NCBI GenBank assembly: GCA_905178155.1
Contig: CAJINV010000001.1
Location: forward strand, 4,878,747-4,942,746
DNA: 64,000 bases
Direction of reading: 5' to 3'
Source: Amoebophrya sp. A120
Lineage: Eukaryota; Protista; Dinoflagellata
This document shows positions 1-64,000 of the stretch, in pieces. Position numbers and translations under genes: made by a program. The number at the start of each line of letters is the position of its first letter. Position 1 is the stretch's first letter. Below the pieces are notes generated by a model. The model had not been told where the DNA came from, did no database searches, and saw only the letters and a list, made by a program, of their open reading frames with translations.

Positions 1-122
1 GCTCGCTTCCTCTGTGTTTTCCCTTTCTATCTGCGCATAACAAGTTTTTCCTGTCATAGCAGACAAACTTTCGTTGCAGTTTTCCCAAACGACTTACACT
101 AACACAGTTTTTTTCTTGGATA
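1..122. mobile_element. Partial introner, right end only (TATCCAAGAAAAAAACTGT-type TIR), cut by the window edge
   Basis: Ends ACAGTTTTTTTTCTTGGATA at 122, closely matching the right ends of 10255-10522 and 16599-16821. Confidence 0.65.
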
Positions 123-1653
123 ATCTCGGCGCTTGGGGTAATCCGGACAGCGACTAAATACAGACGAGGCCGCAATACTACATATAAGGACTTCGACGAC
201 TAATTGATATTGAAGATGATGCAACGTAACTACTAGAAATTTTTGAGATCATACTTCTACTGCAGGTTGAGCAGTTAGTTTCCAGGTGAGAATATGCGGT
301 TTTATTTTTCAAATCATACGATCGATAATTTAATCAACAACGCAAGAGCAGCAGGGCTCGCACCGAACCCGATGCGAACAGAGCAGGAAAGAAAGAGACA
401 TGCTGGGCCTCTCTTAGAACTAGATGACGGAGAGTAGACGTCAGACGATAGATAGAAAACTACTGGAACTACGCAGAAAAATATAATGAGCAGACGACAA
501 TGAAAAAAGAATAAACAAGCATCATGGTTGATGTGATCGATTGCGCTCGAATCGTCGCGCGATTGTTACTAATATTCCTGGTGTCCTCTTTGGCCAAGCA
601 ACAAGCAAGCGAGCACCGATAAGCGATAAAGCGTGTTCCTTCACGCGTCCTATCAGCAGTCCGAATATCATCGCTTCTTGCACAAAACCTATCAATGATC
701 CTCAGCGCGTATTCCTCATGCATCCGCCTTCCATGCGGAATTCACGTCCTCAGCGCGTATTACGACTGGACTTAACATCCCACGCGCTTTGCAAGTGCGA
801 ATTTTTTGGCTTATGTTTTACAGTGTGAAGAAGGGGGGTACCTGGGATCCGCTTCTTTTCCTGTTTGGTATCGGCCGCTGCTTACCGCCGGATCAGCGCA
901 TTGATACGAAACTCAAGAATATAGAGAAATAGATATGAATCTAAGAACAAACCAGGCTAAAATCGGTGAAGTGACTTTATCGATTTTAGCATAGTTGTCA
1001 ACTTTTTGCGTCTCAGAGCCACGTAATGCTAAGAGATCTTTTTCGCGCAGCGGCAGCCAATTTCTTTTTTTCATTCGCATTTGTGATTTTCTTTCCGCAT
1101 AGGGATAAGTCAAAAACAAATAAGGTGAAAAACATCCTCCAGAGCACACAGGTGAAAAAAGAGCCTTGACAGACCAACATTTGTACAAACGTAATGCTTG
1201 TCACAAAGGTGCTACTTCTGCTCTAGCAAGATGAAGAGAAATTCAATGTCTCAATATGTTCGTTTCCACTGCCAAGAATAATTATATTATAATTCTTTTT
1301 GGATGAGGCTTTTTGTTTTTTTGGGACTTGAGAGGCTCTCTTTGGGACTTGGTCGCCAGGCTCTCTTTTTTTCCCCTCGTGATTCGCAAAAAAGGACGGG
1401 TGGACCCCTTTCCGGGACTTGAAGTAGCCAGAATACCACCGGAGGAGCTCGGAAATTAAAGGAAAAGGCCCCCGCTTGATGCTGCTGTTTCTTCATGGAC
1501 CGGAAAAGGCAAGCGGCGAAAAATCTTCATGGACCGCGTCGGCGAAAAATCAGCTGCAACGCAAAACCCTGGGGGCTGGAGCGACGCACAACCTTACCAC
1601 TTGCCGCCCACACAACCACAACGCTTTTGGTTTCGCAGACGCATAGTGACTGC

Positions 1654-2854
1654 TTCAAACATGCATGGATAAGTTGGAGGGGGTTGGAGAATCTCTTTAA
1701 TTGACATACGCATCTGATCTCCGGCTATTGATTAGTCGCTCGGGCTCAGCGATGGGAGAGCGCGAGAATCGATCGGGCGAACGGGAACAGTTTTCGTCGT
1801 GCGCGCCCGCGTTGGGCGGCTGCGAAGCGGAAAGAATCCGCGTGAGGCTATCCCACCGAGGCCCGAGCGAGGATTCTCCCAACGCTGCCAAGTCCTTGTG
1901 AGGGCAGAGGGCTGCGTGCGTGAAAAGGTCCCGGGCGCGTTGCCATTGACCCGCGCGAGCAAACTCGCACGAAGAAGTGCGAGGCTGTATCTAATGTGAA
2001 AACGACAGGCCACAAACCTGCTCACTCAGAGTCATCATCTGAAGAGCCAAGGACGTCCCTGGCCTTCCCCTTGGCCTGCTCAAGGATCCCAGCCTTGAAA
2101 ATCTCCTCGCGGCCCAGGTATTCTCTGAGTGCCTTGCTACTCCACTCCCCCGCGACTAAAATGTCGCGAAGGTTGCCGCCGCTCGCGACAATGCTCTGCG
2201 CGGCACCCCGCCGCAGTGATTGCGTGCCAAAGTTTGCCGGGGCCGCCTCGGCCCGGCCGGCTTCCTTCATCTTGTCGAGGATGAACTTGTAGGTGATCGA
2301 TGGGAAGAGGGCCTCCCCATGCTTCTTCGACCGAACGAAGGCCCCGACCACATGCACAGGCTGGGGCCGTCCGTCGGCAAGCCTCTCCGCAACGGCAGTG
2401 CCTCGTCTTTCAAGCGCAGCAGAAAGATGAAGCAGGTCGCCAAGATGATCTGCAGCTCTCTGCAGTCATTACTCTCGATCATGCGCGAGAGGGTGGCCGG
2501 CATCACTGCGTCCTTCTTGCGGGACGGGGCCTGCTTACGTCTAATCCCGGTGTAGATGTCGCGAAACTCATCACCGGGAAAGTCGGCGGGCAAGCCCAAA
2601 AACTTGGGCGCCTTTGTGATCGCGGACTTGTATGAGCGCGCGGTCTGCTCGTTCTGCGCGAGTGCCACGAACTCCTGGAGGTCAATGGACTTGACCGGAA
2701 AATGCGGAATCCCCTTGGAGTCGCAAAACCGCCCCCAGGCCAAAAGCGGGGACTTGTAGGTGTTCCAACTTGAAGCACGCATGCTCGACCCTTTCACCGC
2801 GCGGAGGTTCAAACATGCATGGATAAGTTGGAGGGGGTTGGAGAATCTCTTTAA
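1654..2854. repeat. Perfect 47-bp direct repeat (1654-1700 and 2808-2854) bracketing a ~1.1-kb GC-rich insert
   Basis: TTCAAACATGCATGGATAAGTTGGAGGGGGTTGGAGAATCTCTTTAA is identical at both positions. Confidence 0.95.
2022..2812 (-). pseudogene. Tyrosine recombinase, DIRS/Ngaro-retroelement-like; frameshifted and probably 5'-truncated
   Basis: Two overlapping ORFs (2267-2812, 2022-2357). N-terminal helical part NTYKSPLLAWGRFC, first catalytic Arg in FIFLLR, TQSLRRGAA (HxxR with H replaced by Q), GEWSS and REY (catalytic Tyr). The frame changes near 2357-2385. Confidence 0.8.
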
Positions 2855-3529
2855 GTTCCAAAAAGAGCTTCTATCTAAGTTCCAAAAAGAGCCTCAGTCA
2901 CGTGTCTGAAAAAAAGCCGCAGCCATTCCATTTACTATCAAACGGAATTTGGAAAGTGTCAATGCATGAAAAAACTATAAATGACAATCCGTACTATACA
3001 CTAAGAAACACTTTAGACAGTTTTTTTTTCTCGGGGGTGTACTTTCTTTCGAGGAATGTTTTAGTTTTTCGTTCGTATTTTTTTTTGCTGCTGAAAATCA
3101 ATCTAGCCCTAGCGCTTAAAGCTTGCCACCCTGTTAAGAAACTCGCTGTGTAAGTGTAAAATAGGAAGCGGGTAAGTAGCATGGACGTAGGCAAAATTGA
3201 CGACGACGCGCAGCGGATTAGGTGGCAACATTTTCGACTCACTGCATTAGCTTCCAAGAGGAACCAGAAGTTGCCCGCGTTTTGCTGCACTTTCCTGAAG
3301 GTACTTACGTTTTCTGCACTGGATTGCATTGAGAGCTGCTGAAAATCAAAATAGTGTGAGTATGAGTATTTTTACAGGAAACTTGGTTCCGTGAAAAAAT
3401 TACAAGCCTCTTAATAATCGATGTAATGTTGTCATCTGATCTCTTTTATTTCATTCTGCAAACCACAATAATCGCCAACAGCATTAGCAGTCGCAGCTAC
3501 GAGGAAGGGTGACCACCGCGAGCTTGCCC

Positions 3530-6500
3530 ATGACGTTGGAGAGAAAAGGCCCGGCAGAACCAGGAAACACTTCCTCAGCTGCAACCAGTCCTCAGGAGCA
3601 TGATTTTGCTTATGAATTCAACATTTCTTTTTGTTCATCATCTTCTAGGACTTACATAACAGCAATATGCGGGAGACTTTTTTCCGGCCACCTTGAGAAG
3701 CGCACACGCAATTCTTTTTCTTCATCATCAATGGCAAAAGCGATGAAGCTCGGAGAACCATCTTCACGACGTCCTCAATGCCGCCGCAGTGCTGGCTCTA
3801 AAGCGAACATTCAAAGAACAACGCCTCCGAAAGGAATGAAGTGCAGTGAAAATCGCAACACGTACCTGCGCCGCTTATCGACAGGTCCCCGCTATTCATT
3901 GCAAATATGTCAGGGTTTGGCGCATTACACAGCTTGAGATGCTGCCTTTGGATAATTCTACGAAAAATTGTAATGCATGCGCAGCAAGTGCAAGAGGAGT
4001 CCTGTCCAGCTTTTGCCACGCGGAAGGGGCTTTTGTCATGCGGTAGGGGCACCACGACCACCAGGAAACCCTCACAGAATCTGTGTTGCTAGCGCATGCG
4101 TCCCAGACTCAGACATCATGTAAAATGTGCATGAGAGAGACTCAGACTCATGCAGCGTGGATCGATGCAGAGGGGGACCTGCTCCGGCGACAGGCGCTAT
4201 CCAACCAACCAGCCAAGTTTTGCAATCTTCCAGACCCAAACATGTTTGCAAATGATACCTGTGGTGCAGTGAAACGACAGCACGACCTGCAACATCACCA
4301 CAGATCTACTAGTAGTAAGACCCCTTCGGCTACTAGTTCTGCTTGTGGCGCCCCGTCTCCAACAAGACTGTTTGCGCTCTCCAGCATCTTGAAAGTTGTT
4401 CTGTTTGCGCACCAACTCGTCCTTTTATTCGCGGCTGGCGCAGGAAGCGGCAGCTCCGGAGGAACAAGTCCGCCCTTGTCCAAAATTCCGAGCTTTCTGG
4501 GAAAGAAGCGGAGCAGCACTAAGCAGAGTGATGCGGAAGAAGATGGAGCTACTACTTCTATGCATTGCAAATATGTCTGGGTCTGGAATATTGCAGCTTG
4601 TCATACTAAGTCTGGATCATGCGAAAATCTGTGTTGTATGATTATCAAAAGTTGTAGTTGTCCAGTTTTGATCAGGTTGGGAGGGCGTTTCTCATGCAGG
4701 ATAGGCATGACGTTGATAGAGAAAGAGATCTCACAGCACTTATCATCCTAGGTGCTGCATTCCAGATCTTATCTTATGGGTCATGGAAAACCGGCATGAC
4801 AGATCTTGCATTCTTCCGGATCGAGACAAATTTGCATTTGATAACTTCTTCTGGGACGATGGAGGGGGTCTCCGGCTCCGGCTCCTCCTCTTCCCAAACC
4901 GCCGTCTCTCCCCTCACAGACGCCCCATTGAATGAGTACGGGCATCCGCAGGTCTCGGGAATGGACGTTGACGAGCAAGAGTTCACCTACGGTGTGGAAA
5001 TCCCTAGCACCGAACCCGGCCGCCTGCAGTACCTCCGCAGCATGATGCTGGATGACTTACCGGACCAAGAGATCGAAGAGATCACCAAGGTGTGTCAGGA
5101 AATTTTTCGCGTTCCCATGGTACTGGTCAGCATTGTCGAATCGGAGCGGCAGTGGTTCAAATCAGCTATCGGATTCGGATGCAGCGACACCGCACGGGAG
5201 GTTATTACAATGAAAAATGCCCCCACCCCCGAACTTGGGAGCATTTGTATTGCAAACCTTTCCAAATGAAACACTCCCACTCGCCCTCTTGCATCCATCA
5301 GCATCGCAGGTTTCCAATCATGAATAGCAAAAATTTGTATTGCAAAAGACCCCAGTCCCAGCAAGAGCGGCGCTTGTCATGCAAGCGATGCGATACACGC
5401 CTAGACTCTGCATCAGAAAGATAAAGACTCACACTCCTTTCACGCATGACAAAAAGTTTTTATTTGAAAACTTCGCATCACAAATTTTTGAGATGTCGGC
5501 GCCGTTGTTTTAGCATCACAAATTTTTGAGATGCTCGCGATGTTTTTCGCGGTTCTGACCCTATGCCGTTCCAGCGCCTGCGGAGGCTTGCCTCCCCAGC
5601 GATGATGGACAATGGCAATGTCGGCGCGGTTGTTTTAGCGTCACAAATTTTTGCAGTTTCAGAGGTGGGGGGCATTTTTCACTGTAATAGAGGTGTCATT
5701 TTGCGCACACAGTTTGCTGATGGATTGTCCGGAGATTCTCTACGTCCCGGACGCGACGCAGGACCTATCAAATGCAAAAATGTCTGGGTCTGGATGAGTG
5801 GAACTTGTAATGCTGTCTGCGGATTCTAAAAATATCTGTGTTGCATGAGCAACAAGAGGAGTCAGCTCTTGGCACGCGGAGAGGGCATTTGTCATGCGTA
5901 ATTAGAATCAAGATAGAAGAAAATCTGTGATGCTAGCACCAGCATCACAGACCTGACGGGTCATGCAAAATGTGCATGACAAGCCCCGACTCTTCCAGAC
6001 CCAGACATATTTGCAATCCATAGGACCGGCGTTTTATGTACAACTCCCTGGTGCGTAACGACCCGAAGCTGAGGTTCTATTGCGGTTGCCCCATTATCGT
6101 TGAGGGCGTCCGCCTGGGGGCGTTGTGCATTCTGGACACCATCCCCCGCGTGGACATGACGCAGGAAAAAGCCATGCTCCTGTGCAACTTCGCCGACATC
6201 GTTTCCGCGGCGCTCGCACGCACGAAGAACCGCAGCGAGCACTTTGACATGCTACACAATAGTTGCTTTCTACTGGACTTAGAGCGGGAGCCCGAGCACG
6301 AAATCAAACGGAAGTTGATCATACGCGAAGAGCCGACGCTGAGCCAAAATAGCAACAACGAGAAGGTGGACATAGCCGACCTTTCCAGCGGCGCGCCTCG
6401 GTCCTCGCCGCCCTGGCAGCAGAGCAGCGAACTGCGCGAGAACCCGACTATCGTAGAGAAGTGCAAACGCAACGAAGACGGTGAGATGGTTTGCGCCGAC

Positions 6501-9500
6501 GACGCAGGGAGCGACGGTGAAGGCAAGACGTTTGGTCGCATCTTGTACTCGAACCGGCTGGGAAAACAGCTGGTTGCAGCCTTGACGCCGACAAATGAGG
6601 CGGAGGGCAGCGGAGCCCGGGCAGCAGGTCGGTCCAAGGCAGGCTCGGCCTCGGCGACGTTGCCGGGCGGGGAGCCAATCTGTGGAGCGCCGTTCTCCTG
6701 CTGGATTCCTCCGGGGAGTGCGCATAACAGGCAAGACGAAGAGGTGCATCACTTCTCCGATTTGGTGCACGTTACCGACCACCGAGCGGTCCGCGATGCA
6801 ATCTTCAGCAGGGCGGCGATGCGCAGGTCGTCGGCTGCCAGCGTGGTGGTGTTTCCGGGGACGCGCCGGAATCCCGAGCGCGCTGGCACCGTCTGCTACT
6901 GGCATCCCGCTGCGTTCCAAGCCCGCCCGCACAAGTTCGGCGACAACATGCAAACCGTAGTTTCCTACCCCTACGTGGACACAAACGAGAATGCGGCGCC
7001 GAGACCAAAAGGGAACGAACAAAGCGAAAGCGAGAGCTCTGCGCATCAAGATGACACAGGAACTGCTTCTACTTCCGCGAACAAACAAGACACGTTGAAG
7101 AAAATGGGATCTAGTGTCCCAACTGAATTTGGCAAGAATGGCGAAAAAGTAAGAGGGTTTGTAGTGATAAAGGACTACGACCCCAACAACGATCCCAGCC
7201 TTAGCTTCGAGCGGGCACGACGCAAATATGAAGAAAACGAACAAGAGGCGAGACCACTGTTTCCAGGTGCAGGGCCCAACATCACGCCAATCAGGACCCG
7301 CGGGGACCTGGACTGGTTCCTGAACATTAAGCACAAGGAGAAACGCAAGACCAGTCACAGAGGGCGCAAAAGAGGCAAGCCCGCCCACGATCTTACTGTG
7401 ATAGAAGACTTGGATGCCTCTCCTGAGCAACAACCAAGCGTGGTGGACGACAGATTCTCCATTGCCCCGATAATCAAGGACGGAGATGCCGGCGACCTAT
7501 TGGGGACGGAGAACGCAGAGGTGCGGCGCGAAGCTGGGACTAGTTCTACGACGGAGAGAAACAACGCTACTCCTCTTCTTGATGCCTCGAAAATGGTGAA
7601 GGGCAAGGGGGTTTTGCGGGAACAAAAGGAAAACCGAACGAAAGACGAGCACCTGGCGGAGGGCGAGAAGCCGATACTGTATGTGCTGCTGGTGTCCAGC
7701 AAATTCTGCCAGGCCTGCACGCTGTTTCGCGAATTCTACTGCACCGCGAGCGTGCCGTACAACAGCCACCGCGTCAGCTTCGCGGAAGTGGACGTGGGCC
7801 CTTCCTACGGCCTGGCGCCCTCCCTAGTCGGAGGAAAACCACTTGTGCTTCCGATGCTGCTGTACTTCGACCGGCACGGTACTCTGCTGGGGGATCATCG
7901 GAGCAGGCACCTCGACGTCACCACTGCCTCGGAATTCCGGGGCCAGTTGTCGGACCACATCCAGGATGCCGAAGAACGGGAGACCTTCGAGAAGGAGCAG
8001 GAGGCCAATGGCAAGTTGCCCCCCCGAAAGGTGGTGCCCGACAGCGACGAGTCAGATGACGAGGACGAGGACGACGAATCGGCTCGCTTCTACGCATTGC
8101 AAACATGGCTGGGTCTGGAGACATGCAAATTTGATGTGATCCGCCCTGCGCGTCACACAAAAATCTGTCGTGCATCACTGCCAAAAGATGCTTCGCTTGC
8201 CCACTTTGTTTTGGTCGATTTGAGGCAACGTCTCTCATGCCGGATAGGCATTGTAATTGTAAAGGTTTCCATTGCGCGAAGAGTCTGGTGTAATGCTGCG
8301 CCCTGCATTTATTTTCCAGACCTCAAAGGGCATGCTGGAAAAGCTGCATGAGCATGACAAACATCTACACTCATCCAGACCTCCCAGATATGTTTTGCAT
8401 TTGATAGCTTCGAAAGGGAAAGCCAGGGCCTGAGTGGACCCCCCGGCAACGCAGGGGCACGAGGGCCGACGCCGAGCGGAGGTCTCTGGCGGGCCACTCG
8501 CCCTACACCTGCGAGACAGGCTTTTTTGGGTCCGAGCGAGGAACTACAGCAGCCAGGACGTACAGAGGACACTGGCACTGCAACAAGTGAACCACGGGGC
8601 CAGCAACTGGGCCTGCGAGAGGCCGTTGCTCATGGAGAACCTCCTCCCCTGGCTACTTCGGGGGTTCCGAGCAGTTCCTCCTCATCTACGGTTAACAGCA
8701 AAAATAGTGTGGGTGCAGCGACTGGCACCGGCTCCACTGCGTCCGGCACAAATTATGTTCGACCTCCACAAGGTCAAGGTGCTGCAGGGACAGCAGGACG
8801 AGCAGCAGCTGCAGGAGGAACAATGCAGCTCCCTAGTATAATAAGTCCGTCCAGCCAGACAACTCCGTCTCCGACATCACAGCCGGACGAGAACCGCACG
8901 ACAACAAAACCCGAAAAGAAAACCCTGTCTGGAGCCTTCCTTCGCAGCATCACCTCCTTGGTTCCCGCCCGGATCATGCGACATTCGTCCACCTCGTCCG
9001 TTCGGGGAACACCGCGGACGTCCTCCCATCCAAGGCTCTTCCTCTCGCGATCCTCGTCTGATACTTTACTGAAAAATGGCCCGCCCCCAGAAAAGCGAGC
9101 GGTTTGCACTGCAAGAAAGCTTGTTCTACGATGCACAGTAGTAGTGGGTTTGGTCAGTGGAGAATTCAGCCGCATGAAGATACACACAAAATAATATATT
9201 TAGCGTATATTTATAACTCAGAGCCAGCTGGTCCTCGCGGTCGCGCAGCATGAAGTCAGACGTACTCAGCAGCAGCGATACAGCTTTGCGCTTCTCTGGG
9301 TCGAGAATTTGTGCTGCGGATATGTACTCGCGCAATCACAATTGTTTCCACATCCACTTCGAATCTTCAGCTGCGAACGTTACAGTACTTAATAGCCCTG
9401 ACTTTGTTTTTCTGGTGGGGCGGCATGTTTTGCCTTGATGTCAGGACGAGAAGAGAGTTGCGGGTCCGGTCCCGGTATGGTGGGCGGCAAGAAACCGTGT

Positions 9501-12500
9501 CGCGATAAGAAAAGTTCAGGATATGCTTCTAAGTCCGCGAACACGGGAAAGGGCTGCTCTACTGTGCTGTCGGGGACCTCGCCCAAGAAAGCCTGCCAGT
9601 TTACAAAATTCATTGCGCGGATAGACGCTTGTGACGAAGCCAACGCGTGCCAAACCATGACTACAATCCACCGGTTGCGAGCCGAGGACCGCGAGACGGC
9701 TGCACAGTTTCTCGAAAGGCAGGTCGAGCAAAGGCTGCTCCAGTCGAAAAAGCGGAGCACGGACGGGCCGGTCTCCGCAAGAGTCTTTTTGGAGCAGGAC
9801 CTGGAGTCCTTTCGCATCGACGAGAACGGCGAGAGGCACGTGCGGACTGTTCTAGCCTGCCCAGCCCAAGCGTGTCCCGAGGGCAAAATGGAGGTAGACG
9901 AGGGCGCGGGAACAAACACGCGCAGGCTCATGTTCATCTCTCCGGGCTGCACAACGGACGTTCCCGAAGCCGGGCCCGCCGACACGCTCTCTCTGCGGAG
10001 AGAAACCTGGGCCAACTGCGTGCATGTTCTGTTTGCCGAAAATGTCTACCGCAAAGCTCTCCAGCTGCTGCTGACGTCATTCGATCACGATTCGTTGCGC
10101 AAAAATGCACTTTCGGCCGTCGACAAGCGGCAGATATTGATGGCGAAAGTGCAGTTGCTGGAACGTCAGTGCCGCAACAAGGGCGCGGACAAAAAGAAGG
10201 GGAAGTGTGGAAACAAAAGGAAAACAAACAAAAAGGGTTGCACGGTGACGCTTGTATCCAAGAAAAAAACTGTGCGAGTGTGGCTGTCTAGTTGGTAGCA
10301 GAATGTTGACAAATTTGTTCTGCATGTCAGAGAAATCATCTTGTCATGTGCAGCGAGTTCCAGTTCGTGAAATAAACAGAATACATGTATGAAGCTGGGA
10401 GATCATGCATGGCTAGCCAGCTTCACAACTTCAACTGTACTAAAAGTAGCTGTGTTGCATGCAGCTTGACATTTTGACAAACTTTTACAGATATTACAGT
10501 TAGACAGTTTTTTTCTTGCATAGCTTGCCCGCAACTTTGAAAACAACACCGATGACGGGGACGTCGACTTTCATATCCTGTGTAAAAGCGTTGACGTCCC
10601 CAGAGCTGTCAGAAAGTACATAAAAGAACACCCGACCAGAGTTCTCTTCATGCAGATCTGCAATTTTATTTTTACAGGAACGCCCGTTGTAATGCTAATG
10701 CGCATCCCTCTACACTACTAGTACTATTAGAGGAACTTTCAATCGTGTTTTGGCATTTATTGTAATGAGCAGGGTATCTAATTTTTAAGGCAATGAATTT
10801 TTGAAGGTGCAGCTATCCTTGCTAAACTGCACTAAAATACAGAGACGAGCCAACATGATTTCCTCCAAAACTTTTTCTTTTGAGCTTGTGCTGCTAAGTT
10901 GTTTCCACCTTGTTGACTCCGGGGCGGACACTTTTTTGCTCAGGATACGTCCGGAAACAGATGGCGCGGAGGAGAAAAAGAAAAAGGAGAAGAAGCCGCC
11001 CTACGCGTTTAGCGGAACCATCCGTCGCACCCTGGAAACGCAAATCAAAGACAGTCAGATTCACGTCTATGGCGGCAACCGGTCCTCCGTCCTGGCGTCG
11101 CAGATGCGCGACCGCGGCTTGGATGCTCGGCAGGCAAAGACTCGCCGCGTGTACGCAGATCAGCTATTGCGCGACATCTGGCCGGGCCTGAATGCGAACC
11201 ACGACCCGGAAGTGCCAGGGGAGACATCACCGGACGCCGACGGTAGTACCGGGGCGCGAGCACGCTGCTGCCCGGGCGGAGCTGCTTCCAGCAGCGACCG
11301 CTTCAAGCCAGCCACGTTGAGTTCGGAACAGGAGGAACAAAAGAAAGCCTTGCTATATCCTACAGAAAAAAGTTCCCCGCAGGGCATTTTTTAATTTGGA
11401 TCGATAAATGCAAAAATAGACAACTGCCATGTTGGACGAGCCTCTCACATGCTGCTTGAGACATCATGTCAGCGTCGACTATTTCTATTTCATTTTGCTG
11501 CGTTCCAAACATGCCCGGCGCCGGCCACCTTTTTGCTGTCTGATATTCTGAAGGAAAAGTCCATGGTGCTGCCCGTCATGCTATCCTGTGTAAAAACGTC
11601 CCCGCCCCGGAGATGTTATGCTTAGTTTGCAAATCTGCAATCCTGAAAGAGTAAAAAATGTTTATCGTACGCTTCGGCTTCCTCACCCACCCCCGGGAAG
11701 GGAATCCTTGGGCTGTGGCGCGGGGGTGATGGTGTCCACTACGAGATGATGATGCGTAGCCCCATTAGCAGGGCTTTCCAATGCTCTCCGGGGGGTTGTC
11801 ATGCTGGAAATGGAATCAGGATAAGACGCTGGATTTGTGATTTAGTGGCTTCACAGGCTGACGTGACCGGAATTATACTACGAGCCCAAACTTTAACTTG
11901 TCATACCGAGACGTCCTGCCCGTAGATCAGCGATGTCATGCGAAACACACAGAGCATGTTTTTGTTGGAGTGTAGAGAATAATCAAAATGCACAGCTTGA
12001 CTCTGGGCTGGGGGCGTTGTTCCTGAGGATAGATGCATCCGGATGGGCGATGCGGACGCCCCATAGCCATCATCGATGTTGTCGAAAAACGCCGCACTGT
12101 AGTCTGCCAAGTCGAGTGGTTCGTTCGCATCTGCGACCACATCGGGAAGTCGAAAAGCTCGATGTACGTGATGCTGTGTGAGCACCGGCACACCACTGAC
12201 CTGGCGAACCTGATTATCCAAGCAAAAAAATGTGTACTTAAGTGTGAATCTATGATGCGATGAATAGATGACATGCAATGCAAATAAGTATTTTCTTGAC
12301 GGCACTTGCCCTGCCAGACAGTCACGGAGCCCCCTTCTCATTATGCAATTTTCGCACGTATTCCCTAGGTATGACAGCAGGGCAGGATTTGTCTGCCATG
12401 TTACCACCTCAACAAGAAAGCGTGCACTATCTAACCAACGCAGCTGTTTATTTTTTTCTGGATACTCGTCGGGGAAATCTTGAGCTGGGAACGCGAGATC

Positions 12501-13347
12501 TTTGACGGCGCACGCGTATGCATTGGAAATTATAATATGTCTGGGTCTGAGTCTGACACAATGCAAGAGTACTTAAGTAGAATGCTGGTTGTCTGAAATG
12601 TCTCCCACTGCGTGAAGATGCATCGTGACGAGAGGATCTGTGCTGCTTGCCTGTCAGGGGTAAGTAATATGTCAAGAGGAAACTGAATACGTAAGGGCAA
12701 GCGCGCATAAAGCTGTGGCTGTCATGCGCGCCGGCTGCAAATAAGTAAATCGCAATTGCAAGGCGCCAGGCATCGTAGTATATGATAATTCACAGACCCG
12801 CGGCATCCAGTTCCGCACCCAGATATATCATCTTCATTTCATAACGGGGGGACTACAGGTTGCTGTGCATGCGCCCGCCCCCGGCGCCACTGGGTGACGC
12901 CATGCTTCGCGAACGGCTTACGAACATCATTTCCATCTGCTTCTGCCTCGACCGCGACCCCCAGGACCAGGCCAAAGCGATCCAGGAACATTTTGAGGAA
13001 GGAGACGAGGACGAGGAGGATATCGTATTTTAAAACGTCCCTACCCCATAGTTGTAGTGCAAATCTGCATGCTGAAAAAAATCCGAAGCTCCATGGGAAG
13101 CATTTTCTAGTAGTGTTTCGGAGTTCGTCATGCTCCAATCAGCATGGCCGAGAAACTAGCTCAAGCAGCACTACACTACGAGTCCAGATTTATCACGCGA
13201 AACAGCCACAGCTTGTGGATTTATCTAGCCGATTCCCCATCTTGACTACGGGGTGGGGACGTTTTGCTCAGGATAGAGGAGGAGGACGACGATGACGACG
13301 ACGACGACCCGTCTCCCCCCGCCACGAGAGGCATGCACTTATCATAG
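3530..13347 (+). CDS. Large GAF-domain protein with a thioredoxin-like CxxC domain (~1849 aa after removing 13 introners)
   Basis: Removing each element plus one 5-bp DR joins the exons in frame (9818-4268=5550 nt). The rebuilt GAF reads VLVSIVESERQWFKS..TAREVSFCAHSL..YVPDATQDRRFMYNSLV..LRFYCGCPI..LGALCILD. Trx-like FCQAC..FAEVDV..LPMLLYF lies at ~7670-7880. The start ATG is inferred. Confidence 0.8.
3893..4257. mobile_element. Introner, family A (TIR containing TGTCTGGGTCTGG), aged copy
   Basis: TATTCATTGCAAATATGTCAGGGTTTGG ... CCAGACCCAAACATGTTTGCAAATGATA; DR CCCGC/CCTGT; in-frame join GPR|GAVKR. Confidence 0.85.
4559..4843. mobile_element. Introner, family A
   Basis: Perfect DR ACTTC. 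Internal sequence is homologous to the reverse complement of 26779-27040. Join ATTS|SGTMEG. Confidence 0.92.
5203..5689. mobile_element. Introner, family B (TATTACAATGAAAAATGCCCCCACC), with an internal expansion
   Basis: Perfect DR GAGGT. Homologous to 22906-23217 and 47224-47528. Removal restores the GAF motif TAREVSFC. Confidence 0.93.
5766..6022. mobile_element. Introner, family A
   Basis: TATCAAATGCAAAAATGTCTGGGTCTGGA ... TCCAGACCCAGACATATTTGCAATCCATA; perfect DR GGACC; join ATQD|RRFMYN. Confidence 0.93.
8091..8406. mobile_element. Introner, family A
   Basis: TACGCATTGCAAACATGGCTGGGTCTGG ... TTTGCATTTGATA; perfect DR GCTTC; in frame with ORF 8526. Confidence 0.9.
9062..9440. mobile_element. 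Degenerate introner
   Basis: TACTTTACTGAAAAATGGCCCGCCCCCAG against CTGGTGGGGCGGCATGTTTTGCCTTGATG; DR TCTGA/TCAGG. The 5-bp rule joins ORFs 8526 and 9435 in frame. Confidence 0.65.
10255..10522. mobile_element. Introner, family D (TATCCAAGAAAAAAACTGT)
   Basis: Right end ACAGTTTTTTTCTTGCATA; perfect DR GCTTG; in-frame join. Confidence 0.9.
10574..10947. mobile_element. Introner, family C-like (TATCCTG..AAAA), aged copy
   Basis: TATCCTGTGTAAAAGCG ... CTTTTTTGCTCAGGATA; DR decayed (TTTCA/CGTCC), but the frame is restored into ORF 10801. Confidence 0.75.
11356..11545. mobile_element. Degenerate introner
   Basis: TATCCTACAGAAAAAAG ... CTTTTTGCTGTCTGATA; DR TGCTA/TTCTG; in frame with a 31-nt exon. 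Confidence 0.65.
11582..12031. mobile_element. Introner, family C-like
   Basis: TATCCTGTGTAAAAACGTCCCCGCCCCGGAG ... CTCTGGGCTGGGGGCGTTGTTCCTGAGGATA; DR CATGC/GATGC. Confidence 0.85.
12215..12464. mobile_element. Introner, family D
   Basis: TATCCAAGCAAAAAAA ... TTTTTTTCTGGATA; DR CTGAT/CTCGT; in frame. Confidence 0.8.
12517..12843. mobile_element. Introner, family A-like, aged copy
   Basis: TATGCATTGGAAATTATAATATGTCTGGGT ... ACCCAGATATATCATCTTCATTTCATA; DR ACGCG/ACGGG. Confidence 0.8.
13021..13275. mobile_element. Introner, family C
   Basis: Perfect DR GAGGA inside an acidic-codon run. Homologous to the reverse complement of 29551-29837. Confidence 0.92.
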
Positions 13348-13936
13348 TCTTCTAGTGTATATATTACTCTATCTTCTCGTCCGTAGGAAACCTGCTGCAA
13401 CGTACAATACTAAGAAGACGAAGAGCAAATGAAAGTAGCGAACTTCGAGAGCAGTTGCACTTGCAAGAAGAGTTACTTATGCCCAGCATCAAAACAAATA
13501 CAAATCGAAATCACAGACGAGAACGACAAAGGATCTAGAGGCGACGCTAGGAAAGCATCTCCGGCGCAAGATCGACAAGCAGGTACTACTTACTTCTTTT
13601 AAGCACAACTAAGTAGCCTTCTGAGCAGTAACTACATGTGCATGTATTTGCATCTCTCGTCTCCGTTTGGGGCTTTCAGCCTGCTTCGATCATGTGCGGC
13701 TGTGCTCGTCGGATCTGCCTCGCGGGACAGGCAAACAGTAGGCCTGAGAGCATTTGTTCCGTCGGAGCTCTGCTTTGAGTAAGAACCCCGAGGACCACAC
13801 CTCTGACGCACTTTGTTGTTGAAGTAGAGGCTTCAACTTTTTGCTGGTATAAGGCAGGGACGACAGCATGTTGGAGTTGGACCGACTGATGAGAGCAGGT
13901 ACTATGAAAGATAAACAACTGGAACAAGAAATGTGA

Positions 13937-16870
13937 CTACATTCACCAGGGCGCCGCCGCATTGGTGAGGGTGATAACGACGACAACGACGACACCACGC
14001 GAGGTTATCGTAGAAAAATCTGGGGCACGACCAAACACTAACACATGTGATTTAAGTACGAATGCATGAAGTGATGCCAGTCTCAGTTTCGGCTTTGCAT
14101 CTTCTTACGTGTAGTTCATGAAGAATCAATGCAGATGGGACGATCGTGCTTTCTTCTTTTTCGAGTCGGACCGACCTGCAGATGACTTCGATCAAAGAAG
14201 AAGTATCATACTTGATGTCAAAATTATTTGCAGACCATTTGACTGGTGTTGTGTTCTCTCCCAAATTTTTTGTGGCGATACTTGGCAGCGCCCTGACCAT
14301 GAAGGTGTCAGGCAACGTCAAGCGGCGCAACGAGAGCCGCTTTCCGAGCGGGCGAAATGCGGTGATGTTGACGCCGAGCTGGCCCAGGAACTCGAGACGA
14401 AACTGCGGCTATATGCTACAAGAAAACTATACCAATATCCCCACAAAAATGGCACGTAAAAGTAAGTATTACCTTTGCAGCAAGTTCTTTCCAAGAAAGA
14501 TAGTTTTTTCTAGCCGCCCAGACGGGACCCCGAAAGGCGAAAGTGCCTATATCCAGCATCATGGGAACGAAGACGGAGGACACGCAAACCCGCATATATG
14601 TATGAGTAGACGTAACAACTTTTCAATGCAGAAACACGAGGAAAATCAGGTACTTCAGCCCTGCAGATGCATTTTTGCACACGACAGCGCGTCTTGTATT
14701 GCAAAGAGAAAAACCGAAATCGACGACGATGCCGAAGAGCGATTGTGACTGCGTCATGACTTCCTACTCCCAGGCCATTTTCACCTTTCGCGCGCGCGAG
14801 GGGTGAAAAGGGACTGAGGGTAGCAAGTCACGGCGTTCTACCTTGAGCCAAAAGCGTCTTGATGCAGACGTCACGTCACTGCCACTTAGATCCACAAGTC
14901 TCAATGTGCAACAGGTCAGTGGGCATGCGCTTGAGCTCGGGCGCGTTGCATATTAAGACCTGTGGCTCCAAGGCGCAGTGCCCTGCATTCTGCCACTGAA
15001 CGACTTTGGCGGAAGGCACAACGCCGTGCCTTGTCCCGGCTTTGTACTTACCGTGAGCCAAAGGCGCTGCGATGCAGACTTGAGGTCACTGCCATAAGGG
15101 ACCCCGGTTGGTTCTCAACTTGCAGCAGTACGATGAAAATTGGCGTGGCCCTGCTGTAGATGCATGAGGCCTGCCACGAGCATTGGGCAACGTCCGCGCA
15201 TAGGAACAGCACTCGGCCGCGGGGCCAACAGGGGCGGCGCTTGTCATTTACGTCCCGGCGCTGCCCTTCATCGTGATATCAAGCGCGCGAGGGATTAGCT
15301 GTCGCCGCGCGCTGGCTGCAGCCAGTGCGAGAGGTGCGCGCAGGGGGGCACCGACACGGGGTAACAGTGTCGCACCAAGCAGCCCCAGCCGGGGCCGGGC
15401 AAATACGTTGCAGAGAGGGCTCCGACCGACATCCATGGGTGGAGAAGCTCGTGCAATATTTGAAGGGCAAGAAAACTGAAAAGCAAGCGCCAGCGTGGTT
15501 CATGTGGGCGCCCGTCAGCACGAAATGGCGCAGCTGGGGGGGGGTTCGAAGTTATCCGTGGCCCCGGGCTAAATTCGGGCCACTCTTTCGCTATAGCGAC
15601 GCTGGCCGCTCACTTTAGCGAGCGCGCCGAGGGGAGGGGCGGGCGCCAATCTCCCCTCCATAAAATCGACGACGATGCCGAAGAGCGATTGTGATGATAT
15701 TTTTCATTTTTTCTTGGATAAGCTGGAGCCTTCCACCGAAACGAGTCAAGTTGGGGCCCAGCAAACTGTGCGAGGTGATCTCACAAGCGCAAACCTGAAG
15801 CTTCTAGGCAACAACTCTGGCGGCCACCCGAAGGTGCGGAACTTCCTCTCCGGCGTTGATGCTGCAGACAGTGAGGACAATGACGACCGGTCTTATATCC
15901 CAGCGAAAAACATGAAGAAAACTACCGTGCCACATTTGTAACTACACGAAAAAAAACTAAAACATCAAATAGTACGCATAAGAAAATCATCTTTGCCCTT
16001 GCATCCCTAGTGTTTTTGGAGATAACAAGTACAGCGCGCTAGCTCTTTTTTTCCAATGGGATATTTTTCGCGTCGTTCAGGGATATTCCGTGTAACGATG
16101 GGATGGGAACTGCTATCAAACTGAAAACCACCTTTCCACCTCCCGACTCAGAAAATGTTTGTATTGCAGCTAAGCCAACGGATACTCCTTGGTCTTTGTG
16201 GCCACCTTGTACTATTACCGCACTCACAATGTCGCTTCTGCGCGGCCTGCGCTTGCTACTCTGCAAAATGTGCTGGCCGACGCAACCCGTGTGTCGTTGT
16301 CTTTGTAGCTGCGGTCGGTTATTTAAAAACTCCAAGGTGTGACCACGGTCATGTGAAGCGAATCCTATCACGCAGCGCAAAGCGACCCCGGCATGATGGA
16401 ATAGCACTTCCAATTTCATGCATCCCTGAATGAAATACAAATAAGCAAAAATCAGAATCACTGGAGCTGCAAGAAACACGCACGCTGCGCCTTTCTGCTG
16501 TCGGGGGACGTTTCTCACTTTGATACACGAAAACTCGGGTTCGGAAATCAGCACCGACAGTGAATCGGTTTCCAGCGGAGAGCAGAAATTTCAAGGAGTA
16601 CTCAAGGAAAAAAAAATTGCTAGTGTAGGTCTGTGAAGATGCAGAAAATGCGGGCCAGTTTGTTACACTTGTCACTTGCCATGTTGCCAGACCAGGGCCA
16701 CGACATCAAATCACGACAGTCATCTTTTCAGAGCACTGTGTGACTCGTGACGCAAAACAACGCTGTCATGCTGTCAGCCTAAGAAAGTTCCTTTACACTA
16801 GCACTGTTTTTTCTTTGGATAAGCAGAGCTGCTTGCGCGCTGTTTCAACCTGGAACGCCCGGGAGGGTGA
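13937..16870 (+). CDS. Hypothetical protein split by 5 introners; 5' end unresolved
   Basis: Exons ~13937-14005, 14286-14435, 15726-15895, 16069-16113, 16531-16598 and 16827-16870 join in one frame under the element-plus-5-bp rule. No recognisable domain. Confidence 0.5.
14006..14280. mobile_element. Degenerate introner
   Basis: TATCGTAGAAAAATCTGGG ... CCCAAATTTTTTGTGGCGATA; DR lost, frame restored. Confidence 0.6.
14436..15720. mobile_element. Degenerate introner (~339 bp) carrying a nested insertion of 946 bp (914 bp plus one 32-bp DR copy)
   Basis: TATCCCCACAAAAATG against CATTTTTTCTTGGATA; frame restored LYQ|EPST. Confidence 0.55.
14717..15694. repeat. Perfect 32-bp direct repeat (14717-14748, 15663-15694) bracketing a 914-bp GC-rich insert
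   Basis: AAATCGACGACGATGCCGAAGAGCGATTGTGA at both ends. Confidence 0.93.
15896..16063. mobile_element. Degenerate short introner
   Basis: TATCCCAGCGAAAAA ... TTTTTTCCAATGGGATA; DR TCTTA/TTTTT; frame-consistent. Confidence 0.5.
16114..16525. mobile_element. Degenerate introner
   Basis: TATCAAACTGAAAACC..CCCGAC ... GTCGGGGGACGTTTCTCACTTTGATA; frame-consistent. Confidence 0.6.
16599..16821. mobile_element. Introner, family D
   Basis: TACTCAAGGAAAAAAAAATTGCTAGTGTA ... TACACTAGCACTGTTTTTTCTTTGGATA; DR AGGAG/AGCAG. Confidence 0.8.
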
Positions 16871-19344
16871 GGGGAACCAGGCAAATCTCACAAAGAAACA
16901 GCTTTGAGGTTGAGCTGTAGCGCTTTTCGATTTTTCCTCTTGTCTCCTTCAGATTTTGCTTGATTTTGTTCACTAGCTTTTACTTATAAATATTCTACAT
17001 GTACTCATCTTACTTCTGGCAATACAGCCCGATCTATTTTTTGCGGTATATTACCTATGATCGATATGGATATTGTTGTACCAGCGAAACGCACTTGAAG
17101 TTCTACTTACCGAATTCCTAATGGGGTGAGATGTTAACATTGAGCGATGCCGGTGCAGGAACGCTTTGTTTTGCTTTTTCCACTATAATTTGGTCAGTAA
17201 TTCAAATTCACTGTTCTCGGCAAACCATACTAGTATGTTCCTTCCGGTAGGGCCAGTAGAGCGGGCTCGACGGAACAAGAGGCGGTACGTAAAAATTCTG
17301 TACATAATTTCAGTGAAGCTAAACGCAAACGTTAGTGATTAGTCTTGCGCTCGCCTTATTCAGCAGTCTCGAACGATTAATTCAATAATTCGGAGGCCCA
17401 CTAAATGATTACACATCTACATCATCCGACACGTGGTTGCGTGTGGTTTCGATGTAGCCTCAGACGATTACTACCCTTTCCCTTTTTTATCGATGATTAC
17501 TTCGCCTTTTCTATTATATAGTGGCTCTTCATCTTCATTCCCAGCCACAGCAGCATGCAACCCGCCTACCTGGAGAGAAGAAACGCGGGGCGCCACAGTT
17601 TTTTTCTGCGAACTTTAATCTGATCTGAGCGATCGCGTGCTGGTTCTCACTGAAGATATGGTGAAGACAAGTATCTACACATGCGTGACCAGTGAGAACG
17701 TGGCTGGGCGCTTCAGTGTTGAGTGCGGCAGCAACAACTTTAATTATTGGTGAAGAAGTGACGAACGACTTTACTTTAGTTACAGTTAGTTTTCTTGTGA
17801 AGGATGCGAACTCCATAACCATATTCATTGATCCAGTAGTTGTAGCGTATGTAGTACTTCTAGGCATTTTCCCAAACGTGAAAAGGAGCGTTAATTTATG
17901 AGAGCGACTGCGTAAATTAGTCTGATAAATTTTACCAAAAAGAGGCACTTTTTTGACTATTGTTATAATCTTAATCTATCTCGTATGAAGATGAATATGC
18001 ATAAACAACTGCTTTTGTGTTTATTTTTTGTGTTAAAGCCTTTTCTCCGACTCCTTCTGCTTTAATATCGCGACGAGGAAAAGGAATGAGCACAGGAAAT
18101 TAAAAACTGCTGCGAAAAATAAAAAAACCATCGAGGCGCTTTGCGTTTTTTTTTTTGGACATGCCACGTATATCTTCACTGTCCGACTTTCTTTCTCTGT
18201 TTGCGAAAATGTCAAAATCAACGCATAATGATACACAATGAAATGGATGACTCCAATCTTCATGGAGACATGACAGGAGCAGTCTGGTGTGACGCAATTA
18301 AACAGTTGTTTCAGTTGTATCAGCCGTCATGGCAAATCACACACAAACATCATCCCTCCGCCCTTATTTATCATGATAAATTCATAATCTTGTTGATGAT
18401 GTCGGTATGGATGTGTTACGTATTTTTGCGATTATTGATTCATTACATTCGTTTTGGGTTTTGGGAATGTATGAATCAAAGTCGATCGAATAATATCGAG
18501 GTGTAAGAAAGGCCAATAGGGTTCTGTGATGAATGTATGTAATGATAAGAGTCACCAGATGAAACACAGAAGAGATTCATTATTCCAATATTGTTCTATT
18601 CAATTATCGAGATCCTTCGTAATTTTGAGAATTTTCTGAAAAATTTGGTCGATTGCAGATTTCGAAAATTTTCTGAAAAATTTGGTCCATGGATGAGTAT
18701 TGTGTAGGATATATCCGATCGGATTTCTTGTTTGTGTTTTCTGTTTTTTCAATGATTCGGAAATTTGATTTTTCAAAAATTCTCGATCGAAAAATTTTGA
18801 AACAGGTATGATATTCGATCGAAAATTTTTTTAATAAAAATAATAAAGCTTGTGTATATTCTTGTTCATCGATCCGATTTTTTCGGAGAATTTCTTTTTC
18901 ATCCATTTTTTTCGAAATTTTTTTAAAGAAATAAAACATTTCCAAAAATATTTCATTTCCGATATCAATCTAGATCCTGGATTAAACGAAAATCTATCGA
19001 GATATATGATTCTTTCTTTCTTACTTTTCGTTCCTGGGTATGGTGTCAAATTAATATTCAAGACCCTGAAGATTTATCTCGGATCAGACAATATTTTCTT
19101 TATTTCTAAAGAATCCTCTGTAATTCGAATTTCAGATCTCCATCTCGAATTCGATATATCATTTTCATTCCTCAATTTTTTTCTATGGGAAAGAATATTG
19201 ACATGATTATATGAAGATTTCTCTCGGATCAGACAATGTTTTCTCTCGAAAGAATCCTCTGATTTATAGCTGGAAGAGTCGTTAACAAAATTGCCTCCGG
19301 CTTTCGTGCGGCTTTCGGGGAGGAAAACACTCAGAGGACCCATG

Positions 19345-19600
19345 CTTGCCCTACCCCTCCCTGGGCCCATGCCCTGCCCCTTCCTGGGCCCAAAGTCTGC
19401 CCCCTCCTGGACCCAGCCCCTGCCCATCCCTGGGCCCAACCCCTGCCCCTTCCTTGGCCCAACCCCTGCCCCTTCCTGGGCCCAACCCCTGCCCCCCCAT
19501 CCCCCTGGGCCCAAACCCTGCCCCTCCATGGGCCCATCCCCTGCCCTCTTTCTGGGCCCAACCCCTGCCCCTCCCGTGGCCCAACCCCTGCCCCTGGGTC
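19345..19600. repeat. GC-rich minisatellite, ~23-bp unit CTGCCCCTTCCTGGGCCCAACCC, about 10 degenerate copies
   Basis: The tandem units are visible directly, and inverted copies recur at ~19975-20095. Confidence 0.9.
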
Positions 19601-19607
19601 GCGCGCT

Positions 19608-19960
19608 GGGGCGCCGGCCGGGAGGGCTTTTCGGCCTCCCCGAGGAGGCTATCCCGCGTGCTATGGTGGCCCGGAGGCTGCCCCAAAACGCCCCCATGTG
19701 GAAGATAGGGGGGGTCCAGCGGGTTTGCCGCGGGATTAGCAAGGCCGCATCCTTTCGGAAAGCCCCCCCCGCGGCTGAGTCGGTCGATTTCTGGAGCGCA
19801 AAAGCGACCAACTTTCTAAACCCGCGGCCAAACCCGCTGGACCCCCCCTATCTTCCACATGGGGGCGTTTTGGGGCAGCCTCCGCGCCACCATAGCATGC
19901 GGGATAGCTTCCTCGGGTAGGCCGAAAAGCCGTCCCCCTTCCGGCCGGCCGGCGCCCCCG
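19608..19960. repeat. Long imperfect inverted repeat (arms ~19608-19739 and 19816-~19960, 76-bp spacer)
   Basis: GGAGGCTGCCCCAAAACGCCCCCATGTGGAAGATAGGGGGGGTCCAGCGGGTTTG and its reverse complement are both present; the rest of the arms differ by scattered substitutions. Confidence 0.92.
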
Positions 19961-21002
19961 CGCCCGCGCGGCCCAGGGGCCGGGGCTTGGCCAAAGGCTT
20001 GGGGTTGGGCCGAGGGGCGGAGGGGCAGGGGTTGGGCCCAGGACGGGGCAGGGGCTGGGCCCCGGGGGGGGGGGGGGCGCAGGGGTTGGGCCCCCCTTGT
20101 TGGGGTCTCTGGGGGCGGACGCCGGGCCTGCAACGCGCTTCCGCGCGCGGCGCACAGCGCACGGAGATCGCCCAAGGGCAGCGGGTTGGTGAGCCGGATG
20201 CTGCGGCTCGCCGTTGGTGAGCCGCAACCAACATGATCGCCGCGAAATTATAACTTTCGTGCTCTTTGCCAAACCCGCCCGAAAGCCGGAAGGCTTCAAA
20301 TTAACGACCCTCCCAGCTCTAACCTCTGATCAAATTGTTATTACAACCAAACATGATCATCATCAGAAAGAAAAGAAAATGAAGAATGATTTTAGATTTC
20401 ATTCGAATTCTTCAGAATTTGAGATGAGAATGATAAGAATAATCATGAGGGGACCCGACTCTCTGATAAAATTAAGTAGATAAAGATTGATATGTCATGA
20501 CTAGGAATTTAAATTTTCATTTTATTATGAAGGCAACGGATGGAAGATTGATGGAAGTATGGCAATGGCATGCTAGCCTTATCATCATCATGAGCAAGAA
20601 AGATAAAGAAGATCTCCATCATGGTCGTCTTCGAGACGTCGATCATGCGTCGTTTACGCGTGCGTCTGCGTTGTGATCATAATCGATAAAGATATGGGAA
20701 CGGAAGAACCCCGTGCCCGCATCCATCTTCTTCGTACCACTGCTCCACTGAGCAGGCGGGCGCTTGATGGCGCTAGGTGGGCGTGTGCTCATGATCTTGT
20801 TCCTGCGCCCTTGTCGTGATGAGCTAACTGCACCGCCCTCCGAAAATCGAGGCCACGTTCATTTGAACCAAAAAATGCGATATAGTACATTCTCCAGATG
20901 TCATAATGAGTGTGGCGGATAAGAGAGTTGTTGTGAGGATCTTTCTTGATGTGTCGGCAGAAAAAATCCAAAATCAACTATCAATTGCGTAGCATTTTTT
21001 CG

Positions 21003-24000
21003 TCATAGCAAGGCCTCATTTTCAATTCTCCGTGGTGGGTTTGCATTTTTCCTTAGCACGAAGATGCATTCGTCGAAAGTTTCCTCTACCGACGGCGGGA
21101 TGACGTCGATTTGCTGCCAGTTTGCGGTTAGGTATGGCAATCGCTTTTCGCCGTAGATGCGATGCAGGTATGCATTGCAAATATGTCTGTGTCTGGAAGT
21201 GTTCGACTTTGCCAACGTGCGAGATTGATTCGGGTGGCAGAAAAATAAATATGTTTTGCGGGAGCAGTAAAAGCCAATGACAACCAATTTTATTGGGCAC
21301 CCAAGGATGGCATGTTATTCCATGCAGGACAGGCATTGCGGACCCCTCTCAAAACTTGTGGTGCCACGACGGACCGGCATTGCAGATCTTCATCTTCTGG
21401 GCCCCCCTCCTGCGAAAACTACTGCGCACAGATTCAGGTGCAACTGCAACCTTCCAGACCCAGGCATATTATTTGCAGTCGATAGCAGGTTGAAAAGGAC
21501 AATATCCCCGGGCGGCGCGTTTTTCATCAACCGATCCTGCCCACACTTTGCGTTGCGCCACGCAACCGGGTCGTCGGGGTGAAACGAGGTGGCGATGCCT
21601 TTTCTCGCCGCCACGGGTAGGTGCGCCATGACACTGAGGAACAGCAGGCCGTTGTCGCGCGTCAAGCAGTGCGCGCGTGCCGTGGTGAACACGTCCGCCC
21701 AGGGCGAGATGACGTCCCCGTAGCGCCCGAGGCCTGCGTGCTCCAGGCTGGAAAGGGAAATCACAATGTCGAAGGGGCCGCGGGTGTGATCTTGTTTACG
21801 TTTTGCTTTTTGATTTTGCTGAGTTCTACTTTGGCTTTGCGTCTTTGAGTTCATCCTGCTGTTTCTATCATATCGTGCCTGCGCACCAGAAGCTCGATCT
21901 GCGCTGCGATGTTCTCTACTATCCTGTTCCTCGTCATACTCCTTGAACAGCGTGCGACCGTGAAAGAACTCTGCGGGCGTGTAGCACGTGACTTGCGGGT
22001 GCGAGGACTTCATCGGGCGGTATTATTGTGAGGAAAAATGTCCACACAACCGAGACAAGATGGAAAATCTCCTAGACAAATCCACCAGCTATGGCTGCTT
22101 CGCATGACAAGTTTGTCGTCGTAGTGTAATCCTGTTTAGGTAGTTCCGAAGCATCACAGATCTAGCATATCATGCTGAAGCTAGCATCACAAATTCCAAA
22201 ACACAACTAGAAAATGCTTCTTATGGGGCGTCGCATGATAAACTTTTTTGGCATGCAGATTTGCATGACAAATCTGGGGTGGGAACGTTTTTACTCAGAG
22301 TAGGTATTCGATGGTGGTCACGTGGATCTCGTCGCCGAACACGAGCAGCAACAGCGCCTCCACCCACGGGTAGCTACTGCCGACCACCAAGGCCCGGATC
22401 CCCGCCTCCGCGTCTTCCTCGCGGCCCAAGATGTAGTCGCGGTAGTGCTCCAGGCCCCGGTACAGCGCGACCCGCGAGGCGTCTCCGTAGCCAGAGGTGA
22501 ACATCTGGTTGTACACCCCAAGCAGCTCGCCCTTCTTGTCCAGCAGCTCCTCTTCGGTGAGAACCTTGTCCAGTTTATCCTGAGGAAAAACGTACCCACA
22601 CCAGAGTCAAGATGGGGACTTTGCAACACAAACCTAGAACTTTTGGGGGTCACGCATCACAAATTGCAGTCCGTAGTGTAGTGCAGGTTCGCAAGGCCAG
22701 CTGCGTCAGAAATCGATCTGATCATCCTGTTTACAGCATTACAAATTCCAAAACACGACTAAAAATGCCTCTCCTGGCGATGCGCATTACAAACGTTCCT
22801 GTCATTGCAAATCTGCATGACAACTCTGGCGTGGGTACGTTTTTACTCAGGATACAGTTTGTGCGGGCGCCGGCGCGCGTAGTCCACCGCGGCGGCGCGG
22901 ATGCGTATTACAATGAAAAATGCACCCACCCCAGTACTTGGGAGCATTTGTATTGCAAACCTTTCCAAATGAAACATCTGCCCTCTTGCATGTATCAGCA
23001 TCACAGATTTTCAATCGTGAATAGCAAAAATTTGTATTGCAGAAAACCCCAGCAAGAGCGGCGCTTGTCATGCAAGCGATGCGATACACGCGCACGCCTA
23101 GATTCCGCATCAGAAAGATTCCTACTCCTTCCATGCATGACCAAAAGTTTTCATGTGGAGACTTCGCATCACAAATTTTTGCAATTTCAGGGGTGGGGGG
23201 CACTTTTCACTGTAATAATGCGCGGGTCCTGTTCGCTGCATACGGACAGCCGCTGTTCGTAGTCTACGTCGCGTGCGTATGAAAGTGCACAACTTCATCA
23301 ACTCCCCTTCATTTCTTGAACAGCAATACAAACGGCAGCACTGCACAGCAGCAGCACACGTCGTGGAGGCTTTGCATGACAAGTGGATGCGCCTAGTCTT
23401 TTAAGAAGTACAAGTAGTACTGATACTGTTTGGGCTTGCAGAACCTGTCACGCAACTAACAGTGCCGCAAAGCAGCACTTGGATCCGGGATTTTGCAGGA
23501 CAACTGAGGAGGCGGGAGTCAGTTGCTCACTCTCATAGCACGTCGAGGATTTTGTAGTCGCGGTTGGAACTTCTTCGGGGCAGCACTCTATCAGAAGACG
23601 AGCCTGAACCCCTCGGGTTCTTCTTCGCAGCCTCCACCGCCGCCTGCGCGAAGGAGACTGCGCACCGCATCACGGCCACCCAGCCCTCGACGTAGGGCTC
23701 GGTCCATTCCTCCCACAGCATCTTCCCCACGTCAATGTCCTCGCGGAAGACGCTGAGCCCGTCCGTGGCGGCGGCCGTGGTGCTGTGAATGTCCATCACC
23801 TTATTGTCTTCCGTGATCTGGTTCGCGGAGGACAACCGTGTGAACACCGGTGCGTCCCACTGTTTCAAAAAATTCGCAAAGACTACCGGCATCTGCCCGT
23901 TCATCGTGAAGTACGGCAAAAAGCGCCCCGGGACGAAGGTTGCGTAGCTGAGCCCGTGGTCGATTTCGCCGTAGCCCGCGGCGACATCCAGGTCTGCGTT

Positions 24001-24465
24001 GTTCAGCAGCTTTTCGCATTGGAAATGTCCGCGGGTGTGGTTCCAGAACGGGCCGGGGCTGTGCTCGAACTCGCGGTACTCCGGGAAACGCCACTGCAGC
24101 TCGTGCGCGGGTATGCGACGGTACCGCGGGCCGTTGGTTGCGCGGGGGGCCTGCAGCTCGTCGGTTTTGTTTTTTAGGGACCCTTCCTCGTCGTCCATCT
24201 CTTCGACAAACTCGGGCGAAAAGTACTCGGCGCCCTTGTTCTGCATCATGCTCCAACACAGTTCCCCGCAGTCATGGTAGGTTCTCTCCTGGATGAGGTC
24301 CAGTGTCGTGCGGAACCCGTTGCCAAGCACAGTGATCACCAAGAACGACCCGGCGCCGCAAGACGCGATCACACTCCGGAGCAGGTGGGTCGTGCGCAAC
24401 AAGGGGCGGCCGGGGCATGATGGTGGCAAAGTAGTTCTTGGGGCTGCTGATACAAGTGATGTCAT
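21003..24465 (-). CDS. DUF268-family (class I methyltransferase-like) protein, ~663 aa, with an N-terminal hydrophobic segment and 5 introners
   Basis: Rebuilt motifs ALVVGSSYPWVEA..VTTIEY..FDIVISLSSLEHAGLGRYGD..FNLHRIYGEKRLP; 3463-1471=1992 nt, a multiple of 3. Confidence 0.85.
21169..21484. mobile_element. Introner, family A
   Basis: Perfect DR GCAGG; removal restores FNLHRIYG. Confidence 0.93.
22024..22302. mobile_element. Introner, family C
   Basis: Perfect DR GGTAT; homologous to 22576-22854 and 29551-29837. Confidence 0.9.
22576..22854. mobile_element. Introner, family C
   Basis: 32-bp TIR with 2 mismatches (TATCCTGAG.AAAAACGTACCCAC.CCAGAGT); perfect DR CAGTT. Confidence 0.95.
22906..23217. 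mobile_element. Introner, family B
   Basis: TATTACAATGAAAAATGC ... GCACTTTTCACTGTAATA; perfect DR ATGCG. Confidence 0.95.
23278..23537. mobile_element. Degenerate introner
   Basis: TATGAAAGTGCACAACT ... AGTTGCTCACTCTCATA; DR GTGCG/GCACG; frame restored. Confidence 0.75.
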
Positions 24466-24972
24466 CTTGGATGCAAAAACAATTTTCTTTCGACTACTTA
24501 CTTCATCGACCCCCTACAACCACTTCAACGGTCGCACCAATCAACGAATAGTACGGAACCACGCAATGAACGGGAACTACTTGGAGCACGACCGTGACTG
24601 AGAGCAACGACTATGAGAAGAGGTTGAGAACAAAAGCAGTGCGCAGATTCCTGAGTCCGTCGTATCTTCGTAAGTGCTCTTACGTAGAACAACAATCTGT
24701 CACCAGGGGATTCCGCTTTCGAAAATTGGTTGGAGACAGCTTCTTCAAGCCCAAACTGCTCATTTTATTGGTCTCACCTTGATGGTGGACTTACTTTCAT
24801 GTCGCTAGGCATGAGAATGTACACGATCTTCACACGACGTTTCATACGCCTTTCGACTATGTTGTCCTCAACTGATAACTTCCTGCACAGAAAAATCATC
24901 TTCACGCGAAAAACCTGGAAGCAGTCCATCCAGGCAGGCGTACGTAGTTTTACGAAAAAGAGACATAAAGTC

Positions 24973-27900
24973 TTATCCTCGTCCACACGCGGCCGCTGGG
25001 AACCGAGTTGCCAGAAGCCGCAGAATTTCTTGACTTGCGGCCCCCTGCAAATCGATCTGGTTCACCAAAATGGCGATACAGACACGGTCCTGGGGACAAC
25101 ACACGGCGACGTTGCTGAACAGGCCGGGGTAGCCAAAAATGAGCTTCTGCTTCTTCCTTTCTTGATTCTCGATTGTTGTTTGCGGAGAAAGTCTGCGCAA
25201 CCCAAGGGGATACACATCACCGGCCGGGCGGCGCTGCTGTTCAAGACCTCCTCCCGAAGTGAAACCTTCTTCAGAATTCGCACTTGACTTGTCCTCGTCC
25301 ACGACCTCTGCAGATGTGGCGAAGCTGCTTTTTCTGCTGCTCGTCAAAAATTCATTTGCGTTGTTGTTTTTACCGCTTTTGACCGATTTTTGTTTTGTGG
25401 ACGATGTCAAAAACTGAGCGAGGCCAACTACTGTCGAACCCAATATCGACCCTCTCTTTCTCGCGGCTTTTAAGGCGCTTTCCGCAGTCCCTGGGCTCGG
25501 CGACTCGTCGGTTGGCTCGTCTCCGAGAGCGCTGTAGAGTTTTTCAAGGTATGCCGTGCTAATGATGCGCCCGCTTTCCTGCTCTTTTTGTTTATTTTCC
25601 TCGCCCTCGACGTCCACTACGGGGAGCATGGCATTGTATACGGCCGCGAGCGCCCGCGCGGAGAAGTGCGTGTTTGCTGCAGGGACGATGGCTTGACGGA
25701 CGGAGGGGTCGTTGAAAGCCCGAGGGTCCATCCACATGCCTTGCTGAAAACCACCGGAGAATCTTGGAGGTGCTCCTGCAGCCGCCGCAGGTCTAGCTGC
25801 CTCTGCAGTGGTGCTCCTTGTGGGGCTCTCGCCCTCGCCGCTGCTGGCACCAGCTGCAGGACGAGGGTCGTGTGGAGCAGCGACAGGGGTCGTTGCAGTC
25901 GTAGTCGAGCTTGTTGATGCTTTTTGATTTTGCTTGTTTTCATCTACTTTCGCCTTCTCGTCTCCATCTCCGCCGGAAAGCGAGCCAAACAAATCGCCAC
26001 CGAGCGCTGCTGTCATGGCAAGGAGCGTCGGGTCCACACCGATGCTGGCGATGTCGATTGGTCGCCGCTGTTTCGACTCCTTTTTAATACCGGCGTCCCA
26101 GGACGATTCGTTTTGCGAGCTAGCCTTCGACGGCGGAACGGCGGCCTCCTTTGGCAAGTGAACAAACACCTCGGACGAGTTTTCATCTTCGGAGGACCTG
26201 GATACTAACCCAAGTGGCTCGAGAATGAAAATTTTCACCAGCTCGTCATAGGTCTTAAACGCTTGCCGACCAGAAGACGAACCTCGGCTCTTATTGCCTT
26301 GCGGTTCTCTTTGAGTTGTAGCCATTGATGCTTGTTTTGCGACAACTTGACTGTTGTACACTTCTTCGCACAAGCCTGCAATGAGCCATCCGTAGGTGAT
26401 AGCGTGGTAGTGCTCGTTGCCCAACTGTTGTTTATCCGGACAAGCAGATGCAATCCACCTCTTCATCAGCTGAAAATCACACATCGCACGCAGCGGTTGC
26501 CCCTGCTTCATGTGCGCGAACTTGGAGGGCATGGCTTGCGAGAGCCCAGACCGGTGCTCCAGCACGTCGCGGATCGTCAGGTTTTGTTTGCCGTTTCTCG
26601 CGAAACTGGGCCAGTACTCGGAGACCCGGTCGCTCAGAGAGCGTATCCAGCCCTTGTCGACAAAGATGTGCACCAAGAGCACGGGAAGAATTTTGGAGCA
26701 GGAAAAAGAATTGATGACGGAGCTCGGTGAGATCAAGTCCGTGTCCGTGGAGCTCTTCTCTCCGCACGCCACGTCGATTATCAAATGTAAAAGTGTCTGG
26801 GTCTGGAAGAATGCGCGATCTGTCATGCAGCTTTTCCATGACCCATGAGGTCTGGAATGCAGGACCTAGCATGACAGATTCTGTGCGACCTCTCTCATGC
26901 CTATCCTGCATGAGAAACTCCCTCTCGACTTGGTCAAAACTGGACGACTTTTGGTAATCATGCAACACAGATTTTTGCATGCTTCAGATTTAGCATGACA
27001 AGTTGCATTCTTCCAGACCCAGACATTTTTACATTTGATATCGATCAACTTCCTCCCATTTTCAAAAACGCACACCTGCACGCCGCAGATCACGCCCCGC
27101 TGGTAGAGCTCTTCTAGCTTTTTGTTCAATTCGGACACACAGGCCTGCAGACTTGTTGCTTTGTCAACTGACATAATTTTTCCCAAATCGTTATCTATAA
27201 TTCGAGTGGTCGTCGTCGTCGTCGTGTTCATCTTCGAGAGTATGCTTGTTCCTTGGGTCAGAATTTGCCTCTGCAAGAACTTCTCCTGCTGCACGTGACC
27301 AAGTGGCAGGCTCTGCAGCATCACACTATCTGCGTGTGCGCGAAGGGCTGCTTTAGCGTAGGGCGCCATGCTCTTCAGGTAGCTGTGGCCGATTCCGAGA
27401 GAGACCGCTATCCCGCGAAGACAGGCGATGACGCGGAGAAGGAAAATCACACTGCCTGCGGACGCCATGGCTTCGTCAGAGATCTTTTTCTTTTCAGCCG
27501 CATTTTCTTCTTTCTTCTCTTTCGTATTTTTACCAGCATCGGGATCGGGGGCAGCTTTTTTCTTCTCCAGTACAGCAGCTGTCTTGGACGACTTGCCATT
27601 TTTGCTTGTATCACCCCCATTACCTTCAATCGTGCACAAGAAATCGGTTGCGTCCTTGGAACGAAGATCTTCAACACCGGCAACAACACAAGGAGACGAT
27701 CGGACCTGTTCAGGTTCTTCCAAGTCTGAAATCTCTTCCTCGTCCTCGATGATGACCTCGCCGTTCTCGTCCTTTTTTTCTTCCTCCGGCTTCCACTTCT
27801 TTTTCTGGTCGTTCCACGTCTGGCCAGGCTCGGCGTCGCGGAAGGCAAACCGCACAAATTTCAAGGCGCGGCCGGGCTTTGCGAGAGAGGATTCGTGGCC

Positions 27901-30139
27901 GACGCCAAGCTCCCCGAGTGCACAAATGATCCCGCTCAGGTCCATTTCGTGGGCGGAGACCAAAAGCTTGCAAAACGCGCGCCGGTGCTCGGGGGAAACG
28001 CGTTTTACCAATCCGAAATCCAGCAGAATCGGTTTTTTCGTTCCCTTTTCCACGAGCAGGTTTCCCGGGTGCGGGTCGCCGTTGAAAATTCCGTCGACAA
28101 AGATTTGCTGCGCGAACGCCGCCGAAATGTCTTCCACGAGCTTGTGACAGTCCACGTTCCAGGCTTCGTATCAAATGCAAAATTGTCTGGGACTGGAAGA
28201 TTGGGATTGCGAAATTTGTCATGCTTGTCTGGCATGACCAAAAAGTTTGTGATTCGTGTCCAAGAAGAGACCCTTTTGCCTGTCATGCAAAGACGCAGTT
28301 TGTTATGCGAAAAACGCAACACACAGAAGCGCAGATATTTCTCATGCTTGGCTGTGCATTACAGAGCATGCACTATTCCCAACGCAGCATTACAAGCTTC
28401 CAGACCGAGACATATTTGCATTTGATACTTCCAGCGTCTCTTTCTCCGTCGGCTTGACGCCCTCAATGTATTCGAGGAGGATCACGGATCGCGTGGGTTC
28501 GGTTGAGATTTCAACAATGTGGTCCTCTTCTTCGTGCTGTTGTTGTGTTGAGATGTCAGTCTCGTCCTGTACTCCGCGTAGGAAGTCGTCAAGCTGCACC
28601 TCCGCGTCGCCGGACGTTGTGCGCGAGGACGCCGCCGAAGAGGACGACGTGGTGGCGGGTGTTTGTGTAGTTGTTGTGTCTTCGTCCAGTGCAGTGGCAT
28701 AGCTGGACGCCGCACTGGTCCGCGAGCTTCTCCTGGCATCATGACCAGCTCCACCTCCATTGGATATTAAGGACGACGAGGATGTTATTTTACTCGACCG
28801 TCTCACCTTCAAGACATCCCTTGAAAATGTGGAAGACACCACGGCCCGCGGACCCGGACCAAAGCAGGAGGAGGTCGTCGTAGATTTCCTCCTTCTTCTC
28901 CACTGCTGCTGCGTCAGACCGGCCGCGCCGTTGTCGAGAAAGCCTTCTAGCCCGACCAAGTGTTTCCTCGGCACCGAGAATCTGCGAATGACTTCCGGCA
29001 CGCCGGTCAAGTGCGCGACTTTGCTGTTCTGGAGGTTCCGGCCGACCGTCTCGGTGTTCACCGCTTCCTGGTAGAAGTCCACTTCTTTCCGCGTTTCTGC
29101 CGCCCACTCCTCATACAGAACGCGAAAATCGTACTGGGGCTTCTCCTCGGCCAGCGACTCCACGAGGTATTTCGCGTTATCCAGATCCTGCTCGATCACT
29201 GCCTCGATGTTTTGGTGCTGCACCTTGACGACGACTTTCTGGAAGTTGAGCAGAACCGCGGTGTGCACCTGCGCGATGCTGGCCGTCGCGAGCGGTTTTT
29301 CCGTTATAGACCGAAACGGCCACTGGTGCGGGAAAGCGGCGCGGAGCGTTTCCTCCACTTCCGAGTAGGGCTTCGGTGGTAATGAGTCCTGCAGATTTTT
29401 CAGCACCCGGATCCAGGGGAGCGGGAGCACGTCCGCCCGCGTGCTCATCATCTGCCCCAGTTTCACCCACAGCCCCTCGAGCTTGATCATCTGCTCGTAC
29501 ACCAGCGTGGCACAGCGCGTGTGCACGTCTTCCCAGATCGCGTTCTGCTCTATCCTATGTAAAAACGTCCCCACACCCATAGTCAAGATGGGGAATCGGC
29601 TAGACAAATCCACAAGCTTTGGCTGTTTTGCATGACAAATTTGGACTCGTAGCGTAGTGCTGTTTGACGTAGTTCAGTAGCATCACAGATCTAGTATATC
29701 ATGCTGCTTGGAGCATGACAAACTCCACAACACGACTAGAAAATGCTTCTCATGGGGCGCCGCATTAGAAACCTTTTCAGCATGCAGACTTGCATTACAA
29801 GTACAACTATGGTGTGGGGACATTTTTCAATACGATATGCTCCGGGCTGTAGTCTTCGAACTTCTTGGACTCCTCTTCCGCGTTCGTGTACTGCCGTTTC
29901 ACGTACCAGGCAACGGCGTACACGCGCAGTCTTCGGCCGAAAAGCCCGGTTTTGTAGATGCCGCGGCTGAACAATCGAGCCAGGGAGGCGAAGGGCAAGG
30001 CCATAATGTCAAAAACGCCGGACGGGCTGGTATCGTGGTCTGCGTCCTCTCGTGACTCCTCGTCTCTCGGGGACGGCGTCCAAGAACTTACCGGACCCAC
30101 GTTTCGATCAGAGAAGTCTTCACTGCGAGAAGTAGTCAT
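24973..30139 (-). CDS. ABC1/ADCK (UbiB) atypical kinase fused to a serine beta-lactamase/PBP-like domain, ~1447 aa, 3 introners
   Basis: Kinase motifs GLWVKLGQMMSTRADVLP, PLATASIAQVH, VVVKVQH, FNGDPHPGN and LLDFG. Lactamase-like FSCSK (SxxK), LTIRDVLEHRSGL and YHAITYG. 5167-823=4344 nt. Confidence 0.9.
26779..27040. mobile_element. Introner, family A, young copy (262 bp)
   Basis: Near-perfect ~36-bp TIR TATCAAATGTAAAA.TGTCTGGGTCTGGAAGAATGC; perfect DR TCGAT; near-identical to 45616-45877. Confidence 0.96.
28169..28427. mobile_element. Introner, family A
   Basis: TATCAAATGCAAAATTGTCTGG ... GACATATTTGCATTTGATA; DR CTTCG/CTTCC. Confidence 0.92.
29551..29837. mobile_element. Introner, family C
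   Basis: TATCCTATGTAAAAACGTCCCCACACC ... GGTGTGGGGACATTTTTCAATACGATA; perfect DR TGCTC. Confidence 0.95.
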
Positions 30140-30827
30140 TTGGGGCCGGATCTGGAAAGCAACACAAGTAGTTAGAAATCAACTAGAACTATGATGATGA
30201 TCTTAATACGACACCGTGGCCCACTAATCAATCTACTTGTCGCAAGGATTCGTATGGCCATCCAGCATTCTTTCAAAAAGAGTCAGCGCGGGTGGAGTAG
30301 GGATCTCTTCTTTTTTAGCTCTAGTGTGGGGCAGCTGACGCTGAGGATCGAAGGGAACAACCCTGCGAATGCGACTCCGACTGCGAACAGTGAACGATTT
30401 TTCTTGCGATATGATCGACAAATAACGAATTCAAAGCCGAGGGGTTGACCGATCTGACGAACTTTCGACAGCTCAGGTGCGACTTGGACTTCTAGCGTGG
30501 TGCCTCATCTACAAATGCTTTCGTACTACCGAAGGTGACTTTTGGTTTTGGTTTCAAGAGCTATCTTCTACTACCTTGTGATACAAGAACCTTGCTAAGA
30601 GCTGGCAGCTTGAGCGCTTTTTTCGTGCCTGGTTTGAAGAACACCATCAGTCAACAGTGGCTTTTTGTATGAACGCGATTCGTACAAACACGTACTCAAG
30701 TTTCCGAGCCAAAGAAGTGAACCAAGTTAGTCTGTCTCTCGCTCTCTTTTACGGAGAGTTGTCCCCGATATAGAAAAACTCCAGGATCGATCTTCTTCTA
30801 CTAGATCGATGCACCTTCATCGTTGTG

Positions 30828-33800
30828 CTACCCATCATCAGGAGATCTAGCGACGACGCTGGGCGACGAGGAGGGAACCGTGAAGATAGAAGGCGACGTC
30901 GTATTTGGATTTTTTCCATTTGTTTCCAAACCAGCTTCGGATCTTTCGCCCTGAGTTGTGCCATAGTGAAAAATCTGCCTCAGATACCCCGCTGCGGCGA
31001 TCCACTTGCGTCTCACCAAAAAATACCGCAGCTGACGTTGAATTTTCCTTCCCGCGTGATACCGCCTCATTGTTTCCAAGAAACGACAACGCACCCAGTA
31101 ATACTTCAACTGGCGCACCACCACCGTCTTCGCACGGATCAACTTCAATGAGTACAAATACCGCTCGGCCATCTTCTGCCGCCAGAAAGACTGCAGCCGC
31201 ACCGCACAGCCGAGCTGTGCAAAATGCCGTCTGGTTTTCGTTCCGCGCCAATTTGCTTGGATCTTGATGGTGCTCGCAACCTCATTTGCAAACATGCGGA
31301 GGGCGCGTTTGACCAACATCATCCGGACGAGCGACTGCAGCTTCGTTATGGCCTTGGTTCGCTTTTTCTGCAGCACACGGAAGCTCTTCTGAATCTTTGC
31401 AGCACTCTTGAGCTCCGCAACTTGCTTCCGCTTTTGTCTTGCTCGGAACCTCGCTTGCAACCTGACGATGACATATAGGAATTTCTCCAAGCGCTTCTGC
31501 CGTTTGTCCGCCCAAAATCGGTAGATTTTGCGCGCCGCATGCCGAATGGTTAACAGTTCGGTCAATTTCTTCTTCCGCCACTTCCGCTGCAGTCTCGCAG
31601 CGGCCACAATTTCGCGAAAACGCAGCCGCGCACGGGTTCCGCGCCACCACTTCTGGAGGCGGAGCAGCTTCACCATCTTCGTCGCGACCTTTAGCAGCCG
31701 GCAGAAGCGCCAGAACTTCTGCAGTCTCTTCGTCGCTTTTTTCTGTTTTCTCACCCTGTCCACGAAGCGCCAGATGATCCACATCCGAAAGAAGGACTGC
31801 ACCTTTTTCACCGCTTTGGTTCTCCTCTGTACTTCGAGCCGTCTCTGCGCAACCTTGCGTCGCCAGTGCATCGCAACCCGGGTCACCGCGACGGCTTGCT
31901 CGGTGGCATGGTGGAAGTCCAGCCAGCGTGATAGGTGGTTCTCTTCGTCGCCTGTCGTGTGGTCTTCGTCCGCTCCAATGTCAAATCTTGCTCGTGCAGC
32001 TCCTGTAGATGTAGTTGTCGTGGTGGCCCTTGCGGCAGGTCTACTAAGACCTTGCGCCGATTGTAGAGGAGAGATTCCAGCTGTCGATGTTGTCGACGTA
32101 GCCCCGCCCACTTTTACAGGACCGACGGCCGAAACCGAGGACGCTGCAGCAGATTCAATTACAGCAGGGGCGGTAGCTCGCGCAACGGAGGTGGGAATTA
32201 TGACTTTCCCTGCTGCAGCATTGTTGGAGGTTGCTGGAGTTGTTTTCATTCTCGTTTGCTGTGCCAACGTGGGTACCGCTTGCGCACTGGGAGTGACCCT
32301 TTGCGGTGGCGCAAACGGCTGCTCGGGGTCGTCGGGCTTCAACAAGGTCAAGATTTCATCCGGCGAAAACCACTTCGTCGCCGGAAAGAAGCCGCCAGAT
32401 TTGTGCGCGGAAACCGCTTGCACGTCGTTCCCAATGCGGATGCTGCCCAGCTTCACGGGCAACTTGGAGGTCATGTCAATCATCCTCTTCTGCGCATTGG
32501 TATGCTTCTCCAATACCACACACTTTTGCCAGTCTCTGCTCGTCGGCGTGCGTCGGGCGAGAACCTTCTGTGTTTCCTGGTAGAGCAAGTGCACGCGCTC
32601 GCTGACTTCGGAGAGCAGATGTAAATCCTTGGCGTTCTTCGCGGCAGTTGTGGCTGAAGTTGAAGAAGAAAACTTTCTCCCTCCTTGATTTCCTGTCATC
32701 GAGCTCGAGCTCGTTCTACCCGCATCAAGTTGTTTCTTGCTGACTGCAAAGGGCTCTCGTGCTTGCATGACCGGAGGCCTGATCGGCATCGACACGCGCT
32801 CTGGAACGGCTGGGGCAGGCATATCTGCGAGCGGGTTTCCTTGTTTGGAACCATCTCGTCGTGGCTCGGGTGCGTCAGCGTCAGAATCGTCCTCAGCAAC
32901 GGATTTCTTGGCTGGACTCTTCATATTAGTATCACCCCCGTTCAAGAACGGCGATGCGACTCCAAGCGGGGACGCAACTGGGCTCGTGATTCCTACATTA
33001 TCACTAGTTCTAGCGTCCTTAGCATCTTCTTTCTTGGGCGACGTACCTGAGGGCGTTTTCGCGGTCGGACGTACTTGAGGCTGTTTTTTTTCTCGTGATG
33101 GGGACACGCCCGGTGGACTGGCAGTGACAATTGGAGATTTATTGACCTGGACGTGTTTTTTCTTCGGCGTGGGCGTCACGCCCGATTTGCCGAGAAGAAT
33201 CATGCTGGGCTTTTCTTCCATTGGAGATGATCGCGATCTCGGCCGCGCCGTCACTGCTGGCGTCGAAGCTGCTGCGTAAGCATACCGGCTCTTGAAGTCC
33301 GCTCTCCCTTCGTAAGGCTTCACGTGCGCGTGATCCCGCTCCTGTCCCCGAACGTTGCTACCAATCGTCCACCCGGTCTGGGAAAGAGGAATGTAGTACT
33401 CCCGGTGTTCTTCCTGATTTTTCCGCATGCGCTCCGCGATGTGACGATCGTAAAGCGCGCTGCTGGGAACTGTCTTCGAAAGCTGCTTGCTTGCCGATTT
33501 GTCTTCAGCTTGCCCTGCTGTCGCCCTGCTCCGGAGCCCTGCGGACCAGAGTCCGCCGGTAGCAGCGGTCCACAGTGTGTTCTTGCCGGTTTGCTCCTTG
33601 TGACGAGATTTATTTCCCGTCCGATGGTTGTCCGCCTGCCACTGTGCGAACACATCATCTTGGAGCGAAGATCCTACTAGGCCTTTGCTCCTGGTGGTGT
33701 CGCTCTCATTTGGCAATGGATCGGTCTTTTTGGCATGACTCGAACTGGTAACGGCGTGTGCAAGACGGTCGTATACTGCGTTTTTGTCCTTTTTGGTTCC

Positions 33801-36800
33801 CATGCTTTTCTGATGCTGATGGTCCTCGTTATTGCCTGCAGCCGCGTTGTTTGCTCGTCTTAGCCTCCCTCGACTTCGATCGTATGCCGCAGTGGCTTTG
33901 ACCTGGTGCTTCGCTGCCATCGACATGTTCGAGGCGAAATCAAGCAAGCAAGGCCGAGGCTGCCCCGTCTGTTCTCGGTGCTGGGGCTGGCGAGTGGAAA
34001 ACTTGTGTTTTGTTGCCGCACTGTGCTGCAGTTGATGGTGTCCTCCGCGCATACATGGCGCCATTGTTGCGGGGTCCTCTCTTCTGATTTTCGGCTGATC
34101 ATCGGGGTGTTTTTGCTTCGCGTTGTCAGCTCCTGCGTGTTTCAACATATTATGCGCGTCCGAAACGGCCGCCGCAAGTGGCTGCGGCGAAAGACTTCGA
34201 CTTGCTGCCTCCTGTTCGTCCGCTAAAATTTTGTCCCGTTGCTCTCGCTTCGTCGGGGGCGGCCTTCGGGGCACAAGAGGTGAAACCCCTCTAGCACTAT
34301 CGGAGGTCGAACCTCCAGGACTACCAGTAGCACCTGATTTAGGTTCCTTAGTACGTCGTCCTTTATTCCTCGCACTTGGACTTGGCTCCGCCGCGAACAG
34401 TACCCTTTTTGTCTCAGGGAAGAAAAGCGCCGGGATCGGGCCGACAGGAGAGGGAGAGGTTTTCTCCACACTAACAGAGTTCAAGGGCGGTGACTCGACG
34501 AAGTCTTTGTCAAAAACAGATGATGAAGCAGCGGCACGACCACCTCCGAGTGGCGACACGGGCGATGGCGTATTTGGCGTGCTGCCTCCGTCTCTTTGTA
34601 CAGCGATAATATCCACCGTATGTCGCTGAGCATCTTCTTCATCCTTGCTCAATGACAGCGACATGGCATCGAAGAAATCCGCGTCCTTGACAACTTTCTC
34701 AATCACGATATGTCCTGTCGCTGCCGAAAACTTTTCTTTATCTTCTTCCTTTTTCACCATTGGGGACGAAGTTGTGGAAGTCTTCTGTCGGCCCACAGCA
34801 TCCTCCACGGCCACGGGTGAAGGATTTTCGCTCTCGAGAATCGCCGACATATTGTCGAAGAAAGAGACATTGTGTCGCAAAACAGAGGACATGGTCCGCT
34901 CGGGCTGGGAAGTGGGAGATGAAGCATATTTTTTTCCATTCATTTCTTCGCCGGATTCAATATTGCCCCCGCCGCCCAACGGTGTCGTGGTGAAAGTAAA
35001 AGAGCCTTGCTTTGTTGCAGACGAGGCTCCGGCTTTTTTCTGTGATGTCGGAGACGACGAGTTTGCCGCTCTCTGGTCCTCTAGAAAATCCAAATTTTGC
35101 TGCAAAACGTCTGTCATGGCCTCGTGGAATTCTCTGTTGACTGTGCTTCCGTTTATTGCACGAGAAGCAACACGACCACTGGAAGCCATAGCACGGTCTT
35201 GATTTTCCGCCTTAGAAGTGCTGCCAGAACTTCTACCATTCTTGCTCGGCTCCGGTGCACCTCCTGCTCCCTGGCGCAAAGTCTCTTCAAGTTTTTGCTT
35301 TCTCTGCTGCCTGTGTGGGTGGCCGCGGTCAGCATGGAGTGATTGCAGACCCTGATAACGATCGGGGGACGAGCTGCGCAGCGCCGGCGAACGAGACCTG
35401 TCTTCGTTGCGAAAGGGTGAAGCAGGTCTCGACGAGCGCGGGGTTTTCCTGTTCCTCGTCTTCGGCGACCTTGCGTGGTCTGGAACGGTCCGGAATGCGT
35501 CGCGCCACTGTCGCTGCTGAAATTCGGAGTCGAGAGCAGACCAATGGACGGGCTGTTCATCGGGTCGTTTCAAAAGATCGAGCTTGTTTATTTTCTTGAA
35601 TGTTAAAGAGGGAGAGGGTCTGCTTGTGCTGTGCAATTTTCCCTTTGGCCGAGCTCGATCGCTGAACAATTCTTTGTCCTCGTTGTATATCTCCTCTTCG
35701 GACACGGACGCAGATGACGGGGTCTTGATATCTGGATGAAACTTCCAGTGCATCCACGCATAGCGGTAGTTCCAGAGAAATGAGATCTGCTTCGCGAGCC
35801 GGCCCCAGTTCGCGATTACCTCACTGCGCTTGTGAAACTTGCTGTGCAGCCAAGCGGGAAACGCGTTCACGGAGGCTGGGAATCTTCGAGCCTTGCTTTT
35901 GATGATTTTCTTGGTCTTCCTCTTCTTGTTCATCCTACGGCCGGAGAACACATTGTCACCATCTGCTCTCGATGATCTCATCGCAGGACCGCCTGGCCTT
36001 GAGTAAATAGCGTAGTTCTTCGTCGTAGGTGCACCGGGAACAAGACCACCCCGTTTTAATGTCCGGAGCTTTTTCGTTTTCCCGCCGCGCGGTGGCAATG
36101 CGCCTCCTAGAATTCCGGAGCGATGCCCGTACAAGCGGCACACTCGCTGCTCTCGTAGTCCCAAGGAAGTTCGCCTTCCGCCAGCGCCGTTCGCAATACC
36201 GACGAGTAGCCGAGTCGCCAATTTGTCGTCAATCCGTTTCCAGGTCTTCCTCTTCGCCGATGAAACTGTGTCCTTATGGAGATACGAATGCGCAGCGCCA
36301 AGACCGCCAACTTCAGAACCGCCTCGTAATATTCTCTTTGGTGACGTTGAGCTCGTTCTTATTTTGTCCGGGTGCACGCGTAAAGGTATCGGGTTTGCCG
36401 CTCTCGGTCCGGAAATCACACCTGCCCCCACCCTCGTTCGATTGTGCCAGCTACGGAAGCGTTGGCGGTGCCAATACTCCGGATCCTCCGACTCGGTGTT
36501 CAGTCGCAAATTGCCGGTCCAGTGCGCCGCCCATGCGTGGTGGTGAATGGGCAGCCGGTGCTGTTTGTCGGGATCCACTTTTCGACTGTGGTCCGGGTGC
36601 AGGTTCGGACTGGACACGCTGGTGACGTAATCATCGTTGGTTGGCACCAGGTAGAGGTCGTGGGCAATTTTTTCGCGGTGCTTGCTACTGCTGGTGGGGC
36701 TCTGCATCAAGCGCACGCCGATCGGGTCGAAGCGGTCTGTCACGACTGCAGCTTCAGGGGATATGGTGCGGTTCTTGCTGCGGTCTTGCTCGGACTCTGT

Positions 36801-37583
36801 TTTGTTTCCTGCACGAAGGGTTTGCTTGAAAAAGTTCGTGTGTAGCTCGTCATTGACAGGAACCGCTTCCTCCTCTGCAACTTTCTTCGGTATTGGGGAG
36901 GACGACGCTGCACCTTCAACTTCAACGTTTTTTGCAGCCGTTTTTGTGTCAGATTTTTTTCCACCTCCATGTGGTCGTGGCGAAGTACTGCTGGCATAGA
37001 CTGGGCTATCCGAGTAAAACAGGAACGGCATGCGCTTTGGGTGCTGTAGTTGGTAGAAATACTTCTCGTTCGGATCCTCATGCTCGCCCATCCACCCTTC
37101 GTGATCCTCGTCGTTATCTTCAATCGCGTCAGTCTTCTTGCCGTTCTTTTCAAAATCGGGTGGAGAGGTCGTACTTTTGGTAGGTCCTTCACCTCTTTCC
37201 TCTACATATCTTCTACTTCCAGCGTTCCGTCGTTGGCGCGCCCGTGCCAAGCCGCCAGAGTTGACGAAGGACGCACTGCTTCGCTGCAGCGCTTCCGCTG
37301 CGTGTTGGAGGCGAGTTTGTTCAGCCATACGCTTGTCCGAGAGGCAGAACTTCTTCTGGGTTAGCACGACGGCGGTGGAACATCCACCGGCTTCTGGTGC
37401 GCTAGTACAATCAACATCCTCAGCTGCAACACTTCGCATCTTCTGCTCCACACAATTGACCGTAGGGCTTCCGTACAGCATGGAGGGCATCGACGTGTCT
37501 CCGAGCGAAACGTCTCCTGGTCCGTTAACGGAGCCCTGACTGACTGGTTTGTTATCATCTGCGCCGTGATCTTCAAAAATCAT
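30828..37583 (-). CDS. 2251-aa low-complexity protein with C-terminal tandem IQ (calmodulin/centrin-binding) repeats
   Basis: Uninterrupted 6.7-kb ORF with about 12 IQ-like motifs (VQSFFRM, LQKWWRG, LQARFRA, IQANWRG, LQSFWRQ). Confidence 0.85.
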   Translation of the reverse strand: MIFEDHGADDNKPVSQGSVNGPGDVSLGDTSMPSMLYGSPTVNCVEQKMRSVAAEDVDCTSAPEAGGCSTAVVLTQKKFCLSDKRMAEQTRLQHAAEALQRSSASFVNSGGLARARQRRNAGSRRYVEERGEGPTKSTTSPPDFEKNGKKTDAIEDNDEDHEGWMGEHEDPNEKYFYQLQHPKRMPFLFYSDSPVYASSTSPRPHGGGKKSDTKTAAKNVEVEGAASSSPIPKKVAEEEAVPVNDELHTNFFKQTLRAGNKTESEQDRSKNRTISPEAAVVTDRFDPIGVRLMQSPTSSSKHREKIAHDLYLVPTNDDYVTSVSSPNLHPDHSRKVDPDKQHRLPIHHHAWAAHWTGNLRLNTESEDPEYWHRQRFRSWHNRTRVGAGVISGPRAANPIPLRVHPDKIRTSSTSPKRILRGGSEVGGLGAAHSYLHKDTVSSAKRKTWKRIDDKLATRLLVGIANGAGGRRTSLGLREQRVCRLYGHRSGILGGALPPRGGKTKKLRTLKRGGLVPGAPTTKNYAIYSRPGGPAMRSSRADGDNVFSGRRMNKKRKTKKIIKSKARRFPASVNAFPAWLHSKFHKRSEVIANWGRLAKQISFLWNYRYAWMHWKFHPDIKTPSSASVSEEEIYNEDKELFSDRARPKGKLHSTSRPSPSLTFKKINKLDLLKRPDEQPVHWSALDSEFQQRQWRDAFRTVPDHARSPKTRNRKTPRSSRPASPFRNEDRSRSPALRSSSPDRYQGLQSLHADRGHPHRQQRKQKLEETLRQGAGGAPEPSKNGRSSGSTSKAENQDRAMASSGRVASRAINGSTVNREFHEAMTDVLQQNLDFLEDQRAANSSSPTSQKKAGASSATKQGSFTFTTTPLGGGGNIESGEEMNGKKYASSPTSQPERTMSSVLRHNVSFFDNMSAILESENPSPVAVEDAVGRQKTSTTSSPMVKKEEDKEKFSAATGHIVIEKVVKDADFFDAMSLSLSKDEEDAQRHTVDIIAVQRDGGSTPNTPSPVSPLGGGRAAASSSVFDKDFVESPPLNSVSVEKTSPSPVGPIPALFFPETKRVLFAAEPSPSARNKGRRTKEPKSGATGSPGGSTSDSARGVSPLVPRRPPPTKREQRDKILADEQEAASRSLSPQPLAAAVSDAHNMLKHAGADNAKQKHPDDQPKIRREDPATMAPCMRGGHHQLQHSAATKHKFSTRQPQHREQTGQPRPCLLDFASNMSMAAKHQVKATAAYDRSRGRLRRANNAAAGNNEDHQHQKSMGTKKDKNAVYDRLAHAVTSSSHAKKTDPLPNESDTTRSKGLVGSSLQDDVFAQWQADNHRTGNKSRHKEQTGKNTLWTAATGGLWSAGLRSRATAGQAEDKSASKQLSKTVPSSALYDRHIAERMRKNQEEHREYYIPLSQTGWTIGSNVRGQERDHAHVKPYEGRADFKSRYAYAAASTPAVTARPRSRSSPMEEKPSMILLGKSGVTPTPKKKHVQVNKSPIVTASPPGVSPSREKKQPQVRPTAKTPSGTSPKKEDAKDARTSDNVGITSPVASPLGVASPFLNGGDTNMKSPAKKSVAEDDSDADAPEPRRDGSKQGNPLADMPAPAVPERVSMPIRPPVMQAREPFAVSKKQLDAGRTSSSSMTGNQGGRKFSSSTSATTAAKNAKDLHLLSEVSERVHLLYQETQKVLARRTPTSRDWQKCVVLEKHTNAQKRMIDMTSKLPVKLGSIRIGNDVQAVSAHKSGGFFPATKWFSPDEILTLLKPDDPEQPFAPPQRVTPSAQAVPTLAQQTRMKTTPATSNNAAAGKVIIPTSVARATAPAVIESAAASSVSAVGPVKVGGATSTTSTAGISPLQSAQGLSRPAARATTTTTSTGAARARFDIGADEDHTTGDEENHLSRWLDFHHATEQAVAVTRVAMHWRRKVAQRRLEVQRRTKAVKKVQSFFRMWIIWRFVDRVRKQKKATKRLQKFWRFCRLLKVATKMVKLLRLQKWWRGTRARLRFREIVAAARLQRKWRKKKLTELLTIRHAARKIYRFWADKRQKRLEKFLYVIVRLQARFRARQKRKQVAELKSAAKIQKSFRVLQKKRTKAITKLQSLVRMMLVKRALRMFANEVASTIKIQANWRGTKTRRHFAQLGCAVRLQSFWRQKMAERYLYSLKLIRAKTVVVRQLKYYWVRCRFLETMRRYHAGRKIQRQLRYFLVRRKWIAAAGYLRQIFHYGTTQGERSEAGLETNGKNPNTTSPSIFTVPSSSPSVVARSPDDG

Positions 37584-38184
37584 ACTTAGATAGTGTTAGT
37601 GTACAAGAAAAATTCCAAATACGTATGTAGATGCTTTTCCAACTTCAAAAAAATCCAAAAAGCCCGGCCTGTCCCTACTTATTCTTTGAAACTGAAATCA
37701 GGACACGAGCTGATTCATATACTTATCATCTCTGCGAAGGTTAAAAGAAGACAGACTTATTTTGCGCCGTGTGTAGTGGCTTATGTCACCGACGTAGAAC
37801 GATCAAACGAGTCTTTGACGAACCACGACATCATTTCCGCCCACGACCTAGAGCGAAATGTTTCACATAAAATTCAGATGACGAGAGGAGGGTAGGAAAA
37901 TAGATGACCGATTCTCATTTACGACATTTGTTGCAACTACATGTAGCACGCACTCCCGCAATCGATCTTTGAAGCAAGTGCAAGACCATGAAGAACGACG
38001 TGTGAATATTGTATCTGCAGGCGTAGTGGGTGTGGGAGAGCCGGTGTGTTCTGCTGCCCCGAAGAGCATCGGTCGCTTTGTACATTTGCTTGACATCGGT
38101 ATCTATTTTCGATCATTGTGGAAACTTCTCGTCTAGACACACAGCTTTTATTCGTTTTCCTCGTATATTACATAATAGGTACAA

Positions 38185-39821
38185 TTACAGAGAAACGTGC
38201 GGATTGGCAATTTCCAGGGATGCAGGCATGCTTGTACAGCCTGCTGGCGCGGTTTGCGTAATCCGGCCGTTGTCCCGAAATTCCAAAACCAGGGAGCACT
38301 GCATGTCGTCTGCGGGCGTCTGCAACATCGGACTAGCCACGACAACGTGCTGAATTCCGGTCGCTTCGTCCGGCAAATGTTGGTACCGATGGCGATGTAT
38401 CCTGTGCAAAAGTATCGTACTTGTACTAATTGCTTTTATGCATATGTCCTTAAGGTAAAACAGCATGACAAATTCCAGCTCTCACGCTGAGTAAATTTGT
38501 AATGCATTTATACGAGTACGATACTTTTGCAGTTCATACGATGTCCGCCATAGACGGCCACCACGATTTGCTTGAATCCGGCTAAAATTTGCCTGGCCCT
38601 GTCGCTGTCCCAGGCCAGGGTGCGCCAGCCGCCGTCTTTCCGGTCCGGGTTGTGCATGATGGGCACGTGCGTGAATATATCAAAATGAAAAATCCCCCCT
38701 CCCCATATTGAAACGGAAACCTCTGTTGCTGGATTTGTGTACACAAATCAGCCCTGTCTTGCAGCGAGGCACTACAGGCAAAGCCTCAGCCTGCGTAGGG
38801 GTGTTTTGTTGTAGGCGCTTGGCATAAGAGAGGCCTGCCATGTAGGTGAAACAGCATTACAAATCGCCTCCATAAGGCGGCGTATTCTTTGGGCTTGCCT
38901 TCTTGCAAGACAGACGAGGCGATTTGTGACCTCAAATCCGCAACACAAATTTTTGGAAACATACCTTTTCGATATGGGGAGGGGGGATTTTTCCTCTCAA
39001 TAGAATACGACGACGAACTGCTGGTTTTCCCTCGCTTTTCCCAATTCCGCCTCCAGCCACTGCAGCTGCGTTGCCCCAAACGCGCCGTTGTACAGGCAAA
39101 ACCGCTGCTTTTCCAGAGGGACGCCCTTAAAGTAGTCGATCTTCTTCTCCGGGTGCTCCAGTGCCTCCACCATCATCGGGTTTTCCCTTCGCAGCAACTC
39201 TTTGGCCTCCAACAGCTTCGGGTGCGTTGGTGGGGAATTTATTTCGTTGGTGGTACTAGTCTTGTGCACGTCGCCGTAGCCGAGACTCGAAACGACGTAG
39301 CTGTCCAGCATGATTAACCGCCATTTTCTGTCCGCAACTTCACAGCTGTAGTAGAGTGAGCCGTGCGCTGCGTCGGGCGTGTTAGTGTCCGCCCCATGAT
39401 GCCAGACATTCTCCCGCCACCAGGAACGGGACCCGCAGTAGAGCTCGTGGTTGCCAACGATGTCAAAACGGTAGGGACGTTTCAGATTATTAGTGGTTCT
39501 ACTTGCAACGTCGTCCTGCTTCCTCTTATCTTCGTCATTGTTGTTTTCTGGTGGAATTGAACTCGTAAACCCAGCGTCCAGCGCGTCTATGACGCGTTTT
39601 GTTGCTGTTTCCGTGTGGTCCACTGCCTTTCCGTCGATAATGTCGCCAAGCTGGATGATCGCGTGGCAAGAAGAAAAATCCGTTCTCCTGCTCACGTCCA
39701 GCGCGTTGCGGTAATACCGCGTCTCGGTTTTGGCAAAATCACTGCCATCCTCCACGTCCGCATACTGAATGTCGGCGATTACCCCGAGCTTGCGGATGGT
39801 CGAGTTGTCGAAAGAAGCCAT
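38185..39821 (-). CDS. Metallophosphoesterase, Mn-dependent ADP-ribose/CDP-alcohol diphosphatase (ADPRM)-like, ~386 aa, 2 introners
   Basis: GVIADIQYAD, RYYRNAL, QLGDIIDG and GNHEL, plus rebuilt FTHVP and GHRH; 1637-476=1161 nt. Confidence 0.88.
38398..38538. mobile_element. Short introner (141 bp) with a distinct TIR
   Basis: TAT....TGCAAAAGTATCGTACT.GTA inverted at both ends; perfect DR CGATG; splits the GHxH metal-binding motif. Confidence 0.92.
38678..39002. mobile_element. Introner with a family B-related TIR
   Basis: GAAAAATCCCCCCTCCCCATAT inverted at both ends; perfect DR GAATA. Confidence 0.92.
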
Positions 39822-40801
39822 TGTATTGACCTATGCTATCTAAGTACAGCTTCAGCTTATTTCTACTAGTGACGATTTTCGATTTCGTTCGAGATACGCG
39901 AGCGATATAATCGTGTGATTAAATAGCAAGGCCGTCGTACTCACAGAGTCATCGATCTTCTGCGGACGATGCATCCATTCTGATGACATGCTGTGCAGTG
40001 CACGGTGCGCCGAAACAAGACATGACCTGGCAATAAATATGAGGTGCGGAAGAGTAATAGCAAAAACCACGTGACTAGTGCGCCTTACGTCGTCGATGCA
40101 GCTTTATTACAACGCGGATTGTCCGCTCTATATGTACAAGAGTACCAGTACTATCTATTTCTATTTGAGTACTTAGTTGTTTTAGATCCTCGAATGATCA
40201 GCGAAACAGAGCGCAATAATTCCAGAAGAAATGTACTCTACACGAACAAGAAAGAGTTGTGGACGTCGACGTTCTCGTTTTTACGTGTGTGCTCCGCGCA
40301 TTCCTTTCCCTCAACGCTCGCCTCGTCCTATCAGGCAGAGGTCTAGTAGAAAACCGACCCTACTTACTACTCGTCCTCCCGTGTTGGTGTTCGTGTTCCT
40401 CGCTTTCGTGGCATATTACCAGGGAGTACAAAATGTAGATTCGAACCGAACAAATAGCGCACCAACACACTGTAGGTGGAAGACGAAGAAGAAGTTTACT
40501 TAGGTGTCATCTTCGCACTGTATCAGCATGGTGCGACAGGCCATTGATGATTTTCGCAATCGCTGGTCGGGCGCAAGTAGAATGACTGTGTGACTACATG
40601 TTGTCCTATGTCTGCTCTGCATGACTGGGTATCTCTATGGTGAAGTGATATCTCAATCTTAAGCTATGTTTTAGTTTTCATGGGTAGCTGCGCTGGTAAC
40701 CCTAAGATTGATTCTTTGGAGAAGCAGAAGGTCTGGGTGGTCTGGTGGGAGGAAAAAACCATGAGGAGTATATTTTTCCCTTTCGTATGCGAACTTATTT
40801 T

Positions 40802-42550
40802 TTACGTTGCGCCGTGGTTTGTAATCGCTCCACTGCTGGTAGATACCGACACGGCGTTCGACGACCGTCCAAAGCAGGGAAACAGACAACTGAACAGCCA
40901 CCTTCGCCTGCCGGTCGGGTCAAAGGTACCGTAGGAGAGCCCGTCCTGCGCCGCGTCGGTCCGCACGCCCTGGAAACGCACGTAGCGCAGCCCACGAATC
41001 GTGACGCGTACGTCGCCCGCAGCACTGGGCACGCCGACGTTGTCCAGTTTCACCAAGGTTGCCCGTCCGCCAGGGCGCGGATACTCCTGTGTCGACAGAA
41101 ACTCGCCCTCCACCGCTACTACGCGAATCAGATGTGTACAGTACCGGGGTTCCACCAAGCGCAGTGTGGCGGTGTTGCCGGGTCGCGGAAGGGTGACGTA
41201 TTCCCGGGGGATGTGCAGGACGGGCAGCTCGCGAATGTATTGCGCATTTGTGCTATTTCCCGCGAATGTGGAGCTGCCACGTCCTTGACCGGCGCTGCCT
41301 CTACCTCCAGCAGCGCCCACCGGACTGAGAGAAATGATGCTACCCCCTGACGAGCTGTTTCTGTTTCTCCCGTCTCCTGCCGACATGGCTAGAATCGCGT
41401 CGAAGCAGTGCCGCAGCTCCCACGCTGCTGCGTCGAAGGCGCGACCCGATCGGGGGGGCTGGTCCGAAAATTTCCGCACGACGTTGGTCAACATGCGGAT
41501 TTCGGTGGTCTGCTGGTCCGGCGAGGGGGCGTCGCGCGCGTACATGGAGACAATGGTCCGGCCCACCGTGAAGTAGAGTTGGAAGCACGCCGGAATGTCT
41601 CCTCTGTTGTACAGCGGCGCGCCGCGGTGGATGGCCTCCTGCAGCAAGAATTGCACCGCGGACAGATTCCGGGCGCTGGCGCTATTACTGTCCCCCGGGC
41701 TCCCCCCCGAGGACGTGTTGAAAAACCCACCGCCACCGCCGCCCTGCGGATTGGCGCTGCGGTGGATGATGGTCGTCGCACCGCCGGCCTCGCCATCCGC
41801 TCCGCCGCCGGGGTTCGCCATGCGAATCACCGTCGTACCGCGCGGCCCGGCTTCCTCCGGGGTGGAGACCGCGACTTTTGCGTACCACAGCCCCTCGCTG
41901 TTCTGCTCTACCCAACAGGTCTGGAGCTGGACCCGCTCCAGCGCCTTCCCGACGATGTTCGCGCGCCCGTCCGGTAGAAACTGGGCCATTCCGATCTCCA
42001 CGACCACAGCCCGGTCGCCCGCGGTCAAGGGCTCCTTCTTGCAGCACAAAAACCGGCGGTTCCCCTCCCACGCGCGCCGGATCAGCACGCGGTAGCGCGG
42101 CTCGAAAAAGTGCAGCTGCACCTGGCTCCCCGGATTGTAGTCCTCGGTACCACCGTACACGAACACCGGCAACTTCTGCGCTTCCCGGTCGCGCCATTCC
42201 TGCAGCTGCTCAAGGTGCTCCTTCTTGCGCGCTTCGTAAACGTCCACCGGGACGACGTCAACTTGCTCATCTCCCGTGTCTACCGGCACTTTCAGCAGCA
42301 AAACCTTGTTCTTCAATCGCGTATCGACGGCGTGCGTCGCGGGATCTTGTATGTCCTCGATCGTTTTCCGGCACTGCGGGCAGCTGCGCCCGTCGGGCGC
42401 GAGGGTGGTACTTTGCAACAAACAGAGCCGGCAAAAGCTGTGGTTGCACTGCAGGGTCAGGGGCTCGCAAAGAAAGTCCAAGCAGATCGGGCATTGAAGC
42501 CCCTCCTGGGCGAGGATCGTCGTCGCTTCCTTACTCCCTATGCGTTGCAT
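40802..42550 (-). CDS. LON peptidase N-terminal domain and RING finger protein (LONRF-like E3 ligase), 582 aa
   Basis: C3HC4 RING CPICLDFLCEPLTLQCNHSFCRLC..CPQC. LON-N LPVF..LHFFEPRYRVLIRRA..PDGRANI, and a second degenerate LON-N (LPVLH..LRLVEPRY). Confidence 0.88.
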   Translation of the reverse strand: MQRIGSKEATTILAQEGLQCPICLDFLCEPLTLQCNHSFCRLCLLQSTTLAPDGRSCPQCRKTIEDIQDPATHAVDTRLKNKVLLLKVPVDTGDEQVDVVPVDVYEARKKEHLEQLQEWRDREAQKLPVFVYGGTEDYNPGSQVQLHFFEPRYRVLIRRAWEGNRRFLCCKKEPLTAGDRAVVVEIGMAQFLPDGRANIVGKALERVQLQTCWVEQNSEGLWYAKVAVSTPEEAGPRGTTVIRMANPGGGADGEAGGATTIIHRSANPQGGGGGGFFNTSSGGSPGDSNSASARNLSAVQFLLQEAIHRGAPLYNRGDIPACFQLYFTVGRTIVSMYARDAPSPDQQTTEIRMLTNVVRKFSDQPPRSGRAFDAAAWELRHCFDAILAMSAGDGRNRNSSSGGSIISLSPVGAAGGRGSAGQGRGSSTFAGNSTNAQYIRELPVLHIPREYVTLPRPGNTATLRLVEPRYCTHLIRVVAVEGEFLSTQEYPRPGGRATLVKLDNVGVPSAAGDVRVTIRGLRYVRFQGVRTDAAQDGLSYGTFDPTGRRRWLFSCLFPCFGRSSNAVSVSTSSGAITNHGAT

Positions 42551-44105
42551 GATCGAGTAGATCTGCTGGGGCTCGATGACTATGTTGTATCGAGATGGAT
42601 GCTGTTCATCTCCATCTCAGAAGAAACTCTCTAGAAGATCCTGGAACATTTATGAAACCTTTGATTTTTGAACTCGGCTTCGGAGAAGTCGAAGTGCACA
42701 TAATCAGGAAGACCTCCTCCGACGCCATGATTTAAGGCTCTACATCTACTTTGCGCAAAAAAATTGCAATCCCACATTGTCTTTCGATCACGAAGCATGC
42801 ACGATGATGAGAATGGCTAGTGGTAATGAAGAAAATAGCGAATGTGCCGCGACTTGCATATTGTGATCATCATCCTTGCTTGTAGGCACCACGGGAATAA
42901 ATCATCACAAGAATAAAGACCTGTGATATGGTTTCCTGGGGATCCATCAGCATCACGAATTGGAATTACTAACTATACCCTCAAGAACTAGTATCGTGAT
43001 CTTCACCGATTGCAGGGTTTCACAGCTACAGTATCCTCCGGACGCGCTCACCGAGAATGAAAAACACCGACTGTTACTTTCTTGGCAAAGAGAGTCGAGT
43101 AGACTTTTTGCTTGTCGTCGAGCAGCATCATAGACACAAAAATCACAGAACCAATTTGGGCCAGTACATGGAGAAATGAACAAAAACTGAACAGACCGTC
43201 ACTGGGTCTCCAGCAGGAGAGGCACATGGGATACAACAGGCTCTACCAAGCAAACAGCGCTGCAAAATGCAGAACCGATGCTACTGTTCTACTTCTATCG
43301 ATCCGATCTATTTCAGAATTTGTTTTTCTCCCAACTGCGTGAACGTGATAGTCATCAACAAATGTTAATCTATCTAATGTATTGCGACAATCTCGGGTTT
43401 AATGAAGAAAGAGGCTCTGCGTTTTGCTCAAATACTATCCGCGGCTACGTGATGGTGGTTTAACCACAATCGTACTTCCCTTTCGTTCCGAGCGGAATCA
43501 GGCTGTAGCTGCTTGTTTTTCCAAAGAAATCATGTCTTCACTGCTCCTCACGGCCAGCAGAATCAGTACAAAAAGGCAGTAATCGAAAGACTGTAGCAGC
43601 ATGAAGGTGGTAGTCCATCGCTAGCGTGTGATGTCAACACAGCGCTGTAGAAAACATGATGGAATTACCTACTTAAGGTGGAAGCTATTGACAGCAATCT
43701 AGGCTGAATGGGCAAGCGCCGAGCTCGATCTTGTCAGACAACATATTGATGACACAGCTGCGGACGAGGCGAAAAACAATTTATAGAAATCGCGAATGTT
43801 GCGGGGGGAACACAAGACAAGCTGAATCTGTATTCTCGAAATTATAAAGCAAAAGAGGGACCCTAACCCTGAAACGCGAGCAAAGCCAAAAACCCTATCG
43901 GCGTCGGCGTGGCTGGATCCTGGAGAAGTGCGGAGCGGTAAGTAAAACAAGCACTAAGGGACCAAGCACAAATCCACTTAAACTAACTTTATTCTCCACG
44001 GTGCATATTTGCTGAAGCAGAAGAGCATGTTGGAGGTTTTGGAAAATTATCATTATGTATAATGATAGGTACCACCCAGATACACGAGAAAGAGCGTAAA
44101 GTGCA

Positions 44106-47100
44106 TCATGGGAATTCCGCCGTCTCCTCGTGGAACAGATGTAGGAAATCCACAATAGATTTCAAATTTTGAACCAACAGGTTAACCCGCCGCTCTTTCA
44201 GCGGTCCCTTCGGCCAGTAGAAGTCCAGCAGTGCCAGGGCGTAGAGGTCGCCCAGGACCTTGACGTGTTCGTAAAACTTGACGCGGGCACGCAGCATCAT
44301 ATCTCCCACAAGGTCCAACTCTTGCACGGAGAGGTGTGGAGAAAGCACAATGGGTGGGGAGGCGCCAACTTCAACCGTTTTCGCGGTTGTAGCCTTATTC
44401 TTCTTGTTTCTATCTTTACACGTGCAGCCACAGTAGGCTGGCTTTTTCGCGGAAGGCAGGCTGCTCGACCGCTGTGCGGGCTTAGCGTTGAACACCGTGC
44501 AGGTTGACGCTGGTGCGGTTGAAGAGGATGCTGTTGGTGCACTACTACTTCCAAGCTGGGCTTGTTCGCTGTAGGTCTGCTTCCGGTGGACCAGCTTTCT
44601 TGCCGCTGCACTGCTGTTGGTTGTTTCCGCAGAAGATCTGTCACCGCCTACGCCCTGTGCTGGTGACGACGCATTTGCAAGACAGTTTTTCGCCGCGCAT
44701 GTTGAAAGTGAGACACCGGCAGAGTTTGAACAATTATCTCGCCCACTCGCTGCGACGTTATTGATTTCTGCTTCTGCGTGATTGCTCTTCTCAGCTGTGT
44801 GAAGAAACAAAAACCGGAGAAGCTGCTGCCGCTGCACCGTACGGCGAAAGAGCTCCCGCTTCGCGGTTTGGCAGTGCATCCGCTGCCATTCGCGACAGTG
44901 CTGGTGGTATGCCGCGCCGTTCGGCTCGCTGGAGGCCGTCAGCATGGTGGTATCAAAAACGCGCGGGTAGACTTTTGGTGTGCGCTGCGTGACCTCAAAC
45001 GAGCCGTCTTCAATCTGAAATCGACGATGGAGATCTCCGTCTTGATCATGCGAGCCACCACCTGGACGAGAGGAACTGCTTCTCCTTGTGCTGTCTAGTG
45101 CTGTTGGGGTCGGCTGCTCGACCTCTCGCGCATGGGTGTTGAAAACGTTCCCGACGCATTTTTCCTGGCTGTTGTCGTTGTAGCGCTGTAGAAAATTTAT
45201 GTGTTCCAGGGCGGTCAGGTGCCGGGCAGTCAACACTCGCATGTCGCCGTCGAGAAACTCACACGTCAGCCCCGCAGCGCCCGGGCTGCTTCCCAACTGG
45301 TCCTGTATTTTTTTACAAATTTTCGCGCTCGAACATTGTTGTTTTACAGTACTGCACTAGTTTTGAATTAGTATGCCTGCGATAATCTTCGTTAGCACAT
45401 TCTTTGGCTCAGTAAGCATGTAGTCACAATATTGAATTTCGCAAGAAGTGGTCCAGTAGCGTACTATGCGTAGTTGTACCAGCCACGCCTTTCCTCCCCT
45501 CGATTCTGGACAATTGCAGCCAATGACGCTGAAAGGCAACGGCGGAAGGTCAACGGTCACCCAGGCGGGATTCGTATTCGTGTCGTGCTTCCGCACGTTG
45601 CCTATTCGGTGTCGATATGAAATGTAAAAATGTCTGGGTCTGGAAGAATTCGCGATTTGTGATGCAGCTTTTCCATGACCCATGAGGTCTGGAATGCAGG
45701 ACCGAGCATGACAGATTCTGTGCGATCTCTCTCATGCCTATCCTGCATGAGAAACACCCTCCCGACTTGGTCAAAACTGGACGACTTTTGGTAATCATGC
45801 AACACAGCTTTATGCATGCTTCAGATTTAGCATGACAAGTTGCATTCTTCCAGACCCAGACATTTTTACATTTGATAGTCGAATCTCGTCTCGCCACCTC
45901 GGAATGGAGAGCACGATCTCGCCCAGGCCCTGCTGAATTTATATTGGTTTGGAACATAGAAGTATTAGCCTAAGTGTACGTAGTACTTCAAGTTCAGTTC
46001 GTATAGGCCGCTTACAAGAAACTCTGTATCAATATAGGTTTTCCGTTTTCTTTCACCTCCATCGACAACGTGCCGTGCTTTGCACAGTCGATAAATGATA
46101 TCTCTTACCCGGTCCAGCACCGGAGGCGAGGCGAGTAGCACTTCTTCCGATGGCGGCCGCCAGCGTCGCATCAAAGCGGCACTCTGCGACGCGAAGGGGT
46201 TCGAGGGTTGGAAGCTCATCCGACTCGCGGCGCCGCAAACCGCGGTGTTGAGTACGTTGGGCAGGTCGGGGCGCTGTGCGGCGTCCGGACTGAGGACGCG
46301 GTAGCTTTGCAGCAGCTCCACGCCGTTGGCGTACTTGTTGATCCACATGGGCTGGAACAAAGCAGAAACACTCTGCGGATTCTTCGTCTCCGTCAACGCG
46401 CGGATGCCGATTTTGAGGAAATCCGGCTCGTCGCCGGGGACCAGGGGTGGCCCGCCCGTGACCGCAGAGACTCGGTTCCGCTGCTCCGCATGAAGACGGC
46501 GCTTGTCGATCTGCACTGCGAGGGCTGATTGTTTTTTAGTACCCGAGTTGTGGTCCCCGACAAAGGCGGACGTCGCACTGGTGCCATCGTATTTTAATGT
46601 TGTCCTCGTGCTGCTAGTTCCAACACCAGGAGATGAAGCTCCTGCTCCGTGGTCATCTACAGGTTTCTCTTCTTGGCCCGCACGATAAACCGATGCAGGC
46701 GCTTTCTTCTTTGTTTTCCTTTTCTGTTCCTCCTTACCCTTGTTCTGAGGTGAAGAAGAAGGACCAGAGGGACTCGATGAAATTCGTAGGTTTTCCATCA
46801 TCTTCACCAACTCCTGCTCTTTTACCTGGTTTTCAAAGTCGATGTTTTGGTGCCCGCGCAACAGCGGAAAGATCGGCTTCTGCCGTGAGGCGTTCGTCGG
46901 ACCTCGTTCTGGTGGACCAGCTGGTTTGTCTTTTTTCATTGCACAATTGCCGTGTTGGTGATCCTGATCTGCCCCCGGCGCACGAAGATTGTGATCTACT
47001 TTATCAAACCGGGACCGGCACTGGGTTGTCCAATACTTTTGCCGCCAGGGATCGTTTTCGTCTGCCGTTTCGGGGTGCCAGGAATGACTCTTCCGATCTG

Positions 47101-47918
47101 CCGCGTGCGCCCGCATCTTTTCCACGTAGCTGAACCCGCTTTCTGCTTTCAGGAACCCGGTCTTCGTGTGATAAAACGGATTATCATCGCTGAAGACCGC
47201 GCGCCCGAACAACTTCTTCGCAATATTACAATGAAAAATGCCCCCACCCCCGAACTTGGGAGCATTTGCATTGCAAACCTTTCCAAGTGAAACATTCGCC
47301 CGCTTGCATCTATCAGCATCACAGATTTCCGATCGTGAATAGCAAACATTTGTGTTGCAAAAGATCCCAGCAAGAGCGGCACTTGTCATGCAAGCGTTGC
47401 GAAACACACCGAGACTCTGCATCAGAAAGGTTCGCACTCCTTTCATACATGACAAAAAGTTTTCATTTGGAAACTTTGCATCACAAATTTTTGCAACTTT
47501 GGGGGTGGGGGTATTTTTCCTCGCGATACGCAATGCGGTCGACCAGCGGGGGGAGCAGTTCGGTGAGCCACACGAACACGCCCTCCTTCACCGACCCCGG
47601 GGTCAAACCGACCCAGAGGTCGCGTTCCGCCAGCGACACAAAGCCGTGGCCCAGCCACAGCTGAAACGCGTCCTTTCCGGAGGCAGCAGTGGTCTTGTCC
47701 GTCCACAGTTCCCGGGTGTAGTGGTCCGTGAGGGCGCTTTCCGTGATGGCGGTCAGCGGTCTGCTTGTTCCACTGCTCGTCCTCTGCATCGAATCTACTT
47801 GTTCCCGTCTCTCCATCGGCATTGGCAAGGCCGGACGGGGGTTGTAATTGCCGTCTTCTGCAGCGGCCGCTTGGGGTGCAAGCCCAATTCGCATGCTGAT
47901 GTTCAAAAATGTTCCCAT
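44106..47918 (-). CDS. Hypothetical protein with 2 introners and 2 GT-AG introns (45303-45479, 45933-45979); may be the 3' part of the 48087-51923 gene
   Basis: In-frame joins VDRIA|KKLFG, LKYY|QGLGE, DEIR|HRIGN and KAWL|DQLGS. No domain recognised; start uncertain. Confidence 0.65.
45616..45877. mobile_element. Introner, family A, young copy (262 bp)
   Basis: Perfect DR GTCGA; about 11 substitutions against 26779-27040 by manual count. Confidence 0.96.
47224..47528. mobile_element. Introner, family B
   Basis: Perfect DR CGCAA; homologous to 5203 and 22906. Confidence 0.95.
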
Positions 47919-47928
47919 TTGTATATGA

Positions 47929-48086
47929 TACCAAGGGAAAAACAAAAAGTACACGAAAACTACAGACAGTCGTCTTTTTAGCACACATAGCATAGGCTCA
48001 CTTATATTTGCATAGAAAATGATGTCAATAAAGACAAAGCCAACCTGAACAAACTACAGAAGCAAAACCAAGTTTTCCCTGATGTA
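47929..48086. mobile_element. Probable degenerate introner, boundaries uncertain
   Basis: TACCAAGGGAAAAAC against GTTTTCCCTGATGTA, with AT-rich filler ending a 1.3-kaa ORF; DR not clear. Confidence 0.45.
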
Positions 48087-51000
48087 GTAGTACGCGAGGA
48101 ATGGCTCCAGTATCTCTTGTACACCCCGTTGCTGCCCCCGCCCGCCTCCGCCAGTACCACCTGCCGCTTGATGCGCGATGCCTTGGTCTTCGAGGAAGTC
48201 AAATTCGTGTTGCACCACTTCCTGAAAATTGAAGTAATCGAGCAAGTCGTCGGCGTCGGTAGCAGTATGCAGATCCTCCACGTCGACGGTGGCATCTTCC
48301 GACCGCGGCGTGGCTGGATAGGTGCGGACGGTGCGCAACTCGAAAGAGCCGGACGACTTCATCGCGGCAAGTTCGAAATGCACAAAATGGCGTTGCTCCG
48401 GCGGGTGGACGTTGGGTGTGTCGATGTCTGACAAGTGGTACATTTTTCGGATCACATCCCTATATTGCTTCTCCAGTTTGCGACCCAAAATCTGATGATA
48501 CAGCCTCAGCCGGCTAGCTTTGGCCTTTCTAAGTCGGTCTTTCTTGGCACGGGTTTCGCTTGTTTTCCTGTCTACTTCGGGCAATGTCGACGGTCCCACA
48601 GCTGCTCCCGAGGACTCAGCACCCTCGTCGGTTCGGTTTCTTGTTCGGCGCGGCCGCATAGTTGTGTAGTGCATTCGGCTTTTTCTGCCACTGCTTGCTC
48701 GATCATGGTGGCTTTGGCTACAACTTGGCGATGGATAGAGGCCCTGGTTCTCTTCGATATCTTCGTCATCACTTGATGTTGTACCAATCGCAAAATCGCC
48801 ATTGTCATAACTGATTGGTGGCTCTTCCACTTCAAAATCGTCTCTGTCAAAAAAATCTTTATCCCGGAGATGATGGCCATAATCGACGTACGTTGATGAA
48901 GCAGCATGGAGATCAGCATTGCCCTCTCGAGGACCAGATTGACGTCGACCACTGCTTTGCGAACCGCCGGGATTTCTCGTCTCGTAGAAGTCACCACCTG
49001 CTGCATACTCGTCTCTACTGGTGAGATAAATCCGTCTTCCGGGCGACTGTGCTGTTTTCGTCAACACGATTTGCTCGAAGGGCTCTAGTGGAATCACCGC
49101 GGTCTCTTGATCTGCCGCGAGTATCCGCGGCTTCCAGCTCAAGACCCGCGTGCGTTGGTCCATAGTGCGCTCATACCAGTGCTCGCGCACATACTCCTTG
49201 ATCACACCAAGGCTCTTGGCCGGAATGATATTCGGCAAAAGCTTTACACGGGGCTCGAGGTCTTGATGCTCGTCTCTACTAGTGGTCGCTTTCGTGCTGC
49301 TATCGGGGAATCTATCTTTAGCTTGCTTCACTTCATCTCTCGCTTTAGACTTGATTTCGGCCTGTCTCTTTTGCGCATCGGAACCCATTTTCAAGAGCCG
49401 GTCCTGCGTTGAGCTTTGGCTTCGATCATCAGGAGGAGCAGCGCGGACTAGATATTTCCAATCAACATCGTTGGCGTCAAATACTTGACTACCGATGGCA
49501 CAACCCTTTTCCTGTTCGGCTGCTCGACCTGCCGCTCCTTCCAGTTTTTGTAAGGAGCCGGATGCAGATGCGTGTAGACACAACTGCTCAACTTCCTCCG
49601 CCCACTTCCCGGTGTCCGTTTTATTTACGATGTTGTTGCCGTACCCGGGTAAAGTTCGTGGCGCTCGGCTTTTTGCTTGTCTCCGGATTCGTATGCTGGC
49701 GCCCGTCCCAATCGGTACGTAGCGCCTCCGCCACCGGTTTTGCTGTTGCAGTTGCACAACGCGCGCGGTGACGCCGGGCACTTGCTCCGGAAGGACGAAG
49801 GTCTCCGTGCGGGTCGCTTCTCCCCCTGTGTCCAGGGGAACGGCAGGAGGGTCATGCCCTCTCGATGTTTGATGGTGCGGAGGACTACTTATTTGTGGAT
49901 ACGGGGAAAGGTCTTCGCTGTCGCTGTGTCGAGAAGGCGGGAAGTAGGCAGGTGCTGAAAGAGCTTGACCCGCTCCAGGTACAAAAATGGATGCCTGATT
50001 TATTCCCTGATTTCCATCCGCGTCGACGTCCATGGAGGTTTGTGTCGACGTGTCGACCGTTAGTGGAGGACCGGGGCGATTGTTCGGGTGCGCCGACGAA
50101 GAGGCCGTAGAAATCGCATTCCCAGCCGGTTGTACGTGTGCTGCGTTCATCCCTTCATGAGTTTGAAACGCCAGATCTTGCGGCTCACTCTCCCCGGAGG
50201 TTCCATGATGTGCGGATGCTGATGAAAGGGTCCCGGGTCTGCTGCCCGTTGTCCCTGCTCCCGTGGGCGATTTTGTTTTTGATCGCGCAGTTCCCGGGCG
50301 CACGTCATCTCGTCGTTCCTCGGGCGCCTTAAAATTCTGCTCTCCGAGCGTTGTACTAGTACTGCTTCTTTTCGCTGTCTTGCTGTAGTGGTATTCGGGC
50401 GCTAAGTGTTCAAAGACTTGTGCCAGCACGGCCCCCCGGTCCATGTTTGACAGGAGATCAGGATTTTGGTGCGGAAAGTACAGCTCGACTAGATGCGCGA
50501 CTTTGAACAAGTTTCTTTCCAACTGCCGGAACAGCGCGCCACCCTCCGGGTCGTCAAAGTCCAAGAAACGCCGCCACTGCTGCACTTTCGTCTTTACGAC
50601 GTCCGGGTTGACGCTCTTGCCCGCCGCGGTGAGCCGACTGAACTCGGGTGTGGAAAGGTAGGGCGACAGAAGTCGCACTGCTTCTGCAGAGAGCAACGTG
50701 CTGGTGGTCGCTGTTGCGGTCGCTGTTGTAGGTGGAGACGAAGCTGCAGGAGGTGCTTGTTGCAGCTGTGTGCGCGGCACGTCGCTTACGTCCGGCGACA
50801 CCTCCACCATGGAGGTTGCTGCTCCTTGCGGCGAGTTTTGTCTACTGAAGGCCGGGCGGCGCGGCGCGAGGGGCGGCCCTTCGTTTTCATCTTGCTCAGT
50901 CTGTGCAACGAAGTGAGACGCTGATCCTTCTTCCTCGTCATCACCGCTGATACGTTGGCGCTGAGGATCCTGATCCACCTGTCCCGGTCCACCTCTTGAA

Positions 51001-51923
51001 CTTGATGCGCCATGCTGTTTCAGAGTCTCCGTCGATTCTGCTGGTGCTGTGTGCCGAAGCGCTCCTGGTTGTGAGACGAGCCCGTGTTCCACTGAAGCCA
51101 AACCTCTGGCCCTGCGAATGGGGCTGCTCTGCGGACCAACATCCGTCGTGGTTGTTCCTGAGGCAGTGGAACCTCTGGTCGTCGGGTCCGCGGCCTTAAT
51201 ATCGCCCGACGGCTTTCTCCGTGCATGGTTATTTCCTCGCTTGAACTCTTTTTTTCCTCGCACCGGAACGGTTTTGGCTCGGGCTTTCTCGCCCGTTGAT
51301 CTAGAAGAATTAGGGTGTACAACTACATCAAGCGCGGCAGGGCCTTTTGCTGCAACGGAGGGCGGCGACGCGGAGCGAGTAAAAAACCTTCCCGCTCGCG
51401 GAAGCGGAAAGGAAGCCCGGCCACGCCCGTGCGCCGCCGGTTGAGTTGTAGTTGCTGACGAGGCTAATGCTAAAGCAGGCGGCAAGCGGGAATGCGGGAA
51501 AATTTCTCCTTGGGAGATTCCTGCGTTTGTTGGCTCTGAAGGTGCCTGCGGAGCTCCTTCTCTCCTGTCGGATTGTATATTTCTATTTGCTCCTCCGGCT
51601 TGATCTGCGGTTCTTCGCGACTCCTCTGCGGATCGAGCGGACGTTTCTGTGTCCGATGTTGATGTTGCAGCCGCAGCGTCGGTCGATGGGAGTACTTGAA
51701 ATTCGACAGCTGATGGCCTGGTGGTAGCAATGAGGTGTTCGCGTTGCCTTCCCCTTGTGGTTGCTGAGTTTTGCTCGGCACCAGGTGCCTGGCGCGGAGT
51801 GGAAGATATACTTCGGCCCAACACTGCACCATCGTAGCCCGTGCGAAAGAAAAGGGATGCTGCTACAACGAGACTACGAGCGACGGGCGAGGGGAGCGCG
51901 GAATGCTTACGATGGAGAGTCAT
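48087..51923 (-). CDS. Large low-complexity hypothetical protein (main exon), possible N-terminal signal segment
   Basis: 3.9-kb open frame; first ATG at 51923; hydrophobic SLVVAASLFF near the N-terminus; 3' end interrupted at ~48086. Confidence 0.7.
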
Positions 51924-52535
51924 CCTACTGATATCGATCGTGCTGGAAAAATGGGGCGCTGGCCTAAAAGTCGACAAAATTCAGAATGTGACTAAGAAAC
52001 ACGGACAATAAGCGAGGGCTTTTGGAGGGGTTGTGGTACTCTTTTCTAGTCAAATTATCCAGGACATAAAAAGCTCATCTCTATACATTGCTTTGCGTTT
52101 TTTAATATCTTTTATGTTTCGATCTTATGTTTTAGTTTCTGGAGGCTTGATGCTGCGGGGTAGATATCATCTAGATTACGATATAGATATACCCTTTTCA
52201 GACAGTCTTTCTGTTTTCTTTCCGCGTCTTTTGTTGCCGGCTATGTCTTGGCGCTCTGCAGAAACAAAGTAAACGTAAAGACTTTGATATTGATACTCAA
52301 AAAAGCAAATAGTTGCAGGTGCGGAAATAGAAAAAAACCAGAGAGAGGCAGAGATGCACAACCAAAATACTTACCTACTCGTAGAAGAAGCCAAGATCGA
52401 TGGGAGCCGCGCTCTGCTTTCCTGCTTCGGAGCAACTTGATCCTCGGCGGGAAAAAAATACAGCGCAGACCTCCTGGTTTGGATCAGATCGTCCATATCC
52501 GAAGGCAGGGGAAATTAAGGAGCGCGATCCAATCG

Positions 52536-52598
52536 GAACAGCAAAAAAGAGATCACAGGTGTGCGAACAACAAAAAAGAGATCACAGGCGTGCGAACA
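52536..52598. repeat. 29-bp tandem duplication
   Basis: GAACA.CAAAAAAGAGATCACAGG.GTGC twice, followed by GAACA. Confidence 0.85.
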
Positions 52599-55236
52599 CA
52601 CAGGGGCGCGGATCTATGACCACGAAAAAATGGCGACGAGGGCGATTCGATATACACGCAAGAGAACTCTGCGCAAGATGCGACCCCTCGATGTCACACG
52701 GACTCTTCCTGGGTCTAGTTTAGTGAGGTGGGGTCTATTTTCATTTCACTAGACAGACAACGCCCCGGAGCACACCCCGAGGCAGACACTGTCGCGACGG
52801 CCGTATTGATTTCGATGCGTGCTACCTACATGAACATGATCTGCGGCGGCAGTCTGTAAGTGGCCTTGCGCCCAGCGGATAGCCTCATAGCATGGCACGC
52901 CCCATCAACTGATACTTACGCGGGGCCGGGCCGGCGAGGTCAATTTGTCAGTGCGCCCCGGCGGGCGCGATATACAATTCGGAAAACACGCGGCGCGCCA
53001 ACGGGAAAGAAGCCGGCGGCGCGCGGCTGCGTGATTGATTGCGTGGCTGGGGGATGCCGAGGCGGCACCCACCGGGCCGGCGCCTCGGTTTACTTTTCGG
53101 CCGGGGGGGCACAGCGAGGCAGCCGGGGGCCGGGGCCCGGGCCCTTTTGAGCGAATTCCCGCCCCGGGCCGGGGCGCGACGGCGGGCAAACATGGGGGCC
53201 CGGTCCGCTGAATTCGCCCGGGCACTCCGGGGCGCATCACGCACGACAGTCAGGGGCGGGGCGGACGGCGCAAGGCGGCGATACTTCGTTCGCGGGCGAA
53301 TGAAAAGTCGAAGCGCCTGCGCCCGCCGCCTAGCAAGCGCGGCGGAACGGAGTCCGCCCGCAGACTCGCGGCAGGACGCACCCCGCGGGCCCGCAGCGCA
53401 AAGCACAAAGCGCGAAAAACAAAGCGCAAAACGCAACTCGCGCCCGCCTCCACCAATGCGGCCCCCTTGCCAGCGCCCGAAGCCCATAGCCCGGGCGGGA
53501 AGCAAAATGCTTCCCAAGTCTGGCAGGCGCTTCCCGACAAGCCGCGCCGCCTGTGTAAAACTCCACTCGCTGGGTATTCTGCCCGGTGATCGCCACAAGC
53601 CTGACGCGTAGGCCCGCCCTCGCGTTTCCCTTTCCGGCACGACGCTCCCGCCCTAGTCGCCCCAGCCAACAAAAGCGCGCCCAGGCGGGGGCTTCGCGCG
53701 TTCAATTCAATAGCGTGGAGCCGGAGCAGCCAGCGGCGGCATTCCCTGCGGCCGGCGTTATGCGGTGAAGGCCCGCCCGCCGGCCTTGCTAAGCGCAGGC
53801 GAAATATGCGGCGCGCACGACGTAGGCCACCCCATGCCCGAAGAATATGGCGCACGAGCAGGGCCAACCTCTTCGCCGTTCTTCCCTGAGTTGGGTGGAT
53901 TGCTTCCGCAAAGGCCACGCTGTGCGGATATTGGGCCGCCACGCCGTCGTAGCCAACCACATCAACCACGCGCGGAATTCGCGCTGCACAAACTAACCAC
54001 GCGCCCGCGCGCGAAGCAGGCGAATCGTTCGGCCCACCCCAACTGAATAAATATGGATGAGCTCCGCCGGGCGAATATTAGACGGAGCCGATGCGTTTCC
54101 CATGCCGCCTCCGGATAAATAATTCGCTTCCGCCTGGTTGGCCGGGTGAGTAATTCGCTTCAGCCTGTTCGTTGGCAACATAGACATAGGCTGAAGGCAG
54201 TGGCGGACCCCGACAGATTTCGGACGCAACCGGGCCACCTCGCCGGGCGTGTGCTTGCCCAATGCTTGCGCCAAAATTCTGCGGCAGCTTCACACTGCAG
54301 CCGCCAGAAAATCGAAGGATGGACGTCGGGCATTTGCTGGCCCCCGCCTGCCGCCGCTCGAGGCGGGCCGGTTAAGCTCGCACCACCAAGACAAAAAGCG
54401 TCGGCCCAAAACGTCGCCAGCCGGCTTGGCTCCGCCGCGGCGAGGCACGCTTCGCCACGCCCTAAGCCCCCAGAGAGATTCATTCTGGGGGCGCTGCGGC
54501 GGACTCCCGGCCCCCGGGGGGGGGGGGCGCCCTGCGGTGGCGCCCCCTTGGCGTGCTGAGTGTCAGCTACCTGCGGCGCAGTCGTTTCGGGGCCAATGCC
54601 CCAACCGCATCGCACAAAGCCGCGGCGCAACCCCAAACGCGGGGGCGTAGCAAATCCATGCGAAAACCACCGCTGCAGGTCTGGCTTTCGGGCTGGAAAC
54701 CGTCGGGCCACAGGCCTAAAGCGGCACGGGGCACAAAGGCAAAGCCAGCGCGGGCGTCGCGCCGGGCGCCCGCGGCCCTCTTTCCTTCTCCAGAAGCGCG
54801 CCCGTTTTGGTTTTTCAGGTCGACGCATTCGATGTCAGCGCAACCGACCGAAAAAAAAAAGTACTGCCTCTAAGCCAGCACCAGGGTAGGACCCGGCGGC
54901 GTCGATCGAGATCGAACATCGGAAGAGGCGATCAATGTTGATCACCCGAACACGAACACCGGAGCAGGAGAAAATGGGCTCACTCGGGAGTAAGTGACTG
55001 CGCAACAGCAACAGTGCCAGTTCATCTGCCGCTCTACTTGCGTTTTACTTTCAGCGTAATTCACTAGCTTGAGATTGGTATTTCCAGGTCCAGCCGCGGC
55101 TTTGAAGTATTTTTCCCTTCATCATGGGTCGTTCTTGAGTGACTGTATTCTTAATTTCTCCACGTGAACATGAGTACCGTTTGGTGACCACCTCACTACT
55201 TATATACTATGGCTATCCTCTCGCTCTCGAGTAGGC

Positions 55237-58200
55237 TTATCGAAAGTAGAATTCCCAGACACAGTTGTCCGGTATTTGCTGCACTGCGGCACTTGGGTCG
55301 TAGAGCGCAAACTTGTTCCAGGCGTTCTGGCTGGCCGCTTGATCGCCAATGAACCCGAGCAGGACCGCGGCGTTGCGCCAGTAGAGTGCCATATCCGGCG
55401 CGATGGATAGGGCCTTTTCCAACGACCCCAAGCCCTGGTTTATCATCTCCTGGTTCTTCAAGTCTAGGCCGTACAGAACCTGTTTTCGTTTTCAGTTTTT
55501 CTTTTTTTAGAGACTTCAACATGTTCTTGGTTTGTCAACGATTGCGAAAAGACATCTATGCATCATCTCGTGCTGTCAGAAGTCTTCAATCGACCATCTG
55601 CATGTGTTTGCGACATGTACGTGAGTGGCATCGAAGATCATGACGAAGCAGCTATACTTCGAATAGGTAAGTATATTGAGGCCGCTTCCTCATAATTCTC
55701 ATCTCCATGCCAGTTTGCGTCACATCACGGAGAAGCAAAATTTGTCTACCTGCGCGCACGCCAAGTTGTTGTAGCCTTTGGCGAAGTTAGGATTCGTTAT
55801 GATCGACGCCTGCAAATTGTAGATGCTTTCGGGTGCCTTGTTTACGTGCCACAACGCCATCCCGTAGTCGTGAAACACTTCCTCTTCGGCCAGGGTGAGA
55901 GGTGAGAAGTAGCCGCCCACCGCCTTCTTGAGATACTGCTCCGCAGAAACCCAGTCGCCCCGGTAGATGAAGATCTGTCCGGCGTGGTACAAAGGCATGC
56001 TGTCGCGCTCTTCCGGGTCGGATTTGATGGATCGGATGTAGGCCTCGAGTGCTCGGTCGTAGTCCTTCCGAGACAGATACAGGTTTGCGATGTTGAAACT
56101 CGTTCGCCCGCTCCAGGGCTGGGACAACCCATCCACCTCCGTAATGGTTTCACTATCCTTCCAGTCGAAGATTCGTAGGTAGCAACGCACCCAATAGAAT
56201 CCGCCTGACAATTTTTTTTTTCCTTTATCAAGCTCGAGAACTCCAAACAGATACAGAAACAAGACAACTATAGGCATTTCGTCTTTGATGGTCGTACCGT
56301 GTGGCATTAACATTTTGCATGGTCGGATTATTGTGCGAAAAGCACATTTATGAACTCCACTGAATTTTTTCAGAAAAAGGAAAAGATCGGAAGAGAAAGA
56401 AACAGCATCATAACTTAACGCAGTACTCAGAGCTAGTATTCCCAAGACGAGGCAGAGCTGCAAAAATAGTCGGTTCGATTGTTTCAAACGCAGCCACAAC
56501 ATGTTGAGACAGGCGACTAAGACGAGGAGGTAGCCCACGCTCGGGATGTAGAGTAGACGTTCAGCGATCAGCGTCCCGACCGGGAACAGGATGTTTGACA
56601 TCGGCAGAAACGACACGGCGAAGGTGGCAAGCCCGAAACCCGAGGCTCGCCCAAGAAACGTGTGAAACTGGTGCATCGTGAAGTGGACACCTGAGAGGTT
56701 TCATAGCCCTAGGGTTCAATTCACATTTGTATACGCTCTCGATCATTTTTCGTTTCTTCTCTATTGCCATTTTTATCTTCAGCCTAAAAAAAGACTTAAG
56801 CTTATTCTAACTTTTGCAAGAGCAGCTGCAAGAAAACAAACACTCCATGCAACAGCAACACGAAAACCACAAGATTTTTACCAATGCAGAGGAGCACGTA
56901 GGCTGCGGCCGGCAACAGCAATCGCATGTCCTTTGCCGACAGAATCAGGGGCACGGCGTTCATCGAGTAATCGTAATTCAAAAATCTGGGCCAGACAAGC
57001 AGCTCGGCGTACCGGCCGTGGACGTACCAGTAGGAGATAATCTGCTGCCAAACATCGTCGTGTGCCGCAATCGGATTGGAATACGGGTCCATCCGCGCAA
57101 TTTTCGTGCCTGTAGTAGAGAGAAAGCTTTCACATCTTCGTTCAACTCAACTGTTCGAGTTGCAGGCACCACGACTAGCTAGCATGCATTCATGTCGACG
57201 GGACAGCATCCTCGCCACGATCATTCAGCAGAGCTGCAAAGGACCGTCCTTGCATGTAGTAGTCTGTGCCTCCTTTAGGTCGATTTTTGGAAAAAAAAGC
57301 AACACGAATGCAGAAGAATGATTTACCTTGTGTGTACTGAAACCGCCAGATGATGACGACGGTTCCGATCAGGATGACTGCTCCGGCGCGGCACGCGCAG
57401 AGGAACCGCTGGGACCCGTAATCCATGAGGTAGTAGCCCTCCAGGATGACCTGCAAGCCGAACACGGTGAACCCAATCTCCTTGCACAACCCGGAAATCA
57501 TGACGAGGACGAGCGATAGAGCTAAATACACAACAGTTTTCACCAGGCTCTTGGGCGAAATTTTCCGCTCGTCGGCGATCTCCCGGTCGGACGCCCGGAT
57601 CATCTTTTCATAGATCACGAGCGCGAACAGAAACACGTCCGTGCACTGGGGGTCGGCCCGCCCGACGATGTAGAGGAGCGACTCCGTGTGGACCGGGTGG
57701 GTGATATGCACTGCAAAAGTGTCTGGGTCTGGAAACTTGTGATGCTATTTGGCGACTCATGTGGACGCCTTCAACATTGCCAGCCAAGCATGACAAGTCT
57801 TGGAGTTGCTATAGTGTTGCCTATCTGCATGGCAGACTGCGTTTCTGCATGACAGAGAAATGTGGCTTTTGTGTGGCGCGCATGACAGACTTGAGAGCCA
57901 TGCAAGTTGTGCATGACAAACCCTGCGTTCTTCCAGATTCAGACATCTTTGCAATTGATAGGTGAGAAAAAGGAACGACAACAGCGAGGACCACGCGGGC
58001 GACATCCGGAGGATGAAGTGCGCCAAGTAGCCGAGGAGCACGCCCGCGATCGCGTGAAGCACGATGTTGTGGCGATGGAACGCGTAACTGTCGAACCCGA
58101 AGTTCTGGTAGTCAAACCGGAAACTGTATACAGTCACTGGACGGAAAGATTTGTGCGTCCAAACCTGAGAAAGTTTCATTTTATCAGCAGTTGGTTCCTC

Positions 58201-59614
58201 GACGCAGGTTTTTAGGACCTTAACGTATCTACATGATGAGATTAAGTTTAAGTATACTCCTGTACTAGTGCCTGCTGTGTAATGATCATGTCTCTGTGCT
58301 AGGCTTAGCCACAATAGTACAACAGTCATCACACTGAAAACATCACCAAATGCTAGCACTTCTTCAATCATACCTGCGGATCGAACATTTCCAGGCCCCA
58401 GTAGTCGGTTCGAATCAGGCGGTCCCAATCGAACTGCGGGTCGACGACGTTCAGGTTTCGTTTTATCATGACGTCGTCCATGAACAGGCCGCCCCTTTCT
58501 AGATTATAGTACCAGGCGTGGTACCAGCAGCTGATTCCGAGAACAAAGGCCAGCGCTTGCAGGAACCAGTAGCTACTGACAAAGCTCCGTGGCTCGTCCG
58601 GGTTCCAGCCGTAGCTGTTGATCTTCTTTTGCGTGGCTTTCGAAAGGATCTTGCTGTCGTCGTTGTAGCTGGGGTCCACTTCGCCGGTGGCCTGCTGTTG
58701 TAACACCGTGGCGGGGGATTTGTACTTGTGCGGCGGCGGGGCACCTGGGGCGGTTTGTTTACTGCGCGAGCTCCTGGAGCCGCTGCTCCCGGAGCCTCCG
58801 CCCGCGGCACCCCGGCCGTTGTTGAGCATGGCGGAGCTGCTAATTCCGTACTGCTCCAGCGTGTCGCTGGCGACGGAGAGCCAGTGGTTTAGTTTTGCGG
58901 TGAGCTCACCGATTCGGGAGCTGGCAGATTTCGACGAGCTCCCGCTAGTCTCGCTTCGTCTGCCGCTCCCCGGCGCGCCGCCCTGCTTGCTGCCGGCGAT
59001 CGTTCCGTTCCGGGGTGGTCCAGCTCCGGTGGACGAGGATTGGGTCGCGGGACTCGTTATTTGCGGAACCGGGAGGCTCGCCAGGGCCGTGATTTGGTAC
59101 AGATGACCGATCCGCTGTGCGGCGACGTAGTCGATTGGTTTTTGCCCCAAGCTGTAACGAACCAACTCCTGCAGCTGGGTCGTCGTTTCTATCTCGGAAA
59201 GCACGATACGTCCACCGGGAGGAAGGTCCTGGGATTTTCAGCGAACAAGTCAAATCCTCGGTAAAACATATGCAAAGTTTTTGGTATTCATGTACTAGAT
59301 GAGGTGTCGTGTCAAGCAAAAGCATGTTGGAAAAGAGAAAGCCAACAGCCTGATGAAGTTGTGAGAAAGCTTGTTCTAGGCTCTGGTGGAGAAAAACACC
59401 CGGAACCGGAACTACATCCACGTGCAACTGCCTCAATCAAAACTTCTTCTTCTTGATCACAAAAATCATTCCGTACTGCTATTCGTCGTTCCAAGGCCGG
59501 ACTTGCCACGGCGAGCAAACACCGAGTAGCGGGCACGGACTCTCCGGTTTTCGTTGCGAGGGAGCAATCGGCATACTTGCCATGGACACGCTGTAGGGAT
59601 TCAAAAAACGGCAT
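55237..59614 (-). CDS. TMTC-family protein O-mannosyltransferase (GT-C membrane domain, DUF1736, TPRs) with a predicted N-terminal BTB domain, ~919 aa
   Basis: Motifs DYWG, HKSFRPVT, HPVHTE..IVGRAD, CKEIG, NPIA, NYDYSM, PVGTLIAERLLYIPSVG and TPRs. Six GT-AG introns (59229-59476, 58165-58373, 57110-57326, 56691-56881, 56205-56426, 55480-55749) plus one introner; 4378-1618=2760 nt. Confidence 0.88.
57705..57960. mobile_element. Introner, family A
   Basis: TATGCACTGCAAAAGTGTCTGGGTCTGGAA ... TTCCAGATTCAGACATCTTTGCAATTGATA; perfect DR GGTGA; removal restores FLTHPVHTE. Confidence 0.95.
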
Positions 59615-60665
59615 CTTGATCTTCTTGGACAACTTTTCTACAATTAATTATACACGACACGAGACAGAAAACTCGCTCGCGATAGGCGGATAAGAACTTG
59701 TTTGATATAGAGAGGCGTGAAGATTTGGATCATTTCTGAAACTCACTACAAACTACATTGTGATCAATTCTATCTGTCAATATTAATATATCATCTGAAA
59801 CACAAACCAACTTATTTCCAACGAGGCTGTTTGACATTTCTATCGAAAAAAAAAGCAAATTCATCACATGGATCTTCAAAAGACGAAGGTAAAGGAATCA
59901 GAAAAGGGTGACAGATGAGCGAAGGAGCAGCGAATAAAAGGTACTAGACGCGAAAAAACTACGATGCTTGAACTGCAAAGGGAATCCTATGCGGGACTCA
60001 ACCAATGCCGGGAAAAGAGGACGTGCAAAAACAAATTGTAGCTGATCTAATTGTTCCAAATCGGAGAACAAGGGCGGGTAACACACAAAAAGGTGAGGCC
60101 TGCGTGTGAAATTAATGCTCGCAAGAACAGTCTCTTATGAAAAGGAGCCAACCTACTTTTCCCAGGAACACGACGATCGGGAAAAGAAGTGAAAAACTTG
60201 GCAAGAAATGACTCCATCCAAACTTCTACACTGTGCTGCATAATCTTTATCTTTTGTAATTACCTTCATCTGTTTAGACATGTTTGTACAGCCAATGTTT
60301 TCAACCGAACCTTCACGAAGGAACCATCTTGTCGCCGTGGATGATCACGCTAGTACCCTCTAGACGGTCTCTCTCCTCTCTCATAGAACACGGTAATTAA
60401 GGCATCGAGTTTGAAGTTGCCTCCGTGCTCATACTAGGCAGTCGCACAAATAGTTTCGACGCCTGAGCCCAGAAACAAGGTAGCGCGACTTTCGTTTCAT
60501 TTGTGGTGCGTGTCGCTGGTGGTTCAATATTGATGAGCACTGTCTGTAATTCAAATAAATGGGCACTAACTTGTACAAGTCGAAGAGGAATCGTGCGCTG
60601 AAAAATGAGGAGCTCACATAATTCTTACTGCCTTTGCTGGGAAGGACATCAAGACAGAAAAAATC

Positions 60666-63634
60666 TTAACTTCCCCGGTCACGCTTCCATGCATAAAAGC
60701 GGTCCACCAAATTGGCCTCCTTGATGAATTTCAGGGCTTCTTTGGCTTCCTTGAGCGAAAAGTTGTCGTACAGGCTGTCGTCGTCTTGCACTTGCTTTGT
60801 ACTCTTGTTCACGGCAGCGCTAGTCGGCGAGGGTACCGGCATCACGTTTGGCGTCTGATGTCCCCGTTGGGCGGGGCCGCCGCCCTTAGCGCGAAGCATT
60901 TGGTCACCTGTTTTTTAGAAGGCATTTTTATTCATTTCATCAACAGCATATGTTCATCTTCGTTCTGTAACAAAAACGGGGGTAGCAAAGGAAACGAAAC
61001 ACATGGACATTCATCTTCGTAGTATGAGACAAGATCATTCACAGATGAGACAACAACCTACCATGAGCCTGCGCCTTCGAGGACCCTTTTGCTGCAGGAG
61101 CAGCGGGCCCACCTCCTCCAACGCCGCCACTGGACGATGACACCGTGGTATTCGTGCGAAGCCGCTTGCTCGCTGCTTCTCCATTCAATCCTGCTCCCGC
61201 TTGGTTGTAATTCTGGCCAGGTGGCGCCACGTTTTGGTTTTGCAGTGCCTTGTTCTGCTGCGCTTCCAATATGGACAATTCTAGCTCCTTTTGTGCCTCT
61301 TGCCGGTAGTACTCACTGGCATTCACATCGGCCAGAGTTCGCTTATTTTTCGCGGCCTGCTGTTGCTGTGCGGTCGAGGAAGATGCAGACGCAGACGCCG
61401 CCGGCTGGTCCTCGTGCAGCTCCTCTTCCACCTCGCTCTCTTGACGGAGGTCTTGACCTGCTCCGAGGTTATCAAGGTCTTCATTTAACCAATCGTGCAA
61501 CTCATGCTGCAACAGTTCTTGCTCCAGCTCATCTTCCTCTTCTGTAAGATCGTCTTCTAGTTCGGCGTCCGCGGAAAACGGGTTGAAAGCCTGCTGCGCA
61601 CCGTCGTCCGAGGTGTTCTTCGTTTTATTGGTCGCGTTCTGATTTTTCTTGTTGTTGTTTGGAGCTGCACCTCCTCCTGTCGGATCGTTCTGGCCGTTCT
61701 GCTGCGCAAGTGCTCTCTTCATCGCCCTTAGATTCTTCACCCTCTTATTTTTCGGCATGTTCTGGTTCGTCACCGGGCCCGAATCTTTTTTCGCAGATTT
61801 TTGAAATCGTGATCAGGTAAAGGTACATAGACATAGTTTTTAACAGTCGAGTACTTTTCTTGCCATCTTGGAAAATGGAAATCAATAAATATTTTTGAAA
61901 TCGAGGATCTTACAAGGTCGTCCTTGTCTGACTCTGAGTCGGTCGGGCCTTTGACAACTATCCACTCTTTCACCAGTATGCAATATCAAGAAAGATGAAA
62001 CGTCCTGCACGCATCGGAAGAAAAGACCAACAGAAAATTGCGTCTGTCGTAGCTTTTTTATCGAGACGAACATGATGATAGTTGGAGTCGCATCTCAGTC
62101 TCTTCGTCGTTCAAGAAATTTGCGTCGTACAATGATCCGCGGAACTTCGATCATCATCATCTAAATCTATCCTAAAAAGGAACTTCGCTCCGAAAAAGGT
62201 TCTGGTATTTGCCAAATTGAAATCTTTGAAAGCAGATTCTGGGCAGTAGATGATCAGTAGACAGAGTCAGTGACCACGACCCTCACCCTTCATTTCATCC
62301 TTCGTGTTCGCTGTGGAGGTTAAGGCTGACGTAATATTATGCATGGCACTGTATCTCTCATAACGCTAAATCTCAACGTTTCGTGTTGTATCATGTTGTA
62401 TTTTTTGTACTGAATGCTGTAGTTCCTGTTGCTCATCGATCCTTCTTGTTCTATCTTAGTACGTCCTAGACCGCGATAAGAACTTGAACTGTTTTATCAA
62501 AACTACACAAGTACCTGCTTCCACCAGCAACTCTGCGTCTGGTATTGGCTCGTGGGGCGTCTCTACTACTCCTCCCGTGCTGGTGCCGCCCTTTGCCGTC
62601 TCTAAATGGTTTCGAATTTCCACTAGCTTATGGTAATAGGCGACGCTGTTCGCCTTTTTCTGGCGGTCTCTTTCAGCCACAGCGCCATCCATTTGTTCCA
62701 CGGGTCGGTATTTCGGGGGAGGCGGCATGACAGGCATCGCCTTTAAGCCTTTAACCGAACTACTGGACGAAGCAGAGCCCCCTGCTGCTCCACCCTGAGC
62801 TGCTTCTAACAGCGTATTGAAACTGAAAGTAATGGCGGTCTTTGCGGTCGTTTGCAGCTTAGGGGAAGATAAAGGCACGCCCGTCGGAGGTTTACTACTA
62901 TTTTTGCCGCCATGATTTTTACTCTGTAGTTGCATCGGCAGCAACTGCGAAGTTGTAGCCTTTTGATGTTTCGTGGGATCGTAGGTTGAGGAGCGAATCT
63001 GTGGCTTTACGTCGTCTGGAACTTGCAAGCCCTGTTCCAAGTCCCGATCGGCCCAATCAAAGATCAATGTGCGGGTCTGTCTGCCGCCCTTGGCGCACGG
63101 AACATTGTACTGGTGCAGCGCCTTTATCGCGTTCGCGGCACTCTCCACGTCTGTGTATTCGCAGAACGCGCGCCCCTTGTGCCGCATGTTCGGGTCGTAC
63201 TGCCCATTTCCAGTGGCTCCAGCGATTTTGTTTTTCTCGTTACGTTCCTTGTCGAGTACCATCCGCAGCTCCACCGCGCCCGCGGCGCTGCTGCAGATTC
63301 CCCACAGTTCCTCCTGCGTCATCTCGAAGGGGACGTTCCCGATAAAAACGCGAACGCCGGTGGTCCTTTTCTTCTTGTTCGCACCTCCGTGAGACGATAA
63401 AGGAACTGGCGGAAGGTTCACGGGTGGTTGCGGTTTTGGCATCACTTTCGGCGGATGAATTATACTAGCGCCTATCCCGAGGATCTGCTGTTGCTGCTGC
63501 CAGAGTTGTGTATTCATCAGAGTGGACGCCCGCCCATCAGGAGCTGCGCCATGGTATTGCGGGTTCGACGGATTATAGGGACTGAACTGCACACCCGGCA
63601 AACCCGGGTAGGGTGGCTGATGCCCGGGCATCAT
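60666..63634 (-). CDS. RRM protein, CstF-64/Rna15-like, multi-exon; internal exon structure only partly resolved
   Basis: VFIGNVPFEMTQEEL..LRMVLDKE..KGRAFCEYTD..AIKAL resembles the CstF-64 RRM. Downstream ORFs 61770-61973, 61039-61773 and 60666-60899 have plausible GT-AG junctions, but their linkage is not certain. Confidence 0.65.
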
Positions 63635-64000
63635 GCTGGTACTGAACAACTGTCTCTTAGGAATTTTTCGCTACGGCTACGACTGACAACGTTGGAAGAA
63701 CGATGTTGGAGCAGATATGCTGATGGTGCATTTTTCAAAATTGTAATACTGTCAATTATGTTGATGACGAGAAATACAAATGCTGATTCTTATGCGCATA
63801 GGCACACAATACGTATTCATAGATGTCGACTCTCTAGTGTCGCTGGTGGTGATTTAGAGGTACATGCTGCCACGTTGCGTCCTCGTGCTGTAGCGGAAGA
63901 CACGGTGCAAAATGTCGTGTGACTTATACATATACTGCGACAAAGGGACACTTACTACACAGACATGTTCTTGACCTTGACGAAAAGAAAAGATGAAAAA

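What the first reader, a model, noticed from the sequence alone, without database searches (positions are those of the whole stretch)
5203..47528. Family B introner is present in both orientations relative to transcription
Seen: copies at 5203, 22906 and 47224 all read TATTACAATGAAAAATGC..CTTGGGAGCATTTG on the plus strand, but the first host gene is plus-strand and the other two are minus-strand. All three restore the frame by the same rule. Established: spliceosomal and group I/II introns are strand-polar. Inference: recognition depends on the symmetric TIR stem, or removal happens at DNA level. Caveat: the 5203 copy also has a fortuitous GT-AG register from its DR.
Basis: partly seen in the sequence, partly recalled or inferred. 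Interest (0 to 1): 0.72.

Follow-up and report, generated by a model that had tools for sequence, protein, structure and literature searches.

The report
Reversible GT-AG-free introns of Amoebophrya
These are copies of the already published transposon-like introns of the plankton parasite Amoebophrya; they sit in genes facing either way about equally often and without the usual GT-AG splice signals, likely because each end carries the same signal that the RNA-splicing machinery reads, which narrows the open question of how such introns are removed.

Summary
Observation confirmed. The three copies are one family, co-oriented on +, in a plus-strand GAF gene and two minus-strand genes. Published Amoebophrya A120 gene models remove all three as element + 5 nt, and likely-RNA contigs skip B3 exactly (3 of 4 runs). 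Families A and X behave alike; GT-AG registers are at chance level (6 sense, 7 antisense of 106). DNA-level excision is unlikely. 'Stem' is not the only reading: signals duplicated in the inverted ends suffice. A weak transcript-polar skew at the third terminal base (9:1) hints at a relaxed spliceosome with a branch A. The intron class is published (Farhat 2021). Two-way introners are known in Polarella, with canonical-type sites. Two-way behaviour without GT-AG was not found in five searches. This scan noted these introns and a '1+4' cut before on other DNA of this genome.

The parts
5203..5689 (+). B1, family B introner (contains a ~180-nt internal expansion), B1 orientation relative to its plus-strand host
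5198..5202 (+). B1 left 5-nt direct repeat (right copy 5690-5694); gives a chance GT-AG register 5201-5692
3530..9059 (+). 5' part of B1 host gene (GAF-domain protein, A120 model P0002), interrupted by A1, A2, B1, A3, A4
22906..23217 (-). B2, family B introner, opposite orientation relative to transcription; direct repeats 22901-22905 and 23218-23222; no GT-AG register
21006..24465 (-). B2 host gene (DUF268 protein, A120 model P0001), interrupted by B2, C6, C5, A5 and one further intron
47224..47528 (-). B3, family B introner, same orientation class as B2; one diverged end; direct repeats 47219-47223 and 47529-47533; skipped as 310 nt in RNA-like contigs
44109..51923 (-). B3 host region (A120 models P0014, partial, and P0005; likely one gene), also holds A8
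38678..39002 (-). B4, distant B-like element with similar ends; skipped as 330 nt in 4 of 4 RNA-like runs; orientation versus B1-B3 only weakly assignable
28169..28427 (-). A7, family A introner inside an ABC1 kinase domain; antisense to A9 relative to transcription; no GT-AG register
57705..57960 (-). A9, family A introner; skipped as 261 nt in 4 of 4 RNA-like runs; reads GT..AG only on the untranscribed strand
21169..21484 (-). A5, family A introner antisense to A2/A6/A8 relative to transcription; removed in model P0001; no GT-AG register
45616..45877 (-). A8, family A introner; skipped as 267 nt in 4 of 4 RNA-like runs
38398..38538 (-). X1, short introner; skipped as 146 nt in 4 of 4 RNA-like runs

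Best explanation
Family B is a transposon-like introner of Amoebophrya A120 that sits in exons in either direction and is likely cut from the pre-mRNA by a relaxed U2-type spliceosome reading signals that the inverted ends supply identically on both strands. Shown: TAT...ATA ends, 5-nt duplication, removal of element plus exactly 5 nt, both orientations, no need for GT-AG, no base preference in the duplication. Inferred: insertion by a DNA transposase blind to transcription; removal at RNA level; a fixed cut one base before and four after the element (taken from earlier notes, only partly tested here), so that the 5' end would read N-U-A like the G-U-A of this genome's ordinary introns; the first A of the terminal AUA would be the branch point about 7 nt before the 3' cut; the hairpin would help bring the ends together. 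RNA-level, orientation-blind removal alone I put at about 0.9; the spliceosome-and-branch-point step is the uncertain part.
For: Orientation about 1:1: family B 12:10 over window plus loci (p 0.83); A6-type 10:7, X 6:5, A7-type 2:2 among 83 callable of 117 elements in 36 loci. 0 of 9 B1-oriented locus copies has GT-AG, 1 has GA-AG. An A120 model protein reads straight across one of them (25 of 27 residues). GT-AG registers: 6 sense, 7 antisense of 106, 4.2 expected. All 5 elements in the laid stretch are skipped as element + 5 in RNA-like contigs; the contigs holding B3, A8 and A9 also skip ordinary introns. 8 of 8 recoverable ordinary introns begin GTA and end CAG, while B1's GT-AG register reads GTT..GAG. 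Third terminal base deviates at the transcript's 5' end in 8 of 106 and at the 3' end in 0 of 106 (p 0.007, uncorrected), across several families. Two imperfect repeats need a cut at or after repeat position 2, which fits 1+4. A120 keeps U2, U4, U5, U6 and nearly all spliceosomal proteins but no detected U1 (PMC7789003 section 10).
Against: No lariat, branch or knock-down data. The third-base skew is post hoc, one of 20 positions tested. Of two deviating elements added later one goes against it (L040:87-409) and one fits, giving 9:1 (p 0.02). The 1+4 register was not fixed here, and a branch point 7 nt from the cut is very short (my knowledge). Euglena introns with a similar symmetric code are proposed to use non-spliceosomal factors (PMC12501133, passages). 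RNA support is contigs from two samples of one study whose RNA status is a guess; B1, B2 and all locus copies lack direct RNA. The B1 gene model is imprecise at two other junctions and has an 89% paralog whose transcripts might have shaped it.
Confidence: 0.52

Rival explanations
1. A dedicated non-spliceosomal endonuclease and ligase recognises the RNA hairpin formed by the inverted ends and cuts at fixed distances from its base, as proposed for euglenid nonconventional introns.
For: B2 folds into a long end-to-end stem in both orientations (z -5.6 and -4.4). End pairs 1-2 and 11-13 are almost always Watson-Crick. No GT, AG or flank preference. U1 undetected. Euglena code is a symmetric motif with asymmetric spacers (PMC12501133 abstract).
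Against: No G-U over A-C excess on the transcribed strand (115:103); end-duplex energies do not differ by strand (10 versus 12 of 23, p 0.78). At pair 3 the C-A mismatch is tolerated (7 of 106) and the U-G wobble is not seen in that set. B3 and A9 have several stem mismatches yet are skipped. End complementarity is expected from transposon origin alone.
Confidence: 0.35
2. The elements are excised from DNA (transposase-like, or like ciliate internal eliminated sequences) before transcription.
For: TA...TA ends and orientation blindness fit a DNA-level process; removal of one duplication copy equals precise excision.
Against: DNA contigs at single-copy depth (about 27-30) cross element borders of A5, C5 and C7 with 49 nt or more inside and no differences, and run 25 nt into B2. 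No element + 5 skip is among the 15 joints shown (372 hidden; contigs drop rare variants). The transcript-polar skew at base 3 would not arise from a transcription-blind DNA cut.
Confidence: 0.04
3. The skips are reverse-transcriptase jumps across a hairpin between short direct repeats, and the host genes are actually disrupted.
For: Hairpin plus direct repeat is the classic setting for such artefacts (recalled; one search gave no paper that I read).
Against: All 5 elements laid are absent from the main contig path, and retention would leave a B1 frame of only 49+73 codons instead of 351+972. GAF and ABC1 domains span elements. Elements with 2-3 mismatches in the repeat are also removed at the right length in model P0002.
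Confidence: 0.03
4. Both orientations are spliced but with unequal efficiency, or some families have a preferred direction.
For: Family C is 6 of 6 in one direction in the window; Polarella classes all show a bias.
Against: The 4 callable C copies in the loci are all in the other direction; B is 12:10. Efficiency could not be measured from contigs.
Confidence: 0.15

Closest known systems
Introner elements (IEs) among the non-canonical introns of Amoebophrya sp. A120 (Farhat et al. 2021, PMC7789003; sections 10-12, 16, passages, supplement part 3 of 5)
   Same: Same organism label on the host proteins; inverted repeats starting TAT + 7 variable + AAA; 3-5 nt direct repeats; repeated families; non-GT-AG ends; about 240 nt.
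   Different: The paper's text uses 'orientation' only for genes. It does not report two-way insertion, chance-level GT-AG registers or a 5'/3' skew. Its figures were not visible to me.
Two-way introner-like elements of Polarella glacialis classes 1, 2, 3, 6, 7, 8, 10 and of Aureococcus (bioRxiv 2020.10.14.339549, passages; Huff 2016 not held, known only through that citation)
   Same: Inverted-repeat DNA transposons with target duplications create introns in either orientation.
   Different: Those use GT/GC/GA 5' sites recruited from the duplication or element end (and, as I recall, AG 3' sites), so target sequence is constrained and one orientation is favoured. Here the duplication has flat composition and no canonical site is needed.
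Euglenid nonconventional introns (PMC12501133 abstract and passages; PMC11282704 section 6)
   Same: Non-GT-AG ends, inverted repeats, direct repeats that blur the junction, a symmetric motif at unequal distances from the two cuts.
   Different: Motif is CAG/CTG-type with a purine starting the next exon; excised as circles; not shown here. No such flank preference here.
IS3EU/GingerRoot DNA transposons (PMC10045372, passages) as a lead for the mobiliser
   Same: TA..TA termini; integrase-related transposase, and Gozashti 2025 (PMC12130899, passages) reports integrase-like homology in an A120 introner family.
   Different: Their duplications are usually 6 bp, here 5; no transposase was sought or found.

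Membership tests
Amoebophrya A120 introner elements | Inverted repeat TAT + 7 nt + AAA at both ends | tested here: met
   B1-B3 and 106 pooled elements: T1, A2, A11-13 at 101-106 of 106 per end; motif in PMC7789003 section 11
Amoebophrya A120 introner elements | 3-5 nt direct repeat at the exon-intron boundary | tested here: met
   perfect 5-nt repeats at B1-B3; 87 of 109 perfect in loci
Amoebophrya A120 introner elements | Repeated family | tested here: met
   3 copies in window, 23 in 36 loci
Amoebophrya A120 introner elements | Removed from RNA without GT-AG | tested here: met
   B3 skipped in 3 of 4 RNA-like runs; B1, B2 by gene models only
Amoebophrya A120 introner elements | Occurs in strain A120 | tested here: met
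   host proteins 100% identical to A120 models
Polarella/Aureococcus-type two-way introners | Intron formed in either orientation | tested here: met
   12:10
Polarella/Aureococcus-type two-way introners | Canonical-type splice sites recruited from duplication or element end | tested here: not met
   GT-AG 6, GC-AG 3, GA-AG 7 of 106 on the sense strand
U2 spliceosomal intron | GT/GC-AG ends | tested here: not met
   B1's register differs from the GTA..CAG of 8 of 8 ordinary introns
U2 spliceosomal intron | Branch adenosine and lariat | not testable with these tools
   only an indirect skew at the terminal A
Euglenid nonconventional intron | CDG...CHG code with purine after the 3' cut | tested here: not met
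   ends are TAT...ATA; flank composition flat
Euglenid nonconventional intron | Excision as a circle | not testable with these tools
   no raw reads covered the genes
IS3EU/GingerRoot non-autonomous transposon | TA..TA termini | tested here: met
   PMC10045372
IS3EU/GingerRoot non-autonomous transposon | 6-bp target duplication | tested here: not met
   5 nt; RNA skips equal element + 5
IS3EU/GingerRoot non-autonomous transposon | Cognate transposase in the genome | not testable with these tools
   no whole genome held

The most novel reading that the evidence does not exclude
Amoebophrya has a U1-less spliceosome that ignores GT-AG and reads a palindromic code at the element ends (N-U-A at the 5' cut, the terminal AUA adenosine as branch point 7 nt before an arbitrary 3' cut). 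Any copy, at any site and in either direction, is then a perfect intron, which makes a whole transposon class invisible to coding selection.
Probability: 0.25. Interest if true: 0.85.

Novelty: already known. Interest (0 to 1): 0.45.

Why it matters
How Amoebophrya removes the 60-65% of its introns that lack GT-AG is an open question (PMC7789003 section 16). Two-way, target-blind behaviour confines the essential signals to the ~15 symmetric end bases and the hairpin, and excludes polar signals in the interior. Because insertion is blind to transcription, every 5'-versus-3' asymmetry measured on the transcript isolates what the splicing machine reads from what the transposase reads. That test can be run on about 30,000 published copies. 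It also warns that aligners will assign the wrong strand to copies like A9.

Tried and rejected
No whole genome is held, and the locus records could not be extended, so no genome-wide count. Run search: no RNA holder listed on record. Raw RNA runs X9-X11 laid only 2, 45 and 32 partial reads, on repeats: no evidence either way. The uncovered stretch 52157-54824 is not used as evidence. Homolog search for the B3 downstream exon found nothing in the near-length range; it was found later. Viral contigs: 0 matches. 4 of 40 metagenome loci (L003, L011, L035, L037; 30% GC, no family B element) were dropped; 34 of 117 elements failed the strand-call threshold. G-U versus A-C and duplex-energy tests for RNA pairing were null. 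Branch-like motifs were not strand-biased. 7 of 8 annotated gaps gave no in-frame GT-AG and were left out of the ordinary-intron set. 7 of 10 locus ORFs were not in the protein collection. At L017 the A120 protein confirms the strand but not the upstream flank, so that copy's frame restoration is unverified. Dataset S2 of PMC12130899 had no hit for the organism name; its other tables were not read. Huff 2016 was not held. One search used a C1 end one base too far; corrected from then on.

Full report
Observation. They are 84-86% identical over about 290 nt, co-oriented on +, with TAT...ATA inverted ends and perfect 5-nt direct repeats. The window holds 23 elements with this grammar, curated (20 recovered by a separate profile scan). 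Removing each element plus 5 nt gives long stop-free frames: 1323 codons on + through B1, 361 on - through B2, 592 on - through B3, 1460 on - through A6, A7 and C7. For B1 and B3, of 0-7 extra bases only 2 or 5 joins both sides.

Organism and hosts. Host proteins are 100% identical to Amoebophrya sp. A120 gene models. Mapped back, P0002 (+, GAF domain across the site) omits B1, P0001 (-) omits B2 and P0014 (-) omits B3, each as element + 5. The end motif equals the A120 introner motif of Farhat et al. (PMC7789003 section 11). On host strands and with the ends trimmed, B1 is antisense to B2 and B3 (z 85, 81).

RNA. Four contig sets guessed to be RNA (two samples, one study) were laid on 38150-58140. 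All 5 elements there are skipped as element + 5: B3 in 3 of 4 runs; X1, B4, A8 and A9 in 4 of 4. The same sets skip seven ordinary introns that read CT..AC on +. Those introns share contig depth values with the B3, A8 and A9 joints, which fixes those hosts on the minus strand. B1 and B2 were not covered by usable RNA: raw runs X9-X11 did not reach the exons.

Is the reverse orientation rescued by GT-AG? Within the window only B1 of 23 has a GT-AG register, so the window cannot answer for family B. It does for family A: A7 and A9 are antisense to each other on the transcript (z 31), and A5 is antisense to A2, A6 and A8 (z 10-12); none has GT-AG; A9 and A8 are skipped in RNA contigs and A5 in a gene model. 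For more copies I scanned metagenome contigs with the family B end: 40 loci, 36 kept, carrying the same families at up to about 90% identity in what looks like a sister strain (96-97% protein identity to A120). A codon model plus frame length called the host strand. Leaving each gene out of training, it matched 23 of 23 window labels, two by a slim margin; the X1 and B4 labels rest on frame length, so that check is partly circular. 83 of 117 elements passed the threshold. Family B: 9 B2-like and 9 B1-like of 18, 10:9 after one more became callable, of 23 copies. None of the 9 B1-like copies has a GT-AG register; one has GA-AG. An A120 model protein reads across one of them, L032:1717-2022, at 25 of 27 residues; whether A120 itself carries that copy is unknown. 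A second, L017, confirms strand only. Other families: A6-type 10:7, X 6:5, A7-type 2:2, B4-type 4:1, C 0:4 (6:0 in the window). Opposite copies of one family share one frame in L022, L024, L025, L028 and L034. Pooled over 106 elements, GT-AG registers number 6 on the sense and 7 on the antisense strand against 4.2 expected, and repeat composition is flat.

DNA or RNA. DNA contigs of run X1, at single-copy depth, cross the borders of A5, C5 and C7 with at least 49 nt inside and reach 25 nt into B2 without differences. No exact skip is among 15 joints shown of 387. With the RNA-like skips this makes DNA excision unlikely, though rare variants would be hidden.

Mechanism. The ends are inverted repeats, so whatever is read within them exists on both strands; orientation blindness shows only that no polar signal in the interior is needed. 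B2 folds end-to-end either way, but tests for selection on RNA pairing were null (G-U 115, A-C 103; energies). One polar signal appeared: base 3 departs from T at the transcript's 5' end in 8 of 106 elements and at the 3' end in 0 of 106 (p 0.007, uncorrected among 20 positions). The 3 departures at bases 1-2 are all at the 3' end. Two later deviating elements split one for, one against (9:1, p 0.02). Ordinary introns here start GTA and end CAG (8 of 8 recoverable). Earlier unreviewed notes of this scan propose a cut one base before and four after the element; my two informative imperfect repeats only require a cut at or after position 2. If 1+4 holds, the 5' end reads N-U-A like G-U-A, and the protected 3' A lies 7 nt before the cut, a candidate branch point (inference). 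With U2, U4, U5, U6 present and U1 undetected, I favour a relaxed spliceosome (0.52) over a hairpin-cutting enzyme (0.35).

Comparison. The elements are members of the published A120 class. Two-way introners are described in Polarella and Aureococcus but use canonical-type sites. Euglenid introns are the nearest functional analogue. Five searches and term look-ups in PMC7789003 with its supplement, PMC9860276, PMC12130899 with two of 14 supplements, PMC11282704, PMC11453091, PMC12621601 and PMC13326754 found no statement that Amoebophrya introners work in both orientations. Figures, the other supplements and subscription papers were not seen.

Verdict. Interest 0.45.

Noticed in passing
window 3893-4257 and 10574-10947: At two elements with degenerate direct repeats, the A120 model P0002 has junction residues that no cut register of the window DNA gives but that match the paralog P0003. 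Probably an annotation artefact from paralog transcripts; RNA-level correction not excluded.
   Followed up: partly
window 19264-20322: 1059-nt element with short inverted ends, a perfect 8-nt direct repeat, 23-nt GC-rich tandem arrays and a 108-nt inner inverted repeat, between convergent gene blocks; a different, hAT-like or Merlin-like (recalled labels) transposon.
   Followed up: no
window 57705-57960: A9 reads GT..AG on the untranscribed strand and is labelled so by the read tool, while its contig's other introns are CT..AC; a likely source of wrong strand calls and of 'CT-AC' introns in Table S4.
   Followed up: partly
window 44109-51923: Two A120 models (P0014 partial, P0005) lie in one frame joined by an open stretch and are probably one gene.
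   Followed up: partly
window 24976-30178: 1460-codon minus-strand frame fusing an ABC1 kinase domain and a beta-lactamase-like domain, split by three introners.
   Followed up: no
window 47224-47528: Family B has a stop-free frame on the B2-like strand; at least eight database proteins contain translated element sequence, probably gene-calling artefacts.
   Followed up: partly
window 22392-23055, 26376-27039, 38328-38991: Summed DNA contig depth over elements is 1500-7000 times single-copy depth; a rough sign of very many copies, not a copy number.
   Followed up: no
L001-L040 (36 loci from contigs prefixed JACKZZ01): A sister genome shares the A120 introner families, useful for presence/absence comparison, although the families were described as strain-specific between A25 and A120.
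   Followed up: partly
window 16114 and 16525, 30411, 1-122: Unpaired element-like ends: degenerate, nested or cut-off elements.
   Followed up: partly
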